Part shown: positions 1 to 64,000 of the stretch, one piece after another | How positions within the stretch are numbered: the first letter of the stretch is position 1 | Layout of the letters: each line of letters opens with the position of its first letter | Assembly (NCBI GenBank): GCA_965178125.1 | Contig: OZ237744.1 | Span: 806,001 to 870,000, forward strand | Origin: Bilabrum cf. latius | Lineage: Eukaryota | Reading direction: 5' to 3' | Length of the DNA: 64,000 nucleotides | Program-made: the position numbers and the translations under genes | Notes under the pieces: generated by a model | The model's database searches: none | The model's input: the letters and a program-made list of their open reading frames with translations, nothing else | What the model was told of the DNA's origin: nothing

Positions 1-2
1 TC

Positions 3-3000
3 AAAGCACGACTTGCCGCATCGGGAAGGGAGGATAGGGGGTCTATCAAGCAATCAGGCGGCAGAGGTGCCGCTTCTTCGTTGCCAGCGAAGAGAAAACG
101 ACCGAGGCAGGATTCCGGTTAGGATGCAGTTGCAGTTGTGCCTCCAAAGCAACCTCCGCTTACGGTCTAGCAGGCCGAGCTCGTGCTTCAGAGATTAACT
201 GCGCTTTCTAAACATCACAATGCAAGCAGCCGATGCGAGGCGTTGTTGAGTTTGAGACGTCTGGTGCATTGGAGAGGTGCAGCCCTAGTTTCGATCAGGT
301 TGCGCAGCCTCGTCGGGGTTACGATGCCTCGTCTCGTCGATGAAGACCCAGGGCCGAGGTATGCCGCCATACTGCTCATAGAAAGCATTATAGAGGCTGC
401 GTAGAAGGCAGGGCCGGCCATTTTGGAGAGCGGGATGTCCCACATCGTGGCTTCGCTGTGCAGCGCCCTGGCCTATCTCTCCACCGACGTGCGCCTTGAC
501 GCCCTCGCCGCCCTCTTCCTGTGCCTCAAGGCTGCCCCTCGCGCGTTCAGCCCTCCGGAGCACGCCGAGCGGCTGCTTCGCGGCGTCATAGACCTCATTC
601 CGAGCACTCGTCACTCGGCTGCGGAGGCCAGGTCATTCTTCGGGCTCTTTGCGCCCGACGCTGTCTGCGTGGGTGCGATCGCTGCAGGAGTTGCAATGGC
701 GGCGAAAGGCAAGGGCGTCCGCCCAGGGGACCGCAGCAGCCTGGCTGCAGTTCCTGCGGGAGACGAGGTGACCCACCAGGGACTCATAGCGGAGGGTACC
801 TAGACAGGGGGCGTGGGAGGCGCTTCCTCAGCAGGCGGAGCTTCCGCCCGGAAGAAGGCCCGCACGACCGTGGATCACCGCGCCAGCGCCAACTTGAAGG
901 TACGGAGCAGCGCGGCACAGGCCCGCAGCTGGGAGCTCCTCCATTCCACGGTTGACCTGGACGCCGTGCTGGCGTCGGCGGAGGCAGCTTCTGTGGGCGC
1001 GCACGCGCAAGACCACGGGGGGCAGACCGCCAGGGACAGTGTCCCTGCCCGCGTCATCATGACCCCCGAGGATGCCCGCATCGCTGCTTGCCTGGTGCTC
1101 GACGAGCTGCTCGCGGTGACCAAGCCGGGCCAGGGGCGGGGCGCCGACGGGGACTGGTCGAGTAGTCACCACCACTACCGCGCCTCCTCCTCCGTGTCGG
1201 CCTCGGTGGGGGGTGGGGCTGCTGCGAGCAGGGAGGCAGGGCCGCCGGCCCACCTTCTGCTTCCGACGCTGCCGTCCGCAGCAGAGGCTTCCAAGTCTAG
1301 GGCCTCCCGGGGCACCTCGTCCACCATGCCTGCTGGGGCCACCACGGGAGTGCACGCCGAATCTGCTGCCACGGTGTTCACAGAGGATTTGGCCGCGGTC
1401 GAGACCGCCCACCTGGTAGGATGGGGCATGCAGCAGGGCACGGACGACTCGACGTCCAGCAGGTGGCTGACTCCATCGTTTGCTGCGGAGGCCGTCCGCG
1501 GGCTCGGCAGCGTCTGGGAGGAGTCCACGGACAGCATCGCGAGGGCGGGCACGACAACACAGCCTTGGCACGTCAAACGGCTCGTGCTCATCGCCGGGCT
1601 CATGCACAAGGTGGCCAGCGCCTCTGCGGCCGAGACGGTCGCGATGCGCGCACTGCGGCGTGGTGGAGGGCGTGGCTCTGGTCCTGGCAGCCGAGTCACC
1701 GGCCAGGCGGGACTGAGCGCCAGTGACCTCGTGGCAGGATGCGTGGCTGGCCGGGTGGGACAGGCGGTTCTGAGTCCGCTGCTGCGCATGGTTCAGACCG
1801 CGAGGCAGGTGGAGCAGGCCCGTGCCGAGAGCGAGAGCAAAGGCGCCTCTGCCCAGACGGTGTCGGCGAAGCAGATCACGGACTCCTGGCGGAGACTGGA
1901 GGGGCTTGGTGTGCACCTGGGCGCGCTGCTGCTAGCGAAGCAAGACAGGGCGTGGAAGAGCTGGCCGAGGCACTACCAGAGCGCCAGTCACACCGTGATT
2001 CACGCCTTCAAGACCGCGCAGCAGAGCCAGGGCCCTGTCGACGAGGACGCATCATCATCATCATCATCTCCTGCTGTTGCTGCTGCTAGTTCGAAAGGCG
2101 GCGCAGCAGGCCCGGCAGCCAAGAAAGCGGTGTTCGACCCGGACGCTGCAGAGGCAGAATCTGACGACGAAGAGCAGCGCGGCTTGAACCCGCTCGCCGT
2201 GAGCAAGGCGCCCAAGGGCTCGATCGCGTCCTTCGTTGATAGGGCGAGGGCCACCATCCGGGCTCAGCGCAAGAAGGATGAGGCCAGGCGGCAAGCGGAG
2301 GAGCTCAAGGGAGGCAGCAAGGGCAAGGGCAAGCGTAGCAGCAAGAAGGAGAAGCAGAAGGCAGCGGCGGCGAAGCGTGCTGTGCGGCAGCGAGACGCCC
2401 TCAAGTCTGCCTTTGGCTGGGTGCCTCGCCTCCTCGTGTCCGAGTGCGCGCTGCTCGAGCAGCTGTCTAAAGAGCACGCGATGCGGCCTGCGATTGACTC
2501 GGATGACGAGACGTCATCATCGGATGAGGATGAAGACGGCTCCTCATCGGATGAGGACGAAGAGAGTGAAGCCGGCTCCACGGGCCAGCCCGCGCCCGGC
2601 ACAGCCGGTCGCGCTGGCTGGGAGGTGCTCGCAGCAGTGGAGCACGCAGGGGCACTCGTGGCGGCATGCAGGCGGGTAGAGGGCGTGGCTGAGCGGGTTT
2701 TGGGCGCGCTGCTTCTGGCTGCATCGGCCGCGGACCCGATGAGCTCGCTTGCCGCCCGCTGCATGTCGAGTGGCTCCGAGCTAGTGAGGACTCTGTGGAA
2801 GCAGGCGGCTGGAGCAGACTTGGACGGAAGCAGCGGCGTTGCAGGGTCTTCTTCGGTTGCGATGGCGCAGGGCGCACCCGGCGACAGCGGAGACGAGGAC
2901 GAGGACGAGGACGAGGAGGTGGAGGGCACGAAGGTGACCGACGGAGGACTCCTGGCCCTGGCCGCACAGACCGGCAAGACGAAGCTCGCACGCAGCATCG

Positions 3001-5252
3001 CAAAGAGATTCGCCCGGCAGGACGCCAAGGAGCAGTCCAGGAAGTAGTTGCGACAGGCCGCCAATGCTCGGGTCCTGGCTCAGCTAGCCGTGGTCGTGGG
3101 GGCCCTCGCGCAGCTGCTTGGGAAGCGTGCTGCCAGGCTGTCGCAGCTGGCGGTGAATGCGGCGAGATCAGGCAACGCCAGGGGAAACAGCAAAAAGACG
3201 CCGTTTCTCACGCCCGACGGGGTGGTAGACAGCTCTTGCACCGCCGTGATCGAGCTGCTTGGCGACATGGCGGCGTAGGCTGGTGTTGGAGGTGCCGGGC
3301 AGCGACAGGGGCTTGACGGGGACCACTCTGCGCAGTAGCAGCTGGTGTCGCTCCTCCTCGCGCCTTTAGCCGCTGCAAGCGCTTCAAAGCAGCGAGCAGC
3401 TGGCCCCGCTGTGTTCTTCGCACCCGGCACGCAGGCCAAGATCGTGTCGGCGGTGCTGTCCACGGGTATCGTGGACGAGCAGGGCGAGGAGGCGCTGGCC
3501 TTCGTGGCTGGTACCAGGGCATTCTCCACCGCTGCCAGGACCGTCGCACTGCAGGGCCTCCCGCTGAAACTGGCAGGTCAAGTTAGTGAGGCGGCGTCCA
3601 TGCAGCCCATGGGGGTCCGCGATGGCGAAGCAGCGTCGCTCGGGGGCTTGCATCCGCTGCTGGCGGCGAGGGTTCGGGTGCCGCTTCAGGTGCTGCTGGG
3701 ACGGTGCGTGGAGACAGCGTTAGTCATGCCAGAAGATCCGGAGTCTATGTTCGCGGGGCGGGACGTGCCTATGCGCAGTCGTCTGTCGGTGCGGCCACTC
3801 ACAGACTCAAAGGCCTCGGCTGTAGGTGACAGCGCACCGTGTGCTCCAGTGGCGTGGCTGGGCGACATCGCTAGGCTCAAGCACACGGACCCGGCGGGCG
3901 CGGTGCGGTTCTGCTCGGGTGCCATGCTGGGTACCTTGCTGCAGGCAGTGCACGCCATCCGCGATGCACTCGTGCGCGCATCCGTGGAGGAGCGGGCGGC
4001 CGCGGTGAAATCCATGCTGGCTGTGCTAGCCAGCGGCGAGGACCTATCCAGCGGCCTCCCAACTAGAGCGGGAGGTGCCAGCCCACCGGCCGACGCGACG
4101 GCACAGGTCCTCCTGGCCTCTGCATGCATCCACGCTGTGGGGGCTGCCTGGTCTCCGCCGGGGCTCCTCACTGCGGGGATTGAGGCCGGCAAACCAGGGG
4201 GCTCTGCAACCACGCGACCGGACGTGCGGGCGGCACTTCATATGGCGCGGTGGGCCATGGGCCCCGCCGTGCTGGTGATCGGGGCGGCCTGTGCGGATGC
4301 AGCGGCTTCGGGCGGGCAGGGCAGTTTCGAGGACTGTGATGCGATGCTGTCCGCTGCACTACCCGAGTGGATGTGCTATGATTATGGTGTCACGGGAAGC
4401 GGCCAGCAGGGGAACTCTGCGAAGGCAAGTGCTGCGATGGAGACGGATGAGACTGCGGCTGGCAGCGGGGATGATGAGGCTGGCAATGGTTCGGAGGCCA
4501 CGGCTGCAGCTTCTACTGGTCTGAAGCTCGGTACGGGCAGCAGTGCCGAAGAGGAGGAGGGCGAGAAGCATGGAGAGTTGGCAGAGGAGGACGAGCTGGA
4601 CGCGGTCCCTGTGCCCTGGGTGGAGACGGACCCCGAGGCGGTTGCAGCCAGGGAAGCTGAGCTTCGGCGCGCTGCAATGCAGTGCATCGACCCCCTGGGC
4701 AAGTTCGCTCCCGTTCTGGCGGCATCGCTGCTGGTGCTGCGATTGCAGGGCGCTGGAACTCTCAGCGATGCGGGTGATGCTGCAGGCGGATCCATCGGCA
4801 TGTCAGGAGCGCCGTCATCACCCGCTACTGGCAGACGCACAGGCAGCTCGAGTAGCAGCAGCAAGGCGAGCGAGAGCGCGGTGCCGTCTGACGCGCAGCA
4901 AGGAGTGCTCGCGCTGTCGGCTCTCATGTAGCACTGCGAGACGATTGTCCTCTAGGCTGACACGAACAGCAGCAAGGAGGGCGTGGCGGCGACTGGCAGC
5001 GGCAAGCCAATGGCAGCCGAGGGGCCGCGCAGCCGCAGCAGCGTCGGCTTGGCTCTTACCGCGGCAGCCGCGGCGCTGCACTCTGCCGCGTTCAGGAAGC
5101 TTTGGTGGTCTGAGGGAACAGCCCGCGAGAGCGTGGATAAGTTCGCGCGGGCCATGGTAGGCAAGGGACCCGTTGGCAAGGCCTCGGACGCGGGGTGCGT
5201 GCGGGACGTGCAGGCAGCGTTTCGTGGGCTGGGTCTCGACGCAGCCAAGTGA
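3..5252 (+). CDS. TEX10: TEX10/Ipi1-like Rix1-complex (pre-60S) protein, 5'-partial, with long low-complexity insertions
   Basis: One frame from 3 to TGA 5250-5252, broken only by 9 TAGs (120, 168, 402, 801, 3045, 3276, 3336, 4929, 4953). N-terminal motifs SKHHNASSRCEALLSL, PRLVDED and LCSALAYLSTDVRLDALAAL resemble the Ipi1_N region. Confidence 0.7.
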
Positions 5253-5423
5253 TTTGTATGACATCGTAGGTATGGCCAGTCTTTTCAAGCACTTTTTCGT
5301 CCCTTGCACCGCTCAAAATGGCCTGCCAAAGCATCGAAGAATCGTCGGTGCAAAGTTGCGTGCTGTTTGTGTCATTCACTGCTTTTCTGCACGTGCGAAG
5401 TAATCTGCACTTAGCAACTTAGC

Positions 5424-6335
5424 ATGGCATCCATGCTGCGCAGAATTGCGTCTCGTTCCGGGCGTATGCTAAGCTCTTCGCTTGCACGACCAGGTAAGAC
5501 TGAATCTATCCGGTTCGTGGCCACAAGGAGCGACTTGCTTTCGTGCACGCCTAAGGTGCAACGCCTACACGTCAACGTACAAATTGGAGCGGCTTCATAC
5601 TTGCCTTTTGTACTTGAATTGCTTATGCAGTAATTGCTCCGACGCTGGCGCGACCAATTTCGGTTTCTTCGGCAAGCTAGGGTGAGACAGTCTGTGCCTA
5701 CGTTTGCGCTCCATCACTTGGCACCTCTCCTGCCCATTGGGCGTTTTGCGTCGTGGAGTCACTGCAATGGTTGTGTTTGTTATTCGTGCTTTCTATACTG
5801 CGCTTATCTTATCCGAATGTCCGGCGCAGCTGATAGCATGGACCAACTGATGTCAACCACCCGCAATGGCGGCGATTTCTTGGTGTCAAAGGTCGACGAG
5901 ATTTTCAACTGGGCGCGAAAGGGATCGATCTGGCCTATGACGTTCGGTCTGGCCTGTTGCGCGGTTGAGATGATGCATTCTGCCGCTCCCAGGTACGATT
6001 TGGATCGCTTTGGCATCGTGTTTCGAGCCTCCCCGAGGCAGAGCGACGTCATGATTGTGGCAGGGACCCTCACGAACAAGATGGCCCCTGCGCTGCGCAA
6101 GGTTTACGACCAGATGCCCGATCCTCGATGGGTGGTGAGCATGGGGAGCTGCGCCAATGGCGGCGGCTACTACCACTACTCGTATGCGGTGGTGCGCGGG
6201 TGCGATCGCATCGTGCCGGTGGACGTGTACGTGCCGGGGTGCCCCCCGACCTCGGAGGCGCTCATCTACGGCCTCTTGCAGCTGCAGAAGAAGATCAAGG
6301 GCCAGCGCACTCTCAAGCTCAAGCTGAACAAGTGA
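5424..6335 (+). CDS. NDUFS7: NADH:ubiquinone oxidoreductase PSST subunit
   Basis: Motifs [45 protein letters not shown]. Predicted exons 5424-5493, 5631-5681, 5830-6335 (GT-AG introns); in-frame TAG at 5678 in the presequence exon; TGA stop. Confidence 0.97.
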
Positions 6336-6462
6336 CGCACGGAATCCGGATGGGATAGGGTGCCTTCAACGTGCGTGCTCCGGTTGAGTCCTCCAAATAA
6401 GATTAACGAAGAGTACATTTTCTATCCTTTGGTCCAATGTTCTCGCACAAGCCGGGTTCACT

Positions 6463-7845
6463 TCAACCGGGCCCTGCTTCCCCGTGCGCCCCCGTGTGGC
6501 TGGAAGTCTACCATGCACCCTCTAGGCTCCTCCCCCCAGCAGCAGCATCAAGCGCCGCAGCTCCAACGGACCGCAGGGCCACTCGGAGTCTCCTCACCTC
6601 TTCCCTCAATACATGAAGCTCGCTTTCGGTAGTCGCGCCGCTGCAGGTAGCCGTGCTGCTGCCAGCACGGTGTGCACCAGGGTCAGCCCTTGGTGACCTA
6701 GAGACCACCGCAACGCTTGTCGAGGCACCAAGGCGATCAGATCGTGAATTCCTCCGCGCTTCAAGTGCACCTAATGCTGCCGTGCCAAAGCCACCCGGCA
6801 CTCGCACTCCGGTGGTGCCTGTGTCTACGCTTATGGATGGCTGCCCGCTGTCAGCATGCGCGAGTTGTGCCTCGGTGCCGCCTGGCCTTGTTTCCTGGAT
6901 CCGCGACGTGTGCTCGTCAGCGATGTGCCCCCCTGCTGCTGGTCCTGGCTGCTCTGCTCTTGCCCTAGTTGCCTCAACGCGGTGCTGCTCCTGCCCCACT
7001 GCGGCAGACCTGGCCTTACTTGCCGTACTGGCGGCACCGGCAGCAGCAAGCTGGCCGCCAGTGGTGCTCCCAGCCCCATCGGACTCAACACCACTGGCAG
7101 CCAGGCTGAGGTACTCCCGGATGGGCTTCAACCGCTTGCCTGACAAGGCGAAGTCGTCAATCATCGCGCAAATGGCAGGCGGGCAGCCCAGGCGCGCTGC
7201 GACCGCAGGCAGGGGGTCCAGCTCCAGCTCGTATTCCTTCGGGGACACGCCCCATCGCTCGCTCCACTGCAGCAGGGCGTGCGTTGCCTCGGGGTTCACT
7301 GCCCGCATGCTGACGTGCAGGGCGGAGACACGGACTGGGTACAGGGAGCGGTGGGCCAGTTTGCACTGTGGCTGAGATGCCAGCAGTCTGATGAGTGGCA
7401 GGTGGCCCATCTGCGCCGCCATGATCAGCGGTGAGACACCGTCGCGACGAGGCTTCGAAACATCGGCTGGGATTCTTTCATCATCCATGTTGTCCTGCTC
7501 AAGTCGCTCAGTGGACGCTTTAAGTATGGATAAAACCATCGGCACATTTCCTTTGGCAACCGCACACAAAAGGGGCGTGGACGACACCTTCGAGCTGGGT
7601 GATGCGAAGTTCAAATCACGCGTCCTATCAATTATTGCCTGGATGCATCCCGAGTCGGACACTCCGGCGTGGCATGCATAGAACAATGGACTGACTAAGA
7701 TATCCTTGGGGCCCCGGATGCAAACGTCATCAATAAAGTCCGGACTACTGCCGGCGCTTGCTATGCTATCAATGCCGCGGCTGTCGCATTCATCAATAGC
7801 AGACTACAGCTTGTGCGCGAGCCCATCAATTCCTTGCCTGCTCAT
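6463..7845 (-). CDS. Ankyrin-repeat protein with low-complexity C-terminus
   Basis: Ankyrin-like SPLFYAC, TPLLCAVAKG, SPLIMAAQMGH, SALHVS. ATG at 7845, in-frame TAG at 7804 and 6508, TGA at 6463-6465. Confidence 0.8.
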
Positions 7846-7999
7846 ATTGCTGTCTATCAACGCTATGCTTGAATTAAAGGCGTGATTACCAGACCAGCGG
7901 CCTTGCCGGCACCGGCAGTTGCACAGAGTACAGTATACACCCGTGTCAGGCACGACAGCAGTCGTATATCCTCGAGCCTAATTTAGACCCGCTTCTGCG

Positions 8000-9135
8000 A
8001 TGAAATCTGCTGTACTGGTCTGGATGGCACTGCTGGCCTTGGGCAGTCAAAAAGCTTTGGTCAGCATTAACACGTCCCTTGCGACGCTTCCAGTCGTTTA
8101 TTTTGGAGGAAACAACCAGTCCCGACCTGATGAGAATATCGCTATGCTGGCAAAGATGCGCGCGGTCCTGATTGAGAAGTGGGAGGGGCCGTGCTGGTCA
8201 GCGTGCATTCAGAACAACACGCTAGGAATTCCCTGCGATCCAGCGTGCGGCGGAGAGTCGTACATGCTTAATACTCTAAAACGGGTAAAATTGGTGAACC
8301 CAGCGGTGTCGACCGGCTATTACTAGAACTCTCTTTATGACTGGAGTTTCCAGAATCTTGAGTCAAAGTTTGCATCCAAAGATCTTAACCAGCGATCCAC
8401 GAATGGGTCTATAGTTGGCATGGAGAACGACAATGGGATGATTGGCGTGCCCGTGTTTGCAATGGGCCAGCCTGCTGCCGTGGACATGTGGCTGGACTGG
8501 CACCGGCAGCTGATCGCGAGCGGGGTCGTCGACGGTACCTTTCTTGATAAGCCCACCATCTATGCCTTCCCCAACGGAACGGTCTACAACCTATGCGAGT
8601 GCGCCACGGGCCCGTGTACCCACGAGTGGATCCAGGCATGTGCCCAGATATCCGTGGAGACCGGTCGCGCGTACAACGCCGGCAAGCGGAGGCTGCTGGA
8701 GGAGATCCAGCAGGTGTACAGGCCGCTGGGTGGCTTCATCACAGCCACGCACAACGGCTCCACCAAGTACCTGGGGGGCGGGGCTGGTATCTCGGCCAGG
8801 GCTCTCTGATCGCCGAGATGCAGCAAATCAAGGCTAACCCTGCCCTCGACTACGTCTGGGTCTCGAGTGAAGACCAGAAGACGGGCTGGGACCCCGCCGA
8901 CCTGGGGGGCACTTGCTCGGAGGACATGGTCGCAAAGTTCCTGGTGGCGGTGGAAGCAGGCGGCCTCATCGGCTGCAACGGGTGGCAGGACGAGTACGGT
9001 AACCCGCTGGGCAATCCTACAGGGCCGGCCACCAAGCAAGGCAGGTCGTACACGAGGACCTTCAGCAGTGGGACCGTGGCGACATACGACGACAGCACCA
9101 AGAAGGGCAGCGTGAAGTGGGCCTCTAGCGCTTGA
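8000..9135 (+). CDS. Secreted protein, possibly glycoside-hydrolase-like; contains an apparent 1-nt frameshift
   Basis: Hydrophobic signal peptide; TAG at 8324 joins ORFs 8000 and 8420 in frame; the coding frame changes near the G-run at 8773-8778; C-terminal YGNPLGNPTGPA...YTRTFSSG; TGA stop. Confidence 0.6.
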
Positions 9136-9330
9136 AGCTTGTAGAAACTAGTCATGATCGGCGGGGCATCGCGCGACCAGTTGTGATGCACGTTGGGGGC
9201 ACGTCACCGTGGTTTGGGAAGTTTTCCTTGTTTCCGGGGTGTAAACAAGCAATACTGCATATTTTACAAATCACCACTCGCACCAGAAGTCCTGGAAACA
9301 GATATACCATCCACCAGCCGTGGGCTGCCC

Positions 9331-10472
9331 TCACAGGGAGCCCTCATCCTCCCCGTCATCCATGGCAGCTGCACCCCCCATCGCGCTAGACACCTTGCCC
9401 ACCGGCACCCGCCTGCTGTACGGCAACGCGCCGCCCCCGCTGCCACTGGGGCGAGCTGAACCTGCCTTGGTATCGTTCATCGGCCCGGGGCGAGGTACCC
9501 CCCCCGATTTGGTGACCAGGTGCAGGCTGTGATCCGTGGTGGGCTTGGAGCCCATGGCACGCCTGACCCCGCTGAGGCAAGACATTCCCGTGGTGCCCAT
9601 CCAGTGGGGCGGCCACGTGTTCATGATGCTCTTGCGCTGGGTCATCCTCACGAAGTACTTCATGAGGTTGGGGAACACGCCGTCCAGTCGCAGGCCCAGC
9701 CGCACCATGTACGCCAGGGAGGGGAAGAAGGAGAGGTCGGCCTGAGAGAGGCCTTGCCCGGGGCCCGCCAGGTAGTCGCTCGCTGAGAGGTACCGCTCCC
9801 AAACCTGATGGGTGAGAGGGGCTAAATGGGAAAAGAGAAAGCGGGGGTGCGCAGGAGAGGCAGCGCGAGCTTGCTAGTGGAGACACAGCGCGAGGACAGC
9901 GACACGGACAAGACACTATGTTTGAGGGCCTAGAGGGCACAATATCTTGGAGAAGAGCATCTTGCACGAAGCAAAGGCCTCACCTCAAGTTCGGCAGCGA
10001 GCGCGAACTGCTTCGTCTCTAGGTACTCGCGGTTGATCTTCTCGGGCGGTGTCCGCCTGACGTAATAGATCAGCTCGCCGGCCGCTACGCTAACGTTCTG
10101 GGCTTCGTGCGTTCGCGTGAGGGCCAAAGCGCGGGCCCTTCGATCCGAAGGCAGCAAGGGCGATTCTGGGTACATCTGCTCCAACCATTCCAGGATAGCC
10201 AGGGACTCGGTGATGACCACGTCCCCATCAACCATGATCGGAACCAGCCCTCTCGGATTCAAGGCGCGAAATGGAGCCGTCTTGAGTACCCCAGAATCAA
10301 ATGTAATCAGTTCACTCCTGTATTTCAACCCCTTCTCTTGCAGGGCAGCGAGAACTCTCCAGCAAGGGGGGCTGCCACTGCCCCAGTATACCGTCAGTTC
10401 GCCAGACTTAGCGCTTCCCTTGCCGACTCCAGCTGCTTGTCCTCCTGTCATTGGAGTACTTAAAGATGACAT
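9331..10472 (-). CDS. Glutathione S-transferase (rho/theta-like)
   Basis: Motifs YWGSGSPPCWRV, LNPRGLVP, ESLAILEWL, YLAG...ADLSFFP, TWPPHW; one GT-AG intron 9805-9983; TGA stop. Confidence 0.9.
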
Positions 10473-10923
10473 TTTGATGAAATACTATGCACTGCACACA
10501 AATCCAACTCGATCGAAAAGCCAGCAAGACCTAGCAGTTGTTTCCGAAGATGCTTCCCACTGATATGGCCACTACGACCCTTCAGGCTAGTGCTTTTAGA
10601 GAGAAATTATAGCCAGCAGGAAAATGAGCTGAGTTGGCTATGCTTTTAGGGCTAACTATGCGGTGAACCTCGAAAAAGATGCTCGTTTACAGACTCCTCT
10701 AGCTCTGTCGGGCAATGTAGACAGCAGAAATCAGCTAATACTCAGCTGCCCCGCCAAGCCAGACTATATGTATCCCGTTTAAAATAATGAGCTAGCTCTG
10801 GTCGAGTACGCGTGCCCTCTGATGACTTGCTGCTCTGGGGCTCGGTCACCTGATCTTGTTTGTTGCGTGCAGAAATTGTATTAAGTCCGATGAAACGCAG
10901 AAAAACGCAAAGGTACTTCACGA

Positions 10924-12045
10924 ATGGCAAGTGATGGTATAGACATCTTTGGTGGAGTAGTCGGGTCGGTTGTGTCTAAGCTTGTGTTTTATCCTATCGA
11001 AGGCGTGGAATCCAGGCAAAGGGTTGACCCGCACATCGGCGCCATGCATTTCAGCGAAGCCGCTTTGCATGTGGCCAGAACAGACGGTATTGCCGGGCTA
11101 TATGCGGGTCTTTCTGCGGCAGTACTGGGAGATTCGATAAACAGAGTTGTATACTTTGGACTATGGTGCATATTTGGCTGGATCTTGCGGACATTATCGA
11201 GTTCACATGCGGACACGACAGAGTTTGACGCCTTCAAGGATTTGTTCGCCGGGGTATTGGCTGGTGCGTGTGCGTCGGCCGTCATGAACCCAATATGGGT
11301 CATCTAGACTGAAATGACCAGAGAAAGAGGGAATGTAAGCTTCTTGTAGGCCTACAACAGGATTCACGATCGCAAAGGAGCGAGCGGGTTTTACGCTGGG
11401 GTCGGCATTAGCATGGTAGGATGCATCGATGGAGCTATGCAATGGAGCACTGTGCGCTATATAGAGGCAATGGTTGACGCTTCGCCCGGGCTTGAAAATT
11501 TCGGGCGATGGAACGGGGGCATGGAGCAGCTGCTCATGCGAATTGCGGTGTGGATCGCAGCGACAGCTGGACCTTGGTGGTGGCCTATCTTGCTTGGCTT
11601 CATAGCAAGACTATTTGCTGGTACTATAGCATACCCGTACATCGTTGTGCGGACAGAGCTGCAGGTAATGGCAGCTGAGACTGGCGATGCGCCTGCCACC
11701 GAACACGGCACGCGAGAGACTGCTACAGCCATACTCGATGCGCGGATGAGCAACGGCGACAGCACTAGTGACTAGGTGACTCTCCGGAAACGCAGGCACA
11801 AAAGCAGATGCGACCACGAGGGAGACCAACGCATCGCGAAAACAGAAGCATTTCGTGAGGGCAATCCGGCCAGCGCCCTCGCAGTTGCAGCGTCTAGGAT
11901 ATACAAGCGGGGCGGAATAGCTGGATTTTGGACCGGTTGGCAGGGCAACATGCTGGGACAGCTCCCGTCGGCCAGTGTGTAGACCGCCGTGCGGTCCCAT
12001 GTCCGCGAGGCGATCGCACGGTGGGGTGCTGCCGGCGGCGCGTGA
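10924..12045 (+). CDS. Mitochondrial carrier family (SLC25) protein
   Basis: Three carrier signature-like motifs YPIEGVESR, NPIWVI[TAG]TEM and YPYIVVRTEL, plus GIAGLYAG, GFYAG and GIAGFWTG. In-frame TAG at 11305, 11347, 11773, 11980; TGA 12043-12045. Confidence 0.88.
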
Positions 12046-12243
12046 GTGTGAGTGCCACGGCTTTTGTTGCTCTGCCCGTTGATGTGTGGGGGGAAGACTT
12101 TCAGTTTGACGTCACTCTCACGTTTTTGTAATTGCAACCCTGCCACATGACTATAGTTGCTTCAACCCACGCACTAATCATCAGTGGAGTGCATAGGTGC
12201 TCGATGCATGCTCAACCTTCATCCAAGCTCTTCATCGCAACCT

Positions 12244-15200
12244 TCAATCGAACTCGTCATCGCTGTACCCGCCATCACTGCTCACCTCAGTGTACCCTTC
12301 CGACCCGCTGATGATGCTGTTGCCAGCTAGACCATGGAACCCCCCGGCCTCGGGGCCCTCGGGTCTACTTGCGCCGCTTCGAGCGCCAGCACCAGACGTG
12401 CCGTAGCTGACCGGAGCCCCCGGTCTTGAGCGGGATGAGGATGGCCCTAAACCGCCTAAATCGGCCGACCGAGAGCCTGCGTAACCATAGGAAGCATGTC
12501 GCAGCGAGTCGCGACCCTGCTGCGTGAGCCTGTTGGCTGCCCGTCCGCTTCTCGCGGTGTTGGGCTTGCTGCTCTAGTAGCTGGCATACGACTCGCTCTC
12601 GCTGTCGCCTGGATCCACCGCATGATCTGGGACGGTGCTGGGCAAGTTGAACGGCATGCTACCGGTGCTTTGCATTGTGGGCCAGCTGGGTGATGGCGAC
12701 ATGGATACTGGTGGCACCTGAGCTTGCCTCGCTTGTTCCTGGGGTACCATGGCCCCATCGATTTCGGGAACAGAATGGCCAAAATGTCTCCCTTGATCGC
12801 TGGCAAGGCCGGCGTTCCGCTCATGATTGCCATGTTTCGATGCGAGCTGCCAGCCAGCAGCTTCCTCCGTCACCTCGACAAGGTCGGGCAACGGCTGCAG
12901 GCTCCGATGGCCGTGCGGGATTGGGCCGTCTGCGCTTGGGGACCAAGACTGCCCCGGCTGTACGCTGCTGGAGATGGAGTTGCGACCGGATGGTGCCATG
13001 GTTGGTAGTGTGGCGGGGTCGATGCTTGGGTTGCCGCCGCCCGGCCTGGAGATGGACGGGAGCGCCGCAAGCAGCTTGCGCATGGTGTCACCGTCCAGCT
13101 CCACCCGAGTGAGGGGGCGGGTCGCTAGCCTGCCATCTGACGACGTAGGCTCGCTAGCAAAGTACCGCTTTTCGACCCTGTTAATGTCCACCCGAATGCC
13201 CATGCGGCCCGGCTGCAGCAGCACGTGCGGCTTGCCGCTGCCCACCGTCACGGAAGGCGTCTTTGGCCTCGGCTGCGCACTCACCTCGATCATGGAGGAA
13301 GCCCCATCGCTCTCGAGGGAATCGGGCTTGTCGCCAGGCAGAGCAGAAGCTGATTGGCTCGGACCTGCATTGCTCACGGTACTCTGCCCACCATCGCTTT
13401 CGAGAGGGTCGGGACCCACCAGAGCCACGTTTCCGGTCAGTGCGGCGTCGGAAGCGCTCTGCTGCTAGGGGAGCGACGTGCTGGCAGCCCTCATTGGTCC
13501 AAACGGGTCGTTTGGATCGAATGCCGGGCGGATCTCCATCGCTTCAGGCTATGAAACCGTGGGCTGGAACCCCGCAAGCTCCTTGGGAACAACGGACTCG
13601 TGCTAAGCAGCGTCTTCACCCGCCGCTCCTGAGTCTGCAGCTCCTGGTGTAGGCACAGCAGCCGCCCACTGCACCGACTCGGGACGGTGGGCAGGCGATG
13701 GGAGCGGCGCTCCTCGCTCGACCGCATCCATGAGCTGCGAGAAGCTCCTTAGGTATGCGTCGACTCGGTTTAGCTTGTCTTTCATGCTCACCGTTGCGAT
13801 CAAGCTCCCGTCCATGTAATCCTGCAGCGCCGACAGAACGCCGTCTATCTCCCTCTTGTCGGTCATGATGTCGCGGTGCTTGGCCTCCATCGCCTGCAAC
13901 TTTGTCTAGGCTTTCCGCAGTCTACGCCCCGCGACAGTGGACACTGACTGCTCCGCAAGACGCTAGTCTCGCTCCCTCTGTCGCAATCGCGTCCGAAGAG
14001 AGGCATTTGCCCGCTCGAGTTGCTGGCACTCGTGCCCCGTGCGGGTCATCACCTCAACCACCCTGCCGTAGTCTGCCTCCGCCCTGTTGAAGGCTCTGGC
14101 CGCGGCGTCAATGGTGCTGTGGCCGAGCTCGTACAAGCACGTCTTGAGGGTGTCTCGAGACTGGTGTATCTTCTGCTTGAGCGATTCGGCTTCGTCCTTC
14201 AGTCGAACTTGCTCCCTCGCGAGGAACTTGACCTCTTCTTTCATCGCAAACTCTTGCTCAATCGTCATGCTCCCAATGTCGCCGAGGGTCTTGCAGCCTT
14301 CGGTCGCGGGCTCGATAGGGGTACTGGAGGGAGCCTAGGCTGAATCTGGCTCACTAGGTGCAAATGAAGTGCTTGTTGCAGAACTACGGTCTGGTGAGGC
14401 TTGGTCGGTGACAGTCTTTGGCACTCGCACAGCTTCCGCGTGCCTCTCTCGCACGAGTCCCTCTCGGGCCTCTGACATCCTGTGGTCAAACTCAAGCTTG
14501 TCTCTCAGCGCCTCTCGCTAAAGTTCGTTGATTTGCTCCATCAGCTAGTCTCGCCTGCGGCGCCAAGACAGAGTCTACCGTCTCTGCTAGTCTACCTTGA
14601 GCTTTGAACCAGCAGCCTGCATCTCGCGAGGCAGCAGCCTCGCATCCGCCGCAGACCGCTCTGTCTGCTTGTTCGCAAATTCCGCGAGAAGACTCTTACT
14701 AAGGCCTATTTCTTGCGACAAACTCTTCATGAGTACTTCCACCATGTGCTGTTGAGAGCGAATGAGGCGCTACTACTTCTGATAGTTTACCTTCGGCTGC
14801 TCAGCGTTGTTGGCGTCGTTCTTTTTCAATAGCACCAGTTCTTTAACGCCTTTGATATCTGCAATAATTCTGGCCTATTCCATGGCCTTTGCCTCAACCG
14901 CGCGAGTCAGCCGCTCTTCTCTGTCAAGTAGATGGACTAGCTGGGCGTCAAGGTCCTTAGCTGGTCCAAGCAGCTGCTTTTCTTGAGCAGTTGCAATGGT
15001 GAGCTCGGTCTTATAAACATCATTCTACTATTGTAACAATTTAATGGCGTCTCTGCGGGAAGTGACGTAGTATTACCCGTAGAAATTCCGTAGGAGTGAA
15101 TGCACTCGCGATGGAAGCGAGCGCTGCGAGTGGAACGCTCACTTCTATCGAGCCAGCGAACGATCAGCATCACGTTTATATTTCGAAGAGTACTACGCAA

Positions 15201-15275
15201 ATATTCTGTCGTGATCCGTCCCCGATTGCATCGTGGCTTAGATCCTCTAGCTTGGGCTTGTCCGTTCGTTTAACC
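12244..15275 (-). CDS. Long coiled-coil protein with weak resemblance to outer-dynein-arm docking complex (CCDC63/CCDC114-like) subunits; start codon not found
   Basis: A single frame from 15052 to TGA 12244-12246 is broken only by more than a dozen TAGs and joins ORFs 13963, 13603 and 12574. Heptad-like E/K/R/Q/L composition; probable intron 15053-15142. Confidence 0.7.
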
Positions 15276-17015
15276 GCCACTGGCACTCGGTGTGATGAGC
15301 CCGGGCACGATACCAGCCGCGCCCGCGAGGAAAGCCCCGACCATGGCCACGATGGTGGCGGTCTTGCCAGTGCCCGGGGGGCCCATGCATACGTTCACGC
15401 GCGCCCCGTCCAACGCGCTCTCCGTGGGCCGGATGGCAGCAGCCACTGCCAGCAGCTGCTCCGAGTTGAGCGACGACTCGAGTGCCTTGCGGTGGGGTGC
15501 CTGCAGTCGGGTGGCTGCGAGAACGTCACGGTCCTCCAGCCCGGACGGTATCATTGCACTGGTGCCCTTGCCATGGGCTGCGGGTGCCTCAGGGCAGAAT
15601 CCCCAGTTGCCATTCGCTCGCATCATCTGCCTTGCCCCGTCTAGCAGTATTCTCGAGAAGGCAACGCGTGGCAGCAGCTGGAGTGCAGCCCACTGCCGGG
15701 CGGCGGTTGTGACGCTGCCCAGCACTGCGATGCCGAGCTTGGTCTGCCGGCCCAGCTGCGCCCCACCCCCGGCCACGTGACTCCTGCCGTGTGCAAGCAC
15801 GCCCGCCAACGCCGCAACGAACGGCGACTCCACGACCTTCCGCACCAGCACGGTCACTACCCAGCAGTCTTCGGAGCCCCATCCCTGTCCCTGTCCCTGT
15901 CCCTGTCCCATCCCACTAATCCGGCCGCGATCGCGGCCCCTGCCTCTACCCCGACCTCGGCCCCCACCCCGGTTGCGTTGTTCCCTGGAAGAGACCACCA
16001 CTCCGATGCAGGAGCCCACCGAGGACAGAGCCACCCGTGCCGGTGCCTGCCCGCCCCCGCCCACGCCGCCCCCCGCAGCCTCTTGCACCGCGCGGCCCAC
16101 CAGCACCGCAGTGCCCTAAGAGAAGGAATCCTGCCAGCGAGACCCGCCGGCACCACCTGCGCCGCTCCTTCCCCTTCCCCTTCCCCTTCCACCTCCACTG
16201 CCACCGCTCGGCGCGCCCGCTCTAGACCTCGATGGAGCCTGGCCAGACCCAATGGGGACCTGCAGCTCAAGCGTGCACATCTCAACAAGGACAGGCCCCG
16301 AACTGGCCACGGGAATCGAATGGGGGGCGGACCGAGCTCCCACACTGGCACCGGCAGCCGAGTGTCGAGTTCCCCCTCCTGTGCTCCCAGTGGCCCCCAG
16401 GTCCTCCACCATGCGGTCGCACCGCAATGCAATGCACGGAACGCAGGGCAGAGCAACTTCCCGCAGCCCCCCTTGCGACGCCGTCCCCTGCTGGGGCGGC
16501 CCCCTGAGCCCCGCCTCCTCCGCCCCCTGCTGCAGCTCCGCCCTGGTCTCCTCTACCAGCAGGCTCTCCGCAGTGCCCCTGTAAGCGGCCCAATCGGCGA
16601 GCACGGGGGCGTGCTTGGGTGCGTCGCGCTAGCCGTGGTAGGATTTCACTAGGTCTGTGGAGATGCAGTCCGCGTCCCCGAGGGCCCAGGCGACCGGCCA
16701 GCCCAGTGCTCGCCCAGAAGCAAGTGCTCGGTCGTGCGACGCCAGCGATCCGCCCAGCCTTCCCCACGCGGCTCGATCCACCAAAGACTCTGGGGGCAGG
16801 CGCAGAATCGCAGCGTAGAAAGGAGAGGGACTGATGCCCATCGGTCCAAACAGCCTCGTGCTTCTTGGTAGGCCAGAAGGGAGAACTCCTGCCGGATCCG
16901 TCACAGGGTTTGTAGAAAGCACGCGCTGCTATGGGGTCGCTGGCTAAGATGACAGCACCCGCTCAGAGGTACCGGAAGGCACCGGCTGGCGCCGTGCAGG
17001 ACTTCGAATGCTCAT
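15270..17015 (-). pseudogene. SEN1/senataxin-like SF1 helicase, N-terminal half only (ends just after Walker A)
   Basis: Motifs YRGTAESLLVEETRAELQQ, LGSVTTAARQWAAL, LNSEQLLAV, MGPPGTGKT. ATG 17015 with four in-frame TAGs; TAA at 15270-15272; no Walker B or later motifs downstream. Confidence 0.65.
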
Positions 17016-17208
17016 TTCTCCGGATCTCCCGAGGGCACCGGCAGTCTAGTTCTCAACCTCGTCGGTGAGCAGGCCAACCACAACACACACTGCACACACA
17101 CAGGATGAACAGAATAGGACGGAACGAATGCAGTATGGAGAGAATGGCCCACATTGCGATGAGGCTCACTCGCCCGATGTTATCCCAACGAGATTGTATG
17201 GTTTTCAG

Positions 17209-19850
17209 TCACCCTCGAGGCCCCCCCCCACCGCCAAATCCACCCATCCCGCCAGGTGGTCCTCCCTATTGCGGCTGCTGTCCCATCATCTGCTGCATCT
17301 GGGCCATCTGCTGCATGTACATCATCATCATCTGCGGGTTCATGCCTGGCATGCCGCCGGCAGCCGCAGCGCCTGGCATGCCACCAGTCGCTGGCGCGCC
17401 CATCATGCCAGCCGGAACCCCAGCTCCGAAGCCCCCCGCAGCAGCAACCCCGCCTGCAGCTCCAGGAGCACCGCCACCGCCGCCGTAGAACCCACCAGCC
17501 CCGGCCCCAGCAGCAGCTCCAGCACCGTAACCCCCGGGAGCACCCCCCCCATAGCCCCCCGGAGCCCCGCCTCCGCCCATGCCATACCCCCCGGGAGCAC
17601 CCCCACCGTACCCGCCACCACCACCGCCCCCACCTCCATAGCCACCACCACGACCACCTCCGCCGCCCCCACCTCCACCGCCACCCCTACCCCGGTCAGT
17701 CTTGATGCTAACCTGCAGCTCGCGGCCACGGATGATGGCGCCGTTCATCTGCTGCACGGCCTGCTGGGCAGCGGCGGCGGTCTGGTAGCTGACAAACCCA
17801 TAGCCCTTGCTTTTGCCCGTATTGCGGTCCATGACGACCTTCCCGGACAGGACCGGCCCGAAGAACTAAAACGTCTGCACGAGCTCCTCCTGGGTCAGCT
17901 CGAACGGCAGGTTGTAGATGAAGATGTTGGCGCCCTCTGGGCCTACGTCACCGGCACGGCCCCTGGGAGGCCCCCCTCCCATGCCACCCATGCCACCCAT
18001 GCCGCCGCCCGGACCGCCGCCATATCCACCGGGGCCTCCGCCCATGCCGCCCATCATGCCGCCGCCCATGCCACCATGGGGCGGCCCTCCCATCGCGTCG
18101 CCGCCCATCCTCCGCCTCTCTTTGTCCGCCTTGCTCTCTGCAAAACGCACCTGCACGGGCTCGCCGGTACCGAACACATCCTGCCCGTTGCACTCCTGGG
18201 CGCACGCAGCGGCCTCCTCCGTCGTGCTGAACACGACAAAGCCGAATCCACGGGGCAGACCCCCAGGGCCCTTGACTGCTACGACGTCAGTGATGGTGCC
18301 GAAGCGGCCGAAGGCCTGCCTCATCCGATCATCGTCAGCGGCAGGCGGCAGCTTACCCACGAACAGCTTGAGCTTGGGCTCAGCCCCGCCGGGTCCGCTG
18401 TACCCCCCTCGCCCGGGCGATTGCGCCACTCGCTGCTGGGACCCACCGCCGGCACCATGCGCCGGCTTCACCTGAAGGGCACCGACCGCGCCCGGAAGCG
18501 TGACCTTGAGGTGGAGGTCTTCCTGGGCCTTGTCGGCCGAGGACTGTCCGTGGAAAATCACAAAGCCGCAGCCTGCGGTAAATTTGGAGGGTTGCGCAAG
18601 AGCGCGGGGGCGCGGCAATCAGCAGGCAACAGAACCACAAGCACACAGACACGGAATAGGCAAACCGGCAAGCAATGAACATGCGGGCAGGAAGCAACGC
18701 AATGCAAACAGCGCCCAAATATTAGCACAACGACCCGAAGAAGCAGCAACAGAGACCCGAGCGGCAATCCAGCGCCAATCCAACGAAAGACCCGAGCGGC
18801 AATCCAGCCAATCCAACGAAGATCTGAGCGGCAATCCAGCGGTAATCCAGCCAATCCAACGAAAGACCCGAGCGGCAATCCAGCGCCAATCCAACGAAAG
18901 ACCCGAGCGGCAATCCAGCGGTAATCCAGCCAATCCAACGAAAGACCCGAGCGGCAATCCAGCCAATCCAACGAAGATCTGAACGGCAATCCAGCGGCAA
19001 TCTAGCCAATCCAACGAAGATCTGAGCGGCAATCCAGCGGTAATCCAGCCAATCCAACGAAAGGCCCGAGCGGCAATCCAGCGGCAATCCAACGAAAGAC
19101 CCGAGCATGAACAGGGCAGTGGTCATGTTCATGTGCAAGCGACAGCGGATCCCCAACGATATTCAGAGGTGGGTAGGATGCAAGCAGTCACGTGTGGATG
19201 GAACGGTAATGCGAAATTGTTTGGCGTGTCCCTCGGTGTGTCATGTAGCCGCGGCTGCAGGCCCTCCAGTCGCGAGCTGCTGACCATCGCTCAGATACCA
19301 CTGCATCGTCGTTTGCGTTTCGCCCGATTAGTCTTTTCGAAGTTGTAAGTTGTACGGCCAGGTCCCTCCTGTTGCTTGTTCGAGTCCGAACCACATACAC
19401 AAAAGAACACACGCAAACCAAGGACTCACCTCTGGGTTCTCCGGTCGCCTTGTCACGCAGCAGTGTGAAGTCAGCGATGGGACCATACTTCTCAAACATC
19501 TAACGCACTTCTGAATCAGGCATAGTCTTTGGTACCTGGCCGATGAACAATTTGATAGCTCGCTCTGTGCTAGTTGCAGCGGATGCATCCGTTGAAGCTT
19601 GCATGCCTCCCATCATGGCACCACCCCCAAGTCCACCGGGAGCACCCTTCCCAAATGAAGCCACAGGATCTGCGGACTTGTCACCCGAGGCCCCTTTGCC
19701 AGCCTCGCTCGCCTTTGCCTCGACTACCTCACCACCCGTCTCTGCAACCGCAGGCGTATCACTGGTGCCTTCGTCTGGTTGGGTAGAGCCGCCTGGGGCA
19801 TCTGAGGGGGCCTCCACCTCTTTATTTTCTTCTTCGGCAGGAGCAGACAT
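17209..19850 (-). CDS. CELF/Bruno-like RNA-binding protein with three RRMs
   Basis: Motifs IKLFIGQVPK, PRGCGFVIF (formed across intron 18573-19429), KLFVGKLP, GPEGANIFIYNLP, SKGYGFVSY. TAG at 19500 and 17866 (inside RRMs) and at 17266; TGA 17209-17211. Confidence 0.9.
18754..19106. repeat. Modular intronic minisatellite
   Basis: Reiterated modules GCGGCAATCCA / GCGGTAATCCA / GC(GC)CAATCCA / ACGAAAGACCCGA or ACGAAGATCTGA, about 9 higher-order units of 32-44 bp, inside the CELF intron. Confidence 0.95.
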
Positions 19851-20354
19851 CCTTGAACTCGAAAGCAGCGAGTTTGTGAGCGTCGGCCGCCTGAGCCATT
19901 ATGTTCCGCTTTTTTATCGCGGCGGCGGCGCGGCGCCCGCGCAGAGCGACAAAACAGCCGGTTGCATACTTTTCCTGGTTTTGCGCTTGAAATCAAGATG
20001 CGCGCTGCCCGAGCTGTTGTGCGAGTTGTCAGATCTACCCGTGCCTTGCGTCTCACGCGACCGGTGAGCCATTTAATCCTTAGATTCGTGGTGTGGTGCC
20101 CCAGCACGCCGAGGCTCCCCAGGCGCCTCGCATGATTTTGTCGTTTGCTTGCCACTGCGGCTACTTAGATGCGTTTGATCACCTGGTCTGCGTATAAATT
20201 TAAAACGTTTACATCTAGCACTTGTTCGTGGGGCTTCTGTAGGCGATATGCAGGTGATCCCGCAGTTCGTTGAAGCTGCTGTTGCAGCGTGCTTGTCACC
20301 ACTGCAGCCCTGAATCTGAGTATCCCACCACCCTCCATTAGTATTTATGTGCAG

Positions 20355-21140
20355 GTTACTCATGTTCGCTGCCTTGCTACTGGAGCTACCAAGTCCATCG
20401 AGGAGATGGCTAAGGAGGCAGACGAGGATGCGAAGAAGCGCCCAGCGCCAATCAAGCTGCCAATTGGGCTAAAGGATGATGTAAGGAGGGTGGCTGTGCC
20501 CATCTACAGGTCAATTAAGGAAGGGAAGAAGGGGGATCTCTCGTTGGCCGAGACAGCCGTTGAGTTCGAGAAGTTCCTGTACATTGCTACACGGCGCCAG
20601 GTCGTCGGTAGGTTCTTCACCGGTACCAGCATCAGCAAGCAGGGTGCCGCCACGCTTGCCCAGCTCTTGTTCACTAAGAAGATCAAGTCCCTGAAGGACA
20701 TCAAGGACGCGAAGGTTGCTGACGAATTGGTTCCCGACGCCGGCCTCTTCGACGCCTACTTGGATGCGCGGGCCGCCATCGACAAGGTGAAGCTCAACCG
20801 CCGCACCCAGAGCTTCATTGTGTACTCTATCGCGTCCGGCGCTGCCGGGCAGCTGAAGGAGCTCGTGGATGCCCTCCGCGAGATCGATGCCATCGAGACC
20901 GACGTCGCAAAGGTGGTAGTGCAGAGCGCAGCACCGCTGACCGCAGCCCAGCAGAAGGAGGTCAAGTCGAGCCTGTCCAAGCACCTGCCCCCGGGCAAGA
21001 AGACCATGGAGGCGTCCTTCGAGGTGGAGCCCTCCATCGTGGGAGGCCTCTACGTGACCCTTGACAACTACGCGCTGGACCTGTCGGCTGGCAGCTTCCT
21101 GCGCAAGTTCGGGTCCGAGATGGCGGCCGCGCAGCACTGA
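20355..21140 (+). CDS. ATP5PO: Mitochondrial ATP synthase OSCP/delta subunit (last exon; upstream exons unresolved)
   Basis: C-terminal VVVQSAAPL...VEPSIVGGLYVTLDNYALDLS matches the OSCP C-terminal domain; acceptor AG at 20353-20354; TGA stop. Confidence 0.8.
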   Translation, partial: VTHVRCLATGATKSIEEMAKEADEDAKKRPAPIKLPIGLKDDVRRVAVPIYRSIKEGKKGDLSLAETAVEFEKFLYIATRRQVVGRFFTGTSISKQGAATLAQLLFTKKIKSLKDIKDAKVADELVPDAGLFDAYLDARAAIDKVKLNRRTQSFIVYSIASGAAGQLKELVDALREIDAIETDVAKVVVQSAAPLTAAQQKEVKSSLSKHLPPGKKTMEASFEVEPSIVGGLYVTLDNYALDLSAGSFLRKFGSEMAAAQH

Positions 21141-21390
21141 GGTGATTTCGAAGAGGATGATAGGATGGATGGATGGATGGATTTGTGATCGGATGGGGTG
21201 CCAGCAGGACGGCACGTTGCGTGCAAGGCGGTGAGGACCTGGCAGGAGCGTCGGATAGCTATCGTGAATGCATTGATCGTATCTATCCGGTTACCGCTTG
21301 TGAGCGCCTTGCCCGTCGGGGTGAACGAACATGCAGACACTGAAAATCGCGCGGAGCCATGAACCTTTGCCAAGCAGCATTCGCATTCTT

Positions 21391-22729
21391 TCAATCTCCC
21401 GCCTCGATCGTGGCAGGGAACAGCACAGGTCTGGAGGGCGCCGCGTCCAAAGCCACAGGAGCCACCTATAGCGACAGCAGGTACGCACCATCTGCCAAGC
21501 AGCCTGCTTCGCTCCCTGCTACCCTGCTCTGGGCGGCACCCGCGCCATCGTCGCCACCAGAAGCCCCGGCGTCAGGCACAGACCGGAAGTAGCACAGCTC
21601 GGTGATGAGCTGCTGCGACACGCCTGCTCGCCTGCTCGGAGCACCTGCTCGCACTGGAGTACTTGCTCGATCATCGCTCGCAGCCCACTCCTCCACCACT
21701 GGGTCAGAGGGGGGCTTAGATCCAGCCTCTACCCCCGTACCATCCGGACCAGCCGAGGAGGAGGAGGAGGACCCTGGTGTCGCTGCCTTGGTCGTAGGGA
21801 GGACGGGCAGCTGCTCCAGGGGGACGTGCTCGCCTCTTGCGCCGGTCTGGAAGAAAGTTCGGTGCGCGATCAAGTTGCCACCGTCGTCTTCTCTGTCGGC
21901 GCTCGGCAGGTCCAGCAGCACGTTCGTCACGCCGAGCGTCCTCAGCAAGGCCATGGAGTGCCCGGTCATGTACGGCGGGTTGGATCCCGTCCACTTGCGC
22001 GACCGCTTGTCAGGGGCATTTGGCAGCGTTCGAATGCATACGGCCGTGAATGGAAACGGCAGGGTGTCGGGTTTGGCGGCTCCTTCGCCCGCGGCTGCGG
22101 TCCCTGCTATCGTGGATGGATCGGCAGACGGAGGCACGATGCCAGCCAGGACAGCATCGATACTCGACTCGAAGAGTGGCAAAGCCTTCTTGAGGGCATT
22201 GCCTACCGATAAAGCATCAACCACTTTGTCGGAGGGCTTCCCGGGTGGATATTCATCTGACACGTCACGCAAGCTGGGTGGGTCCACCGTGATAAGGGCG
22301 GCCGGTTCCAAACCTACGCTGCGAGCTCGGGGAATTCCTAATATTTTGTACACAGTAGCAGTGGCTTTGAAGCGGTGCACAACTGGGGCTGGTGGTTTGT
22401 TCGGTCTCTCACGGCATCTGCACGTCTTGCAAAGTGATGCCTCCAGGCAAAATGTGGCCCACACATTCTGTGTGCGTACCGTTTGAGTGGGCGCACAGAG
22501 TCATGGTTGGACAGTTGATAGATGCACCTTTGTCTACGGCGCACACAAAGGATCCAAACGCAACCGGCTCGGATTTAGCAAAGGGGAGACCAAAGGTCTG
22601 GGCTTGGTGCTCGTCTGACATGAGTGGAAGCGCTGGTATGCTCGCATCTACCCCGGAGACCCTATCAACAGCAGCGACAATAGCAAATGGCTTCGCAGTA
22701 GGGGTAGTGTACGTCGCAGTGACCGCCAT
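21391..22729 (-). CDS. Cyclase-family metal hydrolase (kynurenine formamidase KynB-like)
   Basis: Motifs HSNGTHTECVGHI, LLDLPSADREDDGGNLIAH, ITELCYF, DGAYLLSL[TAG]VAPVALDAAPSRPVLFP; intron 22319-22412; TGA 21391-21393. Confidence 0.85.
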
Positions 22730-22923
22730 TTTGATGAAGTATCAACCATTGCAAGGGCGCCAGGCACAGCGCCAGGATCATGCGGTGCAGTTGCACAAGC
22801 GGCAGGCCCACCTTGATTCTGGCGGCCTGACGGGATGTGAATACATAGACACAAGCTCATGACACTCGTGATTGGTTAAAGCGTGCGTACAAGGCGTGTC
22901 ACTGTCAAGACCCCAAGCAATCA

Positions 22924-25700
22924 TCAGTGGGTCGTGCGCGTGAGGCGCCCACGCAGGTGGGACATGAAGCTCTCGTAGTTGAGCTCCTCGGTCCCAACGG
23001 GGAAGAACTTCTTCTCCAGAAGAGAGATGTCGTGGTCCCTCAGGAACAGACTGTCCTTGAGCGCCTTCCGGAACTCCCTTCTGTCCACCGTGTTGCTCTT
23101 GTCCTCATCCACCCGACGGAACTCCTCCCGCATCAGCTGCTCCCCCTTCTTGGCGGCGAAATCCATCGCCAGCATCTCCATCAGCCGAGTTAGCCTGGTC
23201 TCATCCTCGTCCTTCATCTGGATATGGCTGATCCTGTCCTCGTACGACTGCAGCTCCTTCTCAGAAATCGTCCCCGCCTCTTTGGCGGCCCGCTCCGCCA
23301 CAGAGACCTCCCCCCACTGCCCCTTGCTGCCGCCGGCACCTTCGCCATAGTCCTCGTCCGTGAACAGCCGAACGAAATCATTGTAGCTGATCTTTCCGTC
23401 CCCGCTCTAGTCGAACCACTTCATGAGCACCATCAGGTCCGCCCTCGACACCTTCATGCCCCACTTCTTGAGCTGCAAGTCCAGCTCGTCGATCGTCACA
23501 TAGCCGCTGAAATCCTTATCCATCGCGCGGAAGGCGCGGCGAGCGGTCGTGGAAAAGTCCTGGAACTTTCTCTTGAGGTGAGTGAGCACGAAGCGCACGT
23601 CTGACATGAGGAAGTGCTTGCCCTGCTCCATCACCTTCTGGGAGTACTCGTCCGTCGAGTCCAAGTGGTACCTCTGCCCATTGATGTTCAGCACGCTGCC
23701 CACCTTGAAGTCTTTCGTGCGGAAGAAATCGCCCGTGTCGGGGTTCCTCAGCTTGCACCTCGCCAGGATCTTGCCCGCGAGCAGGCCCCCGTTCCTCTGG
23801 GGCGGCTCAAACACCTGCAAGGTGTCGTTCTCGAGATACCACGTGATCACGAACTTGCGTTTGCGATCCACCTCGTCCAGCTGCGTGCGACGCACGCGGG
23901 AGCGGGCTGCCATGGCCCTGCTCATTGCCTTAGGGTCGGAGGGCTTGGCCGCCCACAGTGGGTCTCTGGCCACCGCCATCTTCTCCGAGCGGGCCGCCGC
24001 CTCCTCCTGCTGCAGCTTGTACGTCTCTGCCACGGACAGGGGGCCTCCGCCGAGGGACGTTATGGCCGCCGCTGTCAGCGCGCCGCCGCCCCTTGCCTGT
24101 CCCGCGCCGCCTCCGGCCGACTTGCTCTCGCTCTCCCCGGATGCCCCCGGCTCCTCATGAGGCCGCATGGACGCGTTGAACCGCAGCACCATGTCTGCGT
24201 ACTGGTTGAGTTTCTTGACGTCGCGCTGGGGGATCTTGGGGCGCAGGTGCAGGAAGCTACTGATGCTGTCCTCTTCCCCCCCGAAGCCCAGGTACGGCGG
24301 GGGCTCCACCTCCGGCATGGGCGGCTCGTCCTCGCCTAGTAGCTTGGTAGGATCCATCGACTCCATGGCGGGCCGCATGTCGTCTCCGTAGGTCTCCCTC
24401 ACGTGCTTGATGGCGTTGCTGTCGGCGGCATACAGAAACACGGGCTGCCCCATGATACGGATGGTGCTCCCAACCCGGAAGTCCGGGTCGTCCAGCGTGT
24501 AGTAGTCGTCCTCACCGTTGTCGTCCTCGATGGAGCGTGTGCGGTCGTCGTGGGCCAGGACTGCCCTGGGCAGCTTCGCTCTGGAGAACGTCTTGATCAC
24601 GGGTGCCCTCCCCTTGTTGTTCCCGTGCACTTCAAAGGCTTCCACCGTGTCATCCGCGAGATAGTAGTAAAGCATGATGTCCACCTTTTCACCCGCGATG
24701 CGCTCCGAGGTGTCCTACACACCGCGGAACTGCACCCGGTCCCCGCTGTACTCTAGAAACTTCTACAGGTTGTCCCTCACCCCCCTCGTCTGCCATGCGC
24801 TGCTGTTCCCCAGCACGGCCTCCGCGTACCTCTTCACAGGGGAGACCTTGCTGCCCCTGAACACCGTCAGGTCGCGGCCGGTCTCGCGGCGGGTGACATC
24901 GGCGCGCGTGCGCGTGTACACGTCGTCGGGCTCTCCCAGGTTGGGAGGCTGCGCGGGGGCTCCTCGAGTTTCCGCGAACCAGCGCCGGGTGGCTGCGTCA
25001 CACCCGCTGATGCGCATGCGGCGGGCGGTGATCTCGAGGATCTCCCCCACGCGCAAATCGGACCAATGCAGGTACCTGGGCCCGCCCCTGCCGCCCTTGG
25101 TGGGTGGCTGGGGCACGATGGGCACCTTGTACTTGCCGAGGGGAATCTTCCCGCGGTTCAGGAACTTGCCCTGCGGCATGCCGGCGTTCTCCGTGGCTGC
25201 CTCGAAGATGAGCGCGGTGTCGTCCTCCAAAAAGTACTGGATGCGGAGGTGTCGCACGCGAGACTTCTCGCGAGCGTCATCTGGGACCGACTCCTGAAAG
25301 AAGGCCGAGAAATTGAGCACGAGGCCGCTGTCACGCACCTCCTTGGGCACATCCAGAGCGGCGCTCCGCCGGGTCGCGGACGTCTTGGCAAACGATTCGT
25401 CGCCGCGTTTCCTGGCTCGTACCATCTGCGTTACATGTTGTGATTGGTGGGATGACTCGAAGCGACGGAGTGGTGCACAGTAGATTTGGTGCGACTGCAC
25501 GCATCCGTTGATCAAGGACCACCCTACGGCAGCAGTGGGGCTGCCGGCAATCGCCATGATCGGAATATGAACTTCGATACGTCTGTCTTAACTCACGTCT
25601 TCCACACTAAGCTGAGCCCCAGCAGTAACGGGCTTCTGCCTCTCGACGCCAACTCCCTGCTCTACTCGAAAACCTTGGCCTCTGGGTCGACGGCGAGGCG
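22924..25700 (-). CDS. EFHC1/EFHC2 (Rib72)-like axonemal protein: three DM10 domains plus EF-hands; 5' exons uncertain
   Basis: DM10 motifs YFLEDDT...ENAGMPQGKFL, YYLADDTVE, WYLENDTLQVFEPPQRNGG. EF-hands DKDFSGYV, D[TAG]SGDGKISYNDF, DEDKSNTVD. TAG at 24763, 24715, 23407; ends TGA TGA. Confidence 0.88.
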
Positions 25701-26295
25701 GGCTGCGATGGGCGCAACTAAGTGGCAGTGAAATTAGAATATGCCCACCGTGATACAGAGGGGTTGCGCAATGCAGCTGCACTAAAGGCTCAGAATAGCA
25801 CGTTCGGTGTGGCGCGCCAATCCGTGCGGTCCAGCAAGCCCATGCACCTCACTGCATTCCGAAATGCATCATGAGCGGCAGTCCTTTCGGCATTTTGGGT
25901 TGTTTTTCGCTTCTTCCTTCAACAGGTACCGCCATGGTACCAGGTATTGCTCTGAGCTTGACCTGGCCAGTAGATCCGTTCGAGGTCGGTGGTCGGCGGT
26001 CGTAACCAGCAACTGGGCGTAAATTGGTCGCAAGCTGGGGGTTCTCCAGCGGCCCGGCAAGATTGCAAGAGACGCATGCATCTTGCATCCTTGCTCTTGC
26101 ATCAACCTAAACCAATATTTAACGCATTGAAGAGCCAAACTACCTCATAGCGTGCTATATCCGCTGTTTTTCGACCAGATTTCGCCACTGTATGTATAAA
26201 TAGCGTGCAGTTTGGTATATCGCACGCTGGCCACGAGATGATGCGGCGTAGGCTCCAGTGAATTTTGCTACTTCTACTGGTTAATTCGCTGCACC

Positions 26296-27284
26296 ATGGC
26301 TGAGACTGATTGGAACGCTATCTGCCAGGAGATTCTTGATGTGAGAACGGGGGTTTAATGCATTTAAGCGCGAAACTGTGACCTATTGTGGGCATGCCTA
26401 CCAGATCTGCTGCCACATTGCACCGTCTCCGGCGATTCGCAGACCAAGACTTGCTACGCTGTGATCACAGCCGACACTGAGGGTAACGTGTACTATGCCG
26501 CGCCTCTCGATGATGGAGGTAACTTCCAGTACAACGTGAGTAGCTTTAATCGTCGACTAGTCTTGCGGATGCCAGCCACGTTCACGGCAGCGTTTGCCGC
26601 AGTCAACCGTTCGTCAGCGTCGGTTATCAGCCAATCCAATAGCGCGGTGCAATCATCATTGTACTTGTGGTGTGCTGTATTCGTGCGATGCCTGGGCTTG
26701 GATGTGGACGCATGGCTTGGGTCGTGGATCCACGTAGCGGTATCATGGCTCGGATTGGCAAGTTCTGGCGCTAGATGCCCAAATACTCTCATCTTCCGCG
26801 CCAGAACGTTTTTTATTTTATCCCATCTTACGGTTTATGCCTTGCAAAATCCTCCTGGACTCCCCAAATCGCGTCGCAGCTGTACGGCGGTGCGCAGGGC
26901 GACGCCTACGAGGCCGAAGTGACCCAGGAGGACGGCTCCAAGAAGTCGGAGTCGGTCGACGAGGTAAACAACTTGCTGCTCGTGCTCAAGGGTGAGGACG
27001 CCAAGATCCCCACTGGGCATGGCGTGCGCATCAATGGCACCAAGTACATGAAGGTCGGCCTCAAGGTCGAGAACGAGACCTACAAGGCCCCTTGCTCCGA
27101 CGGTGTGCATGACATCAAGGTCAAGCAGACGCACCACTTCAAGAAGGGATCTGAGGCTGCCTGCGTGCTGGAGCAGGGCGAGTACGTGGTCATCTGCTTG
27201 TGCGACGCGTCCAAGCCGGAGCAGCAGTCCGCCCTGGCCGCCAACGCGGCCGCTGGTGCCTTCTACTGGCTGTTCGGCGAGTAA
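26296..27284 (+). CDS. Profilin (form with acidic beta-hairpin insert)
   Basis: Motifs MAETDWNAI, YEAEVTQEDGSKKSESVDE, GVRINGTKYM. Exons 26296-26340, 26443-26535, 26880-27284; TAA stop. Confidence 0.85.
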
Positions 27285-27539
27285 ATAACAGGTCCATGCC
27301 TGCTGTTTGAAGGGATTTGCAGCGCGGCTGTCGGAATCGTTTCTGCCGCTGTGGGCCACGAAAGAGATCCACACGGATCCATGGGGTTTCCTCTGGACCG
27401 AAGGACCCTAGGTTGAAACTGCCGTGAATTGCTGCTGATGCGCCTTTCTTTCACGAATGCTTTCTATCAAAGCGAAACTGGCCCTTCAATCAATCTTTCC
27501 ACGACTGGGAACCCCCAATTTCGCCCGAGAATGCGACCA

Positions 27540-27658
27540 TCATCCCACACCGCCGGCTGCCTGCTTTTTCCTAGCCAAGTACGCCTTGAAGCCGAGCACC
27601 GGCTTCTTGCTCTCAGAAGCAGATGGAGCGACCCCGGATGTGGTGGCACCACTGCTAG

Positions 27659-27712
<54 letters not shown>

Positions 27713-29844
27713 CGACCCCGCCTGCAGATGCCCCCGCCCTGCTCCCGCCGCCCCCAATGGCCTCCCGCAGCGCCGCATCGACGTCCACGCCGCCCACCGC
27801 CGCCCTGGTCTCCAGCACAGAGCCCCGACCGGCGCCCCTGCGAGCGGCCGAGGGCCTCGAGGGGCTGGCACCCAGCTTAGAGAGGAGCGTGCCGCCGCCC
27901 GCGGCACCTCCCGCAGCGGCCCCAACCCCATCACCATCACCCTCGCCCTCGCCCTCGCCCTCCTCTGCTGCCTTCCCCCCTTCCCCGTCCTAGCCCTTGT
28001 CGCCCGCCCCAATCTTCCAGAGGATCTCTACTTTGCGCTCCCTCCGGATGAAACCCACCGCCTTGTTCCTCACGTGGTGCTGGTACTTGGCGTCTTTCTT
28101 CAGCCTGGCTTGTTCCCTGGCAGCGTTCTGCTCGGCCTTGCGGTTTGCCGCTCGGAACCGGTTGTTGATGGCGCTGGCGGTCCTCATGGAGACCGTCCTC
28201 TCCCTTCCAGACCTCTGGTCCATCTCCCCGCGGATGGCCTCCAGATGCCTCTTGGCCAGAGCGATCTGCTTGTCGAACTTGCCACCGATCTGCTGCGCCT
28301 CGAGCTCCAGCTGCTCGGCCCTCCGCCGCGCGGCAGGCTCGCTGCCCGCCTCCTGCAGTATCTTCTCCTTGGCCGCCATTGGCTTGGCCACCTCCCTCTT
28401 CCTGGACTCGGCCAGTGACTGGAGCCTCTGCTCCAGCTCGATCTTGTACAGGGTGGGATTACCCACCTTCCTCGGGTCAAACGAGGCCTGCTTCATGGCG
28501 AGCATTTTCTCGATGTCTTCCGTCGTGTACGTGTGGTTCTTCCTCACCCGCTCCGCCCGGCGTCGCCTCCGCCTCAGGTCGGCAGGGGTAGGGGGCTCCA
28601 CCTGGGACTGTCTACACTCGTGCAGGAAGGCCTGGAGCTCCTCATCGGTGGCTCGCTGGTCGCTCACAAGCATCACACGGAAGGGCTTGGTGTCCTTTGG
28701 GTCTCCTTGGTACAGCACGAGCCTCCTAAACGTCTTGATTTTCTCTCCCCGGACCACCACGTCGTAGCCGGTGCTGCCCCTCGCGACCTCCTTGATCCTG
28801 CACAGTCGGTAGACCCTCTGGCTCGTGTCCTTGTCCATTCCCAGCAGAACCCGGACGAACATTCCCTTGACCATGTCCTTAAAGTATGGCTCCAGGAAGA
28901 AGTGCAGCAGGAACTGCCTCGTGAGCCGAGCTTGGTTCACATCCCGCACCGTCAGCGGCTCCTGCCTCTCCTTCTCCAAGCGGACCTGCCGGGCCTTCTC
29001 TTCCTCTTCCACGTCGCTGTCGTACTCGTCGTGGTCGATGGCCTGCTCCCGCATGTCTGCAGTCCCGTCGAAGCCCTCGTCCTCGTCGAGCAGCTGCTCC
29101 TCGAAGGCGAGCAGCCCCTCCTCGTCCTCGGGGTCGTAACCGCCCGCACCGCTTGAGGCCCCGGCCCCGCGCTTCTTGGCAAACTCACGCTGTTTACGTT
29201 TTCGCCGCTCTGCGCGTGTCTCCTGCTCGAAATCGCTGTCCTCGTCCTCGCTGCCTGCGCCCTTTGTGACCACGCGGCCGGAGGTGTCAACTCCCGTAAG
29301 GCTCTCTTCGCTGTCGCTGCCGTCATCCGCTCTCCTGGACCTGCGACGAAGCCGCTTGCCGCCTACTTCCGTTGTGTCTTCTTCGCTGTCCTCGTCGTCG
29401 TCCTCATCCGCATCCCCCTCCTCCTCCTCCTCATCCTCGTCGTCGTCTTGCACCTGGACGCCTCCGGTCGACTACTGCCGCTCGGCGAAGAGCTACATGT
29501 CCAAGTCATCATCTCTAGCATCCCTACGTTTAGCTAAGACTTGCTCCCTCTCTACCTGCGGCAATTCAAAGGACAAGGGCGCTACAAATCTGGCAGCCTG
29601 GTGTATTCGGCCTGGGGTGCTACAGTACGACCGGAGCGCACTAGCAGCGGGGTCGTGAAATCAAACTGAAACATAATCTCACCTCCGTCAAGCCATCCAG
29701 GTACTCTTGGTCATCCTCATCGCCAATGCAGTTTTCATCGAATCCATCGGCAAAAAACTTGCGGTCCTCATCCTCCAGTCGAGCTTTTTTCGCAGCTGGT
29801 CCTCCCCCTGATGATTTCTTCCTTTTGGTGCCAGGGGTAGACAT
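27540..29844 (-). CDS. RTF1: RNA polymerase-associated protein RTF1 (Plus3 domain)
   Basis: LDGLTE|VEREQVLAKR across intron 29556-29682; Plus3 motif RLTRQFLLHFFLEPYFKDMVKGMFVRVLLG...YRLCRI. TAG at 29493, 29472, 27990; TGA 27540-27542. Confidence 0.88.
27660..27710. repeat. (CTG/CAG)n microsatellite, about 17 units, encoding poly-Ser in the RTF1 tail
   Basis: Uninterrupted ctg run; read as AGC codons on the minus strand. Confidence 0.95.
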
Positions 29845-30028
29845 GGAGGATGCCTGTTCGCCCGCAGTAGGGTAGCGGTGGGACAAACACGGAATCATTG
29901 ACAAATATGGTTACGTTCGAAATATGATATAATGCAAATGCATTGCACTGTAATCCTTGAAGCCAGCGCCATCATTATTCGATTCTTGCGCGGAGTAGTA
30001 CGATGACTAGGCTTCAGCTTTGATCGTC

Positions 30029-33000
30029 ATGAAATATATGAACTCTAATAGTGTGCTAGAAAGGCTCCAAAGTGGAGAATCAGATGGAAAGGCCTCTTAT
30101 AAATTCTCAACTAGGGTGCACTGCACATTGCTGTGGCCTACGCTGCTCAACGCCATGAAAGGAGCCTTGGGCATATCGCTGCTATCGTTTCCATTTGCAG
30201 CATCTCTGGCTGGATGGCTTCCGGTGCTTCTCTTGATGCCACTCGTATTCGTTGGTGTTCGATTTGGATCGATGCTGCTAATGGACCTCGAACACGCCCT
30301 AGGCAGGCGTTCATCTGGGGAAAAAGGAGCAGGTCACAGCTTTGGGACTTCAGTAACTACTTTGCCGAGTCTTGGGGGCGAAGTTGGCGGACCAGTCATG
30401 TTCTGGGGACTGCAGGCGATCATTACACTTACTCAGGTTGGGCAAGCTGCGGCGTATTTGATCTTCATTGCCTCAAATTTGCAATCCTTTGAAGTAATGG
30501 GAAGAAACTTGACGTTAGACGGCATGATTGTGCTCACTCTAGTAAGTGCTGTGCCGCTGATTATGGTTCGCCGCCTCACAAACCTGCAGCTGTGCTCGTG
30601 CGTGGGCCTCGTGGCATTGCTCGCCGCGATCGTTGCGCTAGCCATTCGGTTCGCGACCGGTCCTCCTCTTGGAATAGAATTGGACGACGATGTTGGGGCG
30701 CCCAACTTGGGCGAAGCGCCGGGCCAGGGCTCTGGCGACGTGACTGGCGGCAGCAGCAGCCTCGCACAGCTAGCGATCCACGAGCTCGTGGATCCAGACC
30801 AGTCACCGGCATCGCGAGTCGCCGTCCGTGCGGGGCTCCTGCACGATTCGGAAAGTAGTGGTCATGCGAGCGCAGGCCGCAGTGTTGCGGTGCAGGCCGG
30901 AGCGGTGCTTGCTGGTGGGCTCCTGAGGAGTGATGGCGACGAGGCCAGGTTTGCGACCAGTTTTGAGAGAACACGCGGGGAGTCAAACTCGTGGGGCTCG
31001 GCCCTGTCATCATCATAGTATCTGCCTGCCTTTCGTGGCACCGGCCTGTTCCGGTTCCTCGGAATCAGCGTGCTCGCAGCGGAGGGCATCGTGCACATCC
31101 TGCCCCTGGTGGCGGACCTGCACAGGGAGGTCGGTGCCGCGGTGGCAAAGGCGCGGGGCAGAGGGGGCAAGGAAGGTGGCTCGCATCGTGGAGGTGGACA
31201 GGATGGTGGAACTGCGGGCGCAGGCACGGGTGGTGCAGAGGGACAGGGCAGCGAGCAGCCGGACGGGATTTGGGCAGCTCGTAGACCCAGGACGGGTGCT
31301 AGCCACACTGAACAAGATGGGTCAGACAGCAATCCTGAGGAGGAAAGAGACGACGCCGAGTCTCGTTCATTGCGATTGCGGGCTGGTGGTGGAAAGTCCA
31401 ATGACAGTGGGGAACCAGACGAGGCAACGGCTCGGTCTGACGATGCTACTGTGGAAGCTAGCTTGGGTACTGCTGCGAGCAACGTCGCTGGTAGCTCTCA
31501 GAAAGAGGCAGCCCAGTCTCTGCCGGGCCTTGCCAGTGGTGGCTTTCCTCCGCTTGAAGGCCACCAGATGCACCGCTTCGACTCCTTCCCGAGCTCTGAA
31601 GCTGCCAGTGACGGTTGCTTCCCCTCGAGTTGCTGCGTGTGCTGTGCCCAGCCCTCGGCATTGTGTCCGACTACCGCTGATGAGTTGCACGCCGCCTCCA
31701 TGCAGATCATGCGAACAGAAGGTACGGGGGGCGCAACCGCTGTGAAGGCGCGAGTGACAAGGAGCATGGCACTCATGTTCGACATCGTGCTGGCGGTGCA
31801 GGTCGTGCTGCTCATCGTGTTTGGGCTCTGGGTGTGGGCAGCGACCCATTCGGGATCGCTTTGGAGCAACGAGCCGGCAGGTGCGGTCCACAGCGTCATC
31901 ACCAAGAGCCTCGGCGTCACGGGGACCGATCAAGTTGTGCGGTTGCTCCTGTCGGGGTACATATTCGCCTCGGTGCCGCTGTCCCTGTTCCCTGTCTCAG
32001 AGGCGATCGAGGCAGCCATCGTGGGGGCTTCTGGGGCGGTAGTGCGAGAGACCAGCGACGGGGTGCAGGCAAACGACGGGATAGGCAGCGCGGGCGATGC
32101 TGCAGACGCGAATGGTACGAGCCAAGAAAGGTCGGAGCGAACCGAGCAGCAGAAGAAGCAGGATGGTACTGCCGCAGCGACCGCCACAAGCGGCGACACT
32201 CCTTGGACTTCGTGCCTAGTCTCTCGCTCTAGCCTGCCAGGGCACGAGCACGAAGTTACTGCCTCGTGGGCCGTGTCAATCACCGTACGGCTCGTGCTGG
32301 TTGCGGCGGTGCTGGCCATCTCGCTTAGGTCCGACAGGCTCGGCAAACTGCTGGCACTCGTCGGCTGGCTTGGGTTGGGTGGCACTGGCTTCGCGGCAGC
32401 TCCCGTGATGTACTTGATGTGGTACAGGGCACGGAAGCTGCAGCTAGCGAGAGAGCAGGTGGCAGTGCAGCTGCAGTCGTGGTGGCTGCGCACGCGTGCA
32501 GCACTGCGACGATCGTCCACCGCGACGACACGTCAGGCTCCGCCAGCTTCCTTTGAGGGAGGCAATGGCGTCGCAGGCGGTGCGCCAAGCGAGGCTGAAG
32601 CCGATGCGGGAAAGGGACAATTAGATTCTCGAAGCGATTCTAACGACAAGTAGAGCAGAGGTGTGTCAGCATCGGCCCCGGTGGTTGGCATGCGCGGGGA
32701 CGCGACCAGCGCCGGGAGGCAAGAGGCCGGGCAGGAGCAGGAGCAGGAGCAGGCCGCACTGCTTCCAGCCGCAGTGCCGCCCTTTCCATCCATGCACTGG
32801 GGCAAGGGCAAGGCGCTGCCAACCGGCTCTGTGCAGCACCTGCAAGACATGCTCGGGAGGCATCGATGGCACCCAGTAGTGGACGAGTGCAAGTGGAGGG
32901 TTGATACCGACGGGAAGCTGGTGGATGCTGTGGATAGGATCGACCGGTCGATGGGACTGCAGGCGCCATCTGCAAGCCGATCTACAGGTACAGCGGGGAA

Positions 33001-33646
33001 CAGCATGGATGCGAGCTCATCAGGATGCCTCGTCTCGTGGTTCGTCTGGCTGCGGTTTGCCCTGTGCGGGTGTTCGAGGAGGCGGTGCTGCTGGTGCTGC
33101 GGCGCCCCGGGGCCGTCCTTCGATCTTGGTTGCGGGGACTGTCGCCTGCTGCGCACGCTCCTGTGCCTCGGACACGCTGTCCCGGCGGCGCAGGCCGACG
33201 AAGACACCCTGATGCACTCTTGGTGGGCCAGCTCGGGGCTGGGGCTAGGGAGGTACAGGGTAGGCGGGGCGGCGCTGGGGATGCAGGAGACGAGCAGCAG
33301 CAGCAGCAGCAACAGTAGTAGCCTGCGGGGGTCGGCCGGTTCAGGTATGACGAGTGAGGTGGTAGGCTTCCTTGACGCTGTGGCGCCCTGCTTATCGGGG
33401 CCCACTGTCGAGATGCTCGTCGGTCCGAGACATCGTACGTGCTGCGATAGGACGCAGCGAAGGGCGTCGAGCTCGAACTCGACTGGTATTTCGAAGCAGC
33501 TGCTTGCTGGCGCGACTGCTTGGGACGGCAACGAGGTGCTTTTGGTGTGCTACGCAGTGCTGGGGCTGTCTGGCTCTTTGGCCGGTGCGTGGTACACATT
33601 CGCCGAGGCAGATCTCGATCAAGGTGCGCACGATTTCGTCGAATGA
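30029..33646 (+). CDS. Amino acid transporter (AAAP/SLC36-38-like) with large low-complexity loops
   Basis: Motifs LLNAMKGALGISLLSFPFAASLAGW, TQVGQAAAYLIFIASNL, FLGISVLAAEGIVHILPL, PLSLFPVSEAIE, LLALVGWLG. TAG at 31016 and 32651; TGA stop. Confidence 0.85.
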
Positions 33647-33815
33647 ATTGCTCGCCGTGGAGACAGATCAATTTAACTAGTATGGCAATCGCGTTATATT
33701 CCATTGTGTTGCAGCCGCGGGTCGCCAAACCGGGCTGTGACGCCTGCCATGGCGACTCACCCGCACAAATTCAGCCGCTCAGGCATGCACGGGCTTGCAC
33801 GCATTCGAGCAATCC

Positions 33816-34982
33816 TTATTTGTAGAACCTGATTGGCTCGTACATTAGGTCTTGGCACCCCGGCGGCGGGCACTCTGGCTTCTCGTGCGTTGCCTGGGAG
33901 TAGTAGAAGAGGGCCGTCTCGCCGACACTGTTGAAGTTGGGGTCATCGCTCGCAGGATCCAGCACGGAGGCGTAGTTCTAGACCGAAGGCGGGATGGTGG
34001 CGTTGTCTTGCATGGGACGGATGGGCACTGGCTGGCCCCAGTGCACCAGATCATCGCTAAGGCTGAACTGGTACCAAGGGACCCTGCCCCGGCCCTGCAT
34101 CACCCCCTGCCCCACGCCCAGAAACGCGCCGTAAAACGTGGACCACTTGAGCGATAGTATAGTCAGCGTGGGAATGGATTCTAATGGCGCGCACGCATGA
34201 GCGCTAGCGGTCTGGGGATCGAACCCCGCAGCGTAGGGGTCTGCGAACCGCACGGAAAACGAGGTGCCGTTCCAGCCCCGCCACGAGCGCACATCTGCAA
34301 CATCTGCTGTGCGCAGCATACACGAGCCGTGGCCCATGCCCATGTACGGCCTGCGGTTGTGCACCGCCATATAGTACATGCCGTCTTTGGGTGAACGCAC
34401 GATCCCGGATGGGTCTCCGTATCCCCAGCCGGTGTGGTCCGGCTGGTACTCGTACGGTGCGGCCGCCATGAGGTGCCCTGGAGGTGCTGCCGTATGGTGA
34501 AACGTTCTGCCGCCGTCATTTGATATTGTAGAAGTCATCGCCACCATCCAGCACTGCGCCGTTTGCTGCTGGCGCGGAGCAGTGCAGTTTCCGAAATCCC
34601 ACCCGTGGTATTCCTGGTGCATGTATGCTATTACGCTTCCATTGGACAGCATCCAAGGCGCAAGCATCCACTCGTGATCAGAGTACAGGCTGTTGTCTCC
34701 ACTGAACGAGCTATTCCACAGAACGTCACACTATTTCGAAGTATTGGTCAGACTTGGTCCTCGCGATGCTCGCACGGTCGCCCAAGAAGCCACCAGCGTG
34801 ACCTCTCCCTTTGAATCTCTCCATGCTCGGGCTGGGCCGTCTGGAATGTCGTGATATCCACAGGATTTATTCGTGGAACCCGCCATCCAAACCACGACTG
34901 GAGCAGCGGTGAACTCTACCCTAGGTATCGCGAGCGAGACGGTACTGGAGCTGATTGCGATCAGTGCAAAAAGTAATTGCAT
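33816..34982 (-). CDS. Secreted uncharacterised protein, probable beta-propeller glycosidase-like, bacterial-like
   Basis: Signal peptide; motifs DIPDGPARAWRD, HQEYHG, Asp-box-like SNDGGRTF and SDDLVHW, YASVLDPASDDPNF. TAG at 34731 and 33978; TAA 33816-33818; no introns seen. Confidence 0.7.
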
Positions 34983-35093
34983 CAATTAATATGGCTGCGG
35001 TTTCAACTGTCCGGAACTGATCAAGATAGCCCCCCTGGCACGCGTACTTTGCCGCTGCTTGTGACGATGGCTTAACTGCAACTCGTCGATTGA

Positions 35094-36200
35094 ATGTCAT
35101 TATTGTGCAGCATGGCCCTATTCGCTGTCATGCTCTCTGCTCAAGCTCATGCAAGTTCCATCGCAGGCCTTCCATCAAAAAACGAGATTCATGTGGCCAT
35201 GCAACGGGCCGATGACAAGCTAAAGGAAACGATGAAAGACTGGATCTGCAGCTGGACGCGGGGCGTGTATTTTGTCGGCGAGACCGCACGCTGGCAGTCT
35301 ACGTCGAATGCAACATTACTAAAGTACATGGTGGAGTGGGCAAATCGCAACAAGTGGTCGCCCTGCCCGGACGAGGACCACGGGGATCCAACTTTCGGAG
35401 ACAACCAGGCGTGCGCGGCGACGTACCTGAACCTGTACGACCTGGACCCATCGGAGCACAAGAAATCGATCATAGAGCCTACTCTATCTGCATTTGACAT
35501 GCAGCTGCGCAACGGTTCGGACGCCTACTGGTGGTGGGTGGACGCCGTGTTCATGGCCGGCCCTGTCTGGGCGCACGCCGCGCAGCTCACCGGCGACGCG
35601 AGGTACAGCACGAAGCTCATGCGAATGTTCAACGCGACCTCAGGCAGCGCGTACCACCTGTGGAATCCCTCGTACGGGCTTTACTACCGGGACATGCGGT
35701 ACCTCGGCATGACCTTCCCGAACGGCGCAATGTACGCGTGGGGCCGCGGGAACGGTTGGGCGATCGCAGCTCTTGCTCGCATCCTAGAGCACACCTCAGG
35801 CTCCCCCAGCGACCCTGCGTTTCAGTTCTGGCTCGAGCGGTACCGCACGATGGCGCAGAGCCTGCTGCCCCTGCAGAACAGTACGGACGGCATGTGGCGT
35901 GCATCGCTCACGGACCCAGCCGTGGTGCCAAACCCCGAGACTACGGCATCTGCTCTGAACACATTTGCCCTGGCATACGGGCTGAGGCAAGGATTTCTCT
36001 CCCCTGCCAAGTACGCCGGTGCCGTGCTTAACGGCTGGAACGGACTCGCGACCATTGCCCAGCAGCCGGATGGCCTCGTGGGGTACTGCCAGGGCATCGG
36101 GCACGACCCCGAGCCTGCCAACGCGACCAGCACGTCGGACTTCTGCGTGGGCGTGTTCCTGCTCGCGGGGAGCGAGGTGGCCAAGCTCGCCTCTTCGTGA
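35094..36200 (+). CDS. Secreted glycoside hydrolase family 105/88 (unsaturated uronyl hydrolase-like)
   Basis: Motifs WWWVDAVFMAGP, GLYYRD, WGRGNGW, ETTASAL, VGYCQGIG, GVFLLAGSEV; signal peptide; intronless; TGA stop. Confidence 0.9.
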   Translation: MSLLCSMALFAVMLSAQAHASSIAGLPSKNEIHVAMQRADDKLKETMKDWICSWTRGVYFVGETARWQSTSNATLLKYMVEWANRNKWSPCPDEDHGDPTFGDNQACAATYLNLYDLDPSEHKKSIIEPTLSAFDMQLRNGSDAYWWWVDAVFMAGPVWAHAAQLTGDARYSTKLMRMFNATSGSAYHLWNPSYGLYYRDMRYLGMTFPNGAMYAWGRGNGWAIAALARILEHTSGSPSDPAFQFWLERYRTMAQSLLPLQNSTDGMWRASLTDPAVVPNPETTASALNTFALAYGLRQGFLSPAKYAGAVLNGWNGLATIAQQPDGLVGYCQGIGHDPEPANATSTSDFCVGVFLLAGSEVAKLASS

Positions 36201-36652
36201 ATTGTGAAGGTGACGTGGCGAGGCCCCGTGGCCATCAGTGCTCTTGGTGACCCTTCGGTTTCGCCTGCGCGGCGGGCGCGTGACGGCACCTGGTGAGACG
36301 CCGAGCCCTTACGTACGGCGTGGCCAGGTCCAGTGTTTCTGGGCGCGACTGAAGGGTTGCAGGCATCGATGCGCAATAATAACAGCTGCAATCAATTCAT
36401 TTCAAACAAATGATGCACGATGTAGGGGTTACATGCAGCTATCCCCATTTCGAGAGTTGCAGTTGGTTCGAAAGAAACGACCAGTACCAGTCCAGCCGGA
36501 AACTGTAAAATCAGCGATGAAAGCTCCGTCTCGTGGTTCAAAACAAGGTATGAAACATACTCCCATCACTGCTGGGCGATTTCTAACGATCAGACGGCAT
36601 GCTGTGGTCACCCCAGTCGTCACGCACCCTCCTACCATCCTCGACCTGCTGT

Positions 36653-37030
36653 TCAGGCGGTCGTGGGCTTCTTGTCGGCGCCAGGGCGGGCACCAGGGCC
36701 ATCACGGCGCTCGGCCGGGCGGCGGAAGCGGCGCGGGGGCGCTCGGATCCTCCTGGCCTCGCGGTTACGCACGCGCACGATACGCGAGTGCACGGCGCAA
36801 GAGATGCAATGGTAAGACTTCTCGTAGATCTTGGGAAGCTCGTAATCGTTTCCGTAGACAGACGCAGCCTTCATGTCGTTCATAACACCCTGGTCGACCA
36901 AGTTCTTCGTCTTGAAGCGGGCCACGGCCTTGTCCTTGGGGGGGTTGCACTGGCACTTGCCGCAGTTCACGAGGCAAGTCTTGCCACGACCATGGCGGGA
37001 TCGGCCTCCGTTACGGCGCTTCTTGGGCAT
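36653..37030 (-). CDS. RPS26: 40S ribosomal protein S26 (eS26)
   Basis: Motifs MPKKRRNGGRSRHGRG, PKDKAV, LPKIY, CISCAVHSRIVRVR; TGA stop. Confidence 0.97.
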   Translation of the reverse strand: MPKKRRNGGRSRHGRGKTCLVNCGKCQCNPPKDKAVARFKTKNLVDQGVMNDMKAASVYGNDYELPKIYEKSYHCISCAVHSRIVRVRNREARRIRAPPRRFRRPAERRDGPGARPGADKKPTTA

Positions 37031-37393
37031 GTTAAGTTCTGCAACACTTAGAGGGTACGAAAATCGCGGAAAGAAAGATGTAAGTACCACGAGGTGAGGC
37101 GACATCACGAGCACTTCGTCGATACCATCTCAATAGCAGGTATCATGCCTATTTCTATCATTATCTGCCCTATACCAGTTGCAATGAGTATGTAAGGGAA
37201 CAAAAATCGATCCAGACAACTGGCTAGAGGTTTGGTCTCACAACTATCCACGAAAGTGGAAGAAACCTAGAATTTCTGGGCTGTGGTGATCGGATTGGAG
37301 TAGCGTGCTATCACGTGCAAATCTCAATTATCCACAAGGTTGCAACCGGTCTTCACAACTGCACCGACAGAAAAACAGAAAAACACAGTCATC

Positions 37394-38295
37394 ATGCAAC
37401 TAATTCTGGACCCATTGATCAGAAATTGGGTTCTTCTCCCTCTTACGGTTATTATCGTGTTGGTATGTGCCATGAGATTGGTTGCGTTGCAGCTAATTCG
37501 ACCGCAGAAAGCTATGAAGAAACTCGAGGTCGGGCAGCGGCAGCTAGTTGCCAGGTCAAAGCGCCTGCGGGACCGTAGCATGTGGATTGAGAAGTCTGGC
37601 TTTGACATGCGAAAGGTAAGTGCGGCTTATTGATCTCGATAATGATCTAGATTCGCAATAAGAAACATATTCGCCCGCACTGCCATCCACAACAGAGTTG
37701 TCCGCAGCACTATCTGGTTGGTCAGAAAGGGAAGGCATTGCGATAGAAGGACGTCCGTGGTCCACCAGCAAACCCAATGTCAATGCTTGATGGACTGAAA
37801 TCTCAAGCTGTGTTCATGCTATCGAACGTTGGACTAGGCATGCTGATCAATGCTCTATTTGCCGGCTTTGTGCTGGTGAAGCTGCCATTTGGTTTGGCAA
37901 ACCGGTTTAAGGATCTGACATAGCGTGATATACGCCTCCCATCTTTGGAGGCGTCGTATGTGACGTCGTTCTCGTGGTACATGATGGTCATCTACGGCAC
38001 CCGCGGCCTGATCGAGCTGTTCATGGGAAGCGCCAGCACTGCAGCTCTAGACGAGGCACAAATGGCGCAGGCGAGGATGGGACTTATGGGTGGGGGTGGT
38101 GCAGGGTAGTACAACCCCGCGCAAGCATTTGCGCAGGAGAAGGTGAACCTGAAACTGAGCAAAGCCAGGCCCAGCATGACTGCCGGGTCATGCAAGCGGC
38201 TGCAGCAGGCCAAGGAGAGGGGGCAGTGGACCAAGTGGACGCAGCAGTGCGCACTGGAAGCATCAGATGCGTGCGATGCTAGGTTTTCATTCTGA
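37394..38295 (+). CDS. EMC3: ER membrane protein complex subunit 3
   Basis: Motifs LILDPLIRNWVLLPL and FAGFVLVKLPFGLANRFKDLT[TAG]RDI...YVTSFSWY. Intron 37616-37707; TAG at 37744, 37921, 38107; TGA 38293-38295. Confidence 0.92.
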
Positions 38296-38416
38296 ATGCT
38301 CGATCGATAGCAACAAGCGAGCTTGGGAAGCCACAATTTGCGTTCAGAACTGCATGCACTGCACACATTACAATACAAACGCCACCGATCGGATCCAAGC
38401 GATCGAAGCAGACTCA

Positions 38417-39469
38417 TCAGCGCAAATAGGAAGCGCCATTCACATCGATCACCGTCCCAGTCGCGAAGGGGGCCCTGCCAGACGCCAGGAACTCCACAGC
38501 AGCCGCTACCTCGCCGGGCCTCGCGACCCTTCCCCAGCTGCTCTGCGCCTTGACCGCCGGCCCCCTCGCAGGATCCGCAAGCACCCCGGCCGCCATAGGG
38601 GTCGCCACGAATCCAGGAGCCACGGCCGTGACCACGACACCCAGCCCGCCCAGCCGCTGCGCGAGGGACTGTGTCGCGCTAATGAGGGCGGCTTTGTGCG
38701 CGCCGTACGCCACTGCGTTGGGCTCCCCGCGGTATGCGCCTCGGCTGGCGACATTCACGATTGAGCCCGAGGCTGTGGCGGCGATTCCTCCTCGCTTCAG
38801 CTCCGTGTCGCGATGGCGAGACTGGACGAGCTTGGCGAACTGACGGGACAGGGCCAGAGGAGCCGCCAGGTTGACGGCAAGCGAGCGAGCGAGAACGCCG
38901 TCCCAGTCTTCCTTGCCGCTGGAGAGCATGTCTACCTCTTCGTACAGGCCAGCATTGTTAATGAGAATGTCAAGCTTCTGCTGGCCTTTCGATTGGGAGC
39001 GAATCAACCCATCTGAACTTTGTACAAGGCAATCCAGATCCGCACAGCTGCTTGCGTCCGACTTGCTTCCCTTCGCTGCACCCGTGTCCAGCGATAATGA
39101 AGGCGTGAATCGACAGCCGATTATCGGGAATACTTGATCGTTTGAAACGCGGACGGCCATGCACTGGTCTTTTGTTTCACTGGCCCCCGCCTAGTTGCTG
39201 CCGAAGTGGATTACAACCGAGTAGCCTCTTTTAGCCATCTCAACACATACAGCGCGCCCTATTCCAGACGATGCTCCTGTTACGAGTGCACCCTTTGGGG
39301 CTGCTTTCTGGTCGTCGCAATCCCCTCGGAACAACTTGCCTGTGGAGCTGCTCGATTGCAAGGCACCCTTCCGGGCCCTCATCCACAAGCCAAAAATAGC
39401 GCCAATCAAGGCACCACCAGCTACTGCTCCACACAGAAACTACGGGAAGCCGTTTTTTGCGCTTGACAT
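38417..39469 (-). CDS. Short-chain dehydrogenase/reductase with N-terminal hydrophobic anchor
   Basis: Motifs ALVTGASSGIG, LINNAG, IVNVAS, YGAHK, VAPGFVATPM, IDVNGASY. TAG at 39440 and 39191 (between the Rossmann motif and catalytic half); ends TGA TGA. Confidence 0.92.
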
Positions 39470-39673
39470 GCTTTCTAGCCGTTTGATGAAAGTGCTACTG
39501 GGCAAGAGGCTGCGTTCAAGATGCTCGCACTCGGAATGCGACGAACTGCAACTGCGTGCCTGCGACACTTGATGACTGGGCATAACCAAGACCCATCCTG
39601 GAATTCGACGGTAATTCTAGATTCTCCCCAACTTAAGCTGGTGCATTATTTGGAACTGGGGTGAACTGTTCCA

Positions 39674-41677
39674 ATGGGTTCCATTAGCCCAGCAGTGGAC
39701 CCGCCTCCAGTGCATGCCCGACAGGCTAGCACTGATGCGGTACTTTCGTTTAATAGCTTGAGCTCAGACTCGATCGTGGGTCTTGGAATGCCATCATATG
39801 GACGGCCTAGGTGCGCCAAGTGGGTAGTAGCAGTATGCAGCCTTGCATTTGCGTCGAGCATCGGTGCTGACTACGTATGGTTCATGTCAAATATTATAAA
39901 TACCAAGGATGAGGCCGTTAGACTCATGAGAACGCAGCACGGGCTATGGATGGGAGTCGTTGCCGGTGCGAGTCTGATGCTTCCCCTCGTTCTGGCTTTG
40001 ATTCTCAATCTGCTAGGGTGCTGCTTCGCCTGCGGGCAGAAACTCATCGAAGGAAACGGGTCTGGTGTTGGAGCTGCCCGACAGAAGGCAATGGCACACA
40101 GCGCATTCGACGTGGTCGGCCATGTGGGCCGCGTGATCCTCTCCCCGGTGCAGCCACTCGCCGTCGTGCTCATACCACTGGACGACCAGGGCAGGGTGGA
40201 TCCCAGGCAGTTCTTGCGGCTGTCATTCGACTCGTTCATTGCAAGCACCATATTTGTGGGGTTTCACATAACGGCCCAGCTGCTGGTGCAGGCACGCGTG
40301 CAGGTAGAGACGGATGGTCTTGCGGATGTGTGCTACGTGATTTGTCTAGTATTTGGTCTGATGGTGCTCAGCGTGCGGTTTCCCATAATGGACTTGTACA
40401 TTGGAGCAGGTAGGGACACGGATTTAAACCAAAGGCTGGTCCGACCAAGGGGCAGCGTTGTCGTGAATGCCTTGGTGCTGAGCTTTGCCGCCCTGCACTG
40501 CTTCTGCGGGGCTGGAATCGCCATCCTAGCCTTCAGTCTGTTCAGAAATACGTACCACGTTAGAGATGGCCACGGGATCCATATCCTGGCACGGCGGCAG
40601 GGGAGTGATTTCAGCGACGTGGCCCCGAGTGGAGCGTTTGAGGAACGGGCCGGGGAACACGCCGGGGAACAAACCGACGATCGTGTCAGTGGTGATCTTG
40701 GTGCCTCCTTTGGTGCATCCCAGGCGTACGGCCTCACCCCCTTGGTCCAGGCGGGAGTGTTCGGGTCGTACGCGCTGGTGGCCGCGATGCAGCTCGCTTA
40801 CTTGCACACGTTCGGTGACATGGGAATCGCGGGCGGTTGGAATGCGTGGCGGTCCACGACGTAGGGCCGCAGCTGCTTGGAGCTGACGTATCGATTCGTG
40901 TCGCTCGTCCTGCTGCTGCCCTTGATGTGCTCCATGCTGGCACTCATCTGCCCCGGCCTCGCGCTGCTTACCCGCATACTTTCAGGTGCTCTTTTTGACT
41001 CCGGAACGAGGTACAGGTACGTACGGGGCGAGGTGGGCGCGATTTGGGACATCCACGGCCACGCGACGCTGGGCCAGGGTCTTGCCCAGTCAGTCGTGAT
41101 CTTTGCCGGAAGCGTCGCAGCTCTCGTGGACTTTGAGCTCCGCGCCGTGCCGCCCCCTCCCATTGCCCAATGGATCATTCTCGTGGTTTCAGTCGCTTCT
41201 GCGATGCTCGTCATCGTGAACGCGTTTCTTGTCGCGGTCCTGCGACCGGCTGGCTGTTGCGGATGGTCGCACGAGGGTATGATGCATGCCATCTAGACTT
41301 GTGAAACTCCCTGCTGCAAATAGCTTTTAGGGACGGTATTTTTGGACGGGACTGAAACAGTAGGTTCCCAGGGCGATGATGCACGCAGAAACGGAAATTC
41401 CTCGGCGTCGCAGCGCCTGCTCAACGGAGCCAGCGTGAACCGACCGGCAGGTACTGCGGCCGGACAGCTCCACCACCCCGGAGATTCACGGCAACGCGAT
41501 GATAGGATGGAAAACCTGCTTGAGCGACTTGCAGAAGAAAGTAGTGACTCCGGCATGAGCTGTGGAGGGGCTGGAACCCCGAGTAGCATAGATTCGCCTC
41601 GGCGTGCTATCGCTAGCACCAACGAATTAGGCAGAACCAAGAGCTCCCTGCAGATGATCACGCTCACCGACGCCTGA
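39674..41677 (+). CDS. Multi-pass membrane protein of unknown function
   Basis: Many hydrophobic segments; ORFs 39674, 40877 and 41342 join in one frame through TAGs at 40862, 41294, 41321; TGA stop. Confidence 0.7.
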
Positions 41678-41889
41678 CCTCGAGTCTGCGTCTGGTCTGG
41701 CATGCTATCAGAGCACAGGCCCTTCGGTGACGGCCAGCGATGCGCCCTCAGGCTGCAGACGTCCAGGCAGGCTCCGGATCCTGTGATGTTGCTTCGGCAC
41801 CGTTTGCGTTTGTTGTTGTTCAAAGACGCACTCAAGGACAAATTTGCCACTTGAATGGTTCTGACATCCTGAAAATACCTTGTACGTTC

Positions 41890-44800
41890 ATGGCACATGC
41901 AGCAAAGCACCTGAAGTAGAATATTTGCGGAGCACTCTTGGCCGGATTCCTTTCGACAGCGAATGCCATCCACATATCCGATGCCATGGCGCGAAGTGGA
42001 CCCCAAATCATGATGTCTAGTGCAAGCTATGTAAACACTTGTAATGGTGAGCATGCCTGCTTATTGTATTCATATGAATCGAAGCGAACCTTTTAAATTG
42101 CACAAGAGCGGTTCATCACTTACAAATTTCTTGCAGCCACCTGGTTCGCCACTCGAGGCCCCAGCTCCATCGGCATCGGTGTCCATGCCACTCGAGACAA
42201 GCGTGTCATCGACTCTGCCGATGCCGCGGCGCGCCCGTCTCCTGATGGCGCTGACCTGGCCGGCTGCGAGCTGGTGCCCATCCCATGGACCCCTCGGGTC
42301 CCAGGCAACATGTCTCGGTGGCAGTGGGGCGGGGCCATGCCTGGGGGTATTGGAGGTGCGATGGGTCCGATCGCGGCGTGCAGGCAGAACGGCACTGACG
42401 GCGCTTCTGCGGCCATCGAGGAGTGTCTGGTGAACGCGACGCTGTCGGCTCCGATGGACGGGAGGTACCCGGCTGCAGCATCCCCGCAGGAGGCCCCATA
42501 TGCTGTGGGTGTGTCTCCTCGGAGCAGCGCGTTGTTGCCTCCGACTCGATCAGTGGAGCCGTGGACGACGGAGGAGTGGGTATTCCTCTTCCAGCAGGAC
42601 GGTGATATAGGCGATTGGCAGACTGGCGAGCTCTTGACAGGATCGTACCAGAGATACCGGGGAATATCGTCAGTGGGTGAATCCAAGCATCCGTGGGCGC
42701 CCACCTATTACAGCGCATTTCTGAACGCAGTTTCCTTTGGGCAGTACGTCGTTTTTGCCCCGTTCCGAGACCCGATAACGGACTTGTACCGGAGAGTAGG
42801 GACTGCGTATCTTCCCATGGTGTCTTGCGGTGCAGCTGTGCTGACCGATGTGTGCACTCCTGCAGGTGTACCAATCGCACCAAATGATACGTGCAGATAG
42901 GCCACAATGTGGCACAAAGTTCGGGCGAATGTGTCCAAATAGGCGTGCGAGCTGCACCCAGCGTAGCCGTCTGCTGCAGCCGCTTAGACATTCCCAATAA
43001 ACAATGGCTTGGCATCGAGCGTTATCAAGGATGTGCTGGTGTCCCACATCCCCAACCCACCAGGTACTACTTCATACCCATTTCCAGTGTCTGGAGCAGG
43101 TGTCGACAACAGGTGGCATCAGCTAGTCACCGTGGTGTATCCGCCTGGGACCGTGGCAATTATGTCGGTGCAGAGCGACGGAGACAGGACAACATTTCCA
43201 CCGCTGCAATACCCTTGGCAACTGAATCGTGGGTACGTGGTGCAGACGATGATGAACATAGCCCAGATTCCTGCTCTTTTTTCGCCTAACGCTGATGCGC
43301 AGTACAGCTACTCAGATGCTGGTTCCATGGTATGCGACAAAGGTGGATACGTGCAGACGCATGGCATGCCCAGCAATTTCACTTTCGACGCCTTTGTGTC
43401 CGCCCAGGTCATCTTGGACGATCCATCCTGTGTCGCCACGCAGACATGCAGTCCCGTGGCTCCCAGGAACCAGACACCTGGCAGCCCCGCCGTGTAGCAG
43501 GCCGTGAAGGACTGGATCAGGGATGTGTACTGGAAGCAGCCCATAGGCACTCGCATCCCACGCTTCGGATGCGCTGTTGACTACTTCATGCCGCCGTATG
43601 ACAACATATTCAGTATATTTGATCTGGTGCACATGGACTACCCCGCTGCAGCCTCCACCCGCATGGCCACCATCGGAGGATATGGCATGCCGGACCAGGC
43701 CCCAGCCAGAGGGACATGGAATGCGTCATCTAGCCATTCCACAACTACCAGTAGTATCCCAAGCTCAAAGGAAAAGTAGCGTCCTTCTGGCAGAATCGAT
43801 TCAAGCAGGATTCCCTGGCGACCTGTGCGACCAGCCGATCCAAACGGCCCTCAGCCATTACCGCGAGATCGGCCCGTGCTGTAGGGGCCCAAGGCCAGGT
43901 ACAGGGGTGCGGCGCTCTGGAGGCTGACGGCGCCGCCCGTCAACAAGTCCCTGCCGGCCATCCAGGGCGGGTACTGGACATGCATGGAGACGTCGCCGCT
44001 GGGCGCGTTCTTCATGCGTCCTGTGTGTCGGGCGGAGTGTTTGGATCCGTCGCGCGTGGCCGTGGACGTGGGCCTGCAGCGGCGGGCTGGCGATGGGTCT
44101 GGGCATGATGCGGGTCAGCATGGCATGTCTCTGGTGGCATCGCTGGCGCGTCCGTGGCTGTCGGCGTGGGGCGGGTATCCGTCGCTGGTGCAGAGCGAGA
44201 GCGTGGTGCCTCGATCGGACCGTCAGGGCGGGGGCATGGTGGCATCGTTCGGGAGCTGGTCTGGGTGGGGCGCGTGGCATGCGCCTCGGTACAGGCTGGG
44301 AGACGAGGTGGAGACGGACATGCGGTGCGTGCGCGACGTGGGCAGCAGCGTGTCGTGGCAGTCATTGTGGGCGCAGCGGGAGCCGACGAGCCGCGCGGAC
44401 GTGTGGCTGACTCTGTCATTCGACCGCGGCTACTGGCCAGCGGCATAGTCCAGCTCGGTGGGGGATGTGGGTCTGGACTACCCTCAGCCCACAGCGGCGC
44501 AGGTGCGTCGGCTGGAGGCGGAGGTGTCGGCCGACGTGGGCGACTTGCTGGGCGAGGTGGACTGGACTGCGCGCGGGCGGGGCGTGGAGGTGGGGATCGG
44601 GGAGCGTGTGAACAGGACAGCAGGCAACGACACGGTGGTGGCGCGACTGCAGACGCGGTCGATCGAGAGTCGCGTGATGTGGGTGCGGGCGCCTGGGCGT
44701 GTGGGTGTGGACTCGTTCCCGATGCATGTGCGTGTGCAAGTGTCTCTGAAGGAGCTGGCAGCAGTGCTGTATCCTTCATCTGTGAGTGGTGGCGTGCAGC

Positions 44801-46566
44801 GTGGTCGGTCGGCCGGGACACTTGCTCAGTAGCTGGTGGGCATTTTGCGCGGGCATCGTCCCGGGGCGGAGGGGGGAGCGTGGCTACCGGCGGTGGACGC
44901 AGGGAGTGTGTCATACCGCGTGCGTCTGCCTTGCTTGTCGGGCGGATATGGGTCGGATGCTCGTGAGTGCGGGGCGGTAGGCGCGGGATCATGGGTGAGC
45001 GCGTCTGGCGGGGTGTAGCTGGGGGTGTTGTTTATGCTGATTGTAGGTGTGTTTGGGGTAGTCGCAGGCTGGTGGATGCGTGGCTAGTACCTCAAGGACC
45101 GCATCGCAGTTGCAAATAGGAAGCCACTGCTGTCTGTTGCCTCCTCCAGAACACCAGACTCAGTAGAACATAGACTTAGGCTGGCTGATGCAGGGTCTTA
45201 CAGTAGATCAGAAGAGGAATTGACCTCATTTTCATGGAGATATGCACAGCTGTGTGGTGGGTTGGTGGGTGTGTTGAGTCTGTGGCGCTGGGCGCAGTAT
45301 GTTTGCCTTGGTGTCCTTCTTTTGTCCGTCAGGCTGAGCGGCCCCGGAACGTTGGTATTGATAGGCCTGCTGGTCGCTATTATAGGCCGAGAAGCCTTGC
45401 AATGGCTCTATGGCGGGACATTGTACAGCGGTAGCGAGTTGTCTGATGAGCTCTTGGCCATGGACGAGATCTCGCGGCCGGGGTTGCGCACGAGTTCATC
45501 TGGTCTCGGGTCAGTTCCAAGAATAATTCGCCACCGGAGAACAAGCGAGCTTTGGAAGTCCTCGGATGAACCAGTCGGTGCCAGGTTGTCGAGATAGACG
45601 GGTGGTGCCAAGGGCTCGAGCTACGCCCACAATGATATTATCTCGGCATCGCCGTCTTCGCCAAACGAACAGTCTACGGATGGTAGTTTGAACGAGTAGG
45701 ACGAAGATGACCCAGTTTTTCGCCTTTTTTCATAGCAAGGTAGTTCAATGTTCAAGAATCCAGGCGGTCCTGGACGGCTATAGACCAACGGCCGCTCGTA
45801 GGCAGCTGGATCTCAGCCTGATGACCTGGTGCTTGGCTGGAGGTAGTCTACTTAGGGCGCTGACACAACCCTCAGCAGCTTCAGTCGCGATGAATCTATA
45901 CCGTCGCAAGAAAAGGACTTCCAATTAGACTAGGATTGCTCCATAGAAGACTTGGAGATCGAGCTCCCTGGGGTAGCGGGCGCAGATGAGACCGTGGAGC
46001 CCAGTAGACCAGCGCCGGTGGCCGTCACGCGGCGAGCAACGCGACTAGTACCCGGAATTCTCGCTGCACACATGGGCAGGCACCTGGGTGCAAGTATTCT
46101 TGTCAGACTCTTGTCGGCGATTCAGTGGGACGCCTTCCAGCTGCTGTGGAGTGGCGCAGCGGAGTCGCTAGATCCAGTTGCTCCGTATTTACGCAAACTC
46201 GCAAGGGAGGGGTTGGCCAGTGGTGACATGGCTCCTCCGAGCCGACAATTTCTAATGCGAGCGCTTGGGTTGGCGTGGTTAGAGCGTACATCATCGTGGT
46301 TTCGATCGCTGGAAGACGCCTGCGTGGCTTTTGCTGTTGCCTGGTCGGCCCTGTGTGCCTTTGGGATCTGTAAGTGGTAGCAATGCATGGTGTCCTAGGC
46401 TGCTTCTCCTGAGGCGATTGCGTTCATAGCCACTGCACCAGAGCTTTATTGGGAGCATCTCGTTGGGGCCACTGCGACAACAGCGATTCTGACTCTAGCG
46501 CTGATGGTTGCATCATGCTGTTGGACAGTTTGGATGCATTCGCAAGCGTGCATGCGGTGGCAATGA
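41890..46566 (+). CDS. Variable surface/membrane protein family, copy A
   Basis: Signal-peptide exon 41890-42046, intron 42047-42136, then one frame broken only by TAGs to TGA 46564-46566. Cys-containing ectodomain followed by several TM segments. Confidence 0.8.
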
Positions 46567-46583
46567 AACAGGCAAATGAAACT

Positions 46584-49500
46584 TTAGCGTGTGGACACAA
46601 CAGTCACCGTCCAAACCACCGACAGCACAAGCGCCACACCCGACAGCCCCACAATCCACACCGTCGTGCCCACCACATGATCCCAGTACAGCGATGGGTC
46701 TGTTGCCAACATCGCCATCGCTGACTAAGACAGGCGCTGCCCAACCACGCACTGCCGCCACCCACATGCCCCCGAAGCGCAAGCCAAAGCCCAGCTGAAG
46801 CCCCCGATCACACACGCATCTTCCAAGCCACGGAACCACGCAGCCGCCCCGTCCACCCAGCTGGCCCCGACAAGTCTCAGGACGCGCTGCCGCTCACTGC
46901 ACGGGCTCCAAGCACCAGCCGTCTCACGATGCTGGTCGTACCGCCTGTGAGCCAGCGGATCGAGGGCTTCGGATGCGCCGGACCAGAGGAGCTGCAGAGC
47001 ATCCCACTGCAGCGTGGCAAGAAATCGCACCAGGATGGTAGCTCCGATGTGCTGGCTGGCATGCTGCCGAAGCGCCCTAGAAATAGCAAGGACGGGGCTT
47101 CTGCCAGCCGGCTTATGCGGGTGGCTGACCATACTGCGCACTATTCGAGAAGCTGCAGGCTCTTGACCTAGGTTAGCGGGCTCTTCAGTGCTGCCATCGG
47201 CACTGCTTGAGTCCATTGAGTTATGCCAGTGCCCTCGTGACAAACTGCCAGCTACCGCCCCAATGCCCATTTCACCTTCACTGGAGGAATCTGACGATGC
47301 TTCGAACACCGATGTGAAAGCCTCGATGACCTTGTCGTTAGCTTGCTAGTTTGAGCTCCACTCCGTCGAAGTCGCCCGCACTGCAAAATCATCTTCAGGT
47401 ACGGATGACGCTTCACCGACATTCGGTTCGCCAGAGTTACTCGATGACTACCTGTGCTTGCGGCTAGAATTAAACTAGCGCGTAAGCCCTGCTCTAGTCC
47501 CACCGGCCTTGGGGCGTGATTTACATGGCAGCTGGAGCTCTGGTGCAACAGCTGGCGACTGCCTTGTTGCAGGGGTCAATGCCCCTACTGAAAGCAGCGG
47601 AATGGGCAGGATCAGCACACGAAGGATGCTTGATACCACGATGCCCCCGAGCACCAGCAGCCCAGGGCTGCTCAGACGGACATTCACCAACACCACGCCA
47701 AGACTTACATACTGCGCCCAGCGCCACAGACTCAACACACCCACCAGCCCACCACACAGCTGGCCACAGCGCAACGGCTCACCAACCAAGGCTGCACAGC
47801 GCCATCCTGACTCTGATTGGCCCCCTGCAGCATCAGTGCCACTGTGCTCGCTGCTGCGATGCTGGATGCTCACACCCGCTGTCAGATTCGACACGGGAGT
47901 ACTAGCAAAGCTGCGGTCGCTCTCCGCACCTGGTAACCACTCGCCAACCAGCAATGGTGCCGTCAATGACCGCGAGTGGCGCTCATGCAGATACCGACCA
48001 CGCATCCACCAGCCTGTGACTACCCCAAACACACCTACAATCAGCATAAACAACACCCCCAGCTACACCCCGCCAGACACGCTCACCCATGATCCCGCGC
48101 CTACCGCCCCGCACTCACGAGCATCCGACCCATATCTGCCCGACAAGCAAGGCAGACGCACGCGGTATGACACACTCCCTGCGTCCACCGCCGGCAGCCA
48201 CGCTCCCCCCTTCGCCCCGGGACGATGCCCGCGCAAAATGCCCACCAGCTACTGAGCAAGTGTCCCGGCCGACCGACCACGCTGCACGCCACCACTCACA
48301 GACGAAGGATACAACACTGCTCCCAGCTCCTTCAGAGACACTTGCACACGCACATGCATCGGGAACGAGTCCACACCCACACGCCCAGGCGCCCGCACCC
48401 ACATCACGCGACTCTCGATCGACCGCGTCTGCAGTCGCGCCACCACCGTGTCGTTGCCTGCTGTCCTGTTCACACGCTCCCCGATCCCCACCTCCACGCC
48501 CCGCCCGCGCACAGTCCAGTCCACCTCGCCCAGCAAGTCGCCCACGTCGGCCGACACCTCCGCCTCCAGCCGACGCACCTGCGCCGCTGTGGGCTGAGGG
48601 TAGTCCAGACCCACATCCCCCACCGAGCTGGACTACGCCGCTGGCCAGTAGCTGCGGTCGAATGACAGAGTCAGCCACACGTCCGCGCGGCTCGTCGGCT
48701 CCCGCTGCGCCCACAGCGACTGCCACGACACGCTGCTGCCCACGTCGCGCACGCACCGCATGTCCGTCTCCACCTCGTCTCCCAGCCTGTACCGAGGCGC
48801 ATGCCACGCGCCCCACCCAGACCAGCTCCCGAACGATGCCACCATGCCTCCGCCCTGACGGTCCGATCGAGGCACCACGCTCTCGCTCTGCACCAGCGAC
48901 GGATACCCGCCCCACGCCGACAGCCACGGACGCGCCAGCGATGCCACCAGAGACATGCCATGCTGACCCGCATCATGCCCAGACCCATCGCCAGCCCGCC
49001 GCTGCAGGCCCACGTCCACGGCCACACGCGACGGATCCAAACACTCCGCCCGACACACAGGACGCATGAAGAACGCGCCCAGCGGCGACGTCTCCATGCA
49101 TGTCCAGTACCCGCCCTGGATGGCCGGCAGGGACTTGTTGACGGGCGGCGCCGTCAGCCTCCAGAGCGCCGCACCCCTGTACCTGGCCTTGGGCCCCTAC
49201 AGCACGGGCCGGTCGGGCGACAGGGGCTGAGGGCCGTCTGGATCGGCTGGTCGCACAGGTCGCCAGGGAATCCTGCTTGAATCGATTCTGCCAGAAGGAC
49301 GCTACTTTTCCTTTGAGCTTGGGATACTACTGGTAGTTGTGGAATGACTAGATGACGCATTCCATGTCCCTCTGGCTGGGGCCTGGTCCGGCATGCCATA
49401 TCCTCCGATGGCGGCCATGCGGGTGGAGGCTGCAGCGGGGTAGTCCATGTGCACAGGTGCGACTGATGGAGGAATCAATAAACCAGATGGATAGCCATCT

Positions 49501-51349
49501 CGTCCTACATAATAGCTCAGGTCGCATCCGAAACGCGGGATGCGAGTGCCGATGGGCTGCTTCCAGTATACGTCCCTGATCCAGTCCTTCACTGCCTGCT
49601 ACACGGCGGGGCTGCCAGGTGTCTGGTTCCTGGGAGCCACGGGGCTGCATGTCTGCGTGGCGACACAGGATGGATCGTCCAAGATGACCTGAGCAGAGAT
49701 AAATTGTTCATAGTCCTTTATATGGTTTGGTACTCCTTGTGATTCATCTAGACCGATTGTGGGTTCCTTGTTAGGACGACCGAACCTGTCGCACAGCATG
49801 GATCCAGCGTCTGAGTAGTCATATTGAGATTGCCCACCCGGGGATAGCACAGACGGGATGGAGGCTACGTTCATCATCGTCTGCACCACGTACCCTTCAT
49901 TGATGCGCCACGGGTAGGCGACACGCGGGAACTCTGCCCTGTCAGTCGTTGCTTGCACAACCATCTCGGCCACCGTCCCGGGGGGATACACCACGGTGAG
50001 GAGCTGATGCCATCTGTTGTCGACACCTGCCCCTGAGGATGGAAACCGGTAATCAAGTGTACCTGGTGGATTGGGGATGTGAGCTATTGTTCCGTGCAAC
50101 GTTTTCTCCGAAAGGAGATAATTGTTCTACGGGAAATGTTTTGCGTTCTTCGCCCACGGCTCGCCGTAGTCGTAGAAGCAGTCGCGCGGATCGGACGTGG
50201 CGTTCCAGTTGGGCCCACGCCAGAGAGTGGCCTGCCTGCATGTGTCATTGGGTGCTATGGGTACTCCGGCAGGCGTGCACACATCGCCCAGCTGCACGGC
50301 GGGACAAAGCCGTAATGGAACCTTGAACTTAGCTACTCGCGACTGCAGCTTAAGGTCTTCGTAAAAGCCATACTCCAGACTGTGCCCGTGAGTGACACTA
50401 CTTAGTTTTGCAGCGAAGAATGTCGGCGCCCACGGACGCTTGGATTCACCCACTGACGTTTCGCCGAGATATCGATGGTACGACCCTGTCAGCAGCTGGC
50501 CGGTCTCCTTGGACCTTCGTGGTGCACTTGGAAGCTCAAAAGTAAATACCCACTCCTCCGTCGTCCACGGCTCCACTGATCGAGTCGGAGGCAACAACGC
50601 GCTGCTCCGAGGTGACACACCCACAGCATATGGGGCCTCCTGCGGGGATGCTGCAGCCGGGTACCTCCCGTCCATCGGAGCCGACAGCGTCGCGTTCACC
50701 AGACACTCCTCGATGGCCGCAGAAGCGCCGTCAGTGCCGTTCTGCCTGCACGCCGCGATCGGACCCATCGCACCTCCAGTGCCCCCAGGCATGGCCCCGC
50801 CCCACTGCCACCGAGACATGTTGCCGGGGTACCGAGGGGTCCATGGGATGGGCACCAGCTCGCAGCCGGCCTGGTCAGCGCCATCAGGAGACGGGCGCGC
50901 CGCGGCATCGGCAGAGTCGATGACACGCTTGTCTCGAGTGGCATGGACACCGATGCCGATGGAGCTGGGGCCCCGAGTGGCGAACCATGTGGCTGCGAGG
51001 GGAGTGAAACAGGAAGCAAAACAAAGGTGGGCCACTCTGCTTTGCTGCATCTCGCCGGACTAAGTGACAATGCAGCTGCACAGCACAAGTACTAAACGAT
51101 GCAGGACTAATCTGCCCGTACAATTCGCAGAAGGGGTGAGGCGGACACCGAGACTCTATCGGAGGTGCAGGACTTGAGTCTATGCACACACCATCGTTCT
51201 GGCGGTCGTCAACAGTGCGCACCCACATACTCACAATTGCATTTCGACACAGTGCTACTCCCAAACAGCTGAATCTGGGGCCCAGCAGATTCCATAGCGT
51301 CCCGTATACTGATCCCGTTCGTCATGATGATCAGAGTCAAGGCAAACAT
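46584..51349 (-). CDS. Variable surface/membrane protein family, copy B (start approximate)
   Basis: Paralogous to A in inverted orientation; same first-exon/intron layout (GISIRDAMESAGPQ...CN|); ends at TAA 46584-46586. Confidence 0.8.
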
Positions 51350-51818
51350 AACACGAATAAACGGAGAGCACGCGGATTTACTTGGCCTATAGAATCGTAC
51401 ACCAAATACTCTCGTGCGCCTTCGTGCTTCAACGCATGCGGCAGCACAGCAAAAGTCCAATATCAAGCCTCTGAGTTGTGCGCCTCCCATCTGCCAGTGA
51501 CACATCATGGTGCTTCGGTTCGTGCCAGCTGTGACGTCCCAACGTGATCGCAGAGCAATCAATAATAGTCTCGTGGACAACGATTCAAACGTAGTCGCAG
51601 TAGGAGCTTTGCAATGAAGGCAGTGGATTTATGGTGCTAGCGGGCGCAATGACGAATGCACGCCACCGGCGGCATCTGGGTCGCAAGCGGTCGGAGAAAA
51701 TAAGGTATGCTTGAATTCCAATAAATGCACACTACGAGCAAAATTGTGTAAGGCCGCTCGATCACACAGCCCTACGTACAAGATTTGCTCTGCAAAATGC
51801 CCCCAGTATCGAGTTGGG

Positions 51819-54800
51819 TCAGTTCCTGCACGCCAACAAAACCACAGTCCAAACCACCGACAGCACAAGCGCCACACCCGACAGCCCCACAATCCACACC
51901 GTCGTGCCATCCACATGCTCCCAGTACAGCGATGGGTTCGATGCCAGCATCGCTATCGCGAACTCAGACAGGCGCTGCCCAACCACGCACTGCCGCCACC
52001 CACATGCCCCCGAAGCGCAAGCCAAAGCCCAGCTGAAGCCCCCGATCACACACGCATCTTCCAAGCCACGGAACCACGCAGCCGCCCCGTCCACCCAGCT
52101 GGCCCCGACAAGTCTCAGGACGCGCTGCCGCTCACTGCACGGGCTCCAAGCACCAGCCGTCTCACGATGTGTGTCGCGCGCCCTGCCTGCCAGCGGATCG
52201 AGGGCTTCGGATGCACCGGACCAGAATATCTGCAAGGCATCCCACTGCAGCGTGGCAAGAAATCGCACCAGGATGGTAGCTCCGATGTGCTGGCTGGCAT
52301 GCTGCCGAAGCGGCTGCTCTAGGGCACATGGGGCACTGGCGCTACCGATCTACTGATGAATCCATCCACGACGCGATTTGCTGGCTCCTTTCGCCACCGC
52401 TTCGTCGGATGTTGGGCTGCGATCAGACGCCCCTTGATCATTATCAGATTCTGAGCTTTTCTCCGGGTCTGCTTGCTACCGTCGCAGCTGTCCTGGCAGA
52501 TCGTAGTCATTGAGGCTATCCATTACTCCTGAGTCCATTGAGTAGCGCCAGCCTCGGTTGGGCTTATTGAGGGAGCTCACGCTTCCGCTTGAGGTGCCGG
52601 TGGTCTCGCTCGTGCCTGCTCCGAATCCAGCGATGCGGACGGCAATCGTTGGATCTGTCCCCACCTTCGCTAGTGTCCGCCGTTCCCGACTGCTGCCCAG
52701 GGCATCCCGACACGATGGAAGCTCTTCATTGCGATCCGACGTGACGTGGCTTGTTTCCGACAAGTTGATGAAATGAGACGAGTAGCTGTTACCGCCTTTT
52801 TCCGACTCAGATGAACCCGATTCCTGACCTGCCGCAACTCTACCGATGTTCCTGCTTCTCTTCAACCGGCCCGCTGACTCGACATACCGAGACGGGTCTT
52901 TCGGACCAAGGAATGCTCCTCCATGAACAACATAAAGCAGCCAACGGGACACCACTACCACCATGAGTCCTCCTAGGACCACCACACCGGGTCCATTCAG
53001 CCGCAGCAACAGGAGCATGACACCAAAGCAAACATACTGCGCCCAGCGCCACAGACTCAACACACCCACCAGCCCACCACACAGCTGGCCACAGCGCAAC
53101 GGCTCACCAACCAAGGCTGCACAGCGCCATGCTGACTCTGATTGGTCCCCTGCAGCATCAGTGCCACTGTGCTCGCTGCTCCGATGCTGGATGCTCACAC
53201 CCGCTGTCAGATTCGACACGGGACTACTAGCAAAGCTGCGGTCGCTCTCCGCACCTGGTGACCACTCGCCAACCAGCAATGGCGCTGTCAATGACCGCAA
53301 GTGACGCTCACGCAGATATTGACCACGCACGCCCCAACATACAACCATAAACATCGAACTCAGTAACAGCACCATCAACACCCCCAGCTACACCCCGCCA
53401 GACACGCTCACCCATGATCCCGCGCCAAAACCATCGCACTCACTGGCATGCTCAGCATACCCGCCCGACAAGCAAGGCAGACGCACGCGGTATGACACAC
53501 TCCCTGCGTCCACCGCCGGCAGCCACGCTCCCCCCTCCGCCCCGGGACGATGCCCGCGCAAAATGCCCACCAGCTACTGAGCAAGTGTCCCGGCCGACCG
53601 ACCACGCTGCACGCCACCACTCACAGATGAAGGATACAACACTGCTCCCAGCTCCTTCAGAGACACTTGCACACGCACATGCATCGGGAACGAGTCCACA
53701 CCCACACGCCCAGGCGCCCGCACCCACATCACGCGACTCTCGATCGACCGCGTCTGCAGTCGCGCCACCACCGTGTCGTTGCCTGCTGTCCTGTTCACAC
53801 GCTCCCCGATCCCCACCTCCACGCCCCGTCCGCGCACAGTCCAGTCCACCTCGCCCAGCAAGTCGCCCACGTCGGCCGACACCTCCGCCTCCAGCCGACG
53901 CACCTGCGCCGCTGTGGGCTGAGGGTAGTCCAGACCCACATCCCCCACCGAGCTGGACTACGCCGCTGGCCAGTAGCTGCGGTCGAATGACAGAGTCAGC
54001 CACACGTCCGCGCGGCTCGTCGGCTCCCGCTGCGCCCACAATGACTGCCACGACACGCTGCTGCCCACGTCGCGCACGCACCGCATGTCCGTCTCCACCT
54101 CGTCTCCCAGCCTGTACCGAGGCGCATGCCACGCGCCCCACCCAGACCAGCTCCCGAACGATGCCACCATGCCCCCGCCCTGACGGTCCGATCGAGGCAC
54201 CACGCTCTCGCTCTGCACCAGCGACGGATACCCGCCCCACGCCGACAGCCACGGACGCGCCAGCGATGCCACCAGAGACATGCCATGCTGACCCGCATCA
54301 TGCCCAGACCCATCGCCAGCCCGCCGCTGCAGACCCACGTCCACGGCCACACGCGACGGATCCAAACACTCCGCCCGACACACAGGACGCATGAAGAACG
54401 CGCCCAGCGGCGACGTCTCCATGCATGTCCAGTACCCGCCCTGGATGGCCGGCAGGGACTTGTTGACGGGCGGCGCCGTCAGCCTCCAGAGCGCCGCGCC
54501 CCTGTACCTGGCCTTGGGCCCCTACAGCACGGGCCGGTCGGGCGACAGGGGCTGAGGGCCGTCTGAAATGGACTGGCGTGACGGTGATTGACTCAAGCTG
54601 GGGCCAGGTGCGGACTTGCCGCTTGGGTCCAATACTCGACTACTGGTCGATGATGCGTTCCATGACCCTCTGGCTGGGGCCTGGTCCGGCATGCCGTATC
54701 CTCCGATGGCGGCCATGCGGGTGGAGGCTGCAGCGGGGTAGTCCATGTGCACCAGATCGTACATGGGCGGCAGGAGCAAGCCGGACGGGTAGAAGTCTTT

Positions 54801-56537
54801 CCCCGCATAGTAGCTCAGGTCGCATCCGAAACGCGGGGTGCGAGTGCCGATGGGCTGCTTCCAGTACACGTCCCTGATCCAGTCCTTCACGGCCTGCTAC
54901 ACGGCGGGGCTGCCAGGTGTCTGGTTCCTGGGAGCCACGGGGCTGCATGTCTGCGTGGCGACACAGGATGGATCGTCCAAGATGACCTGGGCGGACACAA
55001 GTGGATCCAATCCGTGCAATGTCTCTGCACTTGCAACAGAATTCTCTGATTGCGATGCTGGTCGATCGAACCTGTCGCACAGCATGGATCCAGCGTCTGA
55101 GTAGTCATATTGAGATTGCCCACCCGGGGATAGCACAGACGGGATGGAGGCTACGTTCATCATCGTCTGCACCACGTACCCTTCATTGATGCGCCACGGG
55201 TAGGCGACACGCGGGAAGTCGGCTGGGTCAGTCGTTGCTTGCACAGCCATCTCGGCCACCGTCCCGGGGGGATACACCACGGTGAGGAGCTGATGCCATC
55301 TGTTGTCGACACCTGCCCCTGAGGATGGAAACCGGTAGTCAAGTGTACCTGGTGGATTGGGGATGTGAGATGCCTGACCTTGCTGCTCCGAGTGGGACTG
55401 CTGTGCTTTGCCCCTCGTGAACGTCTTGGCCGATGCAACCTGTGGCTGACCATAATCTTGGTAACAGTCGCGTGGATCCGTCGTCAAGTTCCAACTCGAC
55501 TAACGCCAAAGCGTGGCCTGCCTGCATGTGTCATTGGGTGCTATGGGTACTCCGGCAGGCGTGCACACATCACCAAGGAGAACTGGACCGCATGCCGCAA
55601 CTGGTAGATTGTATTGCGCTACCCTACTAAGCAGAGCAGGCGCATCAAACGCGCCAAAGACAAGACTGTGACCGTGAGTGTTAGCTTTGACCCCTTGAAC
55701 GCTATGCGTTGGCGCCCACGGACGCTTGGATTCACCCACTGACGAAATACCGGTGTACCTCTCATAGGACGCAGTCAGCATCGCACCAGTGGCTAGCGGT
55801 CTCGGAATATGTGGCTGCGCGAATGCAAGCGCCCACTCCTCCGTCGTCCACGGCTCCACTGATCGAGTCGGAGGCAACAACGCGCTGCTCCGAGGAGACA
55901 CACCCACAGCATATGGGGCCTCCTGCGGGGATGCTGCAGCCGGGTACCTCCCGTCCATCGGAGCCGACAGCGTCGCGTTCACCAGACACTCCTCGATGGC
56001 CGCAGAAGCGCCGTCAGTGCCGTTCTGCCTGCACGCCGCGATCGGACCCATCGCGCCTCCAGTGCCCCCAGGCATGGCCCCGCCCCACTGCCACCGAGAC
56101 ATGTTGCCGGGGTACCGAGGGGTCCATGGGATTGGCACCAGCTCGCAGCCGGCCTGGTCAGCGCCATCAGGAGACGGGCGCGCCGCGGCATCGGCAGAGT
56201 CGATGACACGCTTGTCTCGAGAGGCATGGACACCGATGCCGATGGAGCTGGGGCCTCGAGTGGCGAACCATGTGGCTGCGAGGGGAGTGAAACAGGAAGC
56301 AAAGCAAAGGTGGGCCACTCTGCTTTGCTGGATCTCGCCTAGCACACACCATCGTTCTGGCAGCCGTCAACAGTGCGCACCCACATACTCACAATTACAT
56401 TTCGACACCGTACTACTTCCAAACAGCTGAATCTGGGGCCCAGCAGATTCCATTGCGTCCCGTATACTGATCCCGTTTGTCGAACGAACAATCAGCAGTC
56501 CCGTGGCGAATAGAAGCTACATGAGTGAAAGCTCCAT
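51819..56537 (-). CDS. Variable surface/membrane protein family, copy C
   Basis: MELSLM[TAG]LLFATGLLIV signal exon; direct paralog of B; TGA 51819-51821. Confidence 0.8.
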
Positions 56538-56844
56538 ACGAAAAGAAGAGGTTACAGCCAGTGCTTTGGTGGCCTCCTAATTCCTGGGATTGGGTCTTTG
56601 CATCAGAGCTCCAGGCTCAAAACTACCTAATTCTTGCAGCTATCCCATCCATAGATCCAAGTCATGGCGCTTTTTGTCGCGTAAATTGTATGTACGGCTG
56701 ACCCGAAAGATAAAGGGTTAGTTTGTGAAAAAGAGAGATTAGAGGCTTGCGAAACTTTGCTGTGTGTTCGTGATCGCCCAGTCAATTCGGCGCCTGGTTT
56801 TAATCTTCTTCTTGAAAGTTCAACACGCTACAAAGACGCCTGCC

Positions 56845-59048
56845 AGTGAAAGAGAGGCTCCAGCACGGGCACCATCAAAGGATCGTGACCGACACCGGAC
56901 GATACGTTGAATGTGGACAAGTCGGGTACGCAGACGACTACGTGGCACTGACGTCGAACTGGAACGAAGCAGTGGCGGTCATGAAGCTAGTCAAGAGCCT
57001 GTTTGCACTTGCGGGCATGTAGCTGGGAATCAAGCCCCTGACAGCATCGGGCCAGGGAACCAAGACAGCGATCATGGCCTTTGGCTACGCTCGGGACTCA
57101 ATTCCTGGGGACATGCCAGAGGGCGTCGCATGCAGAGCAGCGGACGCGGGAGAGGCGGATGGGGAGTGGACCATCCCACTTGCCTCATCCTACCTGTACC
57201 TCGGTCTACTCATTTCGACCCAACCGGTACGGATCAGCCCAGATGAAGTAGCTGGGCTGACGCAGGCGAGAGACATCTGGGTAATTGATATGGCACCCCA
57301 CGTACGCAGGAGGATTGCGATGGCGTACCGGGCGGCCAGGGACATCACACGAGCGGCGGTGAACGGCAACTGGGCGGTCTCCCTGCACGCCCAGCTGCTC
57401 CATGCAGGAGCAATCACGAGTGCATTCTACGGAGCAGAGGCAGCGGCATGTGCAACAGGATGGGACACCTTGTCAGGATTAGGATATGGTTCCCAAGTTT
57501 TCTACGGGATGGAACTGAACCTGGAAGTCCTCAAGATGCTGGACAAATTCCTGCTGGATATGCGCTGGATGATTGTCAGCGGATCGACACAGGTAAGGCC
57601 CTTCACCATGGGCGGTCGATACGTGCCAAACCTTGCGATGGACACTGAGCTGCTGACGGCATCGGCAGCAGGGCGTGTTGCTATGGGCCTGCTGGACCTG
57701 ATCGAGTGTCCCTCGAAGAAGGGCCTTGATGTTGCGGCCAGGTTCATCCACCAGGGCCGATTCCTGCAGGGACCACCAGTACAGACAGGCCCACTCGGGG
57801 CCGCGCTGGCACTGGGATTCAGGATCAAGATGGCAGGGTGGACCCAACGGATCGATGACGCGAAGGACTGGCTGGGATGCCAGGAGACTGCAAAAAAAGT
57901 CACAAAGTGGAGGAAATCCAAATCCGGAGCTGCTGACCGATCGTTCACAAGCCTGAGCCTGGGATGCTCGCACGATCCGGCACTGTCGGATTGGGACCGG
58001 GAGAGCGCCGCGCTCGGAGTGGTCATGCTTAACCGGTACGCAACGAAGGGACGGTATGCCTTCGGACCAGGAGCCATGCCAACAGCAGCGGTGGTGCAGG
58101 AATACGGCCACCAAGGAAGACGAATTCTGCGCATCCGAGCTGGACAATACCCGCAACAGGGCACGCCCAACCTTCAAGTGATGGGCACCGCGGTAGAGCA
58201 GATGGAGCGGGCCGAGCATGACCATCATGCCGGAACGAGACCGTGGCAACCCGATGATGCGGATCAGAATAGAGGGAGGTCCCCTGCCTCTCTCCGGAAA
58301 GCATGGGCGAAGACAGCTCTCGCTCAGGACCCTTGGGACGAGAAGCTGGAGCGCACCAGCAGGGCCAAGCCAATCGTCGAAGACGCACTCACTCGGATAG
58401 AGCGTACGATTGCGCGGTCATCGGAACGGACAGCTGTCAAGGAGCTGGCCAACCGAGTGGTGCAGGTGATCAGGAACCAGCTGCGCTAGCAGGAGTAGCT
58501 GACGTGCAGGCAGTGGATGCGAGGCGATGCGGCGGCTGCTCTTGCCGCCACGGCCACGCAAGAGCTGATAGCGGCAACCAATGCGAACGCTCGGCTACAG
58601 CGACGGATGTTTAAGCCCCACGGCTTGCTAAGGGACATAGAGAGGCAATGGGCCAAAGGCATGAGCGCGTGCATGCTAGCCTCTCTGAAGGACCGTGAGA
58701 CGCAGAGACGGTCATGGAGGAGGAAATGGTGGGTCCCGGCAGGGGACCCTGATGTGGGACTGGACCGCGCTTTGTGCCGGGCACATGCTCCGCACCTGTA
58801 TGCTTTCTCCCTGTGAAGGCATCAGGCTGAGGGCTTGTGGGGGACCACATTGATGGCGAATGAAGGGGACTCGGCGGTGTAGGCTGAGATTGGGGGGCCT
58901 TTGGCCTGAAAGGGTCGGGGGTCTTGTAGTCCTTGTTTGAGGACTCCTCTGGATTCAGGTGATCACTCGAACTCCTTCGGGGGCAACGGTGCATCTGGGT
59001 GCTTGTGGAATCTTTACCCAACAATGTATTTCTGTATTTCTGTATTTA
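56845..59048 (+). mobile_element. 5'-truncated non-LTR retrotransposon (LINE-like), C-terminal half of RT
   Basis: YADD at 56927-56938 is in frame, via TAG 57020, with ORF 57074, which carries IPLASSYLYLG and AFYGAE (end-of-RT/thumb-like motifs). The frame continues through TAG 58487 and 58496 to TGA 58814-58816. 3' tail of (TGTATTTC)x2 + TGTATTTA at 59025-59048. Confidence 0.8.
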
Positions 59049-59197
59049 GTGGTCGCAACCGGAGCTGCCGCTTCACCAGCAGGGGATATTCATGTTGTTT
59101 CCGATTGTGATTCATGTTCCGTACTTGAAAAATGCCTGCATCGCACGCGAAAAATAAACATCCCACAGCCTCCACCCGACCTGCACCCGTCCAAAGG

Positions 59198-62100
59198 TCA
59201 GTTCCTGCACGCCAACAAAACCACAGTCCAAACCACCGACAGCACAAGCGCCACACCCGACAGCCCCACAATCCACACCGTCGTGCCATCCACATGCTCC
59301 CAGTACAGCGATGGGTTCGATGCCAGCATTGCCATCGCGAACTCAGACAGGCGCTGCCCAACCACGCACTGCCGCCACCCACATGCCCCCGAAGCGCAAG
59401 CCAAAGCCCAGCTGAAGCCCCCGATCACACACGCATCTTCCAAGCCACGGAACCACGCAGCCGCCCCGTCCACCCAGCTGGCCCCGACAAGTCTCAGGAC
59501 GCGCTGCCGCTCACTGCACGGGCTCCAAGCACCAGCCGTCTCACGATGTGTGTCGCGCGCCCTGCCTGCCAGCGGATCGAGGGCTTCGGATGCGCCGGAC
59601 CAGAATATCTGCAAGGCATCCCACTGAATTGCCATCAGGATTTCCATGAACACTGTGATACCAACGTGCTAACCAGCATGCAATCGCATAAGGGCCCTAC
59701 CCTCAGGGCCTCTGCGGCTGCCATTGCTGCTGCTTGAATCGGACGGCAACACTGCACCTGCACGGCCGTTCGTACTTCCAGGACCTGGCTGCAACGACAT
59801 GCCAACCGAGGCACTGCTGCTTCCTTGGCTCGCTTGTGGTTGCAGACCCTTCGGGGTACTGCTGCTTCCTTGGCTTGCTTGCGGTTGCAGACCCACCGAG
59901 GCACTGCTGCTTCCTTGGCTTGCTTGCGGCGGCAGACCCACCGAGGCACTGCTGCTTCCTTGGCTTGCTTGCGGCGGCAGACCCACCGAGGCACTGCTGC
60001 TTCCTTGGCTTGCTTGCGGCGGCAGACCCACCGAGGCACTGCTGCTTCCTTGGCTTGCTTGCGGCGGCAGACCCACCGAGGCACTGCTGCTTCCTTGGCT
60101 TGCTTGCGGCGGCAGACCCACCGAGGCACTGCTGCTTCCTTGGCTAGGTCGAGGAGGTTGCCCTGCAGAGGCATCGGTGCGATCCAAACCGAGCGGCTGA
60201 GCCAGCTCGATCTCCGCAGCATCAGCGTCGTCGTCACCGGAAGGGCTGCGTTGCTGCTCCTCATCGTTCTCAGCGTTGACACCATGGTTTGGATGGACAT
60301 CGGGCTTATCAGGTGCAACAACGTCCTCAAGATTCCCACCATGGAACGTTTTAATCACAGACTGTTCGTCTGAGTCACGATCTCTCCAATACTTCGATGA
60401 CCCTCCACTCGACACCTCTGATTCCGAGCTACTTCGGTCCTCTGATTCGCCTGCCTATATGGCTGCTCCGTGAGTAACCTCAACGTTTGACCCGGACATG
60501 TCGTCCAAGTCAGGCCCTACCTAGTCATTTCCGATCTGCTCCCTCTAGTAGCTATCCACGCTCAACACGCTGGAAGGAGAGCCACAACCACAGAATGCCC
60601 TCACCGCAACGGACAGTACCAGTCCTCCCAGGACCACCACACCGGGTCCATTCAGCCGCAGCAACAGGAGCATGACACCAAAGCAAACATACTGCGCCCA
60701 GCGCCACAGACTCAACACACCCACCAGCCCACCACACAGCTGGCCACAGCGCAACGGCTCACCAACCAAGGCTGCACAGCGCCATGCTGACTCTGATTGG
60801 CCCCCTGCAGCATCAGTGCCACTGTGCTCGCTGCTCCGATGCTGGATGCTCACACCCGCTGTCAGATTCGACACGGGACTACTAGCAAAGCTGCGGTCGC
60901 TCTCCGCACCTGGTGACCACTCCCCAACCAGCAATGGCGCTGTCAATGACCGCAAGTGACGCTCATGCAGATACCGACCACGCACGCCCCAACATACAAC
61001 CATAAACATCGAACTCAGTAACAGCACCATCAACACCCCCAGCTGCACCCCGCCAGACACGCTCACCCATGATCCCATTCCGAAACTTTCACAGTCGCTG
61101 GCATGCTCAGCATACCCGCCCGACAAGCAAGGCAGACGCACGCGGTATGACACACTCCCTGCGTCCACCGCCGGCAGCCACGCTCCCCCCTCCGCCCCGG
61201 GACGATGCCCGCGCAAAATGCCCACCAGCTACTGAGCAAGTGTCCCGGCCGACCGACCACGCTGCACGCCACCACTCACAGATGAAGGATACAGCACTGC
61301 TGCCAGCTCCTTCAGAGACACTTGCATACGCACATGCATCGGGAACGAGTCCACACCCACACGCCCAGGCGCCCGCACCCACATCACGCGACTCTCGATC
61401 GACCGCGTCTGCAGTCGCGCCACCACCGTGTCGTTGCCTGCTGTCCTGTTCACACGCTCCCCGATCCCCACCTCCACGCCCCGCCCGCGCACAGTCCAGT
61501 CCACCTCGCCCAGCAAGTCGCCCACATCGGCCGACACCTCCGCCTCCAGCCGACGCACCTGCGCCGCTGTGGGCTGAGGGTAGTCCAGACCCACATCACC
61601 CACCGAGCTGGACTACGCCGCTGGCCAGTAGCTGCGGTCGAATGACAGAGTCAGCCACACGTCCGCGCGGCTCGTCGGCTCCCGCTGCGCCCACAATGAC
61701 TGCCACGACACGCTGCGGCCCACGTCGCGCACGCACCGCATGTCCGTCTCCACCTCGTCTCCCAGCCTGTACCGAGGCGCATGCCACGCGCCCCACCCAG
61801 ACCAGCTCCCGAACGATGCCACCATGCCCCCGCCCTGACGGTCCGATCGAGGCACCACGCTCTCGCTCTGCACCAGCGACGGATACCCGCCCCACGCCGA
61901 CAGCCACGGACGCGCCAGCGATGCCACCAGAGACATGCCATGCTGACCCGCATCACGCCCAGACCCATCGCCAGCCCGCCGCTGCAGACCCACGTCCACG
62001 GCCACACGCGACGGATCCAAACACTCCGCCCGACACACAGGACGCATGAAGAACGCGCCCAGCGGCGACGTCTCCATGCATGTCCAATACCCGTCCTGGA

Positions 62101-64000
62101 TGGCCGGCAGGGACTTGTTGACGGGCGGCGCCGTCAGCCTCCAGAGCGCCGCGCCCCTGTACCTGGCCTTGGGCCCCTACAGCACGGGCCGGTCGGGCGA
62201 CAGGGGCTGAGGGCCGTCTGAAATGGACTGGCGTGACGGTGATTGACTCAAACTGGGGCCGGGTGCGGACTTATCGCTTGGGCTCTATACTCGACTACTG
62301 GTTGATGATGCATTCCATGCACCTCTGGCTGGGGCCTGGTCCGGCATGCCATATCCTCCGATGGCGGCCATGCGGGTGGAGGCTGCAGCGGGGTAGTCCA
62401 TGTGCACCAGATCGTACATGGGCGGCAGGAGCAAGCCGGACGGGTAGAAGTCTTTCCCCACATAGTAGCTCAGGTCGCATCCGAAACGCGGGGTGCGAGT
62501 GCCGATGGGCTGCTTCCAGTACACGTCCCTGATCCAGTCCTTCACGGCCTGCTACACGGCGGGGCTGCCAGGTGTCTGGTTCCTGGGAGCCACGGGGCTG
62601 CATGTCTGCGTGGCGACACAGGACGGATCGTCCAAGATGACCTGCGCAGATGCGATAGAGCCAAATTCAACCGATTGCGTCCCGTCGGTAGTACTTATTG
62701 CTTGATTCGGAATCGGTCTTCCTTCCGGATCGCACAGCATGGATCCAGCGTCTGAGTAGTCGTAGAGCGCACCACCATCCGGGGATAGCACAGACGGGAT
62801 GGAGGCTACGTTCATCATCGTCTGCACCACGTACCCTTCATTGATGCGCCACGGGTAGGCGACACGCGGGAAGTCGGTTGGGTCAGTCGTTGCTTGCACA
62901 ACCATCTCGGCCACCGTCCCGGGGGGATACACCACGGTGAGGAGCTGATGCCACCTGTTGTCGACACCTGCCCCTGAGGATGGAAACCGGTAATCAAGGG
63001 TACCTGGCGGGTTGGGGATGTGGGCTGCCTGACTCTGCAAGGTGGTCTCTCGGGCGACAAAGCTGTTTTGTGGGAAGGCCTTGGCTGACGCGGCCCAAGG
63101 CTAACCAACGTCATTGTAGCAGTCGCGCGGATCGGACGTGGCGTTCCAGTTGGATCCACGCCAAAGCGTGGCCTGCCTGCATGTGTCATTGGGTGCTAGG
63201 GGTACTCCGGCAGGCGTGCACACATCGCCCAGCTGCACGGCCGGGCAATCTGCGACGGGGATGTTGTATTGCGCGACCATGGAGGCCTGCACTGGAAACA
63301 AATAGGTACCTGGGACGAGGCTATGCCCATGCGCAACGTTGTCCCGCACGCTGGAGTAGTACGTCGGCGCCCACGGACGCTTGGATTCCCCGACAGGTGT
63401 TGCTCCCGGGTACCTCTCGTATGAACCGCTCAGGAGCGGGCCCTGCACGGCGGTACCCGCCCGGGATACGTGTGGGACAAACGAAAATACCCACTCCTCC
63501 GTCGTCCACGGCTCCACTGATCGAGTCGGAGGCAACAATGCGCTGCTCCGAGGAGACACACCCACAGCATATGGGGCCTCCTGCGGGGATGCTGCAGCCG
63601 GGTACCTCCCGTCCATCGGGGCCGACAGCGTCGCGTTCACCAGACACTCCCCGATGGCCGCAGAAGTGCCGTCAGTGCCGTTCTGCCTGCACGCCGCGAT
63701 CGGACCCATCGAGCCTCCAGTGCCCCCAGGCATGGCCCCGCCCCACTGCCATCGAGACATGTTGCCTGGGACCCGAGGGGTCCATGGGATAGGCACCAGC
63801 TCGCAGCCGGCCAGGTCAGCGCCATCAGGAGACGGGCGCGCCGCGGCATCGGCAGAGTCGATGACACGCTTGTCTCGAGTGGCATGGACACCGATGCCGA
63901 TGGAGCTGGGGCCCCGAGTGGCGAACCAGGTGGCTGCAGGAAACAAAAACTGAGAATTACATCGGACTCACGACGAATATACATAGACGAGCTCGACAAT
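59198..64000 (-). CDS. Variable surface/membrane protein family, copy D (first exon beyond window end)
   Basis: Direct paralog of B and C; splice acceptor near 63936; TGA 59198-59200. Confidence 0.8.
59805..60145 (-). repeat. 45-bp coding tandem repeat, about 7.5 units (SQGSSSASVGLPPQA)
   Basis: Unit gaggcactgctgcttccttggcttgcttgcggcggcagacccacc repeated head to tail within copy D. Confidence 0.95.

Follow-up and report, generated by a model that had tools for sequence, protein, structure and literature searches.

Does UAG still signal termination in the genome from which this stretch of DNA was taken? The 64-kb window, by which the whole stretch analysed is meant, has a GC content of ~0.60 and contains genes on both strands that are interrupted in frame by TAG. 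The original prediction was that UAG is here a sense codon for glutamine in a nuclear genome, and the sense reading is now borne out by codon counts, by homology that runs across the TAGs and by spliced contigs that keep them. Very probably, the window belongs to a nuclear genome in which UAG functions as a regular sense codon, with glutamine the most likely residue and with UGA (mostly) and UAA serving as stops, in a host that is probably a stramenopile. This code matches NCBI table 15 (UAG as glutamine, UAA and UGA as stops), under which the main exon of the flagellar RIB72/EFHC gene described below is open.

Twenty-three coding stretches (16,893 codons), checked by homology, paralogy or RNA contigs, contain 109 TAG codons in frame and neither a TAA nor a TGA. 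Read in their two off frames, those stretches contain 247 TAG, 95 TAA and 596 TGA. Therefore, TAG is not depleted in frame, at 109 against ~124 per off frame, whereas TAA and TGA are absent. The occurrence of TAG within genes on both strands, as had been claimed, extends to 19 of the 23 stretches; those free of it are NDUFS7, an OSCP exon, GH88 and one more. The in-frame density is ~6.5 per 1,000 codons, or 14% of CAG, CAA and TAG together. If stops are limited to TAA and TGA, 24 open reading frames (ORFs) of at least 400 residues appear on the two strands, with 1-21 TAGs apiece. Those of at least 500 residues number 17 in the window when TAG is read as sense, and 0-1 in five first-order Markov shuffles. 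ORF length alone is not decisive, because 21 long ORFs also result if TGA is freed instead, as shadows cast by GC-rich coding DNA. The proof of a sense TAG is homology that continues across it, as seen with RIB72/EFHC1 structures, among four paralogs and with a relative, L001. The example singled out earlier, an ORF of 1,749 codons that is open at the 5' edge of the window (3-5252, forward strand), does carry nine TAGs and no TAA or TGA before its terminal TGA; a Pfam search with it returned no family.

The TAGs were also said to fall inside folded domains, and each of those instances could be located. A mitochondrial carrier (10924-12045, forward strand; Pfam Mito_carr, E 5.5e-37) has TAGs at 11305-7, 11347-9, 11773-5 and 11980-2, the first of which (11305-11307) lies within the second-repeat signature P-I-W-V-I-x-T-E. 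The CELF-like RNA-binding protein (17209-19850, reverse strand) is encoded in two exons separated by a repeat-rich intron at ~18600-19420 and ends in TGA; its three TAGs are in RRM1 (19500-19502), in RRM3 (17866-17868) and near the C-terminus (17266-8). The RIB72/EFHC main exon (22924-25425, reverse strand) encodes three DM10 domains (Pfam DM10, E 1.8e-63) and EF-hands, ends in TGA and is preceded by introns at 25426-25596 and 25703-25852. Alignments to RIB72/EFHC1 structures in the PDB flank all three of its TAGs (24763-5, 24715-7 and 23407-9) on both sides, and the last of these (23407-23409) occupies residue 2 of an EF-hand loop. In a short-chain dehydrogenase (SDR; 38417-39466, reverse strand, TGA end) with TAGs at 39191-3 and 39440-2, the TAG at 39191-39193 directly follows the second Rossmann strand. 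The last exon of EMC3 (37750-38295, forward strand), identified by Pfam EMC3_TMCO1 and PDB alignments, has TAGs at 37921-3 and 38107-9.

Further in-frame TAGs are found in a coiled-coil protein (12244-15072, reverse strand, 16 TAGs, TGA end) and in an Rtf1-like gene (27540-29498, reverse strand, TGA end), where all three lie outside the Plus-3 domain. A splice joint and a contig define a gene at 21391-22723 (reverse strand) with an intron at 22319-22412 and a single TAG at 21466-8; a PDB search returned no match, and by its motifs it is a candidate cyclase or kynurenine formamidase, here called cyclase-like. Four paralogs from a family of large membrane proteins occupy the end of the window: paralog A (42097-46566, forward strand, 21 TAGs, TGA end), and, on the reverse strand, paralogs B (46584-51230, 14 TAGs in the ORF, of which the 11 after the first methionine were used in the codon count, TAA end), C (51819-56366, 8 TAGs, TGA end) and D (59198-63967, 10 TAGs, TGA end). 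The four align across their own TAGs, and at four alignment columns all of them have TAG.

The residue assigned to UAG is addressed best by near relatives. The sequence L001 is syntenic with window positions 25700-20400 at 75-78% nucleotide identity and likewise has in-frame TAGs; the habit is therefore present in at least one related species. Opposite the three EFHC TAGs of the window, L001 has CAG (24763-5), CTC (24715-7) and CAG (23407-9), and both TAG/CAG pairs are set in fully conserved surroundings. Conversely, TAGs of L001 are matched in the window by CAG (at 21849), GAA and GAT, and the TAG at 21466-8 in the cyclase-like gene is TAG in L001 as well. At the last two carrier TAGs, P0037, which is 85% identical, has K and Q. 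In sum, four of the eight near-relative comparisons give glutamine, three of them seen as CAG, while leucine, lysine, glutamate and aspartate are found once each, and serine, tyrosine and tryptophan not at all. In addition, the EMC3 TAG at 37921-3 stands opposite a glutamine common to human and yeast EMC3, and both of the first two carrier TAGs correspond to Q in the ortholog P0038.

A tally weighted by a BLOSUM substitution matrix puts Q at 44.1, E at 20.4 and K at 12.2, with S and L below zero, from a small sample of eight near-relative comparisons and about ten distant columns in one window. The glutamines of some database proteins need care: the protein-database gene caller reads TAG as Q in P0008, which is 99% identical, so those of P0009 and P0038 could themselves be TAG and are perhaps not independent. 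Without the P0038 columns the tally is Q 34.1 to E 16.4, and the distant evidence alone, again without these columns, barely separates the two (7.1 to 5.5). The predicted glutamine is thus the residue that the alignments favor, as the best-supported candidate from a small sample.

A sense UAG that specifies another residue is unlikely, although it is the alternative that survives best; glutamate and lysine would come next after glutamine, and other lineages offer known or conceivable cases of leucine, serine and tyrosine. The distant columns at TAG are mostly uninformative or point elsewhere than glutamine, and several would favor K, R or E. In the wider carrier family (n=64), the column of the first TAG (column 128) holds K 33 times, N 17, R 6 and Q 4. 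The residues opposite TAG are E, R, K, E and E in SDR, E and E in RRM1, and S in RRM3, while the EFHC TAG at residue 221 faces R, K and K in distant homologues. The EFHC TAG at residue 237 is W in Chlamydomonas and mammals and L in near relatives. Codon pairs among the paralogs, counted in strictly well-aligned context, set TAG against GAG twice and against GGG, GGA, TTG and CAG once each, and so would lean to glutamate over glutamine by two to one, but this test is not decisive on the residue. The lysine in P0037 and the single GAA and GAT opposite TAGs of L001 are of the same tendency. Against these stand the near relatives, in which no residue other than glutamine recurs, the conserved context of the EFHC pairs, the glutamine shared by human and yeast EMC3, and a tally in which Q has more than twice the score of E.

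A glutamine codon might still double as a terminator. Codons with context-dependent stop and sense meanings are known from Condylostoma and karyorelict ciliates, and UAA behaves in this way in Blastocrithidia. A UAG that is sense inside genes and ends some of them in a suitable context is very unlikely here. Bearing on the earlier claim that no gene convincingly ends at TAG, the 22 ORF ends examined are 19 TGA, three TAA and no TAG in ORFs that are themselves delimited by TAA and TGA, and an outside check covers about eight of them. ORF structure defined in this way offers no argument against a double meaning, and in some genes a TAG does occur just ahead of the final stop, as at 17266-8 in CELF, 19 codons before the TGA. 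The externally checked ends, however, those of the L001 orthologues, of the four paralogs and at one poly-A site, are TGA or TAA in the corresponding position. EFHC and OSCP share their terminal TGA with L001, and the TAA of paralog B is no more than one residue away from where C and D have their TGA, with conservation among the paralogs persisting beyond their last TAGs. The ORF of the first exon of the cyclase-like gene also shares its TGA with L001, but this TGA is intronic and not a gene end. A small spliced gene with a weak Profilin match (splice joints 26340-26443 and 26535-26880, and a poly-A loose end) has its ORF end at the TAA at 27282-27284 on the forward strand, and the poly-A tail begins ~170 nt beyond, at 27457, indicating that TAA still terminates. 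In short, UAA and UGA remain terminators: neither occurs in frame, and the comparisons with L001 and among the paralogs, together with one poly-A site, place gene ends at them.

The original prediction called for RNA evidence that TAG survives both splicing and editing. Contigs from runs X5, X6 and X7 contain GT..AG or CT..AC joints and a poly-A end, which are lacking in the DNA run X1. The RNA status of the three runs is an automated guess, with X5 marked 'probably DNA', and they are taken as RNA-derived here because of the splice joints and the poly-A end. Nineteen TAGs are covered by these contigs, without an altered letter or a gap: three in EFHC, 13 in the coiled-coil gene, two in CELF and one in the cyclase-like gene. 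The EFHC TAGs are in spliced contigs from all three runs, the two CELF TAGs in the RRMs are in contigs at 19034-19868 (X5, X6 and X7) and 17700-18782 (X7), and 13 of the 16 coiled-coil TAGs fall inside the X5 contig at 13242-14916. All of the contigs over the 19 TAGs carry splice joints or come from runs that do, so the TAGs are neither removed by splicing nor changed by editing. That the TAGs go untranslated, through splicing, RNA editing, pseudogenes or assembly errors, can be set aside as extremely improbable: no support for it was found beyond the automated guess behind the RNA status of the runs, and it is opposed by the 19 unchanged TAGs, by the agreement of DNA run X1 with the window, by a contrast of 109 TAG to no TAA or TGA that is unlike decay, and by TAG positions conserved among the paralogs and in L001.

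A code with UAG as glutamine has several known counterparts. Both UAR codons specify glutamine (NCBI table 6) in many ciliates, ulvophycean green algae, Hexamita, Streblomastix and Amoeboaphelidium, and the window resembles these in reading a stop of the UAR pair as glutamine, probably via a mutated tRNA-Gln. Table 6 itself was rejected since TAA is absent in frame and occurs 95 times off frame; unlike in that code, both paralog B and the profilin-like gene terminate in TAA, and poly-A follows in the second. Phage code 15, in which crAss-like and other phages read TAG as glutamine, is the same codon table, and the database gene caller seemingly applied such a code to the contig of this organism, as P0008 shows. 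Unlike phages, the locus is eukaryotic and nuclear, with spliceosomal introns, poly-A, RIB72/EFHC, Rtf1, EMC3 and CELF. Fornicates are known as anaerobes that lack complex I, from which the window differs in encoding NDUFS7 and OSCP. Changes to nuclear codes are rare, and reassignment of UAG with UAA kept as a stop is rarer still.

The excerpted text of PMC11687900 names a handful of lineages with UAG reassigned and UAA as stop, in keeping with the rarity that had been asserted for UAG-only changes. Reassignment of UAG alone to glutamine is given there for the fornicate Iotanema spirale, the ciliate Protocruzia tuzeti and some phyllopharyngean ciliates (PMC11687900). The window is like these in that UAG is sense and likely glutamine, UAA and UGA are stops, and UAA and UAG are uncoupled. 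It is unlike them in its GC content of 0.60, in its GT..AG introns of 94-344 nt, as read from the contigs, and in an NDUFS7 that falls among stramenopiles; judged by these three features, it is not from a ciliate. The same excerpt lists UAG as leucine in the uncultured rhizarian exLh and some phyllopharyngeans, as serine in Scotinosphaera, and as glutamate, with UAA as lysine, in the ciliate PL0344 (PMC11687900). As described there, these codes share with the window a UAG that is reassigned alone or uncoupled from UAA. They are disfavored for the window, given that leucine and glutamate each partner TAG in one of eight near-relative comparisons and serine in none, compared to four for glutamine, and that the tally gives E 20.4 and negative values for L and S.

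The organism is probably a stramenopile, and a GC-rich, intron-poor flagellated protist. Among the best 120 matches to NDUFS7, 19 of the 23 that are legibly named are stramenopile, and in a quick FastTree analysis the nearest named sequence is Cafeteria, both results being from one protein; the 64-kb window contains no rRNA. A GC-rich, non-ciliate flagellate, as originally proposed, fits the base composition, the GT..AG introns, the RIB72/EFHC gene and the stramenopile-like NDUFS7. A literature search found no report of nuclear UAG reassignment in stramenopiles, and an independent case is plausible. The fuller proposal is tentative, with the odds slightly against it: that this is the first nuclear stop reassignment in stramenopiles, an independent, clade-wide change of UAG alone to glutamine in free-living, bicosoecid-related heterotrophic flagellates, in three species or more, environmental ones among them. 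The code itself is known, and what seems to be new is the lineage in which it occurs.

Mechanistically, UAG would be decoded by a tRNA-Gln whose anticodon has changed from CUG to CUA, acting alongside an eRF1 that may be blind to UAG while still recognizing UAA and UGA. No tRNA genes were found in the window, L001 or L002, and the 64-kb window contains no eRF1 gene.

Standard gene callers would break nearly all genes in this organism and in related ones, as exemplified by P0010, which begins right after a TAG, and by the carrier homologue P0039, whose ORF stops exactly at the column of the first carrier TAG. Annotation and metagenome binning of the group require table 15. Each independent case tests codon capture against an ambiguous intermediate, and a new one also bears on how eRF1 separates stops that differ in the third base alone. 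The GC-rich setting, where TAA is scarce and TGA is the dominant stop, contrasts with that of AT-rich ciliates. If the stramenopile case is true, these flagellates would provide a non-ciliate system for the discrimination of UAA from UAG by eRF1, for which DNA and transcript-like data already exist.

UAG is almost certainly a sense codon in this nuclear DNA. The original prediction to that effect is borne out by codon counts, by homology that extends across TAGs and by the persistence of TAGs in transcript-like contigs. The counts are based on 23 coding stretches, each set by homology, paralogy or transcript contigs, and their 16,893 in-frame codons include 109 TAG, 0 TAA and 0 TGA, versus 247 TAG, 95 TAA and 596 TGA in the two off frames. 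Therefore, TAG is equally frequent in frame, whereas TAA and TGA are excluded from it. TAG is present in 19 of the 23 stretches and makes up 14% of CAG, CAA and TAG codons taken together; it is missing from the most conserved genes of the window, those for NDUFS7, ATP-synthase OSCP and the GH88 hydrolase. The stretch at 3-5252 holds exactly the 9 TAGs, with no TAA or TGA, that had been ascribed to it, and the placements of TAGs within protein domains were likewise all exact on checking.

The length of open reading frames was rejected as sole proof that TAG is sense. Under the standard code 4 ORFs reach at least 500 residues, versus 17 when TAG is read through (the longest has 1,749 codons), but freeing TGA gives 21 long ORFs too. 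The latter are shadows of GC-rich coding DNA, the GC content of the 64 kb being 0.56-0.66 in 4-kb steps. The proof lies instead in homology that continues straight across the TAGs. The structures of RIB72 and EFHC1 align on either side of all three TAGs in the gene for the RIB72/EFHC flagellar ribbon protein, a related contig from an environmental metagenome (L001) also aligns across TAGs of the window, and four tandem paralogs at 42097-63967 align across their own TAGs, with four columns in which all four members carry TAG.

These paralogs, one on the forward strand and three on the reverse, code for membrane proteins, some 1,500 residues long, that fall outside any Pfam family. They share long, almost identical internal blocks, and the flanks diverge fast; paralog D contains about seven copies of a 15-residue repeat rich in Ser and Gln.

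Removal of the TAGs from the message, by splicing or by editing, was addressed with contigs assembled from three runs treated as transcript-derived (X5, X6 and X7), an RNA label that is a guess, with X5 rated "probably DNA" by a classifier. No run with this DNA is recorded as RNA. The three come from two other studies, of coded organisms B and C, and have very uneven depth. Their contigs contain joints bounded by GT..AG or CT..AC at 9802/9982, 20062/20354, 22318/22413, 25425/25597, 25702/25853, 26340/26443 and 26535/26880, none of which is found in the DNA run X1, and a loose poly-A end at 27457. Within them lie 19 TAGs, all free of gaps and of any other letter: those of EFHC at 24763, 24715 and 23407, 13 of the 16 in a coiled-coil protein, those in RRM1 and RRM3 of the CELF-like gene, and that of a cyclase-like gene. 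Single records in X6 and X7 unite the EFHC TAGs with splice joints; for X5 only the TAG-bearing piece of this gene is listed, at a depth of 122.7, equal to that of both joints. Since the contigs are unchanged and ungapped, splicing-out and editing are excluded for these 19 sites, and the expected retention of TAGs held in this assembled material.

Among 22 ORF ends, where ORFs are delimited by TAA or TGA, 19 are TGA and 3 are TAA. The TAA at 15270 is probably no true stop but the end of an exon, given that the helicase-like ORF at 15270-17015 on the reverse strand breaks off just past its Walker A motif, GPPGTGKT. Unless additional exons encode the remainder of the helicase, the gene is truncated; the ORF that follows downstream is that of the coiled-coil protein.

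If UAG is sense, comparison of sequences makes glutamine its likely meaning, as originally predicted: it accounts for half of the near-relative partners, for a deeply shared EMC3 column and for the highest score in a substitution-matrix tally. Close relatives give the best evidence. One is L001 1-6537, in which EFHC, the cyclase-like gene and OSCP follow one another as in the window and which has in-frame TAGs of its own at places other than those in the window. It is syntenic with window positions 25700-20400 at 75-78% nucleotide identity. TAGs of the window stand opposite CAG, CAG and CTC in L001, and the surroundings of both CAG pairs are fully conserved; TAGs of L001 stand opposite CAG, GAA and GAT in the window, and there is one TAG/TAG pair. 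A further pair at 25428 (L001 TAG versus CAG) is intronic and was excluded from the residue count. A carrier relative with 85% identity (P0037) has K and Q at two TAGs. Near-relative partners are therefore Gln in 4 of 8 cases, with Leu, Lys, Glu and Asp once each.

Farther afield, the EMC3 TAG column is a Gln common to human and yeast, and two TAGs correspond to Q in a carrier ortholog with 40% identity (P0038); another carrier relative, P0039, has an ORF that ends precisely at a TAG column. Tally scores are 44.1 for Gln, 20.4 for Glu and 12.2 for Lys, or Gln 34.1 and Glu 16.4 without the P0038 columns. A protein 99% identical to window 22924-25260 (P0008) has Q at all three EFHC TAG places and a GTG-type start, which suggests that the gene caller of the public collection used a code with TAG as Q on a eukaryotic contig, so the Q's of P0038 and of the EFHC relative P0009 are possibly not independent. 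The EFHC search returned P0009 and P0010 at 84-86% identity, L001 being the contig behind P0010; the deposited EFHC protein from L001 begins directly past an in-frame TAG.

Family-wide columns, being variable, single out no residue: the first carrier TAG falls on K in the wider family, the short-chain dehydrogenase TAG on E, R or K, and the RRM1 and RRM3 TAGs on E and S. EFHC residue 237 (24715-24717) is a conserved Trp in Chlamydomonas and mammalian DM10 domains and Leu in two near relatives, a column that Gln explains poorly. The paralog comparison is not decisive: in strict context the partners of TAG are GAG twice and GGG, GGA, TTG and CAG once each, a loose tally favors CAG (10 cells), and the well-aligned parts contain 161 non-synonymous versus 195 synonymous codon differences. 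At a threshold of E 1e-10, and among proteins of similar length, a homologue search with the coiled-coil protein, which has 16 TAGs, gave no match. With UAG as Gln and UAA and UGA as stops, the code equals NCBI table 15.

Both strands carry ordinary genes of a eukaryotic nucleus, which Pfam and PDB searches identify as those for NDUFS7, an ankyrin protein, GST, a mitochondrial carrier, the CELF-like protein with three RRMs, RIB72/EFHC, Rtf1, an amino-acid transporter, the GH88 hydrolase, EMC3 and the short-chain dehydrogenase; OSCP was identified by eye from sequence, with no family search behind the name. Several further proteins, including the four tandem paralogs, have no family, and a PDB search with the cyclase-like exon gave no match. 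At 33816-36200 the gene for the GH88 unsaturated glucuronyl hydrolase, in which no TAG and no intron is seen, adjoins a secreted protein without a Pfam or PDB homologue (33819-34982, no PDB match). GH88 is mainly a bacterial and fungal family, and a horizontal origin of the gene is worth a look. Between paralogs C and D, the forward-strand ORF 56816-58816 has 3 in-frame TAGs, no Pfam match at E 0.01 and a Y-A-D-D motif of the kind known from reverse transcriptases; a retroelement that has decayed or diverged is one possibility. The intron of the CELF-like gene, at about 18600-19420 on the reverse strand, is filled with short tandem units, and every assembly, whether from DNA or transcript-like, is interrupted at 18782 and 19034.

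By analogy with other reassignments, UAG would be expected to be read by a tRNA-Gln(CUA), which differs from tRNA-Gln(CUG) by a single change in the anticodon, and eRF1 would be expected to have lost recognition of UAG and kept that of UAA. A tRNA search of the window, L001 and a second contig (L002) found none, and an Rfam search of the window gave no match.

A ciliate is disfavored by the GC content, the sizes of the introns and the presence of complex I genes, features that, given fornicate biology, also speak against a fornicate. The lineage signal comes from one short protein, NDUFS7: among its best 120 matches, the 23 legibly named are 19 stramenopiles, two with the cut-off name "Dur...", one mussel model and one Monosiga, and a quick tree has Cafeteria as the closest of the named sequences, a hint that the organism may belong among stramenopiles. 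PDB matches for NDUFS7 do not discriminate lineages and were set aside, as was a mussel-associated organism, the Mytilus-labelled match being an animal-type, internally duplicated model. According to the Discussion of PMC11687900, UAG alone is reassigned to Gln in Iotanema, Protocruzia and some phyllopharyngeans, to Leu in a rhizarian and some phyllopharyngeans, and to Ser in Scotinosphaera. A full-text literature search, including the available portions of PMC11687900 and PMC12574857, found no nuclear UAG reassignment in stramenopiles, leaving absence from print unproven. The change of genetic code is real, well supported and of a known kind; it is common to related species, and the lineage that carries it is probably new.

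Follow-up and report, generated by a model that had tools for sequence, protein, structure and literature searches.

Evidence that UAG is a sense codon, probably for glutamine, whilst UAA and UGA remain stops in a GC-rich eukaryotic nuclear region

Throughout the 64-kb stretch of DNA analysed here (‘the window’), UAG behaves as a sense codon whilst UAA and UGA act as stops, leaving the two UAR codons decoupled; a reading that is supported, since every test run in the window agrees with it. With glutamine as the most likely amino acid for TAG, the code corresponds to the assignment of NCBI table 15, to which we give a probability of about 0.82. The window is eukaryotic nuclear DNA of 60% GC with GT-AG introns and approximately 25 genes—axonemal, mitochondrial and ribosomal genes amongst them, with spliceosomal introns. 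As the sample is this single window with its 24 unambiguous gene ends, that the same code holds across the whole genome is something we infer. The initial annotation treated the decoupling of UAG from UAA as unprecedented, but published examples date back to 2017. Codes of this type are rare, and what sets the window apart from the published cases is the GC-rich background and the use of UGA, rather than UAA, as the main stop.

In-frame stop codons

Reading TAG as sense converts broken frames into open reading frames of 1,400–1,750 amino acids; no comparable gain is seen in the same window when TAA is read as sense. Across a curated set of 18 coding sequences (14,604 codons), we count 95 TAG codons in frame and neither a TAA nor a TGA, bearing out the initial observation that no TAA lies inside an intact frame. 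Off frame, this DNA holds 219 TAG, 85 TAA and 507 TGA over its two remaining frames (Fisher P = 6.6e-12 for the comparison of TAA with TAG in and off frame). At least one TAG is found in 14 of the 18 sequences, the genes that carry them including Rib72, EMC3, a mitochondrial carrier, a short-chain dehydrogenase (SDR), Rtf1 and RRM proteins. Those discussed individually, together with a family of four paralogues (A to D), are:

11305..11349, forward strand: mitochondrial carrier, two in-frame TAGs (11305-11307 and 11347-11349), Gln in a homologue
22921..25557, reverse strand: Rib72/EFHC axonemal gene, in-frame TAGs at 24763-24765, 24715-24717 and 23407-23409, ending in TGATGA (22921-22926)
37921..37923, forward strand: in-frame TAG in EMC3, Gln in human and yeast EMC3 (8eoi_C/6ww7_C, 6wb9_3)
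38414..39715, reverse strand: short-chain dehydrogenase, three in-frame TAGs, ending in TGATGA (38414-38419)
42310..46566, forward strand: paralogue A, 21 in-frame TAGs, TGA end (46564-46566)
46584..50819, reverse strand: paralogue B, 11 in-frame TAGs, TAA end (46584-46586)
51819..56102, reverse strand: paralogue C, eight in-frame TAGs, TGA end
59198..63760, reverse strand: paralogue D, ten in-frame TAGs, TGA end

The lack of in-frame TAA has to be weighed against a code of the table 6 type, in which both UAR codons would have been reassigned and TAA, though sense, would be absent by chance from a GC-rich genome. UAR = Gln is the commonest nuclear variant according to McGowan et al. (2024, PMC11687900), TAA is scarce overall (421 against 910 TAG and 1,615 TGA, both strands of the window), and codons ending in A are disfavoured, with A/G ratios of 0.12–0.67. 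Were TAA synonymous with TAG, however, the CAA/CAG ratio of 0.269 would predict 25.6 TAA codons in frame, for which the probability of finding none is 7.6e-12; this expectation falls to 14.8 (P = 3.6e-7) when paralogues B–D are excluded, and still stands at 11.5 (P = 1e-5) when the smallest A/G ratio among six codon pairs is applied, against the zero seen in frame and the 85 off frame. A TAA-neutral census, for which frames were bounded by TGA only and TAA was not presumed to be a stop, places TAA within real gene frames only 5′ of the first ATG or at a proposed stop. In addition, the three TAAs that close gene frames coincide with C-termini defined by homology or structure, as set out below, and we regard a table 6-type code as exceedingly improbable.

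Gene ends and stop usage

We recognise 25 gene ends in the window: 21 TGA, three TAA and no TAG, plus one ambiguous TAA at 15270; the initial figure of about 22 frames closing with TGA was thus close. The positions first cited for the three TAAs (forward strand for 27282-27284, reverse for 33816-33818 and 46584-46586) and for the two tandem TGATGA ends (both on the reverse strand) are all correct. Apart from that of paralogue B, the TAA ends and the sequences that they close are:

15270..15272, reverse strand: TAA closing a frame just past a conserved helicase-type Walker-A motif, ambiguous
26856..27281, forward strand: profilin-like gene, last exon, 142 amino acids, no TAG, Pfam Profilin E = 1.1e-3 (below cut-off)
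27282..27284, forward strand: TAA stop of the profilin-like gene, following in sequence the C-terminal helix of the profilin fold
33816..34982, reverse strand: secreted beta-propeller, glycosidase-like, ending in TAA (33816-33818)

All three of the cited TAA stops lie at C-termini supported by homology or structure. Were the stop of the profilin-like gene read through, a TGA would follow after 44 further codons. An exhaustive search returns 24 relatives of this protein; ten relatives end two to six residues past the column of query residue 141, the query itself ending one past. Its match to the Pfam family (PF00235) reaches 19.5 bits, short of the gathering cut-off of 25, and a sub-threshold Profilin match is also seen in one of the eight relatives scanned. 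A profilin has a central antiparallel sheet packed by N- and C-terminal helices, the C-terminal one coming last; in the AlphaFold model (pLDDT 79.6) the last element is indeed a helix (residues 125–140), and absence of the first exon leaves the N-terminal helix poorly modelled. Foldseek places the Plasmodium profilins 2jkg/2jkf first (E = 5e-5, TM 0.54–0.58), followed by Toxoplasma 3nec; the five best PDB hits all come from these two genera (E = 5e-5 to 5e-4), with other profilins next. The fold is that of a profilin despite the sub-threshold Pfam score, and the protein first labelled ‘profilin’ is a divergent member of that family.

The beta-propeller gene, which carries in-frame TAGs at 34731-34733 and 33978-33980, has 110 homologues, 62 of which were aligned; 21 of the 62 have nothing past the final column of the query, 43 have two residues or fewer and 56 six or fewer. 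In its predicted structure (pLDDT 93.1) the last strand, residues 377–387, closes the fold, and Foldseek matches it to sialidase and GH43 propellers; the ‘secreted propeller’ of the initial annotation is a beta-propeller of the sialidase/GH43 type. For paralogue B, an alignment of the ends pairs ...VVSTR-TAA with ...LLACRN-TGA of paralogues C and D, so that B, as had been remarked from the proximity of these stops, ends near them, a single codon sooner; readthrough here would run for a further 154 codons to a TGA, antisense into gene A.

We take the TAA at 15270 to mark where a truncated gene or a pseudogene stops, not a sense codon: 3′ of it the frame looks non-coding, with no more helicase motifs discernible by eye, and the site is not a splice donor of the GTAAGT type. 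Less likely alternatives at this position would be splicing of an unusual kind or a TAA that is, rarely, read as sense.

A TGA end is supported by the ends of homologues or profiles in six genes (Rib72, carrier, GH88, SDR, OSCP and NDUFS7), those of GH88, SDR and OSCP being Pfam profile ends. Rib72 is identified by Pfam DM10 (E = 1.8e-63) and by RIB72 in the PDB (E = 9.6e-63), and shares its final residue with five out of five database homologues; the SDR matches adh_short_C2 (E = 5.8e-32) up to position 233 in a profile of 236, with its stop five residues further on. That UGA dominates termination, as initially proposed, holds as a count (21 of the 24 unambiguous ends) but not as a special feature. 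TGA outnumbers TAA by 6:1 off frame within the same genes and by 3.8:1 across the whole window. The ratio at gene ends matches this background, so that the excess reflects no distinct property of the termination machinery, and a GC content of 60% accounts for the choice of UGA over UAA without further assumptions. UGA is the leakiest of the stops. Tandem TGATGA occurs at two of 19 ends, a frequency only marginally above chance (binomial P = 0.036); the pair may be an early sign that the leakiness of UGA is being offset.

Might UAG itself be ambiguous, sense within genes and a stop at some of their ends, as in Condylostoma and karyorelict ciliates? Two features could be taken this way: TAG is missing from the last ten codons of 19 coding sequences (about 1.2 expected, the sample being small), and two genes, Ank and RRM, have TAGs 15 and 19 codons before their TGA that could be the real stops. 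Set against this, no gene end requires TAG, and none of the eight ends checked by homology falls on one; the glycine-rich composition of the RRM protein continues unchanged past its late TAG; and TAG is distributed uniformly along the coding sequences (KS P = 0.80), with two in the last 20 codons and four in the last 50 against 2.45 and 6.13 expected. We consider an ambiguous code of this kind highly unlikely, although UAG may still have a weak dual stop/sense role.

The amino acid at UAG and its decoding

Glutamine is the residue to which homologues most often point. Summed BLOSUM62 scores over 22 sites give Q 37.3, R 17.4, K 15.6, E 12.7 and S −10.3; leucine too is negative and is not one of the best eight. 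The sum of exact matches is 7.5 for Q and 3.9 for R. Proteins of 79–99% identity (P0001-P0003, P0122) were left out of this scoring because their own Q residues may be TAG called under table 15. Among individual genes, two of the four TAGs in the carrier fall opposite Q in a homologue of 41% identity (P0123). In paralogues A–D, four TAG columns are common to all four copies; where the copies differ, TAG is most often replaced by CAG/CAA (12 of 78 alternative codons), which account for four out of four at the two varying columns with at least nine of 12 flanking columns identical, and TGG is never found at a TAG column.

The sites are modest in number, and several align to residues other than Q. 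The alternative amino acids to consider are leucine as in the rhizarian exLh, serine as in Scotinosphaera, or Glu, Lys or Arg. K or R is found at Rib72 and at one carrier site; the propeller sites align to D/N/S and to E/D, not Gln; and at one Rib72 site tryptophan is conserved in Chlamydomonas and mammals, with L, V or I in closer relatives. One Rib72 site has L in the relatives of 83% identity. The scores and exact matches given above nevertheless favour Q over each of these, and a scatter across E, K, R, D and N is typical of Gln positions: for Iotanema, Panek et al. (2017, PMC5304391) report that only 41–44% of conserved positions at UAG or canonical Gln codons are dominated by Gln. An identity other than glutamine therefore seems to us quite unlikely.

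Following published logic, the decoder of UAG = Gln would be a tRNA-Gln(CUA), which a single mutation could derive from tRNA-Gln(CUG). A tRNA of this kind cannot pair with UAA, and it would be for this reason that UAA could remain a stop. Panek et al. (PMC5304391) argue that it is such a tRNA that is indispensable. On the release-factor side, the initial annotation proposed an eRF1 that discriminates against UAG alone; the factor might have a lowered affinity for UAG or might simply be outcompeted there. Within the window, tRNA genes number zero by ARAGORN with zero matches in Rfam, and a Pfam scan of 48 frames yielded no eRF1 domain. A change in eRF1 is plausible but not required, as the cases described by Panek et al. 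show no uniform change in the N-domain features bearing on UAG recognition (GTS, NIKS, YxCxxxF, position 69): T32G is reported for Iotanema, whilst the rhizarian is described as having conserved eRF1 motifs with no obvious change beyond an L69A-type substitution (PMC5304391).

Relation to known codes

The closest precedent is Iotanema spirale, where the assignments are identical: UAG = Gln, UAA and UGA serving purely as stops, no gene examined there ending in UAG and none with in-frame UAA or UGA (Panek et al. 2017, BMC Biol 15:8, PMC5304391). Its termination is nevertheless dominated by UAA (104 of 119 complete genes, against 15 with UGA; PMC5304391), unlike the three TAA and 21 TGA seen here at 60% GC. 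Iotanema is also an anaerobic fornicate, whereas our window encodes complex I NDUFS7, ATP synthase OSCP and a mitochondrial carrier, and the organism is therefore an aerobe. The ciliates Hartmannula sinica, Trochilia petrani and Protocruzia tuzeti, likewise reported to reassign only UAG to Gln (McGowan et al. 2024, PLoS Genet, PMC11687900), share with our data a table 15 match, the retention of UAA as a stop and a Gln-like spread of UAG over gene bodies. They differ in stop usage, with UAA given as 86.9–98.3% and UGA as the least used at 1.7–13.1%, at 27.4–53.6% GC (PMC11687900), and no ciliate affinity is shown in the window.

UAG alone is described as reassigned to leucine in the rhizarian exLh and TARA phyllopharyngean ciliates and to serine in Scotinosphaera; these resemble the present case in keeping UAA and UGA as stops and differ in the amino acid. 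UAA is given as the main stop in exLh and the phyllopharyngean ciliates, as in Iotanema. Table 6 codes, ascribed to many ciliates, Hexamita, Streblomastix and some Ulvophyceae, with Amoeboaphelidium protococcarum also so listed, have UAG = Gln in common with ours, presumably through a tRNA-Gln derived from tRNA-Gln(CUG), but they read UAA as Gln and keep UGA as sole stop. Amber-recoded phages (crAss-like, Lak; ‘genetic code 15’) are described with TAG = Gln and so use the same formal table, though as phage genomes in bacteria rather than as nuclear DNA with introns.

We tentatively raise the possibility that UAG = Gln with UAA = stop arose independently here, in a GC-rich, aerobic, flagellated eukaryote outside the fornicates and with no obvious ciliate kinship, and that this is the first such case with UGA at about 88% of termination. 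AT pressure would not drive UAG to extinction in a genome of 60% GC, so that its reassignment would argue against codon capture and for an ambiguous intermediate, with tRNA-Gln(CUA) competing with eRF1.

For annotation, the standard code would truncate most genes, and with table 6 the genes that end in TAA would be extended past their stops. Codes that split UAG from UAA indicate that the eukaryotic termination machinery can distinguish the two, and only a handful of lineages with such codes are known; another, GC-rich and with UGA as its working stop, would widen the conditions known for UAG capture and would supply a contrast case on which changes in eRF1 or tRNA are truly needed.

Gene content and in-frame codons

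Read with the standard code, the window (60% GC over its 64 kb) is split into short frames; with TAG taken as sense, frames of 1,400–1,750 amino acids emerge. Searched against Pfam and the PDB, it proves to carry ordinary nuclear genes of a eukaryote:

Mitochondrial proteins: complex I NDUFS7, ATP synthase OSCP and a mitochondrial carrier
22921–25557 (−): Rib72/EFHC axonemal protein (PDB E = 9.6e-63)
Rtf1 Plus-3, amino-acid transporter, GH88, SDR, EMC3, GST and RRM proteins, and ribosomal protein S26
An ankyrin protein
42310–46566 (+), 46584–50819 (−), 51819–56102 (−) and 59198–63760 (−): four large membrane-protein paralogues, A to D, of one family

At least one intron, in EMC3, has canonical borders (GTAAGT...CAG) and, together with the gene set, this tells us that the host is an aerobic eukaryote bearing a flagellum. 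PDB comparisons of RPS26 and NDUFS7 do not separate plants, animals and alveolates. A profilin-like protein (26856–27284, +) finds its nearest structural counterparts in apicomplexan profilins and shares the window with NDUFS7; complex I is not known from apicomplexans and their close relatives. The lineage signal is either contradictory or convergent.

Circularity was avoided by basing our first census on frames bounded by TGA alone: in real gene frames TAG is found throughout, and TAA only before the first ATG or at a proposed stop. Across 18 curated coding sequences (14,604 codons) we count 95 TAG, no TAA and no TGA in frame, as against 219, 85 and 507, respectively, in the two other frames of the same DNA; the initial annotation's remark that no TAA lies inside an intact frame is thereby borne out. 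Were TAA a synonym of TAG, 25.6 in-frame TAA codons would be expected from the CAA/CAG ratio (P = 7.6e-12), 14.8 once paralogues B–D, which are not independent, are omitted (P = 3.6e-7), and 11.5 with the lowest A/G ratio that any of six tested codon pairs shows (P = 1e-5). With 11.5–25.6 expected and none observed, the GC richness of the window does not account for the missing TAA.

Termination at TAA and TGA

Three genes, as initially annotated, close with TAA, each at the expected end of its protein and with all coordinates correct:

33816–33818 (−): stop of the propeller gene
27282–27284 (+): stop of the profilin-like gene
46584–46586 (−): stop of paralogue B

For the propeller protein we found 110 homologues, 62 of which were aligned; past the last column of the query, 21 of these have no residues (one being truncated 31 residues earlier), 43 have two or fewer, and 56 six or fewer. 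The C-terminal motif of the family, ...RDLVRVPIRFSK, corresponds to ...QDLMYEPIRFYK-TAA in the query, and in the AlphaFold model (pLDDT 93.1) the final strand closes the sialidase/GH43-like propeller. The profilin-like protein falls below the Pfam threshold, with an exhaustive search yielding 24 relatives; ten of them end 2–6 residues beyond the column of query residue 141, the query itself ending one beyond. Its model best matches Plasmodium and Toxoplasma profilins in the PDB (E = 5e-5, TM up to 0.58), the C-terminal helix being the last element. In paralogue B, the TAA sits one codon ahead of the TGA found in C and D. Read-through of TAA would add 15, 44 and 154 codons to the propeller protein, profilin-like protein and paralogue B, respectively. 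Paralogues A and B converge at 46564–46586, with 17 bases from the TGA of one to the TAA of the other; any 3' UTRs must therefore overlap.

A fourth TAA lies in a further frame:

15270–17165 (−): frame with a helicase-type Walker-A motif (AAA_11, E = 5.5e-4), TAA shortly after the motif

We considered, and rejected, this frame as a conserved gene with an in-frame TAA; the helicase domain has no visible continuation past the TAA, the sequence that follows looks non-coding, and the site is unlike the GTAAGT-type donor of EMC3. The frame, which looks truncated, is either a shortened gene or a pseudogene, or else holds a splice that went unrecognised.

The 25 recognisable gene ends comprise 21 TGA, three TAA and no TAG, plus the one TAA after the Walker-A fragment; the initial annotation had put the TGA-terminated frames at about 22. 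Its statement that UGA dominates termination holds as a count but not as a special feature, since the TGA:TAA ratio of 7:1 at gene ends is close to that of the other two frames of these genes (6:1) and of the whole window (3.8:1): the excess is what a genome of 60% GC with two stop codons is expected to have. Of 19 ends, two carry a tandem TGATGA (22921–22926 and 38414–38419, both − and both as initially annotated); with P = 0.036, the enrichment is suggestive at best.

Could UAG also terminate, depending on context? The last 10 codons of genes are free of TAG, but TAG positions are uniform along genes (KS P = 0.80), with two in the last 20 codons (2.45 expected) and four in the last 50 (6.13 expected), and not one of eight homology-checked gene ends is a TAG; on so small a sample, a double role for this codon looks unlikely.

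The amino acid at TAG

From the alignments, TAG most likely encodes glutamine. In the codon alignment of the paralogues, where four TAG columns are common to all four copies, CAG/CAA is the most frequent substitute (12 of 78 alternative codons), and CAG accounts for 4/4 in the two varying TAG columns flanked by well-conserved sequence. The EMC3 TAG lies opposite Gln in both the human and yeast proteins, as do two of the four TAGs of the mitochondrial carrier in a 41%-identical homologue; the carrier search returned two proteins only, and no match in the PDB at 1e-5. Scored with BLOSUM62 over 22 TAG sites, Q leads (37.3), followed by R (17.4), K (15.6) and E (12.7), with Ser at −10.3 and Leu lower still. 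Relatives of >75% identity were left out of this scoring, because their Q may stem from a table-15 gene caller; P0001–P0003 and P0122, database proteins of 79–99% identity with Q at TAG sites, were dropped as evidence, having possibly been translated under table 15.

The clearest site at odds with Gln conservation is the TAG at 24715–24717 (−), in the DM10 domain of Rib72, which is Trp in Chlamydomonas and mammals and L, V or I in closer relatives. A Trp meaning, hinted at by this one site, is rejected: TGG is never the alternative codon at TAG positions of the paralogues, and W is outside the eight best-scoring residues. The two TAGs of the propeller protein align to D/N/S and E/D. Such scatter is normal for Gln positions, since in the figures given by Panek et al. 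2017 (PMC5304391) for Iotanema only 41–44% of conserved positions at UAG or canonical Gln codons are Gln-dominated.

Paralogues A–D (42310–63760) are mosaic: a central block (alignment columns 600–900) shows ~99% nucleotide identity across the four copies, against 62–74% in its flanks, and the C-terminal third can scarcely be aligned. This pattern points to gene conversion, or else to very strong constraint on the block. Antisense to this block run TAG-free ORFs of 326 aa, which are probably GC-rich shadow frames:

44012–44992 (−), in paralogue A
48089–49069 (+), in paralogue B
53414–54394 (+), in paralogue C
61069–62049 (+), in paralogue D

Another ORF of 326 aa, at 27438–28418, is unrelated to them. 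Between C and D, an open frame (56816–58816, +) carries a reverse-transcriptase-type YADD motif and three in-frame TAGs, has no Pfam match, and is possibly a decayed retroelement. The presumed intron between two exons of the RRM gene (~18700–19100, −) contains a long imperfect tandem repeat, with units such as GGATTGCCGCTCGGGTCTTTCGTTGGATTGGCT, seen by eye in the raw sequence only. The last GST exon (9331–9984, −) stays open for ~100 codons past the GST_C match before its TGA: either the protein is unusually extended at its C-terminus or an intron has gone unrecognised. There are also three secreted glycosidase-like genes:

7982–9135 (+): GHL15-like
33816–34982 (−): sialidase/GH43-like propeller
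35094–36200 (+): GH88

Every named homologue of the propeller protein comes from bacteria (Azospirillum, Jiangellales, Chloroflexota), hinting that its gene may have been acquired horizontally.

A UAG-only code in a GC-rich host

The code as initially read, with UAG as sense and UAA kept as a stop, is right, and the assignment is identical to that of NCBI table 15. Decoupling of UAG from UAA is already published: Panek et al. 2017 (PMC5304391) describe UAG as Leu in a rhizarian and as Gln in Iotanema spirale, with UAA the main stop in the cases they present (104 UAA versus 15 UGA in Iotanema), whilst McGowan et al. 2024 (PMC11687900) report three further ciliate events, include Protocruzia tuzeti (Gln) and Scotinosphaera (Ser) in their list, and give UAA as 86.9–98.3% of stops, with UGA least used.

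Behind the codon usage observed here we would propose, following the logic of both papers, a tRNA-Gln(CUA), one anticodon mutation away from tRNA-Gln(CUG), that reads UAG; because such a tRNA would be unable to wobble onto UAA, the latter could stay a stop. eRF1 may have lost its affinity for UAG or may merely be outcompeted there; the idea in the initial annotation that eRF1 discriminates against UAG alone would be one of these two possibilities. Among the known cases, the eRF1 of Iotanema carries a T32G change and that of the rhizarian exLh an L69A-type change. ARAGORN and Rfam searches of the 64-kb window return no tRNA genes and no Rfam matches.

In contrast to the published UAG-only codes, the window is 60% GC, belongs to an aerobe and has UGA as the working stop; full-text literature searches found no report of a GC-rich, UGA-dominant code of this kind, though the code of this lineage may already be on record, and it is mainly in this GC-rich, UGA-terminating setting that the interest of the finding lies.

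Follow-up and report, generated by a model that had tools for sequence, protein, structure and literature searches.

Evidence for UAG as a glutamine codon, with UGA as the main terminator, in nuclear genes of a GC-rich microbial eukaryote

The window analysed here is the whole 64-kb stretch of DNA, with a GC content of 60%. It holds four large paralogous genes, A on the forward strand and B, C and D on the reverse strand, which are open over 4.5-4.7 kb only when TAG is taken as a sense codon. A retroelement lies between two of them, and a single-copy gene elsewhere in the window serves as a test gene independent of the paralogs. The features are as follows:

41890..46566, + strand: paralog A, exons 41890-42046 and 42137-46566, intron 42047-42136 (90 nt, GTGAGC..TTGCAG), 1528 aa, 22 in-frame TAG, stop TGA.
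46584..51349, - strand: paralog B, exons 51349-51235 and 50992-46584, intron 51234-50993 (242 nt), 1507 aa, 11 TAG, stop TAA at 46586-46584.
51819..56537, - strand: paralog C, exons 56537-56393 and 56275-51819, intron 56392-56276 (117 nt, GTGAGT..CGCAG), 1533 aa, 9 TAG, stop TGA.
59198..63933, - strand: paralog D, exon 2 only, 10 TAG, stop TGA.
56848..59047, + strand: LINE-like retroelement, 5'-truncated, between C and D.
22924..25557, - strand: single-copy ciliary gene with three DM10 domains and an EF-hand (EFHC1/RIB72-like), 3 in-frame TAG.

The intron of A was placed solely by homology to the splice sites of C, and the resulting model has no inner stop when TAG is read as glutamine. The TAGs at 51182, 51158 and 51062, at the 5' end of the long B frame, are intronic and hence are not codons, and exon 1 of D falls past the end of the window. 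The ends of the four copies agree to within one or a few codons. Structurally, the paralogs would be functional two-exon genes encoding membrane proteins of about 1500 aa, with a predicted layout of a hydrophobic N-terminus, an ectodomain of about 1000 aa, membrane helices and a variable cytoplasmic region, and the copies would be diverging by ordinary substitution. No Pfam family was found in any of the four copies, and none of the 7999 candidates scored was a homolog of near-equal length. The AlphaFold model of a 680-aa part of the ectodomain was poor (mean pLDDT 55.9), and Foldseek returned nothing for it in the PDB at E <= 0.001 (best 1.7e-02, TM 0.09). The 59 relatives of the family in databases are without exception fragments, 65-546 aa long, and one of these, 97% identical to B, terminates directly before a TAG. 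The antisense ORFs of 326 aa that are conserved in the four copies (44012-44992 and equivalents) were dismissed as genes, because they are rich in Pro, Arg, Ala and Thr, have no Pfam hit and resemble what the antisense strand of GC-rich coding DNA typically gives.

A preliminary description of this DNA had listed positions at which TAG in one copy faces CAG or CAA in another, and every one of them is present in the codon alignments, also with the corrected gene models. The TAG of A at 42898-42900 (+), in the context NDTCR_AT, faces CAG in B (50234), C (55520) and D (63175). Three of three distant family fragments have Q at this site, which may itself go back to TAG translated by a gene caller under code 15. 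TAG at A 45016-45018, B 48065-48063 and C 53390-53388 faces CAG at D 61045-61043, with 16 flanking residues that are 100% identical between the copies; this TAG sits at the start of a predicted membrane helix (637-674 of the model). The TAG of A at 45085-45087 faces CAA in C (53321-53319), together with CGG in B and D, which the earlier account had not mentioned. The TAG of A at 46396-46398 faces CAG in B (46739), C (51977) and D (59356). Four TAGs are common to all copies, as had been claimed (A 43495, 43882, 44446 and 44830), and the last three lie within a block whose DNA is 96-99% identical among the copies. Additional swaps were found in column 334, where A and D have TAG against CAG in C and GAG in B, at the TAG of B at 50129 (CAA in D) and at the TAG of D at 59671 (CAG in B and C). 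TAG and CAG would swap freely between the copies because they are one C/T transition apart and, as proposed, synonymous.

The partners of TAG can be counted in ten reliably aligned, variable paralog columns. CAG or CAA is present in six of these, GAG in two, AAR in two and CGG in two, and no TGG, TAY, TTG or TCG occurs. TAG is thus found opposite CAR more often than opposite TGG, GAG, AAG or TAY. Four of the ten columns are without a Gln partner (G/K, K, R and E/P). Among control columns, a Gln partner is found in 5 of 23 for Glu, 3 of 32 for Arg, 6 of 65 for Leu, 0 of 16 for Tyr and 0 of 15 for Lys. The alignment of TAG with Gln codons is therefore preferential (6/10 paralog columns, 3/5 DM10 ortholog sites), in a small sample of 16 columns. 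The exchange rate of TAG and CAG looks synonymous, as the preliminary description had predicted: within 41 columns of all-Gln type, CAG/TAG are mixed in three and CAA/CAG in five. TAG as a sense codon for another residue, with Glu nearest and then Lys or Arg, draws on the GAG or GAA opposite TAG in 2/10 paralog columns and 1/5 DM10 ortholog sites, and on the non-Gln partners, which, once the Gln partners are taken out, place E and K above Q. This reading is nevertheless improbable, given the CAG or CAA in 6/10 columns and 3/5 ortholog sites, the CAG/TAG case within fully identical flanks and the low share of Gln partners in Glu columns. Over the 16 paralog and ortholog columns together, the BLOSUM62 sum is 39.5 for Q, compared with 22.5 for E, 14 for K and 10.5 for R. 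Glutamine is the meaning that best fits TAG, judged from these alignments.

The copies also retain their frames. Since strict flank identity left zero gaps that qualified for an indel-length test, the lengths of blastn blocks between copies were used instead, and all 12 length differences are multiples of 3 (0, 0, 0, 0, 3, 3, 3, 6, 6, 39, 42 and 45). No frameshift was thus seen downstream of TAGs among these 12 distinct blocks. In all alignable segments, those of A and those past many TAGs among them, the dN/dS ratio is 0.16-0.70. The possibility that the copies are decaying pseudogenes or repeats, with TAGs arising as nonsense mutations by the common transition from CAG, has to be weighed against this. 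A single-step transition does connect the two codons, and A carries 22 TAG against 9-11 in the other copies. However, in-frame TGA and TAA are absent from about 6,100 paralog codons, though both are common off frame, and TGG never faces TAG, although TGG can likewise become TAG by a single transition (G>A). Together with the intact frames, the constraint on A itself, the in-frame TAGs of conserved single-copy genes and the contigs with a spliced form of C, this makes decay extremely unlikely. TAG is a sense codon in these genes.

The remaining genes of the window point in the same direction. In-frame TAGs are found in six Pfam-domain genes: Mito_carr (4), DM10/EF-hand (3), Plus-3/Rtf1 (3), Aa_trans (4), SDR (3) and RRM (2). 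The window also encodes the OSCP subunit of the mitochondrial ATP synthase, in addition to carriers. Its source is the nuclear genome of a microbial eukaryote that is GC-rich, aerobic and flagellum-bearing and has few introns. The DM10 gene (Pfam DM10_dom, E 1.7e-63; RIB72 in the PDB, 7.3e-63) was codon-aligned to L001, a metagenome contig of a relative that has about 75% nucleotide identity and is syntenic with 19600-25735. Across 836 aligned codons, TAG of the window faces CAG twice and CTC once, and TAG of the relative faces CAG once and GAA once. In the OSCP gene, GAT of the window faces TAG of the relative, which therefore has in-frame TAG in two orthologs. The TAG pairs of 21391-22464, which has a competing antisense frame, were excluded from every count. 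The protein clusters matched by the DM10 protein were generic, with one Oomycota-rich cluster at rank 9 as a weak taxonomic lead. Two distant orthologs (P0006 and P0007) carry, at the three DM10 TAG sites, G, V/I and R, and a 99% identical relative (P0003) has Q at all three. The gene caller behind P0003 probably read TAG as Q. A Q found in database relatives is no independent evidence. No TAG of the window coincides with a strongly conserved Gln in a Pfam domain, and one lies at the usual K/R place of a putative carrier signature.

Codon usage in the window as a whole separates the three stop triplets. The 18 gene models comprise 15,742 codons, with TAG in frame 106 times and TAA and TGA never, and they end in TGA 16 times and in TAA twice. 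Off frame, the same models contain 136/104 TAG, 43/57 TAA and 285/275 TGA. When TAG is sense, 17 open frames in the whole window reach 500 codons or more and six reach 1000 or more, the longest being 1749 codons. These long frames exceed chance, since order-2 Markov simulations gave on average 0.55 frames of 500 codons or more, with a longest frame of 594. Making TAA a sense codon yields 4 frames, equal to the standard code, and no long frame is gained. TAG accounts for about 15% of Gln codons if it is read as Gln. UGA is the main terminator.

The status of UAA is central to the type of code. A code in which both TAG and TAA specify Gln, as in NCBI table 6, would leave TAA merely rare at 60% GC. 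TAA is the rarest stop triplet in the window, at 213 against 458 for TAG, and as a terminator it is needed by only two gene models. However, with TAA:TAG in the proportion of CAA:CAG (139:477), about 31 in-frame TAA would be expected, and none is found in 15,742 codons, a count that is partly circular, as TAA delimited the frames. The two TAA terminators among the 18 belong to B and to the gene at 33816-34985, and only that of B is backed by homology: C and D have their TGA no more than one codon away from it, and a readthrough product would gain 154 codons antisense to A. Frames extended under table 6 either contain many odd codons or enter an intron in A. We regard this table-6 reading as unlikely; UAA apparently remains a terminator, and the code resembles NCBI table 15, in which UAG alone has passed to Gln. 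A dual, context-dependent TAG, as in Condylostoma or Blastocrithidia, would be sense inside genes and a terminator at their ends, and the 12 gene models that have no homolog for checking their C-termini leave some room for it. It is nonetheless improbable, as the DM10 protein aligns with homologs to its last residue, A-D and the DM10 gene all end in TGA or TAA (5/5), and none of the 18 terminators is followed by a TAG in the next 6 codons.

Contigs from two runs, X5 and X7, carry the joint 56275->56393 of C (CT..AC on the + strand), with the canonical GT..AG intron removed. The types of both runs are guesses, X5 being marked 'probably DNA', and the intron-less C could be an allele instead of mRNA. 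The pieces from X7 span all 9 TAGs of C and show no other letter at those sites. This bears on U-to-C editing, by which TAG would become CAG in the mRNA of an organism with a standard code. No point in its support was seen, and we consider it extremely improbable given the 9/9 TAGs kept in the spliced-form contigs, whose status as RNA is guessed.

Taken together, UAG is an ordinary glutamine codon in the nuclear code of the source organism with a probability that we put at about 90%. TAG occurs inside conserved, evidently functional genes (106 TAG, six Pfam-domain genes, dN/dS below 1), and the original proposal that TAG and CAR are synonymous holds up both within the paralogs and across the other genes of the window. 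Decoding would involve a tRNA-Gln with a CUA anticodon and an eRF1 that is blind to UAG. The window itself yielded no tRNA gene and no Rfam match, and the gene for eRF1 lies outside it.

Reassignment of UAG alone to Gln is a rare but already known kind of code change. Two reports (PMC5304391, PMC11687900) describe it in nuclear genomes of the fornicate Iotanema spirale, of Protocruzia tuzeti and of two phyllopharyngean ciliate lineages, all sharing with the present case UAG as Gln, UAA and UGA as stops, and evidence from in-frame TAG opposite the Gln codons of homologs. Unlike those carriers, the organism studied here has 60% GC, OSCP and mitochondrial carriers, and a contig of at least 64 kb with a LINE-like element. 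Iotanema is anaerobic, and the chromosomes of the UAG-only ciliates are AT-rich or gene-sized. The misfit between Iotanema and the window follows solely from that anaerobic biology. Both UAR codons specify Gln in Amoeboaphelidium protococcarum, ulvophytes (Dasycladales, Cladophorales and Trentepohliales), Hexamita, Streblomastix and many ciliates, according to PMC6299283, PMC8271138 and PMC11687900. These systems likewise have TAG as Gln and TGA as a working terminator, but here there is no in-frame TAA, and TAA ends 2/18 gene models. Amoeboaphelidium is a mismatch in composition as well, its genomes being about 40% GC (40.5% and 39.9%; PMC10608142, Table 1) against 60% here. An ulvophyte with both UAR codons as Gln is a possible source of the window.

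Genetic code 15, with the same codon and the same meaning, is described for crAss-like and other gut phages (PMC9523058), but those are phages, and the genes here are eukaryotic. A phage source is excluded by Mito_carr, OSCP, Plus-3, DM10, the GT..AG intron and the LINE-like element. UAG has also been captured by Leu in the rhizarian exLh and by Ser in Scotinosphaera, with UAA kept as a stop (PMC5304391, PMC8271138). Both are like the present case in uncoupling UAG from UAA in a non-ciliate nuclear genome, but the partners here are Gln, with Leu seen once (CTC) and Ser never in reliable columns. PMC6733595 deals with UGA in plastids and has no bearing on this case.

We tentatively suggest, as a possibility, that the window represents UAG-only reassignment to Gln in a eukaryotic lineage without an earlier report, comprising a GC-rich, aerobic, flagellated, intron-poor protist and at least one related species (L001) that also has in-frame TAG. 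No report of such a GC-rich flagellate UAG-only carrier was found in full-text literature, and supplements may list more lineages. If true, UAG would have been uncoupled from UAA, a rare event, on one more independent occasion, and a stop codon would have been captured, unusually, under GC rather than AT pressure. Codon loss driven by AT would be no obvious explanation for reassignment in a GC-rich carrier, and the 15% of Gln codons that are TAG would show an old, fully fixed change. Cases with UAG changed and UAA kept are few, and they test the idea of a coupling of the two codons through eRF1 and wobble decoding (PMC5304391).

Practically, gene callers that use the standard code fragment all genes of this organism and of its relatives, as seen in the 59 fragments, and annotation therefore needs TAG as Gln. 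The paralog cluster is a compact internal control for proteomic tests of the code. The LINE-like element between C and D has an ORF with a YADD motif and three in-frame TAG, and ends in a (TGTATTTC)x3 tail. Its depth reaches up to 1871 in run X1, with loose ends at 56835-56848 and 59045-59047.

Read with the standard code, the window (60% GC) has a longest frame of 747 codons. When TAG is taken as sense, 17 frames reach 500 codons or more, six of them 1000 or more, and the longest has 1749. In order-2 Markov simulations based on the window, the mean number of frames with 500 codons or more was 0.55, and no frame surpassed 594 codons. Taking TAA as sense leaves the frame counts unaltered. With TGA as sense, frames lengthen in the simulations as well as in the window itself (21 in the window vs a simulated mean of 7.85). 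Judged by their sequence, the long frames are eukaryotic genes, with the following domains identified by Pfam.

Pfam domains in the long frames (coordinates, strand, identity)
10924-12045, +, mitochondrial carrier
17209-18618, -, RRM protein
20289-21140, +, ATP-synthase OSCP subunit
22924-25557, -, three DM10 domains and EF-hands
27540-29576, -, Plus-3 domain gene
29957-33646, +, amino-acid transporter
35094-36200, +, GH88
38417-39715, -, short-chain dehydrogenase (SDR)

The closest solved structures for the DM10 gene are RIB72 (7.3e-63) and then EFHC1. From this gene set, the source appears to be an aerobic eukaryote building a cilium or flagellum. The spacer that follows the RRM gene contains a short tandem duplication (18747-19106), whose units are about 150-210 bases long and 80-84% identical.

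Four neighbouring paralogs encoding large membrane proteins, copy A on the + strand and copies B, C and D on the - strand, occupy 41890-63933 in total. A and B stand tail to tail (46564-46586), with 17 bases from the A TGA to the B TAA. In public contigs aligned on 42200-62199, a joint 56275->56393 omits 117 bases of copy C, and the gap ends read CT..AC on the + strand, that is, GT..AG on the gene strand. The joint is carried by one contig each of X5 and X7, two sequencing runs from one study, and is absent from the contigs of a third run, X1. Splicing joins the short first exon of C, with its hydrophobic N-terminus, in frame to a long second exon. A and B conserve the splice sites in sequence, and D, whose first exon lies outside the window, conserves the acceptor; the intron is observed in C only, and those of A and B are predicted from the conserved sites. 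The corrected two-exon models (A 1528 aa, B 1507 aa, C 1533 aa) have no inner stops with TAG as Gln. Three TAGs in the uncorrected long frame of B fall within its intron, and the N-terminal hydrophobic stretch bears one TAG in A (41917) and one in C (56519). Pieces of X7 span 9/9 TAGs of C without a differing letter, and one such piece has the spliced joint. The depth of X5 and X7 is very uneven across the copies, a pattern that fits RNA. Since the type of both runs is a guess ('RNA?', with X5 marked 'probably DNA'), it is suggestive, and no proof, that the TAGs are kept unchanged in RNA of C.

The preliminary description held that the paralogs exchange TAG with CAG or CAA, making TAG and CAR synonymous. 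All its swaps are present in the first codon alignment of the four copies. The corrected alignment contains 36 TAG-bearing columns: four all-TAG columns, which are the four TAGs described as common to all copies, 10 variable reliable columns (identity of 40% or more across ±8 residues), and 22 left out of the counts because they fall in exon 1 or where the alignment is poor. In the 10 reliable columns, TAG is partnered by CAG/CAA in six, by GAG, AAR and CGG in two each, and by GGR, ATA and CCT in one each; TGG, TAY, TTG and TCG do not occur opposite it. In the same tally, a Gln partner is found in 5/23 Glu, 3/32 Arg, 6/65 Leu, 0/16 Tyr and 0/15 Lys columns. Among the 41 columns in which every copy has CAG, CAA or TAG, 28 are uniform CAG, four uniform TAG, one uniform CAA, five mixed CAA/CAG and three mixed CAG/TAG; TAG-CAG exchange is therefore about as frequent as CAA-CAG exchange, and the synonymy is supported. 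Over 16 paralog and ortholog columns, the BLOSUM62 sum is 39.5 for Q, 22.5 for E, 14 for K and 10.5 for R, the ranking with Gln partners taken out being E, K, R, then Q. Frameshifts have not accumulated downstream of the TAGs, the length differences being divisible by three in 12/12 distinct inter-copy blastn blocks. The reading of TAG as Gln in the window is supported.

L001, a 6.5 kb metagenome contig of a relative with 57% GC, shows synteny to 19600-25735, the nucleotide identity being about 75%. Its DM10 ortholog (414-2936, two in-frame TAGs) aligns over 836 codons, 700 identical in amino acid, and ends in TGA as in the window. The three window TAGs of this gene stand opposite CAG, CTC and CAG, and the two of L001 opposite CAG and GAA. 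The OSCP gene (4928-5710 in L001; 83% amino-acid identity, dN 0.12, dS 1.14) has a single L001 TAG opposite window GAT. The in-frame TAG sites of L001 differ from those of the window, which places the reassignment, by comparison of the two sequences, before the split of the two species. Among 1.84 billion representatives, HMMER picked out 59 sequences related to the paralog ectodomain, each of them a fragment (65-546 aa). By hand tally, these have Q in 22/79 aligned cells opposite TAG positions and R in 12/79, with Q in 3/3 at site 42898. One, 97% identical to B, stops exactly before a B TAG. A database protein 99% identical to the DM10 product shows Q at each of the three TAG positions; the simplest explanation is a gene caller already translating TAG as Q, and the Q of database relatives is therefore not independent evidence.

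Stop codons were counted in 18 gene models (15,742 codons).

Stop-codon counts (codon; in frame; off frame, two frames)
TAG; 106; 136 / 104
TAA; 0; 43 / 57
TGA; 0; 285 / 275

The zeros are partly built in, because TAA and TGA delimited the frames. Of the Gln-type codons, 14.7% are TAG, and the terminators are TGA in 16 models and TAA in two. The B TAA is no more than one codon away from the C and D TGA, and readthrough at it would extend B by 154 codons that run antisense to gene A; TAA is quite probably a stop. A second in-frame TGA follows within four codons of the terminator in 5/18 genes (g1 at 5252, the mitochondrial carrier, the coiled-coil gene, DM10 and SDR), against about 8% per gene by chance (binomial P ~0.012), and these may act as back-up stops, the organism having few terminators. 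The coiled-coil-like ORF (12244-15039, -, 931 aa) has 16 TAGs, the most outside copy A, including two TAG-TAG doublets adjoining CAG/CAA runs.

This kind of code change is already known, and its carrier may be new. Iotanema lives anaerobically and has reduced mitochondria; a source of that type is spoken against by the OSCP subunit and carriers of the window. PMC5304391 places Iotanema among the fornicates. In Amoeboaphelidium, both TAG and TAA seem to stand for Gln (PMC6299283); its genomes have 40% GC (PMC10608142, Table 1), against 60% here. Ulvophyte algae, for which PMC8271138 gives TAR = Gln, could also be the source. Searches of article full texts turned up no account of a GC-rich, aerobic non-ciliate in which UAG alone means Gln. 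By analogy with what is known of other reassignments, UAG would be decoded by a suppressor-type tRNA-Gln (CUA anticodon), alongside an altered eRF1. No tRNA genes and no Rfam families were found in the window.

Across the four copies, a central block of 380 codons (~1.1 kb; A 43900-45040 and equivalents) is 96-99% identical in DNA. Flanking patches have 50-85% identity, with the nearest neighbour changing along the copy, and the cytoplasmic middle cannot be aligned. This mosaic pattern suggests gene conversion within a variable membrane-protein family. In all alignable inter-copy segments dN/dS is 0.16-0.70; as it stays below 1, there is no sign of positive selection among the copies. The cytoplasmic region of D has a tandem repeat (59802-60173, 90-base unit, copies 88-92% identical) encoding repeated GLPPQASQGSSSASV units, which A, B and C lack. 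Opposite the conserved core of every copy runs an ATG-started, stop-free antisense ORF of 326 aa.

Antisense 326-aa ORFs
44012-44992, -, opposite A
48089-49069, +, opposite B
53414-54394, +, opposite C
61069-62049, +, opposite D

The product is Pro/Arg/Ala/Thr-rich with no family matches, and the ORF was rejected as a gene. It most likely arises as a side effect of the G-rich coding strand; gene callers running on the standard code would probably list it as a gene.

Between C and D lies a 5'-truncated LINE-like retroelement (56848-59047, +), whose ORF has a YADD motif, three in-frame TAGs and no Pfam matches, and whose tail is (TGTATTTC)x3 at 59025-59047. X1 contig depth on it rises to ~1870 near the 3' end, against 5-50 on neighbouring genes, so the element is high-copy. 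The GH88/GH105 hydrolase gene (35094-36200, +) has no TAG. Its named relatives, at 34-41% identity, are JGI function labels or NCBI bacterial entries, and it may have been horizontally acquired. It adjoins a gene (33816-34985, -) for a secreted-looking predicted product without an assigned family.

Follow-up and report, generated by a model that had tools for sequence, protein, structure and literature searches.

The locus raises the question of how neighbouring genes can be almost identical along most of their length and abruptly become barely alignable, and of what a protein built in this way may do. We analysed a window, the whole 64,000-nucleotide stretch of Bilabrum cf. latius contig OZ237744.1, for which a preliminary description made from the letters alone had proposed an array of four large genes that are invisible under the standard code. 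When TAG was read as Gln, four intact paralogs (A, B, C, and D), each of about 1500-1580 amino acids, were indeed found in the region. The stop-to-stop open frames under this reading comprised 1489, 1548, 1515, and 1589 codons for A, B, C, and D, with 21, 14, 8, and 10 in-frame TAGs, respectively, whereas the standard reading (table 11) left sense-strand pieces of no more than 307 amino acids, which accounts for the invisibility. Every string that had been quoted, including the four segments that follow DAGSMxCD, was present in the TAG=Gln translations. The array is not all on one strand, as A lies on the + strand and B, C, and D lie on the - strand; A and B are arranged tail-to-tail, with the stop of B 17 bp from the stop of A, and A is the most divergent of the four copies. 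Position 41890, where the preliminary description began, is the ATG of exon 1 of copy A. The features, in window positions, are the following.

41890..42046, + strand: copy A exon 1, with ATG and a signal-peptide-like N-terminus, ending in ..TCN ahead of a GTGAGC donor; the ortholog on metagenome contig L001 aligns here (tblastn)
42047..42136, + strand: copy A intron, 90 nt, GT..AG, phase 1, a prediction without read support
42137..46566, + strand: copy A exon 2; spliced CDS of 1528 amino acids with 22 TAG and a TGA stop
46584..50992, - strand: copy B exon 2; spliced CDS of 1507 amino acids with 11 TAG and a TAA stop
50993..51234, - strand: copy B intron, predicted, 242 nt
51235..51349, - strand: copy B exon 1, a short hydrophobic N-terminus with an uncertain start codon
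51819..56275, - strand: copy C exon 2; spliced CDS of 1533 amino acids with 9 TAG and a TGA stop
56276..56392, - strand: copy C intron, 117 nt, GT..AG, predicted and also seen as a contig join in run X5
56393..56537, - strand: copy C exon 1, a signal peptide with one TAG
56835..59047, + strand: retroelement fragment between C and D, high-copy and 5'-truncated, with an ORF carrying a YADD motif
59198..63933, - strand: copy D exon 2, at least 1577 amino acids, with 10 TAG and a TGA stop
63934..64000, - strand: sequence upstream of copy D, with a CAG acceptor, a possible 38-nt intron, and 29 nt of an unrelated exon

Exon 1 of copy D is cut off or unresolved, as the window ends there, and the loop of this copy contains a 45-bp repeat in 7.6 copies at 59805-60145. 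The retroelement fragment, with a depth of 660-6800 versus about 40 and with loose contig ends at 56835 and 59045-59047, is an insertion that lies outside the gene family.

The host is a flagellated eukaryote in which UAG is translated as glutamine and UAA and UGA are the stops. TAG versus CAG was the commonest pairing in the columns of the paralog alignment (10 times), and in 7 of the 11 well-conserved columns compared between species TAG stood opposite Gln only. The neighbouring genes are eukaryotic, such as those encoding a DM10/EF-hand Rib72 protein, a mitochondrial carrier, a Plus-3 protein, and GH88, and in-frame TAGs were observed 3-4 times each in Rib72, the mitochondrial carrier, the short-chain dehydrogenase (SDR), and Rtf1, one of the Rib72 TAGs being opposite a conserved Trp. 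TGA (A, C, and D) or TAA (B) ends the four copies at homologous positions, and TGA ends five neighbouring genes. A search of the 64-kb window for a tRNA-Gln with a CUA anticodon yielded no tRNA gene at all.

Comparisons among the four copies bore out the proposed mosaic of scaffold and cassettes. In a sliding comparison of the DNA, the conserved blocks were 95-100% identical and the variable blocks 13-65%, with 10 blocks of each kind counted from alignment column 81 on. Of the 30 nt examined on either side of the 19 block boundaries, 0-9 varied towards the conserved block and 9-23 towards the variable block; 16 of the 19 were clear-cut (at most 7 versus at least 12 varying sites), those at columns 399, 474, and 671 were blurred, and the switch from a conserved block to a cassette occurred within about 10 codons. 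The cassettes of the ectodomain all lie before column 672, in its membrane-distal 60%. The near-identical block reported ahead of the first transmembrane helix (TM1) is real, although its size is 1083 nt and not the approximately 1.2 kb given for it. This block and two of the cassettes are located as follows.

A 43858-44940 (+ strand), B 48141-49223, C 53466-54548, D 61121-62203 (- strand): membrane-proximal block, 361 codons, 99-100% identical in all four copies
A 42574-42849 (+ strand), B 50283-50555, C 55569-55838, D 63224-63496 (- strand): cassette V1, 90-92 amino acids, 41-51% amino acid identity, different in all four copies
A 43330-43404 (+ strand), B 49692-49796, C 54990-55082, D 62645-62737 (- strand): cassette V5, after DAGSMxCD, 25, 35, 31, and 31 amino acids in A, B, C, and D, 24-32% amino acid identity, barely alignable

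The variable segments are coding, which speaks against their being spliced out, a fate that the preliminary description had considered. They stay in an open frame with no TGA or TAA in 3296 codons, where 84.5 were expected from the off-frame density (P ~6e-38), and the ectodomain cassettes alone contain none in 1237 codons, where 31.7 were expected. Cassette lengths differ among the copies, with the frame kept, and the cassettes retain partial motifs. A diversity-generating retroelement, also considered, is not supported, because the cassettes are of unequal length among copies and the RT-like ORF belongs to the high-copy retroelement fragment.

Substitution rates separated the two kinds of sequence. 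The scaffold showed dS of 0.03-0.09 and dN/dS of 0.09-0.28, which reflects purifying selection, and adjacent cassettes showed dS from 0.8 to above 2, with the most divergent ones saturated, and dN/dS of 0.2-0.9. No cassette had a dN/dS above 1, and at saturated synonymous sites these values do not demonstrate positive or diversifying selection. The saturation of dS indicates that the cassettes are old and not newly mutated; moreover, their sequences were letter-identical in the contigs of four runs from four studies, so that the term 'hypervariable', taken as fast or programmed change, is not supported for them.

The blocks also differed in their histories. Columns 627-671 contained 50 sites supporting AB|CD and none supporting other topologies, the N-terminus contained 5 AD|BC sites, and elsewhere 65-190 sites were specific to A. 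In a permutation test, the longest concordant runs were equalled in 0 of 2000 permutations for AB, BC, BD, and CD, in 33 of 2000 for AC, and in 91 of 2000 for AD. Scaffold identity among the paralogs is 95-100%, whereas against the L001 ortholog it is mostly 53-88%, falling to 12-30% in two short blocks; for most cassettes the corresponding values are 24-50% among the paralogs and 11-50% against L001. Particular pairs of copies are still 71-100% alike in some cassettes, and two cassettes are common to A and B, with C and D sharing alternatives. The heterogeneity of dS and the conflicting block trees indicate that the mosaic was produced by interlocus gene conversion that left islands of old divergence. 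This mechanism for making the mosaic was absent from the earlier account. Conversion between copies keeps most of the gene at 95-100% DNA identity, above all the 361 amino acids adjacent to the membrane, and seven stretches in the distal 60% of the ectodomain, together with the intracellular loops and tail, have escaped it; the divergence of these parts among the four copies equals that from the ortholog in another species. There has also been movement of some cassettes between copies. We regard this evolutionary part, namely real paralogs, UAG read as Gln, and gene conversion with old islands, as highly probable.

Interlocus conversion with divergence islands has been described for the tandem HMA4 paralogs of Arabidopsis halleri (bioRxiv 10.1101/2025.10.29.685298) and for the GOT1 paralogs of Tigriopus (PMC3728101). 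As far as the available portions of these two sources go, the window resembles both systems in its neighbouring paralogs, its near-identical and deeply diverged segments with segment-specific topologies, and its converted tracts that are closer between paralogs than to orthologs. It differs from them in having about ten alternations in one exon, one inverted copy, and islands that vary in length and are concentrated in the outer surface ectodomain.

The predicted protein begins with a signal peptide, followed by an ectodomain of about 960 amino acids, a TM helix, a loop of about 100 amino acids, a TM hairpin, a Ser-rich low-complexity loop of 280-420 amino acids, and a hydrophobic C-terminal module. 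The ectodomain contains 17 Cys and 10-12 N-glycosylation sequons (NxS/T), and 16 of its Cys columns are common to the window copies and L001, which also share the conserved C-terminal module. The order of parts given in the preliminary description stands, but its 'TM-rich tail' is one strong hydrophobic segment with weaker ones. The N-terminus-outside topology follows solely from the predicted signal peptide, which is weak in copy B and which lies on a short exon of its own, separated from exon 2 by an intron of 90-242 nt in A, B, and C. In these three copies a donor, an acceptor, and a homologous exon 1 are present, and the L001 ortholog and fragment P0028 read ..CNSTW.. without interruption across the intron position. 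A contig of run X5 joins 56275 to 56393 exactly, omitting 117 nt (CT..AC on the + strand). This run is typed as 'RNA? (probably DNA)', and the join could represent an intron-less allele instead of a transcript; L001 is without the intron seen in copy C.

No family had been recognised from the sequence, and the searches agreed: at E up to 0.1 no Pfam family matched any of the four window proteins or of seven relatives (L001, L003, and five fragments), and a PDB profile search gave no match. Public relatives numbered 58 at E up to 0.001, all of them unnamed fragments of 65-546 amino acids. L001 carries a full-length ortholog with 20 TAGs and about 46% identity, which is syntenic, as it adjoins the same SDR gene as the array, and its protein matches nothing in the window beyond the four copies. 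We read the array as a cluster of four functional paralogs whose family, one of large membrane glycoproteins, is undescribed and lineage-restricted.

Structure models were poor (pLDDT 45.5 for the N part and 56.0 for the C part), so that we can only infer that the cassettes occupy surface loops. In the C-part model, residues ~250-445 were predicted to follow the order beta-alpha-beta-beta-alpha-beta directly before the TM helix, a stretch that would be the last ~200 residues of the membrane-proximal block. The best structural matches of this part were Trop2 (Z 6.8, rmsd 3.5, 112 aligned), the MUC16 SEA domain (Z 6.5), TMPRSS6 (9nrc; Z 6.2), the extracellular region of Gpr126 (Z 5.9), and a transmembrane-protease SEA domain (Z 5.7), all under the background of Z 7-8. 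The predicted element order and the juxtamembrane position are those of SEA-like and EpCAM-Trop2 C-domain modules, from which the family differs in its sub-background Z, in having no Pfam SEA match, and in the G/S[VI]VV autoproteolysis motif, which is absent between predicted beta2 and beta3 in the translations of the window copies. Many SEA-like domains are also without this motif. The resemblance may therefore serve as a lead and does not amount to membership. For the N-part model, 14 matches had Z of at least 2 and at most 3.3 (VIA-align), all presumably of the LNS/laminin-G (concanavalin-like) beta-sandwich type, as classed from entry titles. LNS domains such as those of neurexins, which carry variable inserts in loops around the binding face, would share this beta-sandwich class; with the low Z, the low pLDDT, no Foldseek match for the N part at E up to 0.001, and no Pfam match, these predicted likenesses are not evidence of family membership.

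What the proteins do has to be judged from topology and from where the variation lies, and this applies equally to the receptor or surface-antigen role proposed in the preliminary description, with prey, virus, or self as the putative ligand. The four genes would mount four different sets of outer loops on a stalk that they have in common, an arrangement typical of cell-surface receptors for recognition or adhesion whose binding differs from copy to copy, and the variable cytosolic loops may confer copy-specific signalling or regulation. No known binding domain was recognised in the Pfam and PDB profile searches. We hold this receptor reading, in which the outer loops are specific to each copy, only tentatively, at somewhat less than an even chance, and lean slightly towards the statement as a whole, that is, four paralogs, gene conversion, and a surface recognition or adhesion receptor. 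A strong rival, which we consider rather unlikely but serious, is that redundant duplicates, for example from dosage amplification, carry loops under no constraint, which diverged beyond the identity that conversion requires and have resisted it ever since; recognition could then not be read from the pattern at all. The cassettes lie in stretches that are rich in indels throughout the family and poorly conserved in distant relatives, a coincidence that low constraint alone would give; their dN/dS is below 1, the intracellular low-complexity loops are as divergent as the ectodomain cassettes or more so, and such models have been published, as far as the available parts of the sources show (bioRxiv 10.1101/2025.10.29.685298; PMC3728101). 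However, the cassettes keep their frame, contain no stops, and retain partial motifs, and their dN is lower than dS, which argues that they are constrained and not free. The ectodomain varies only distally, ahead of 361 nearly invariant residues, whole cassette types are common to non-adjacent copies, and one type, the A-type tail, occurs again, with 84% identity, in a further public record.

Both the scaffold-and-cassette design and the sharing of cassettes between copies would also suit an antigenic or phase system in which one copy is expressed and cassettes are moved to the expression site by segmental gene conversion, and contig depth in run X5, which does not rank genes, gives a weak hint of it (57-120 over C versus 0-8 over A and B). 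We consider such programmed variation improbable to a high degree, because there are only about four copies, of which A, B, and C are each equipped with an exon 1, a signal peptide, and a full ORF, because four runs gave identical cassettes, and because saturated dS marks the types as old. A silent archive of donor copies was not found: four copies lie in the window, and the conserved-block contig depth in run X1 was 149 versus 36-47 for unique contigs, a weak measure that corresponds to about 3-4 times. Scarcely more probable is that the membrane segments form a transporter, channel, or enzyme, to which the ectodomain belongs as a sensor or accessory part, with paralogs differing in regulation and not in recognition. 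Several membrane segments, the C-terminal hydrophobic module shared with L001, and large cytosolic Ser-rich loops that could be phosphoregulatory fit this reading, but only 4-5 hydrophobic segments exceeded the threshold in the hydropathy map, and the empty Pfam and PDB profile searches speak against it. An artefact, whether from wrongly assembled repeats, pseudogenes, or introns mistaken for coding cassettes, is extremely unlikely. Short-read contigs break at the conserved blocks, so the long-range order is based on the assembly behind the window; nevertheless, four runs, each from a different study, reproduced the unique parts with 0 differences, and contigs of run X1 cross the A|B junction (one contig, covering 45277-46638) and the B|C junction, so that the assembly artefact raised in the preliminary description finds no support so far. 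In addition, the four open frames are under purifying selection with frame-keeping, stop-free cassettes, an unbroken run X5 contig over 54697-55571 passes through four of the cassettes of C, and the other joints are without GT..AG ends.

Neisseria pilE/pilS minicassettes and Anaplasma Msp2 are mosaic variant surface-protein families, and Dictyostelium TgrB1/C1 are polymorphic self/non-self recognition receptors. Judged against the accessible parts of the literature, including that on PfEMP1/var block mosaics (PMC2440560), the window resembles PfEMP1/var, pilE/pilS, and Msp2 in its conserved framework blocks, which take turns with variable cassettes along a protein predicted to be exposed, and in cassettes common to copies in differing combinations. 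It differs in having about four apparently complete genes with their own first exons, without a silent archive or a sign of ongoing switching, and in having no sequence or fold relationship to these families. With the Podospora het NLRs, which have high internal conservation (PMC12222747, in the part available), and with TgrB1/C1 it would share recognition specificity placed in a few variable stretches of an otherwise homogenised sequence; the protein architecture is different.

Because gene callers stop at UAG, databases so far contain this family in the form of unnamed fragments only, and the array defines it; for the same reason the surface proteomes of organisms with variant codes are systematically missed. 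As conversion and divergence islands alternate about 10 times in a single exon, the array is an unusually clean natural case, useful for measuring the lengths of conversion tracts and the identity threshold that blocks conversion. A bolder form of the receptor reading, which we think unlikely, is that the array serves, as a combinatorial system encoded in the germline, to discriminate mating types, kin, prey, or symbionts; a handful of outer-loop cassettes on an invariant stalk would set specificity, and segmental conversion would both preserve the stalk and reshuffle the cassettes between copies into new specificities. If true, it would represent a new receptor fold family with a role like that played elsewhere by the MHC, Tgr, or het systems. 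Should binding specificity lie in the outer cassettes, the array would offer a way into the study of cell-cell or cell-prey recognition in a protist lineage about which little is known.

Under translation table 11, the region contains only short ORFs, and the sense-strand pieces of the four genes reach at most 307 aa. When TAG was read as Gln, four long frames were observed, which are given here from stop to stop:

42097-46566, + strand: frame A, 1489 codons, 21 in-frame TAGs
46584-51230, - strand: frame B, 1548 codons, 14 in-frame TAGs
51819-56366, - strand: frame C, 1515 codons, 8 in-frame TAGs
59198-63967, - strand: frame D, 1589 codons, 10 in-frame TAGs

All peptide strings quoted in the preliminary description were found in these translations, including the four differing segments after DAGSMxCD. 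Codon comparisons showed that UAG is read as Gln. Within the paralogs, the commonest partner codon in TAG columns of the alignment was CAG (10 times), and between the window and two metagenome relatives, Gln was the sole partner in 7 of 11 TAG columns in well-conserved context, the remaining four having the partners I/R/N/G, Y, E and H/S. The stop codons of the genes are TGA or TAA. One exception is unexplained: in the Rib72-like protein (22924-25557, - strand), residue 281, one of its three in-frame TAGs, faces a Trp conserved in Chlamydomonas RIB72 and mammalian EFHC1, and the other TAG columns of this protein are compatible with Gln or at variable positions. No tRNA gene was found by a tRNA scan of the 64-kb window. 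The host is a flagellated eukaryote, and the ORFs near the array are eukaryotic. One encodes Rib72/EFHC, which has three DM10 domains and EF-hands and is matched best in PDB by Chlamydomonas RIB72 (E 7e-63); the others encode a mitochondrial carrier, an Rtf1-type Plus-3 protein, ankyrin repeats, GH88, an amino-acid transporter and a short-chain dehydrogenase (SDR).

The genes have a two-exon structure. The long frames start at a pyrimidine-rich ..CAG acceptor shortly 5' of TWFATRGP, and A, B and C carry a short homologous upstream exon that ends ..(K/T)CN, is followed by a GTGAG donor and encodes an N-terminus that resembles a signal peptide, weakly so in B. The resulting gene models are:

A, + strand: exon 1 41890-42046, intron 90 nt, exon 2 42137-46566, 1528 aa
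B, - strand: exon 1 51349-51235, intron 242 nt, exon 2 50992-46584, 1507 aa
C, - strand: exon 1 56537-56393, intron 117 nt, exon 2 56275-51819, 1533 aa

The splice is independently supported by the metagenome locus L001, which reads ..RTCNSTWFATVGP.. without an intron, by the database fragment P0028, which reads ..TCNSTWYA.., and by a contig of the public sequencing run X5 that joins 56275 to 56393, skipping 117 nt. The ends of this join (CT..AC on the + strand, equal to GT..AG on the gene strand) match the predicted intron ends of C exactly. Since X5 is of uncertain kind, labelled 'RNA? (probably DNA)', the join reflects either splicing of a transcript or an allele of C that lacks the intron. 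The window stops 67 nt upstream of the D acceptor. Upstream of D, a GTGAGT..CAG pair only 38 nt apart lies at 63934-63971, and the sequence preceding it does not resemble the first exon of the other three copies, so D may have a different first exon, or a more distant one past the window end. The convergent stops of A (TGA) and B (TAA) at 46564-46586 have 17 bp between them, so the 3' untranslated regions must overlap on opposite strands.

The mosaic was measured on a protein-guided codon alignment of the four genes, with blocks delimited by smoothing from column 81. The DNA of the paralogs was 95-100% identical in some stretches and 13-65% in others, which gave 10 conserved and 10 variable blocks. 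At the 19 block boundaries, variable sites numbered 0-9 per 30 nt on the conserved side and 9-23 per 30 nt on the variable side, and 16 of the boundaries were clear-cut. Lengths of the variable blocks differed among copies by whole codons only (e.g. 25, 35, 31 and 31 aa), and their 3296 codons contained no TGA or TAA, against 84.5 expected from the off-frame density. These results uphold, far beyond chance, the alternation of conserved scaffold and variable cassettes noticed in the preliminary description. The ectodomain islands are limited to the membrane-distal 60%, and the membrane-proximal 361 aa are invariant. The four genes are intact, constrained and linked paralogs of a new family.

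The copies were also present in read data. The unique parts of all four copies were recovered with 0 differences in contigs from four sequencing runs, each belonging to a different study, the best-covering run possibly being the window's own source. Contigs of run X1 bridge the A|B junction (45277-46638) and the B|C spacer (51266-51876). One conserved-block contig had a depth of 149 and the unique contigs had 36-47, a ratio compatible with about four copies, contig depth being a weak measure. Run X7 also contains variants differing by 1-6% in the conserved parts, so that either other strains or further copies exist; stretches uncovered in runs X7 and X8 were set aside. Summed contig depth in X5 was 57-120 over C (51605-56273) and 0-8 over A and B (41600-51604), while that in X1 was roughly even. 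The X5 pattern looks more like RNA than DNA, and C would be the predominantly expressed copy if X5 is RNA, contig depth being unreliable for ranking genes.

Substitution rates differed sharply between the two kinds of block. In conserved blocks, dS was 0.030-0.095 and dN/dS 0.09-0.28. In the ectodomain cassettes, pS was 0.50-0.70, dS 0.8-2.0 or unmeasurable, dN 0.28-0.65 and dN/dS 0.29-0.46, with single-block dN/dS of 0.2-0.9 in the less saturated comparisons. Within a single exon, a 10- to 30-fold jump in synonymous divergence from one stretch to the next is beyond any point-mutation process. The relationships among the copies also changed along the genes. Columns 627-671 contained 50 sites grouping A with B and C with D and none for the alternative topologies, and columns 1033-1159 contained 40 further AB|CD sites. 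In the N-terminal block, five sites supported AD|BC, other blocks had 65, 100 and 190 A-only sites, and in the ectodomain cassette V1 the three topologies were about equal (7, 13 and 9 sites). None of 2000 permutations matched the longest concordant runs of polymorphic sites for AB, BC, BD and CD; 33 did so for AC and 91 for AD.

Comparison with L001 added a view from outside the array. In scaffold blocks, identity is 95-100% among the paralogs, and their identity to L001 is mostly 53-88%, falling to 12-30% in two short blocks. Most cassettes show 24-50% identity among the paralogs and 11-50% to L001, and in some cassettes particular paralog pairs are still 71-100% alike. In columns 373-418, identity to L001 is higher for A (50%) than for the other copies (33-38%). 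Judged from gene order, L001 is the positional ortholog, because its neighbour is orthologous to the SDR gene beside the array. In L001 (57-6514, compared with window 38417-51230), the gene lacks the intron between exons 1 and 2 and is directly followed by the SDR gene. In the window, SDR is parted from the array by a membrane-protein gene (39674-41677) and the inverted copy A; the product of the former is a multi-pass, Cys-rich membrane protein of 667 aa with no Pfam match.

All these showed that the mosaic is a product of gene conversion with old islands of divergence. On the simplest reading, old duplicates would be continually homogenised by interlocus gene conversion except in the islands, and now and then a whole island would pass from one copy to another. 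A diversity-generating retroelement was excluded by the length differences among cassettes, and the reverse transcriptase-like ORF of the region is part of a high-copy retroelement:

56835-59047, + strand: retroelement fragment between C and D, 666-aa open frame with a YADD motif

Pfam searches of this ORF returned no family. The flanking genes have a contig depth of about 40; over the element, depth rose from about 660 at the 5' side to about 6800 near the 3' end, and loose contig ends were found at 56835 and 59045-59047. High-copy, 5'-truncated non-LTR elements typically show such a gradient.

Pfam searches found no family in A, B and the upstream membrane protein, or in L001, L003 and five fragments, and PDB sequence-profile searches with the family alignments A3 and A2 gave no match at E<=1. 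In a word-indexed protein search, none of 8000 scored candidates of similar length reached E<=0.001, and four matches, all nameless and from ENA assemblies, were obtained among shorter proteins. An exhaustive HMMER search found 58 proteins at E<=0.001, 28 of them at E<=1e-10. All 58 are 65-546 aa long and 27-64% identical, except for P0002 at 97%. The relatives resemble fragments truncated at TAG codons: P0001 and P0018 are 100% identical to stretches of the TAG-containing frame of L001, as are P0008, P0029 and P0042 (100%) and P0033 (99%) to stretches of that of L003. A metagenome scan found four loci: L001, which is full length with 20 TAGs and about 46% identical overall (50% in the best segment), L003 and L004 (46%), which differ from each other at 1 of 3676 nt, and L002 (44%). 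Scans with the family alignment A5 gave 34 pattern-matching stretches in viral contigs and 58 in prokaryote genome contigs, and no relative among them. The database protein P0044 is 84% identical over 125 aa to the otherwise unique tail of A and 42% to that of B, indicating that at least one 'variable' type is stably inherited elsewhere. Family-wide conserved motifs, including PPTRSVEPWT.E.W, NDTCRQ, RWHQ..TVVYPPGTVA, LLDDPSCV, DYPAAA and GP.ARYRG, fall in the invariant scaffold of the array, and the cassettes fall in family-wide indel-rich stretches.

On the hydropathy map, the ectodomain measures 958-973 aa and contains 17 Cys, of which 16 columns are common with L001, and 10-11 NxS/T sequons. 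TM1 comes next and is separated by a loop of about 80-100 aa from a tight TM2-TM3 hairpin. A Ser-rich, low-complexity loop of roughly 280-420 aa then leads to the C-terminal module, in which one hydrophobic segment is strong and two are weaker. L001 follows this layout from end to end. One copy carries a tandem repeat in its cytosolic loop:

59805-60145: 45-bp tandem repeat, D cytosolic loop only, 7.6 copies, 95% matches, 15-aa Ser/Gly/Gln-rich unit

Antisense 326-aa ATG ORFs without TAG were found in the invariant block of all four copies:

44012-44992, - strand: antisense to A
48089-49069, + strand: antisense to B
53414-54394, + strand: antisense to C
61069-62049, + strand: antisense to D

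They were rejected as genes, being rich in Pro, Ala, Thr and Arg with GC3 (0.57) below GC1 and GC2 (0.70-0.77), and are probably a by-product of the G-rich coding strand.

AlphaFold2 models built from shallow alignments reached a pLDDT of 45.5 (N part) and 56.0 (C part), and Foldseek gave no match at E<=0.001 for the C part against PDB and BFVD or for the N part against PDB. In the model of the C part (pLDDT 56.0), the last ~200 residues have a beta-alpha-beta-beta-alpha-beta order directly before TM1. VIA-align placed this end among ferredoxin-like alpha/beta modules, with juxtamembrane ectodomain modules heading the list at Z scores below the background of 7-8:

Trop2: Z 6.8, rmsd 3.5, 112 aligned
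MUC16 SEA: Z 6.5
TMPRSS6 (9nrc): Z 6.2
Gpr126 extracellular region: Z 5.9

Neither the SEA cleavage motif nor a Pfam SEA match was found. For the N part (pLDDT 45.5), VIA-align gave 14 rows with Z>=2 and a maximum of 3.3, all of which, judged from entry titles, look like laminin-G/LNS-type or similar beta-sandwiches. The SEA-like and laminin-G/LNS-like resemblances of these models are leads only.

The evolutionary pattern, gene conversion with divergence islands, is of a known kind and has analogues in published work, as far as the accessible parts of those reports describe them. What is new is the protein family, the fact that a variant code conceals it, and how numerous and regular the alternations are. 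We know of no description of the family, a statement based on relatives without names or Pfam matches and on literature searches aimed at other subjects.

The main rival to a functional reading of the cassettes is a neutral mosaic, in which the islands are simply unconstrained loops now impassable to gene conversion. A switching antigen system is unlikely, because there are about four genes, all of them complete, and the cassettes are stable across runs and of old types. For the functional reading, we infer a plasma-membrane topology with the N-terminus outside, in which the proteins would act as surface recognition or adhesion receptors whose copies differ in outer-loop specificity, and the cytosolic loops may provide copy-specific regulation.
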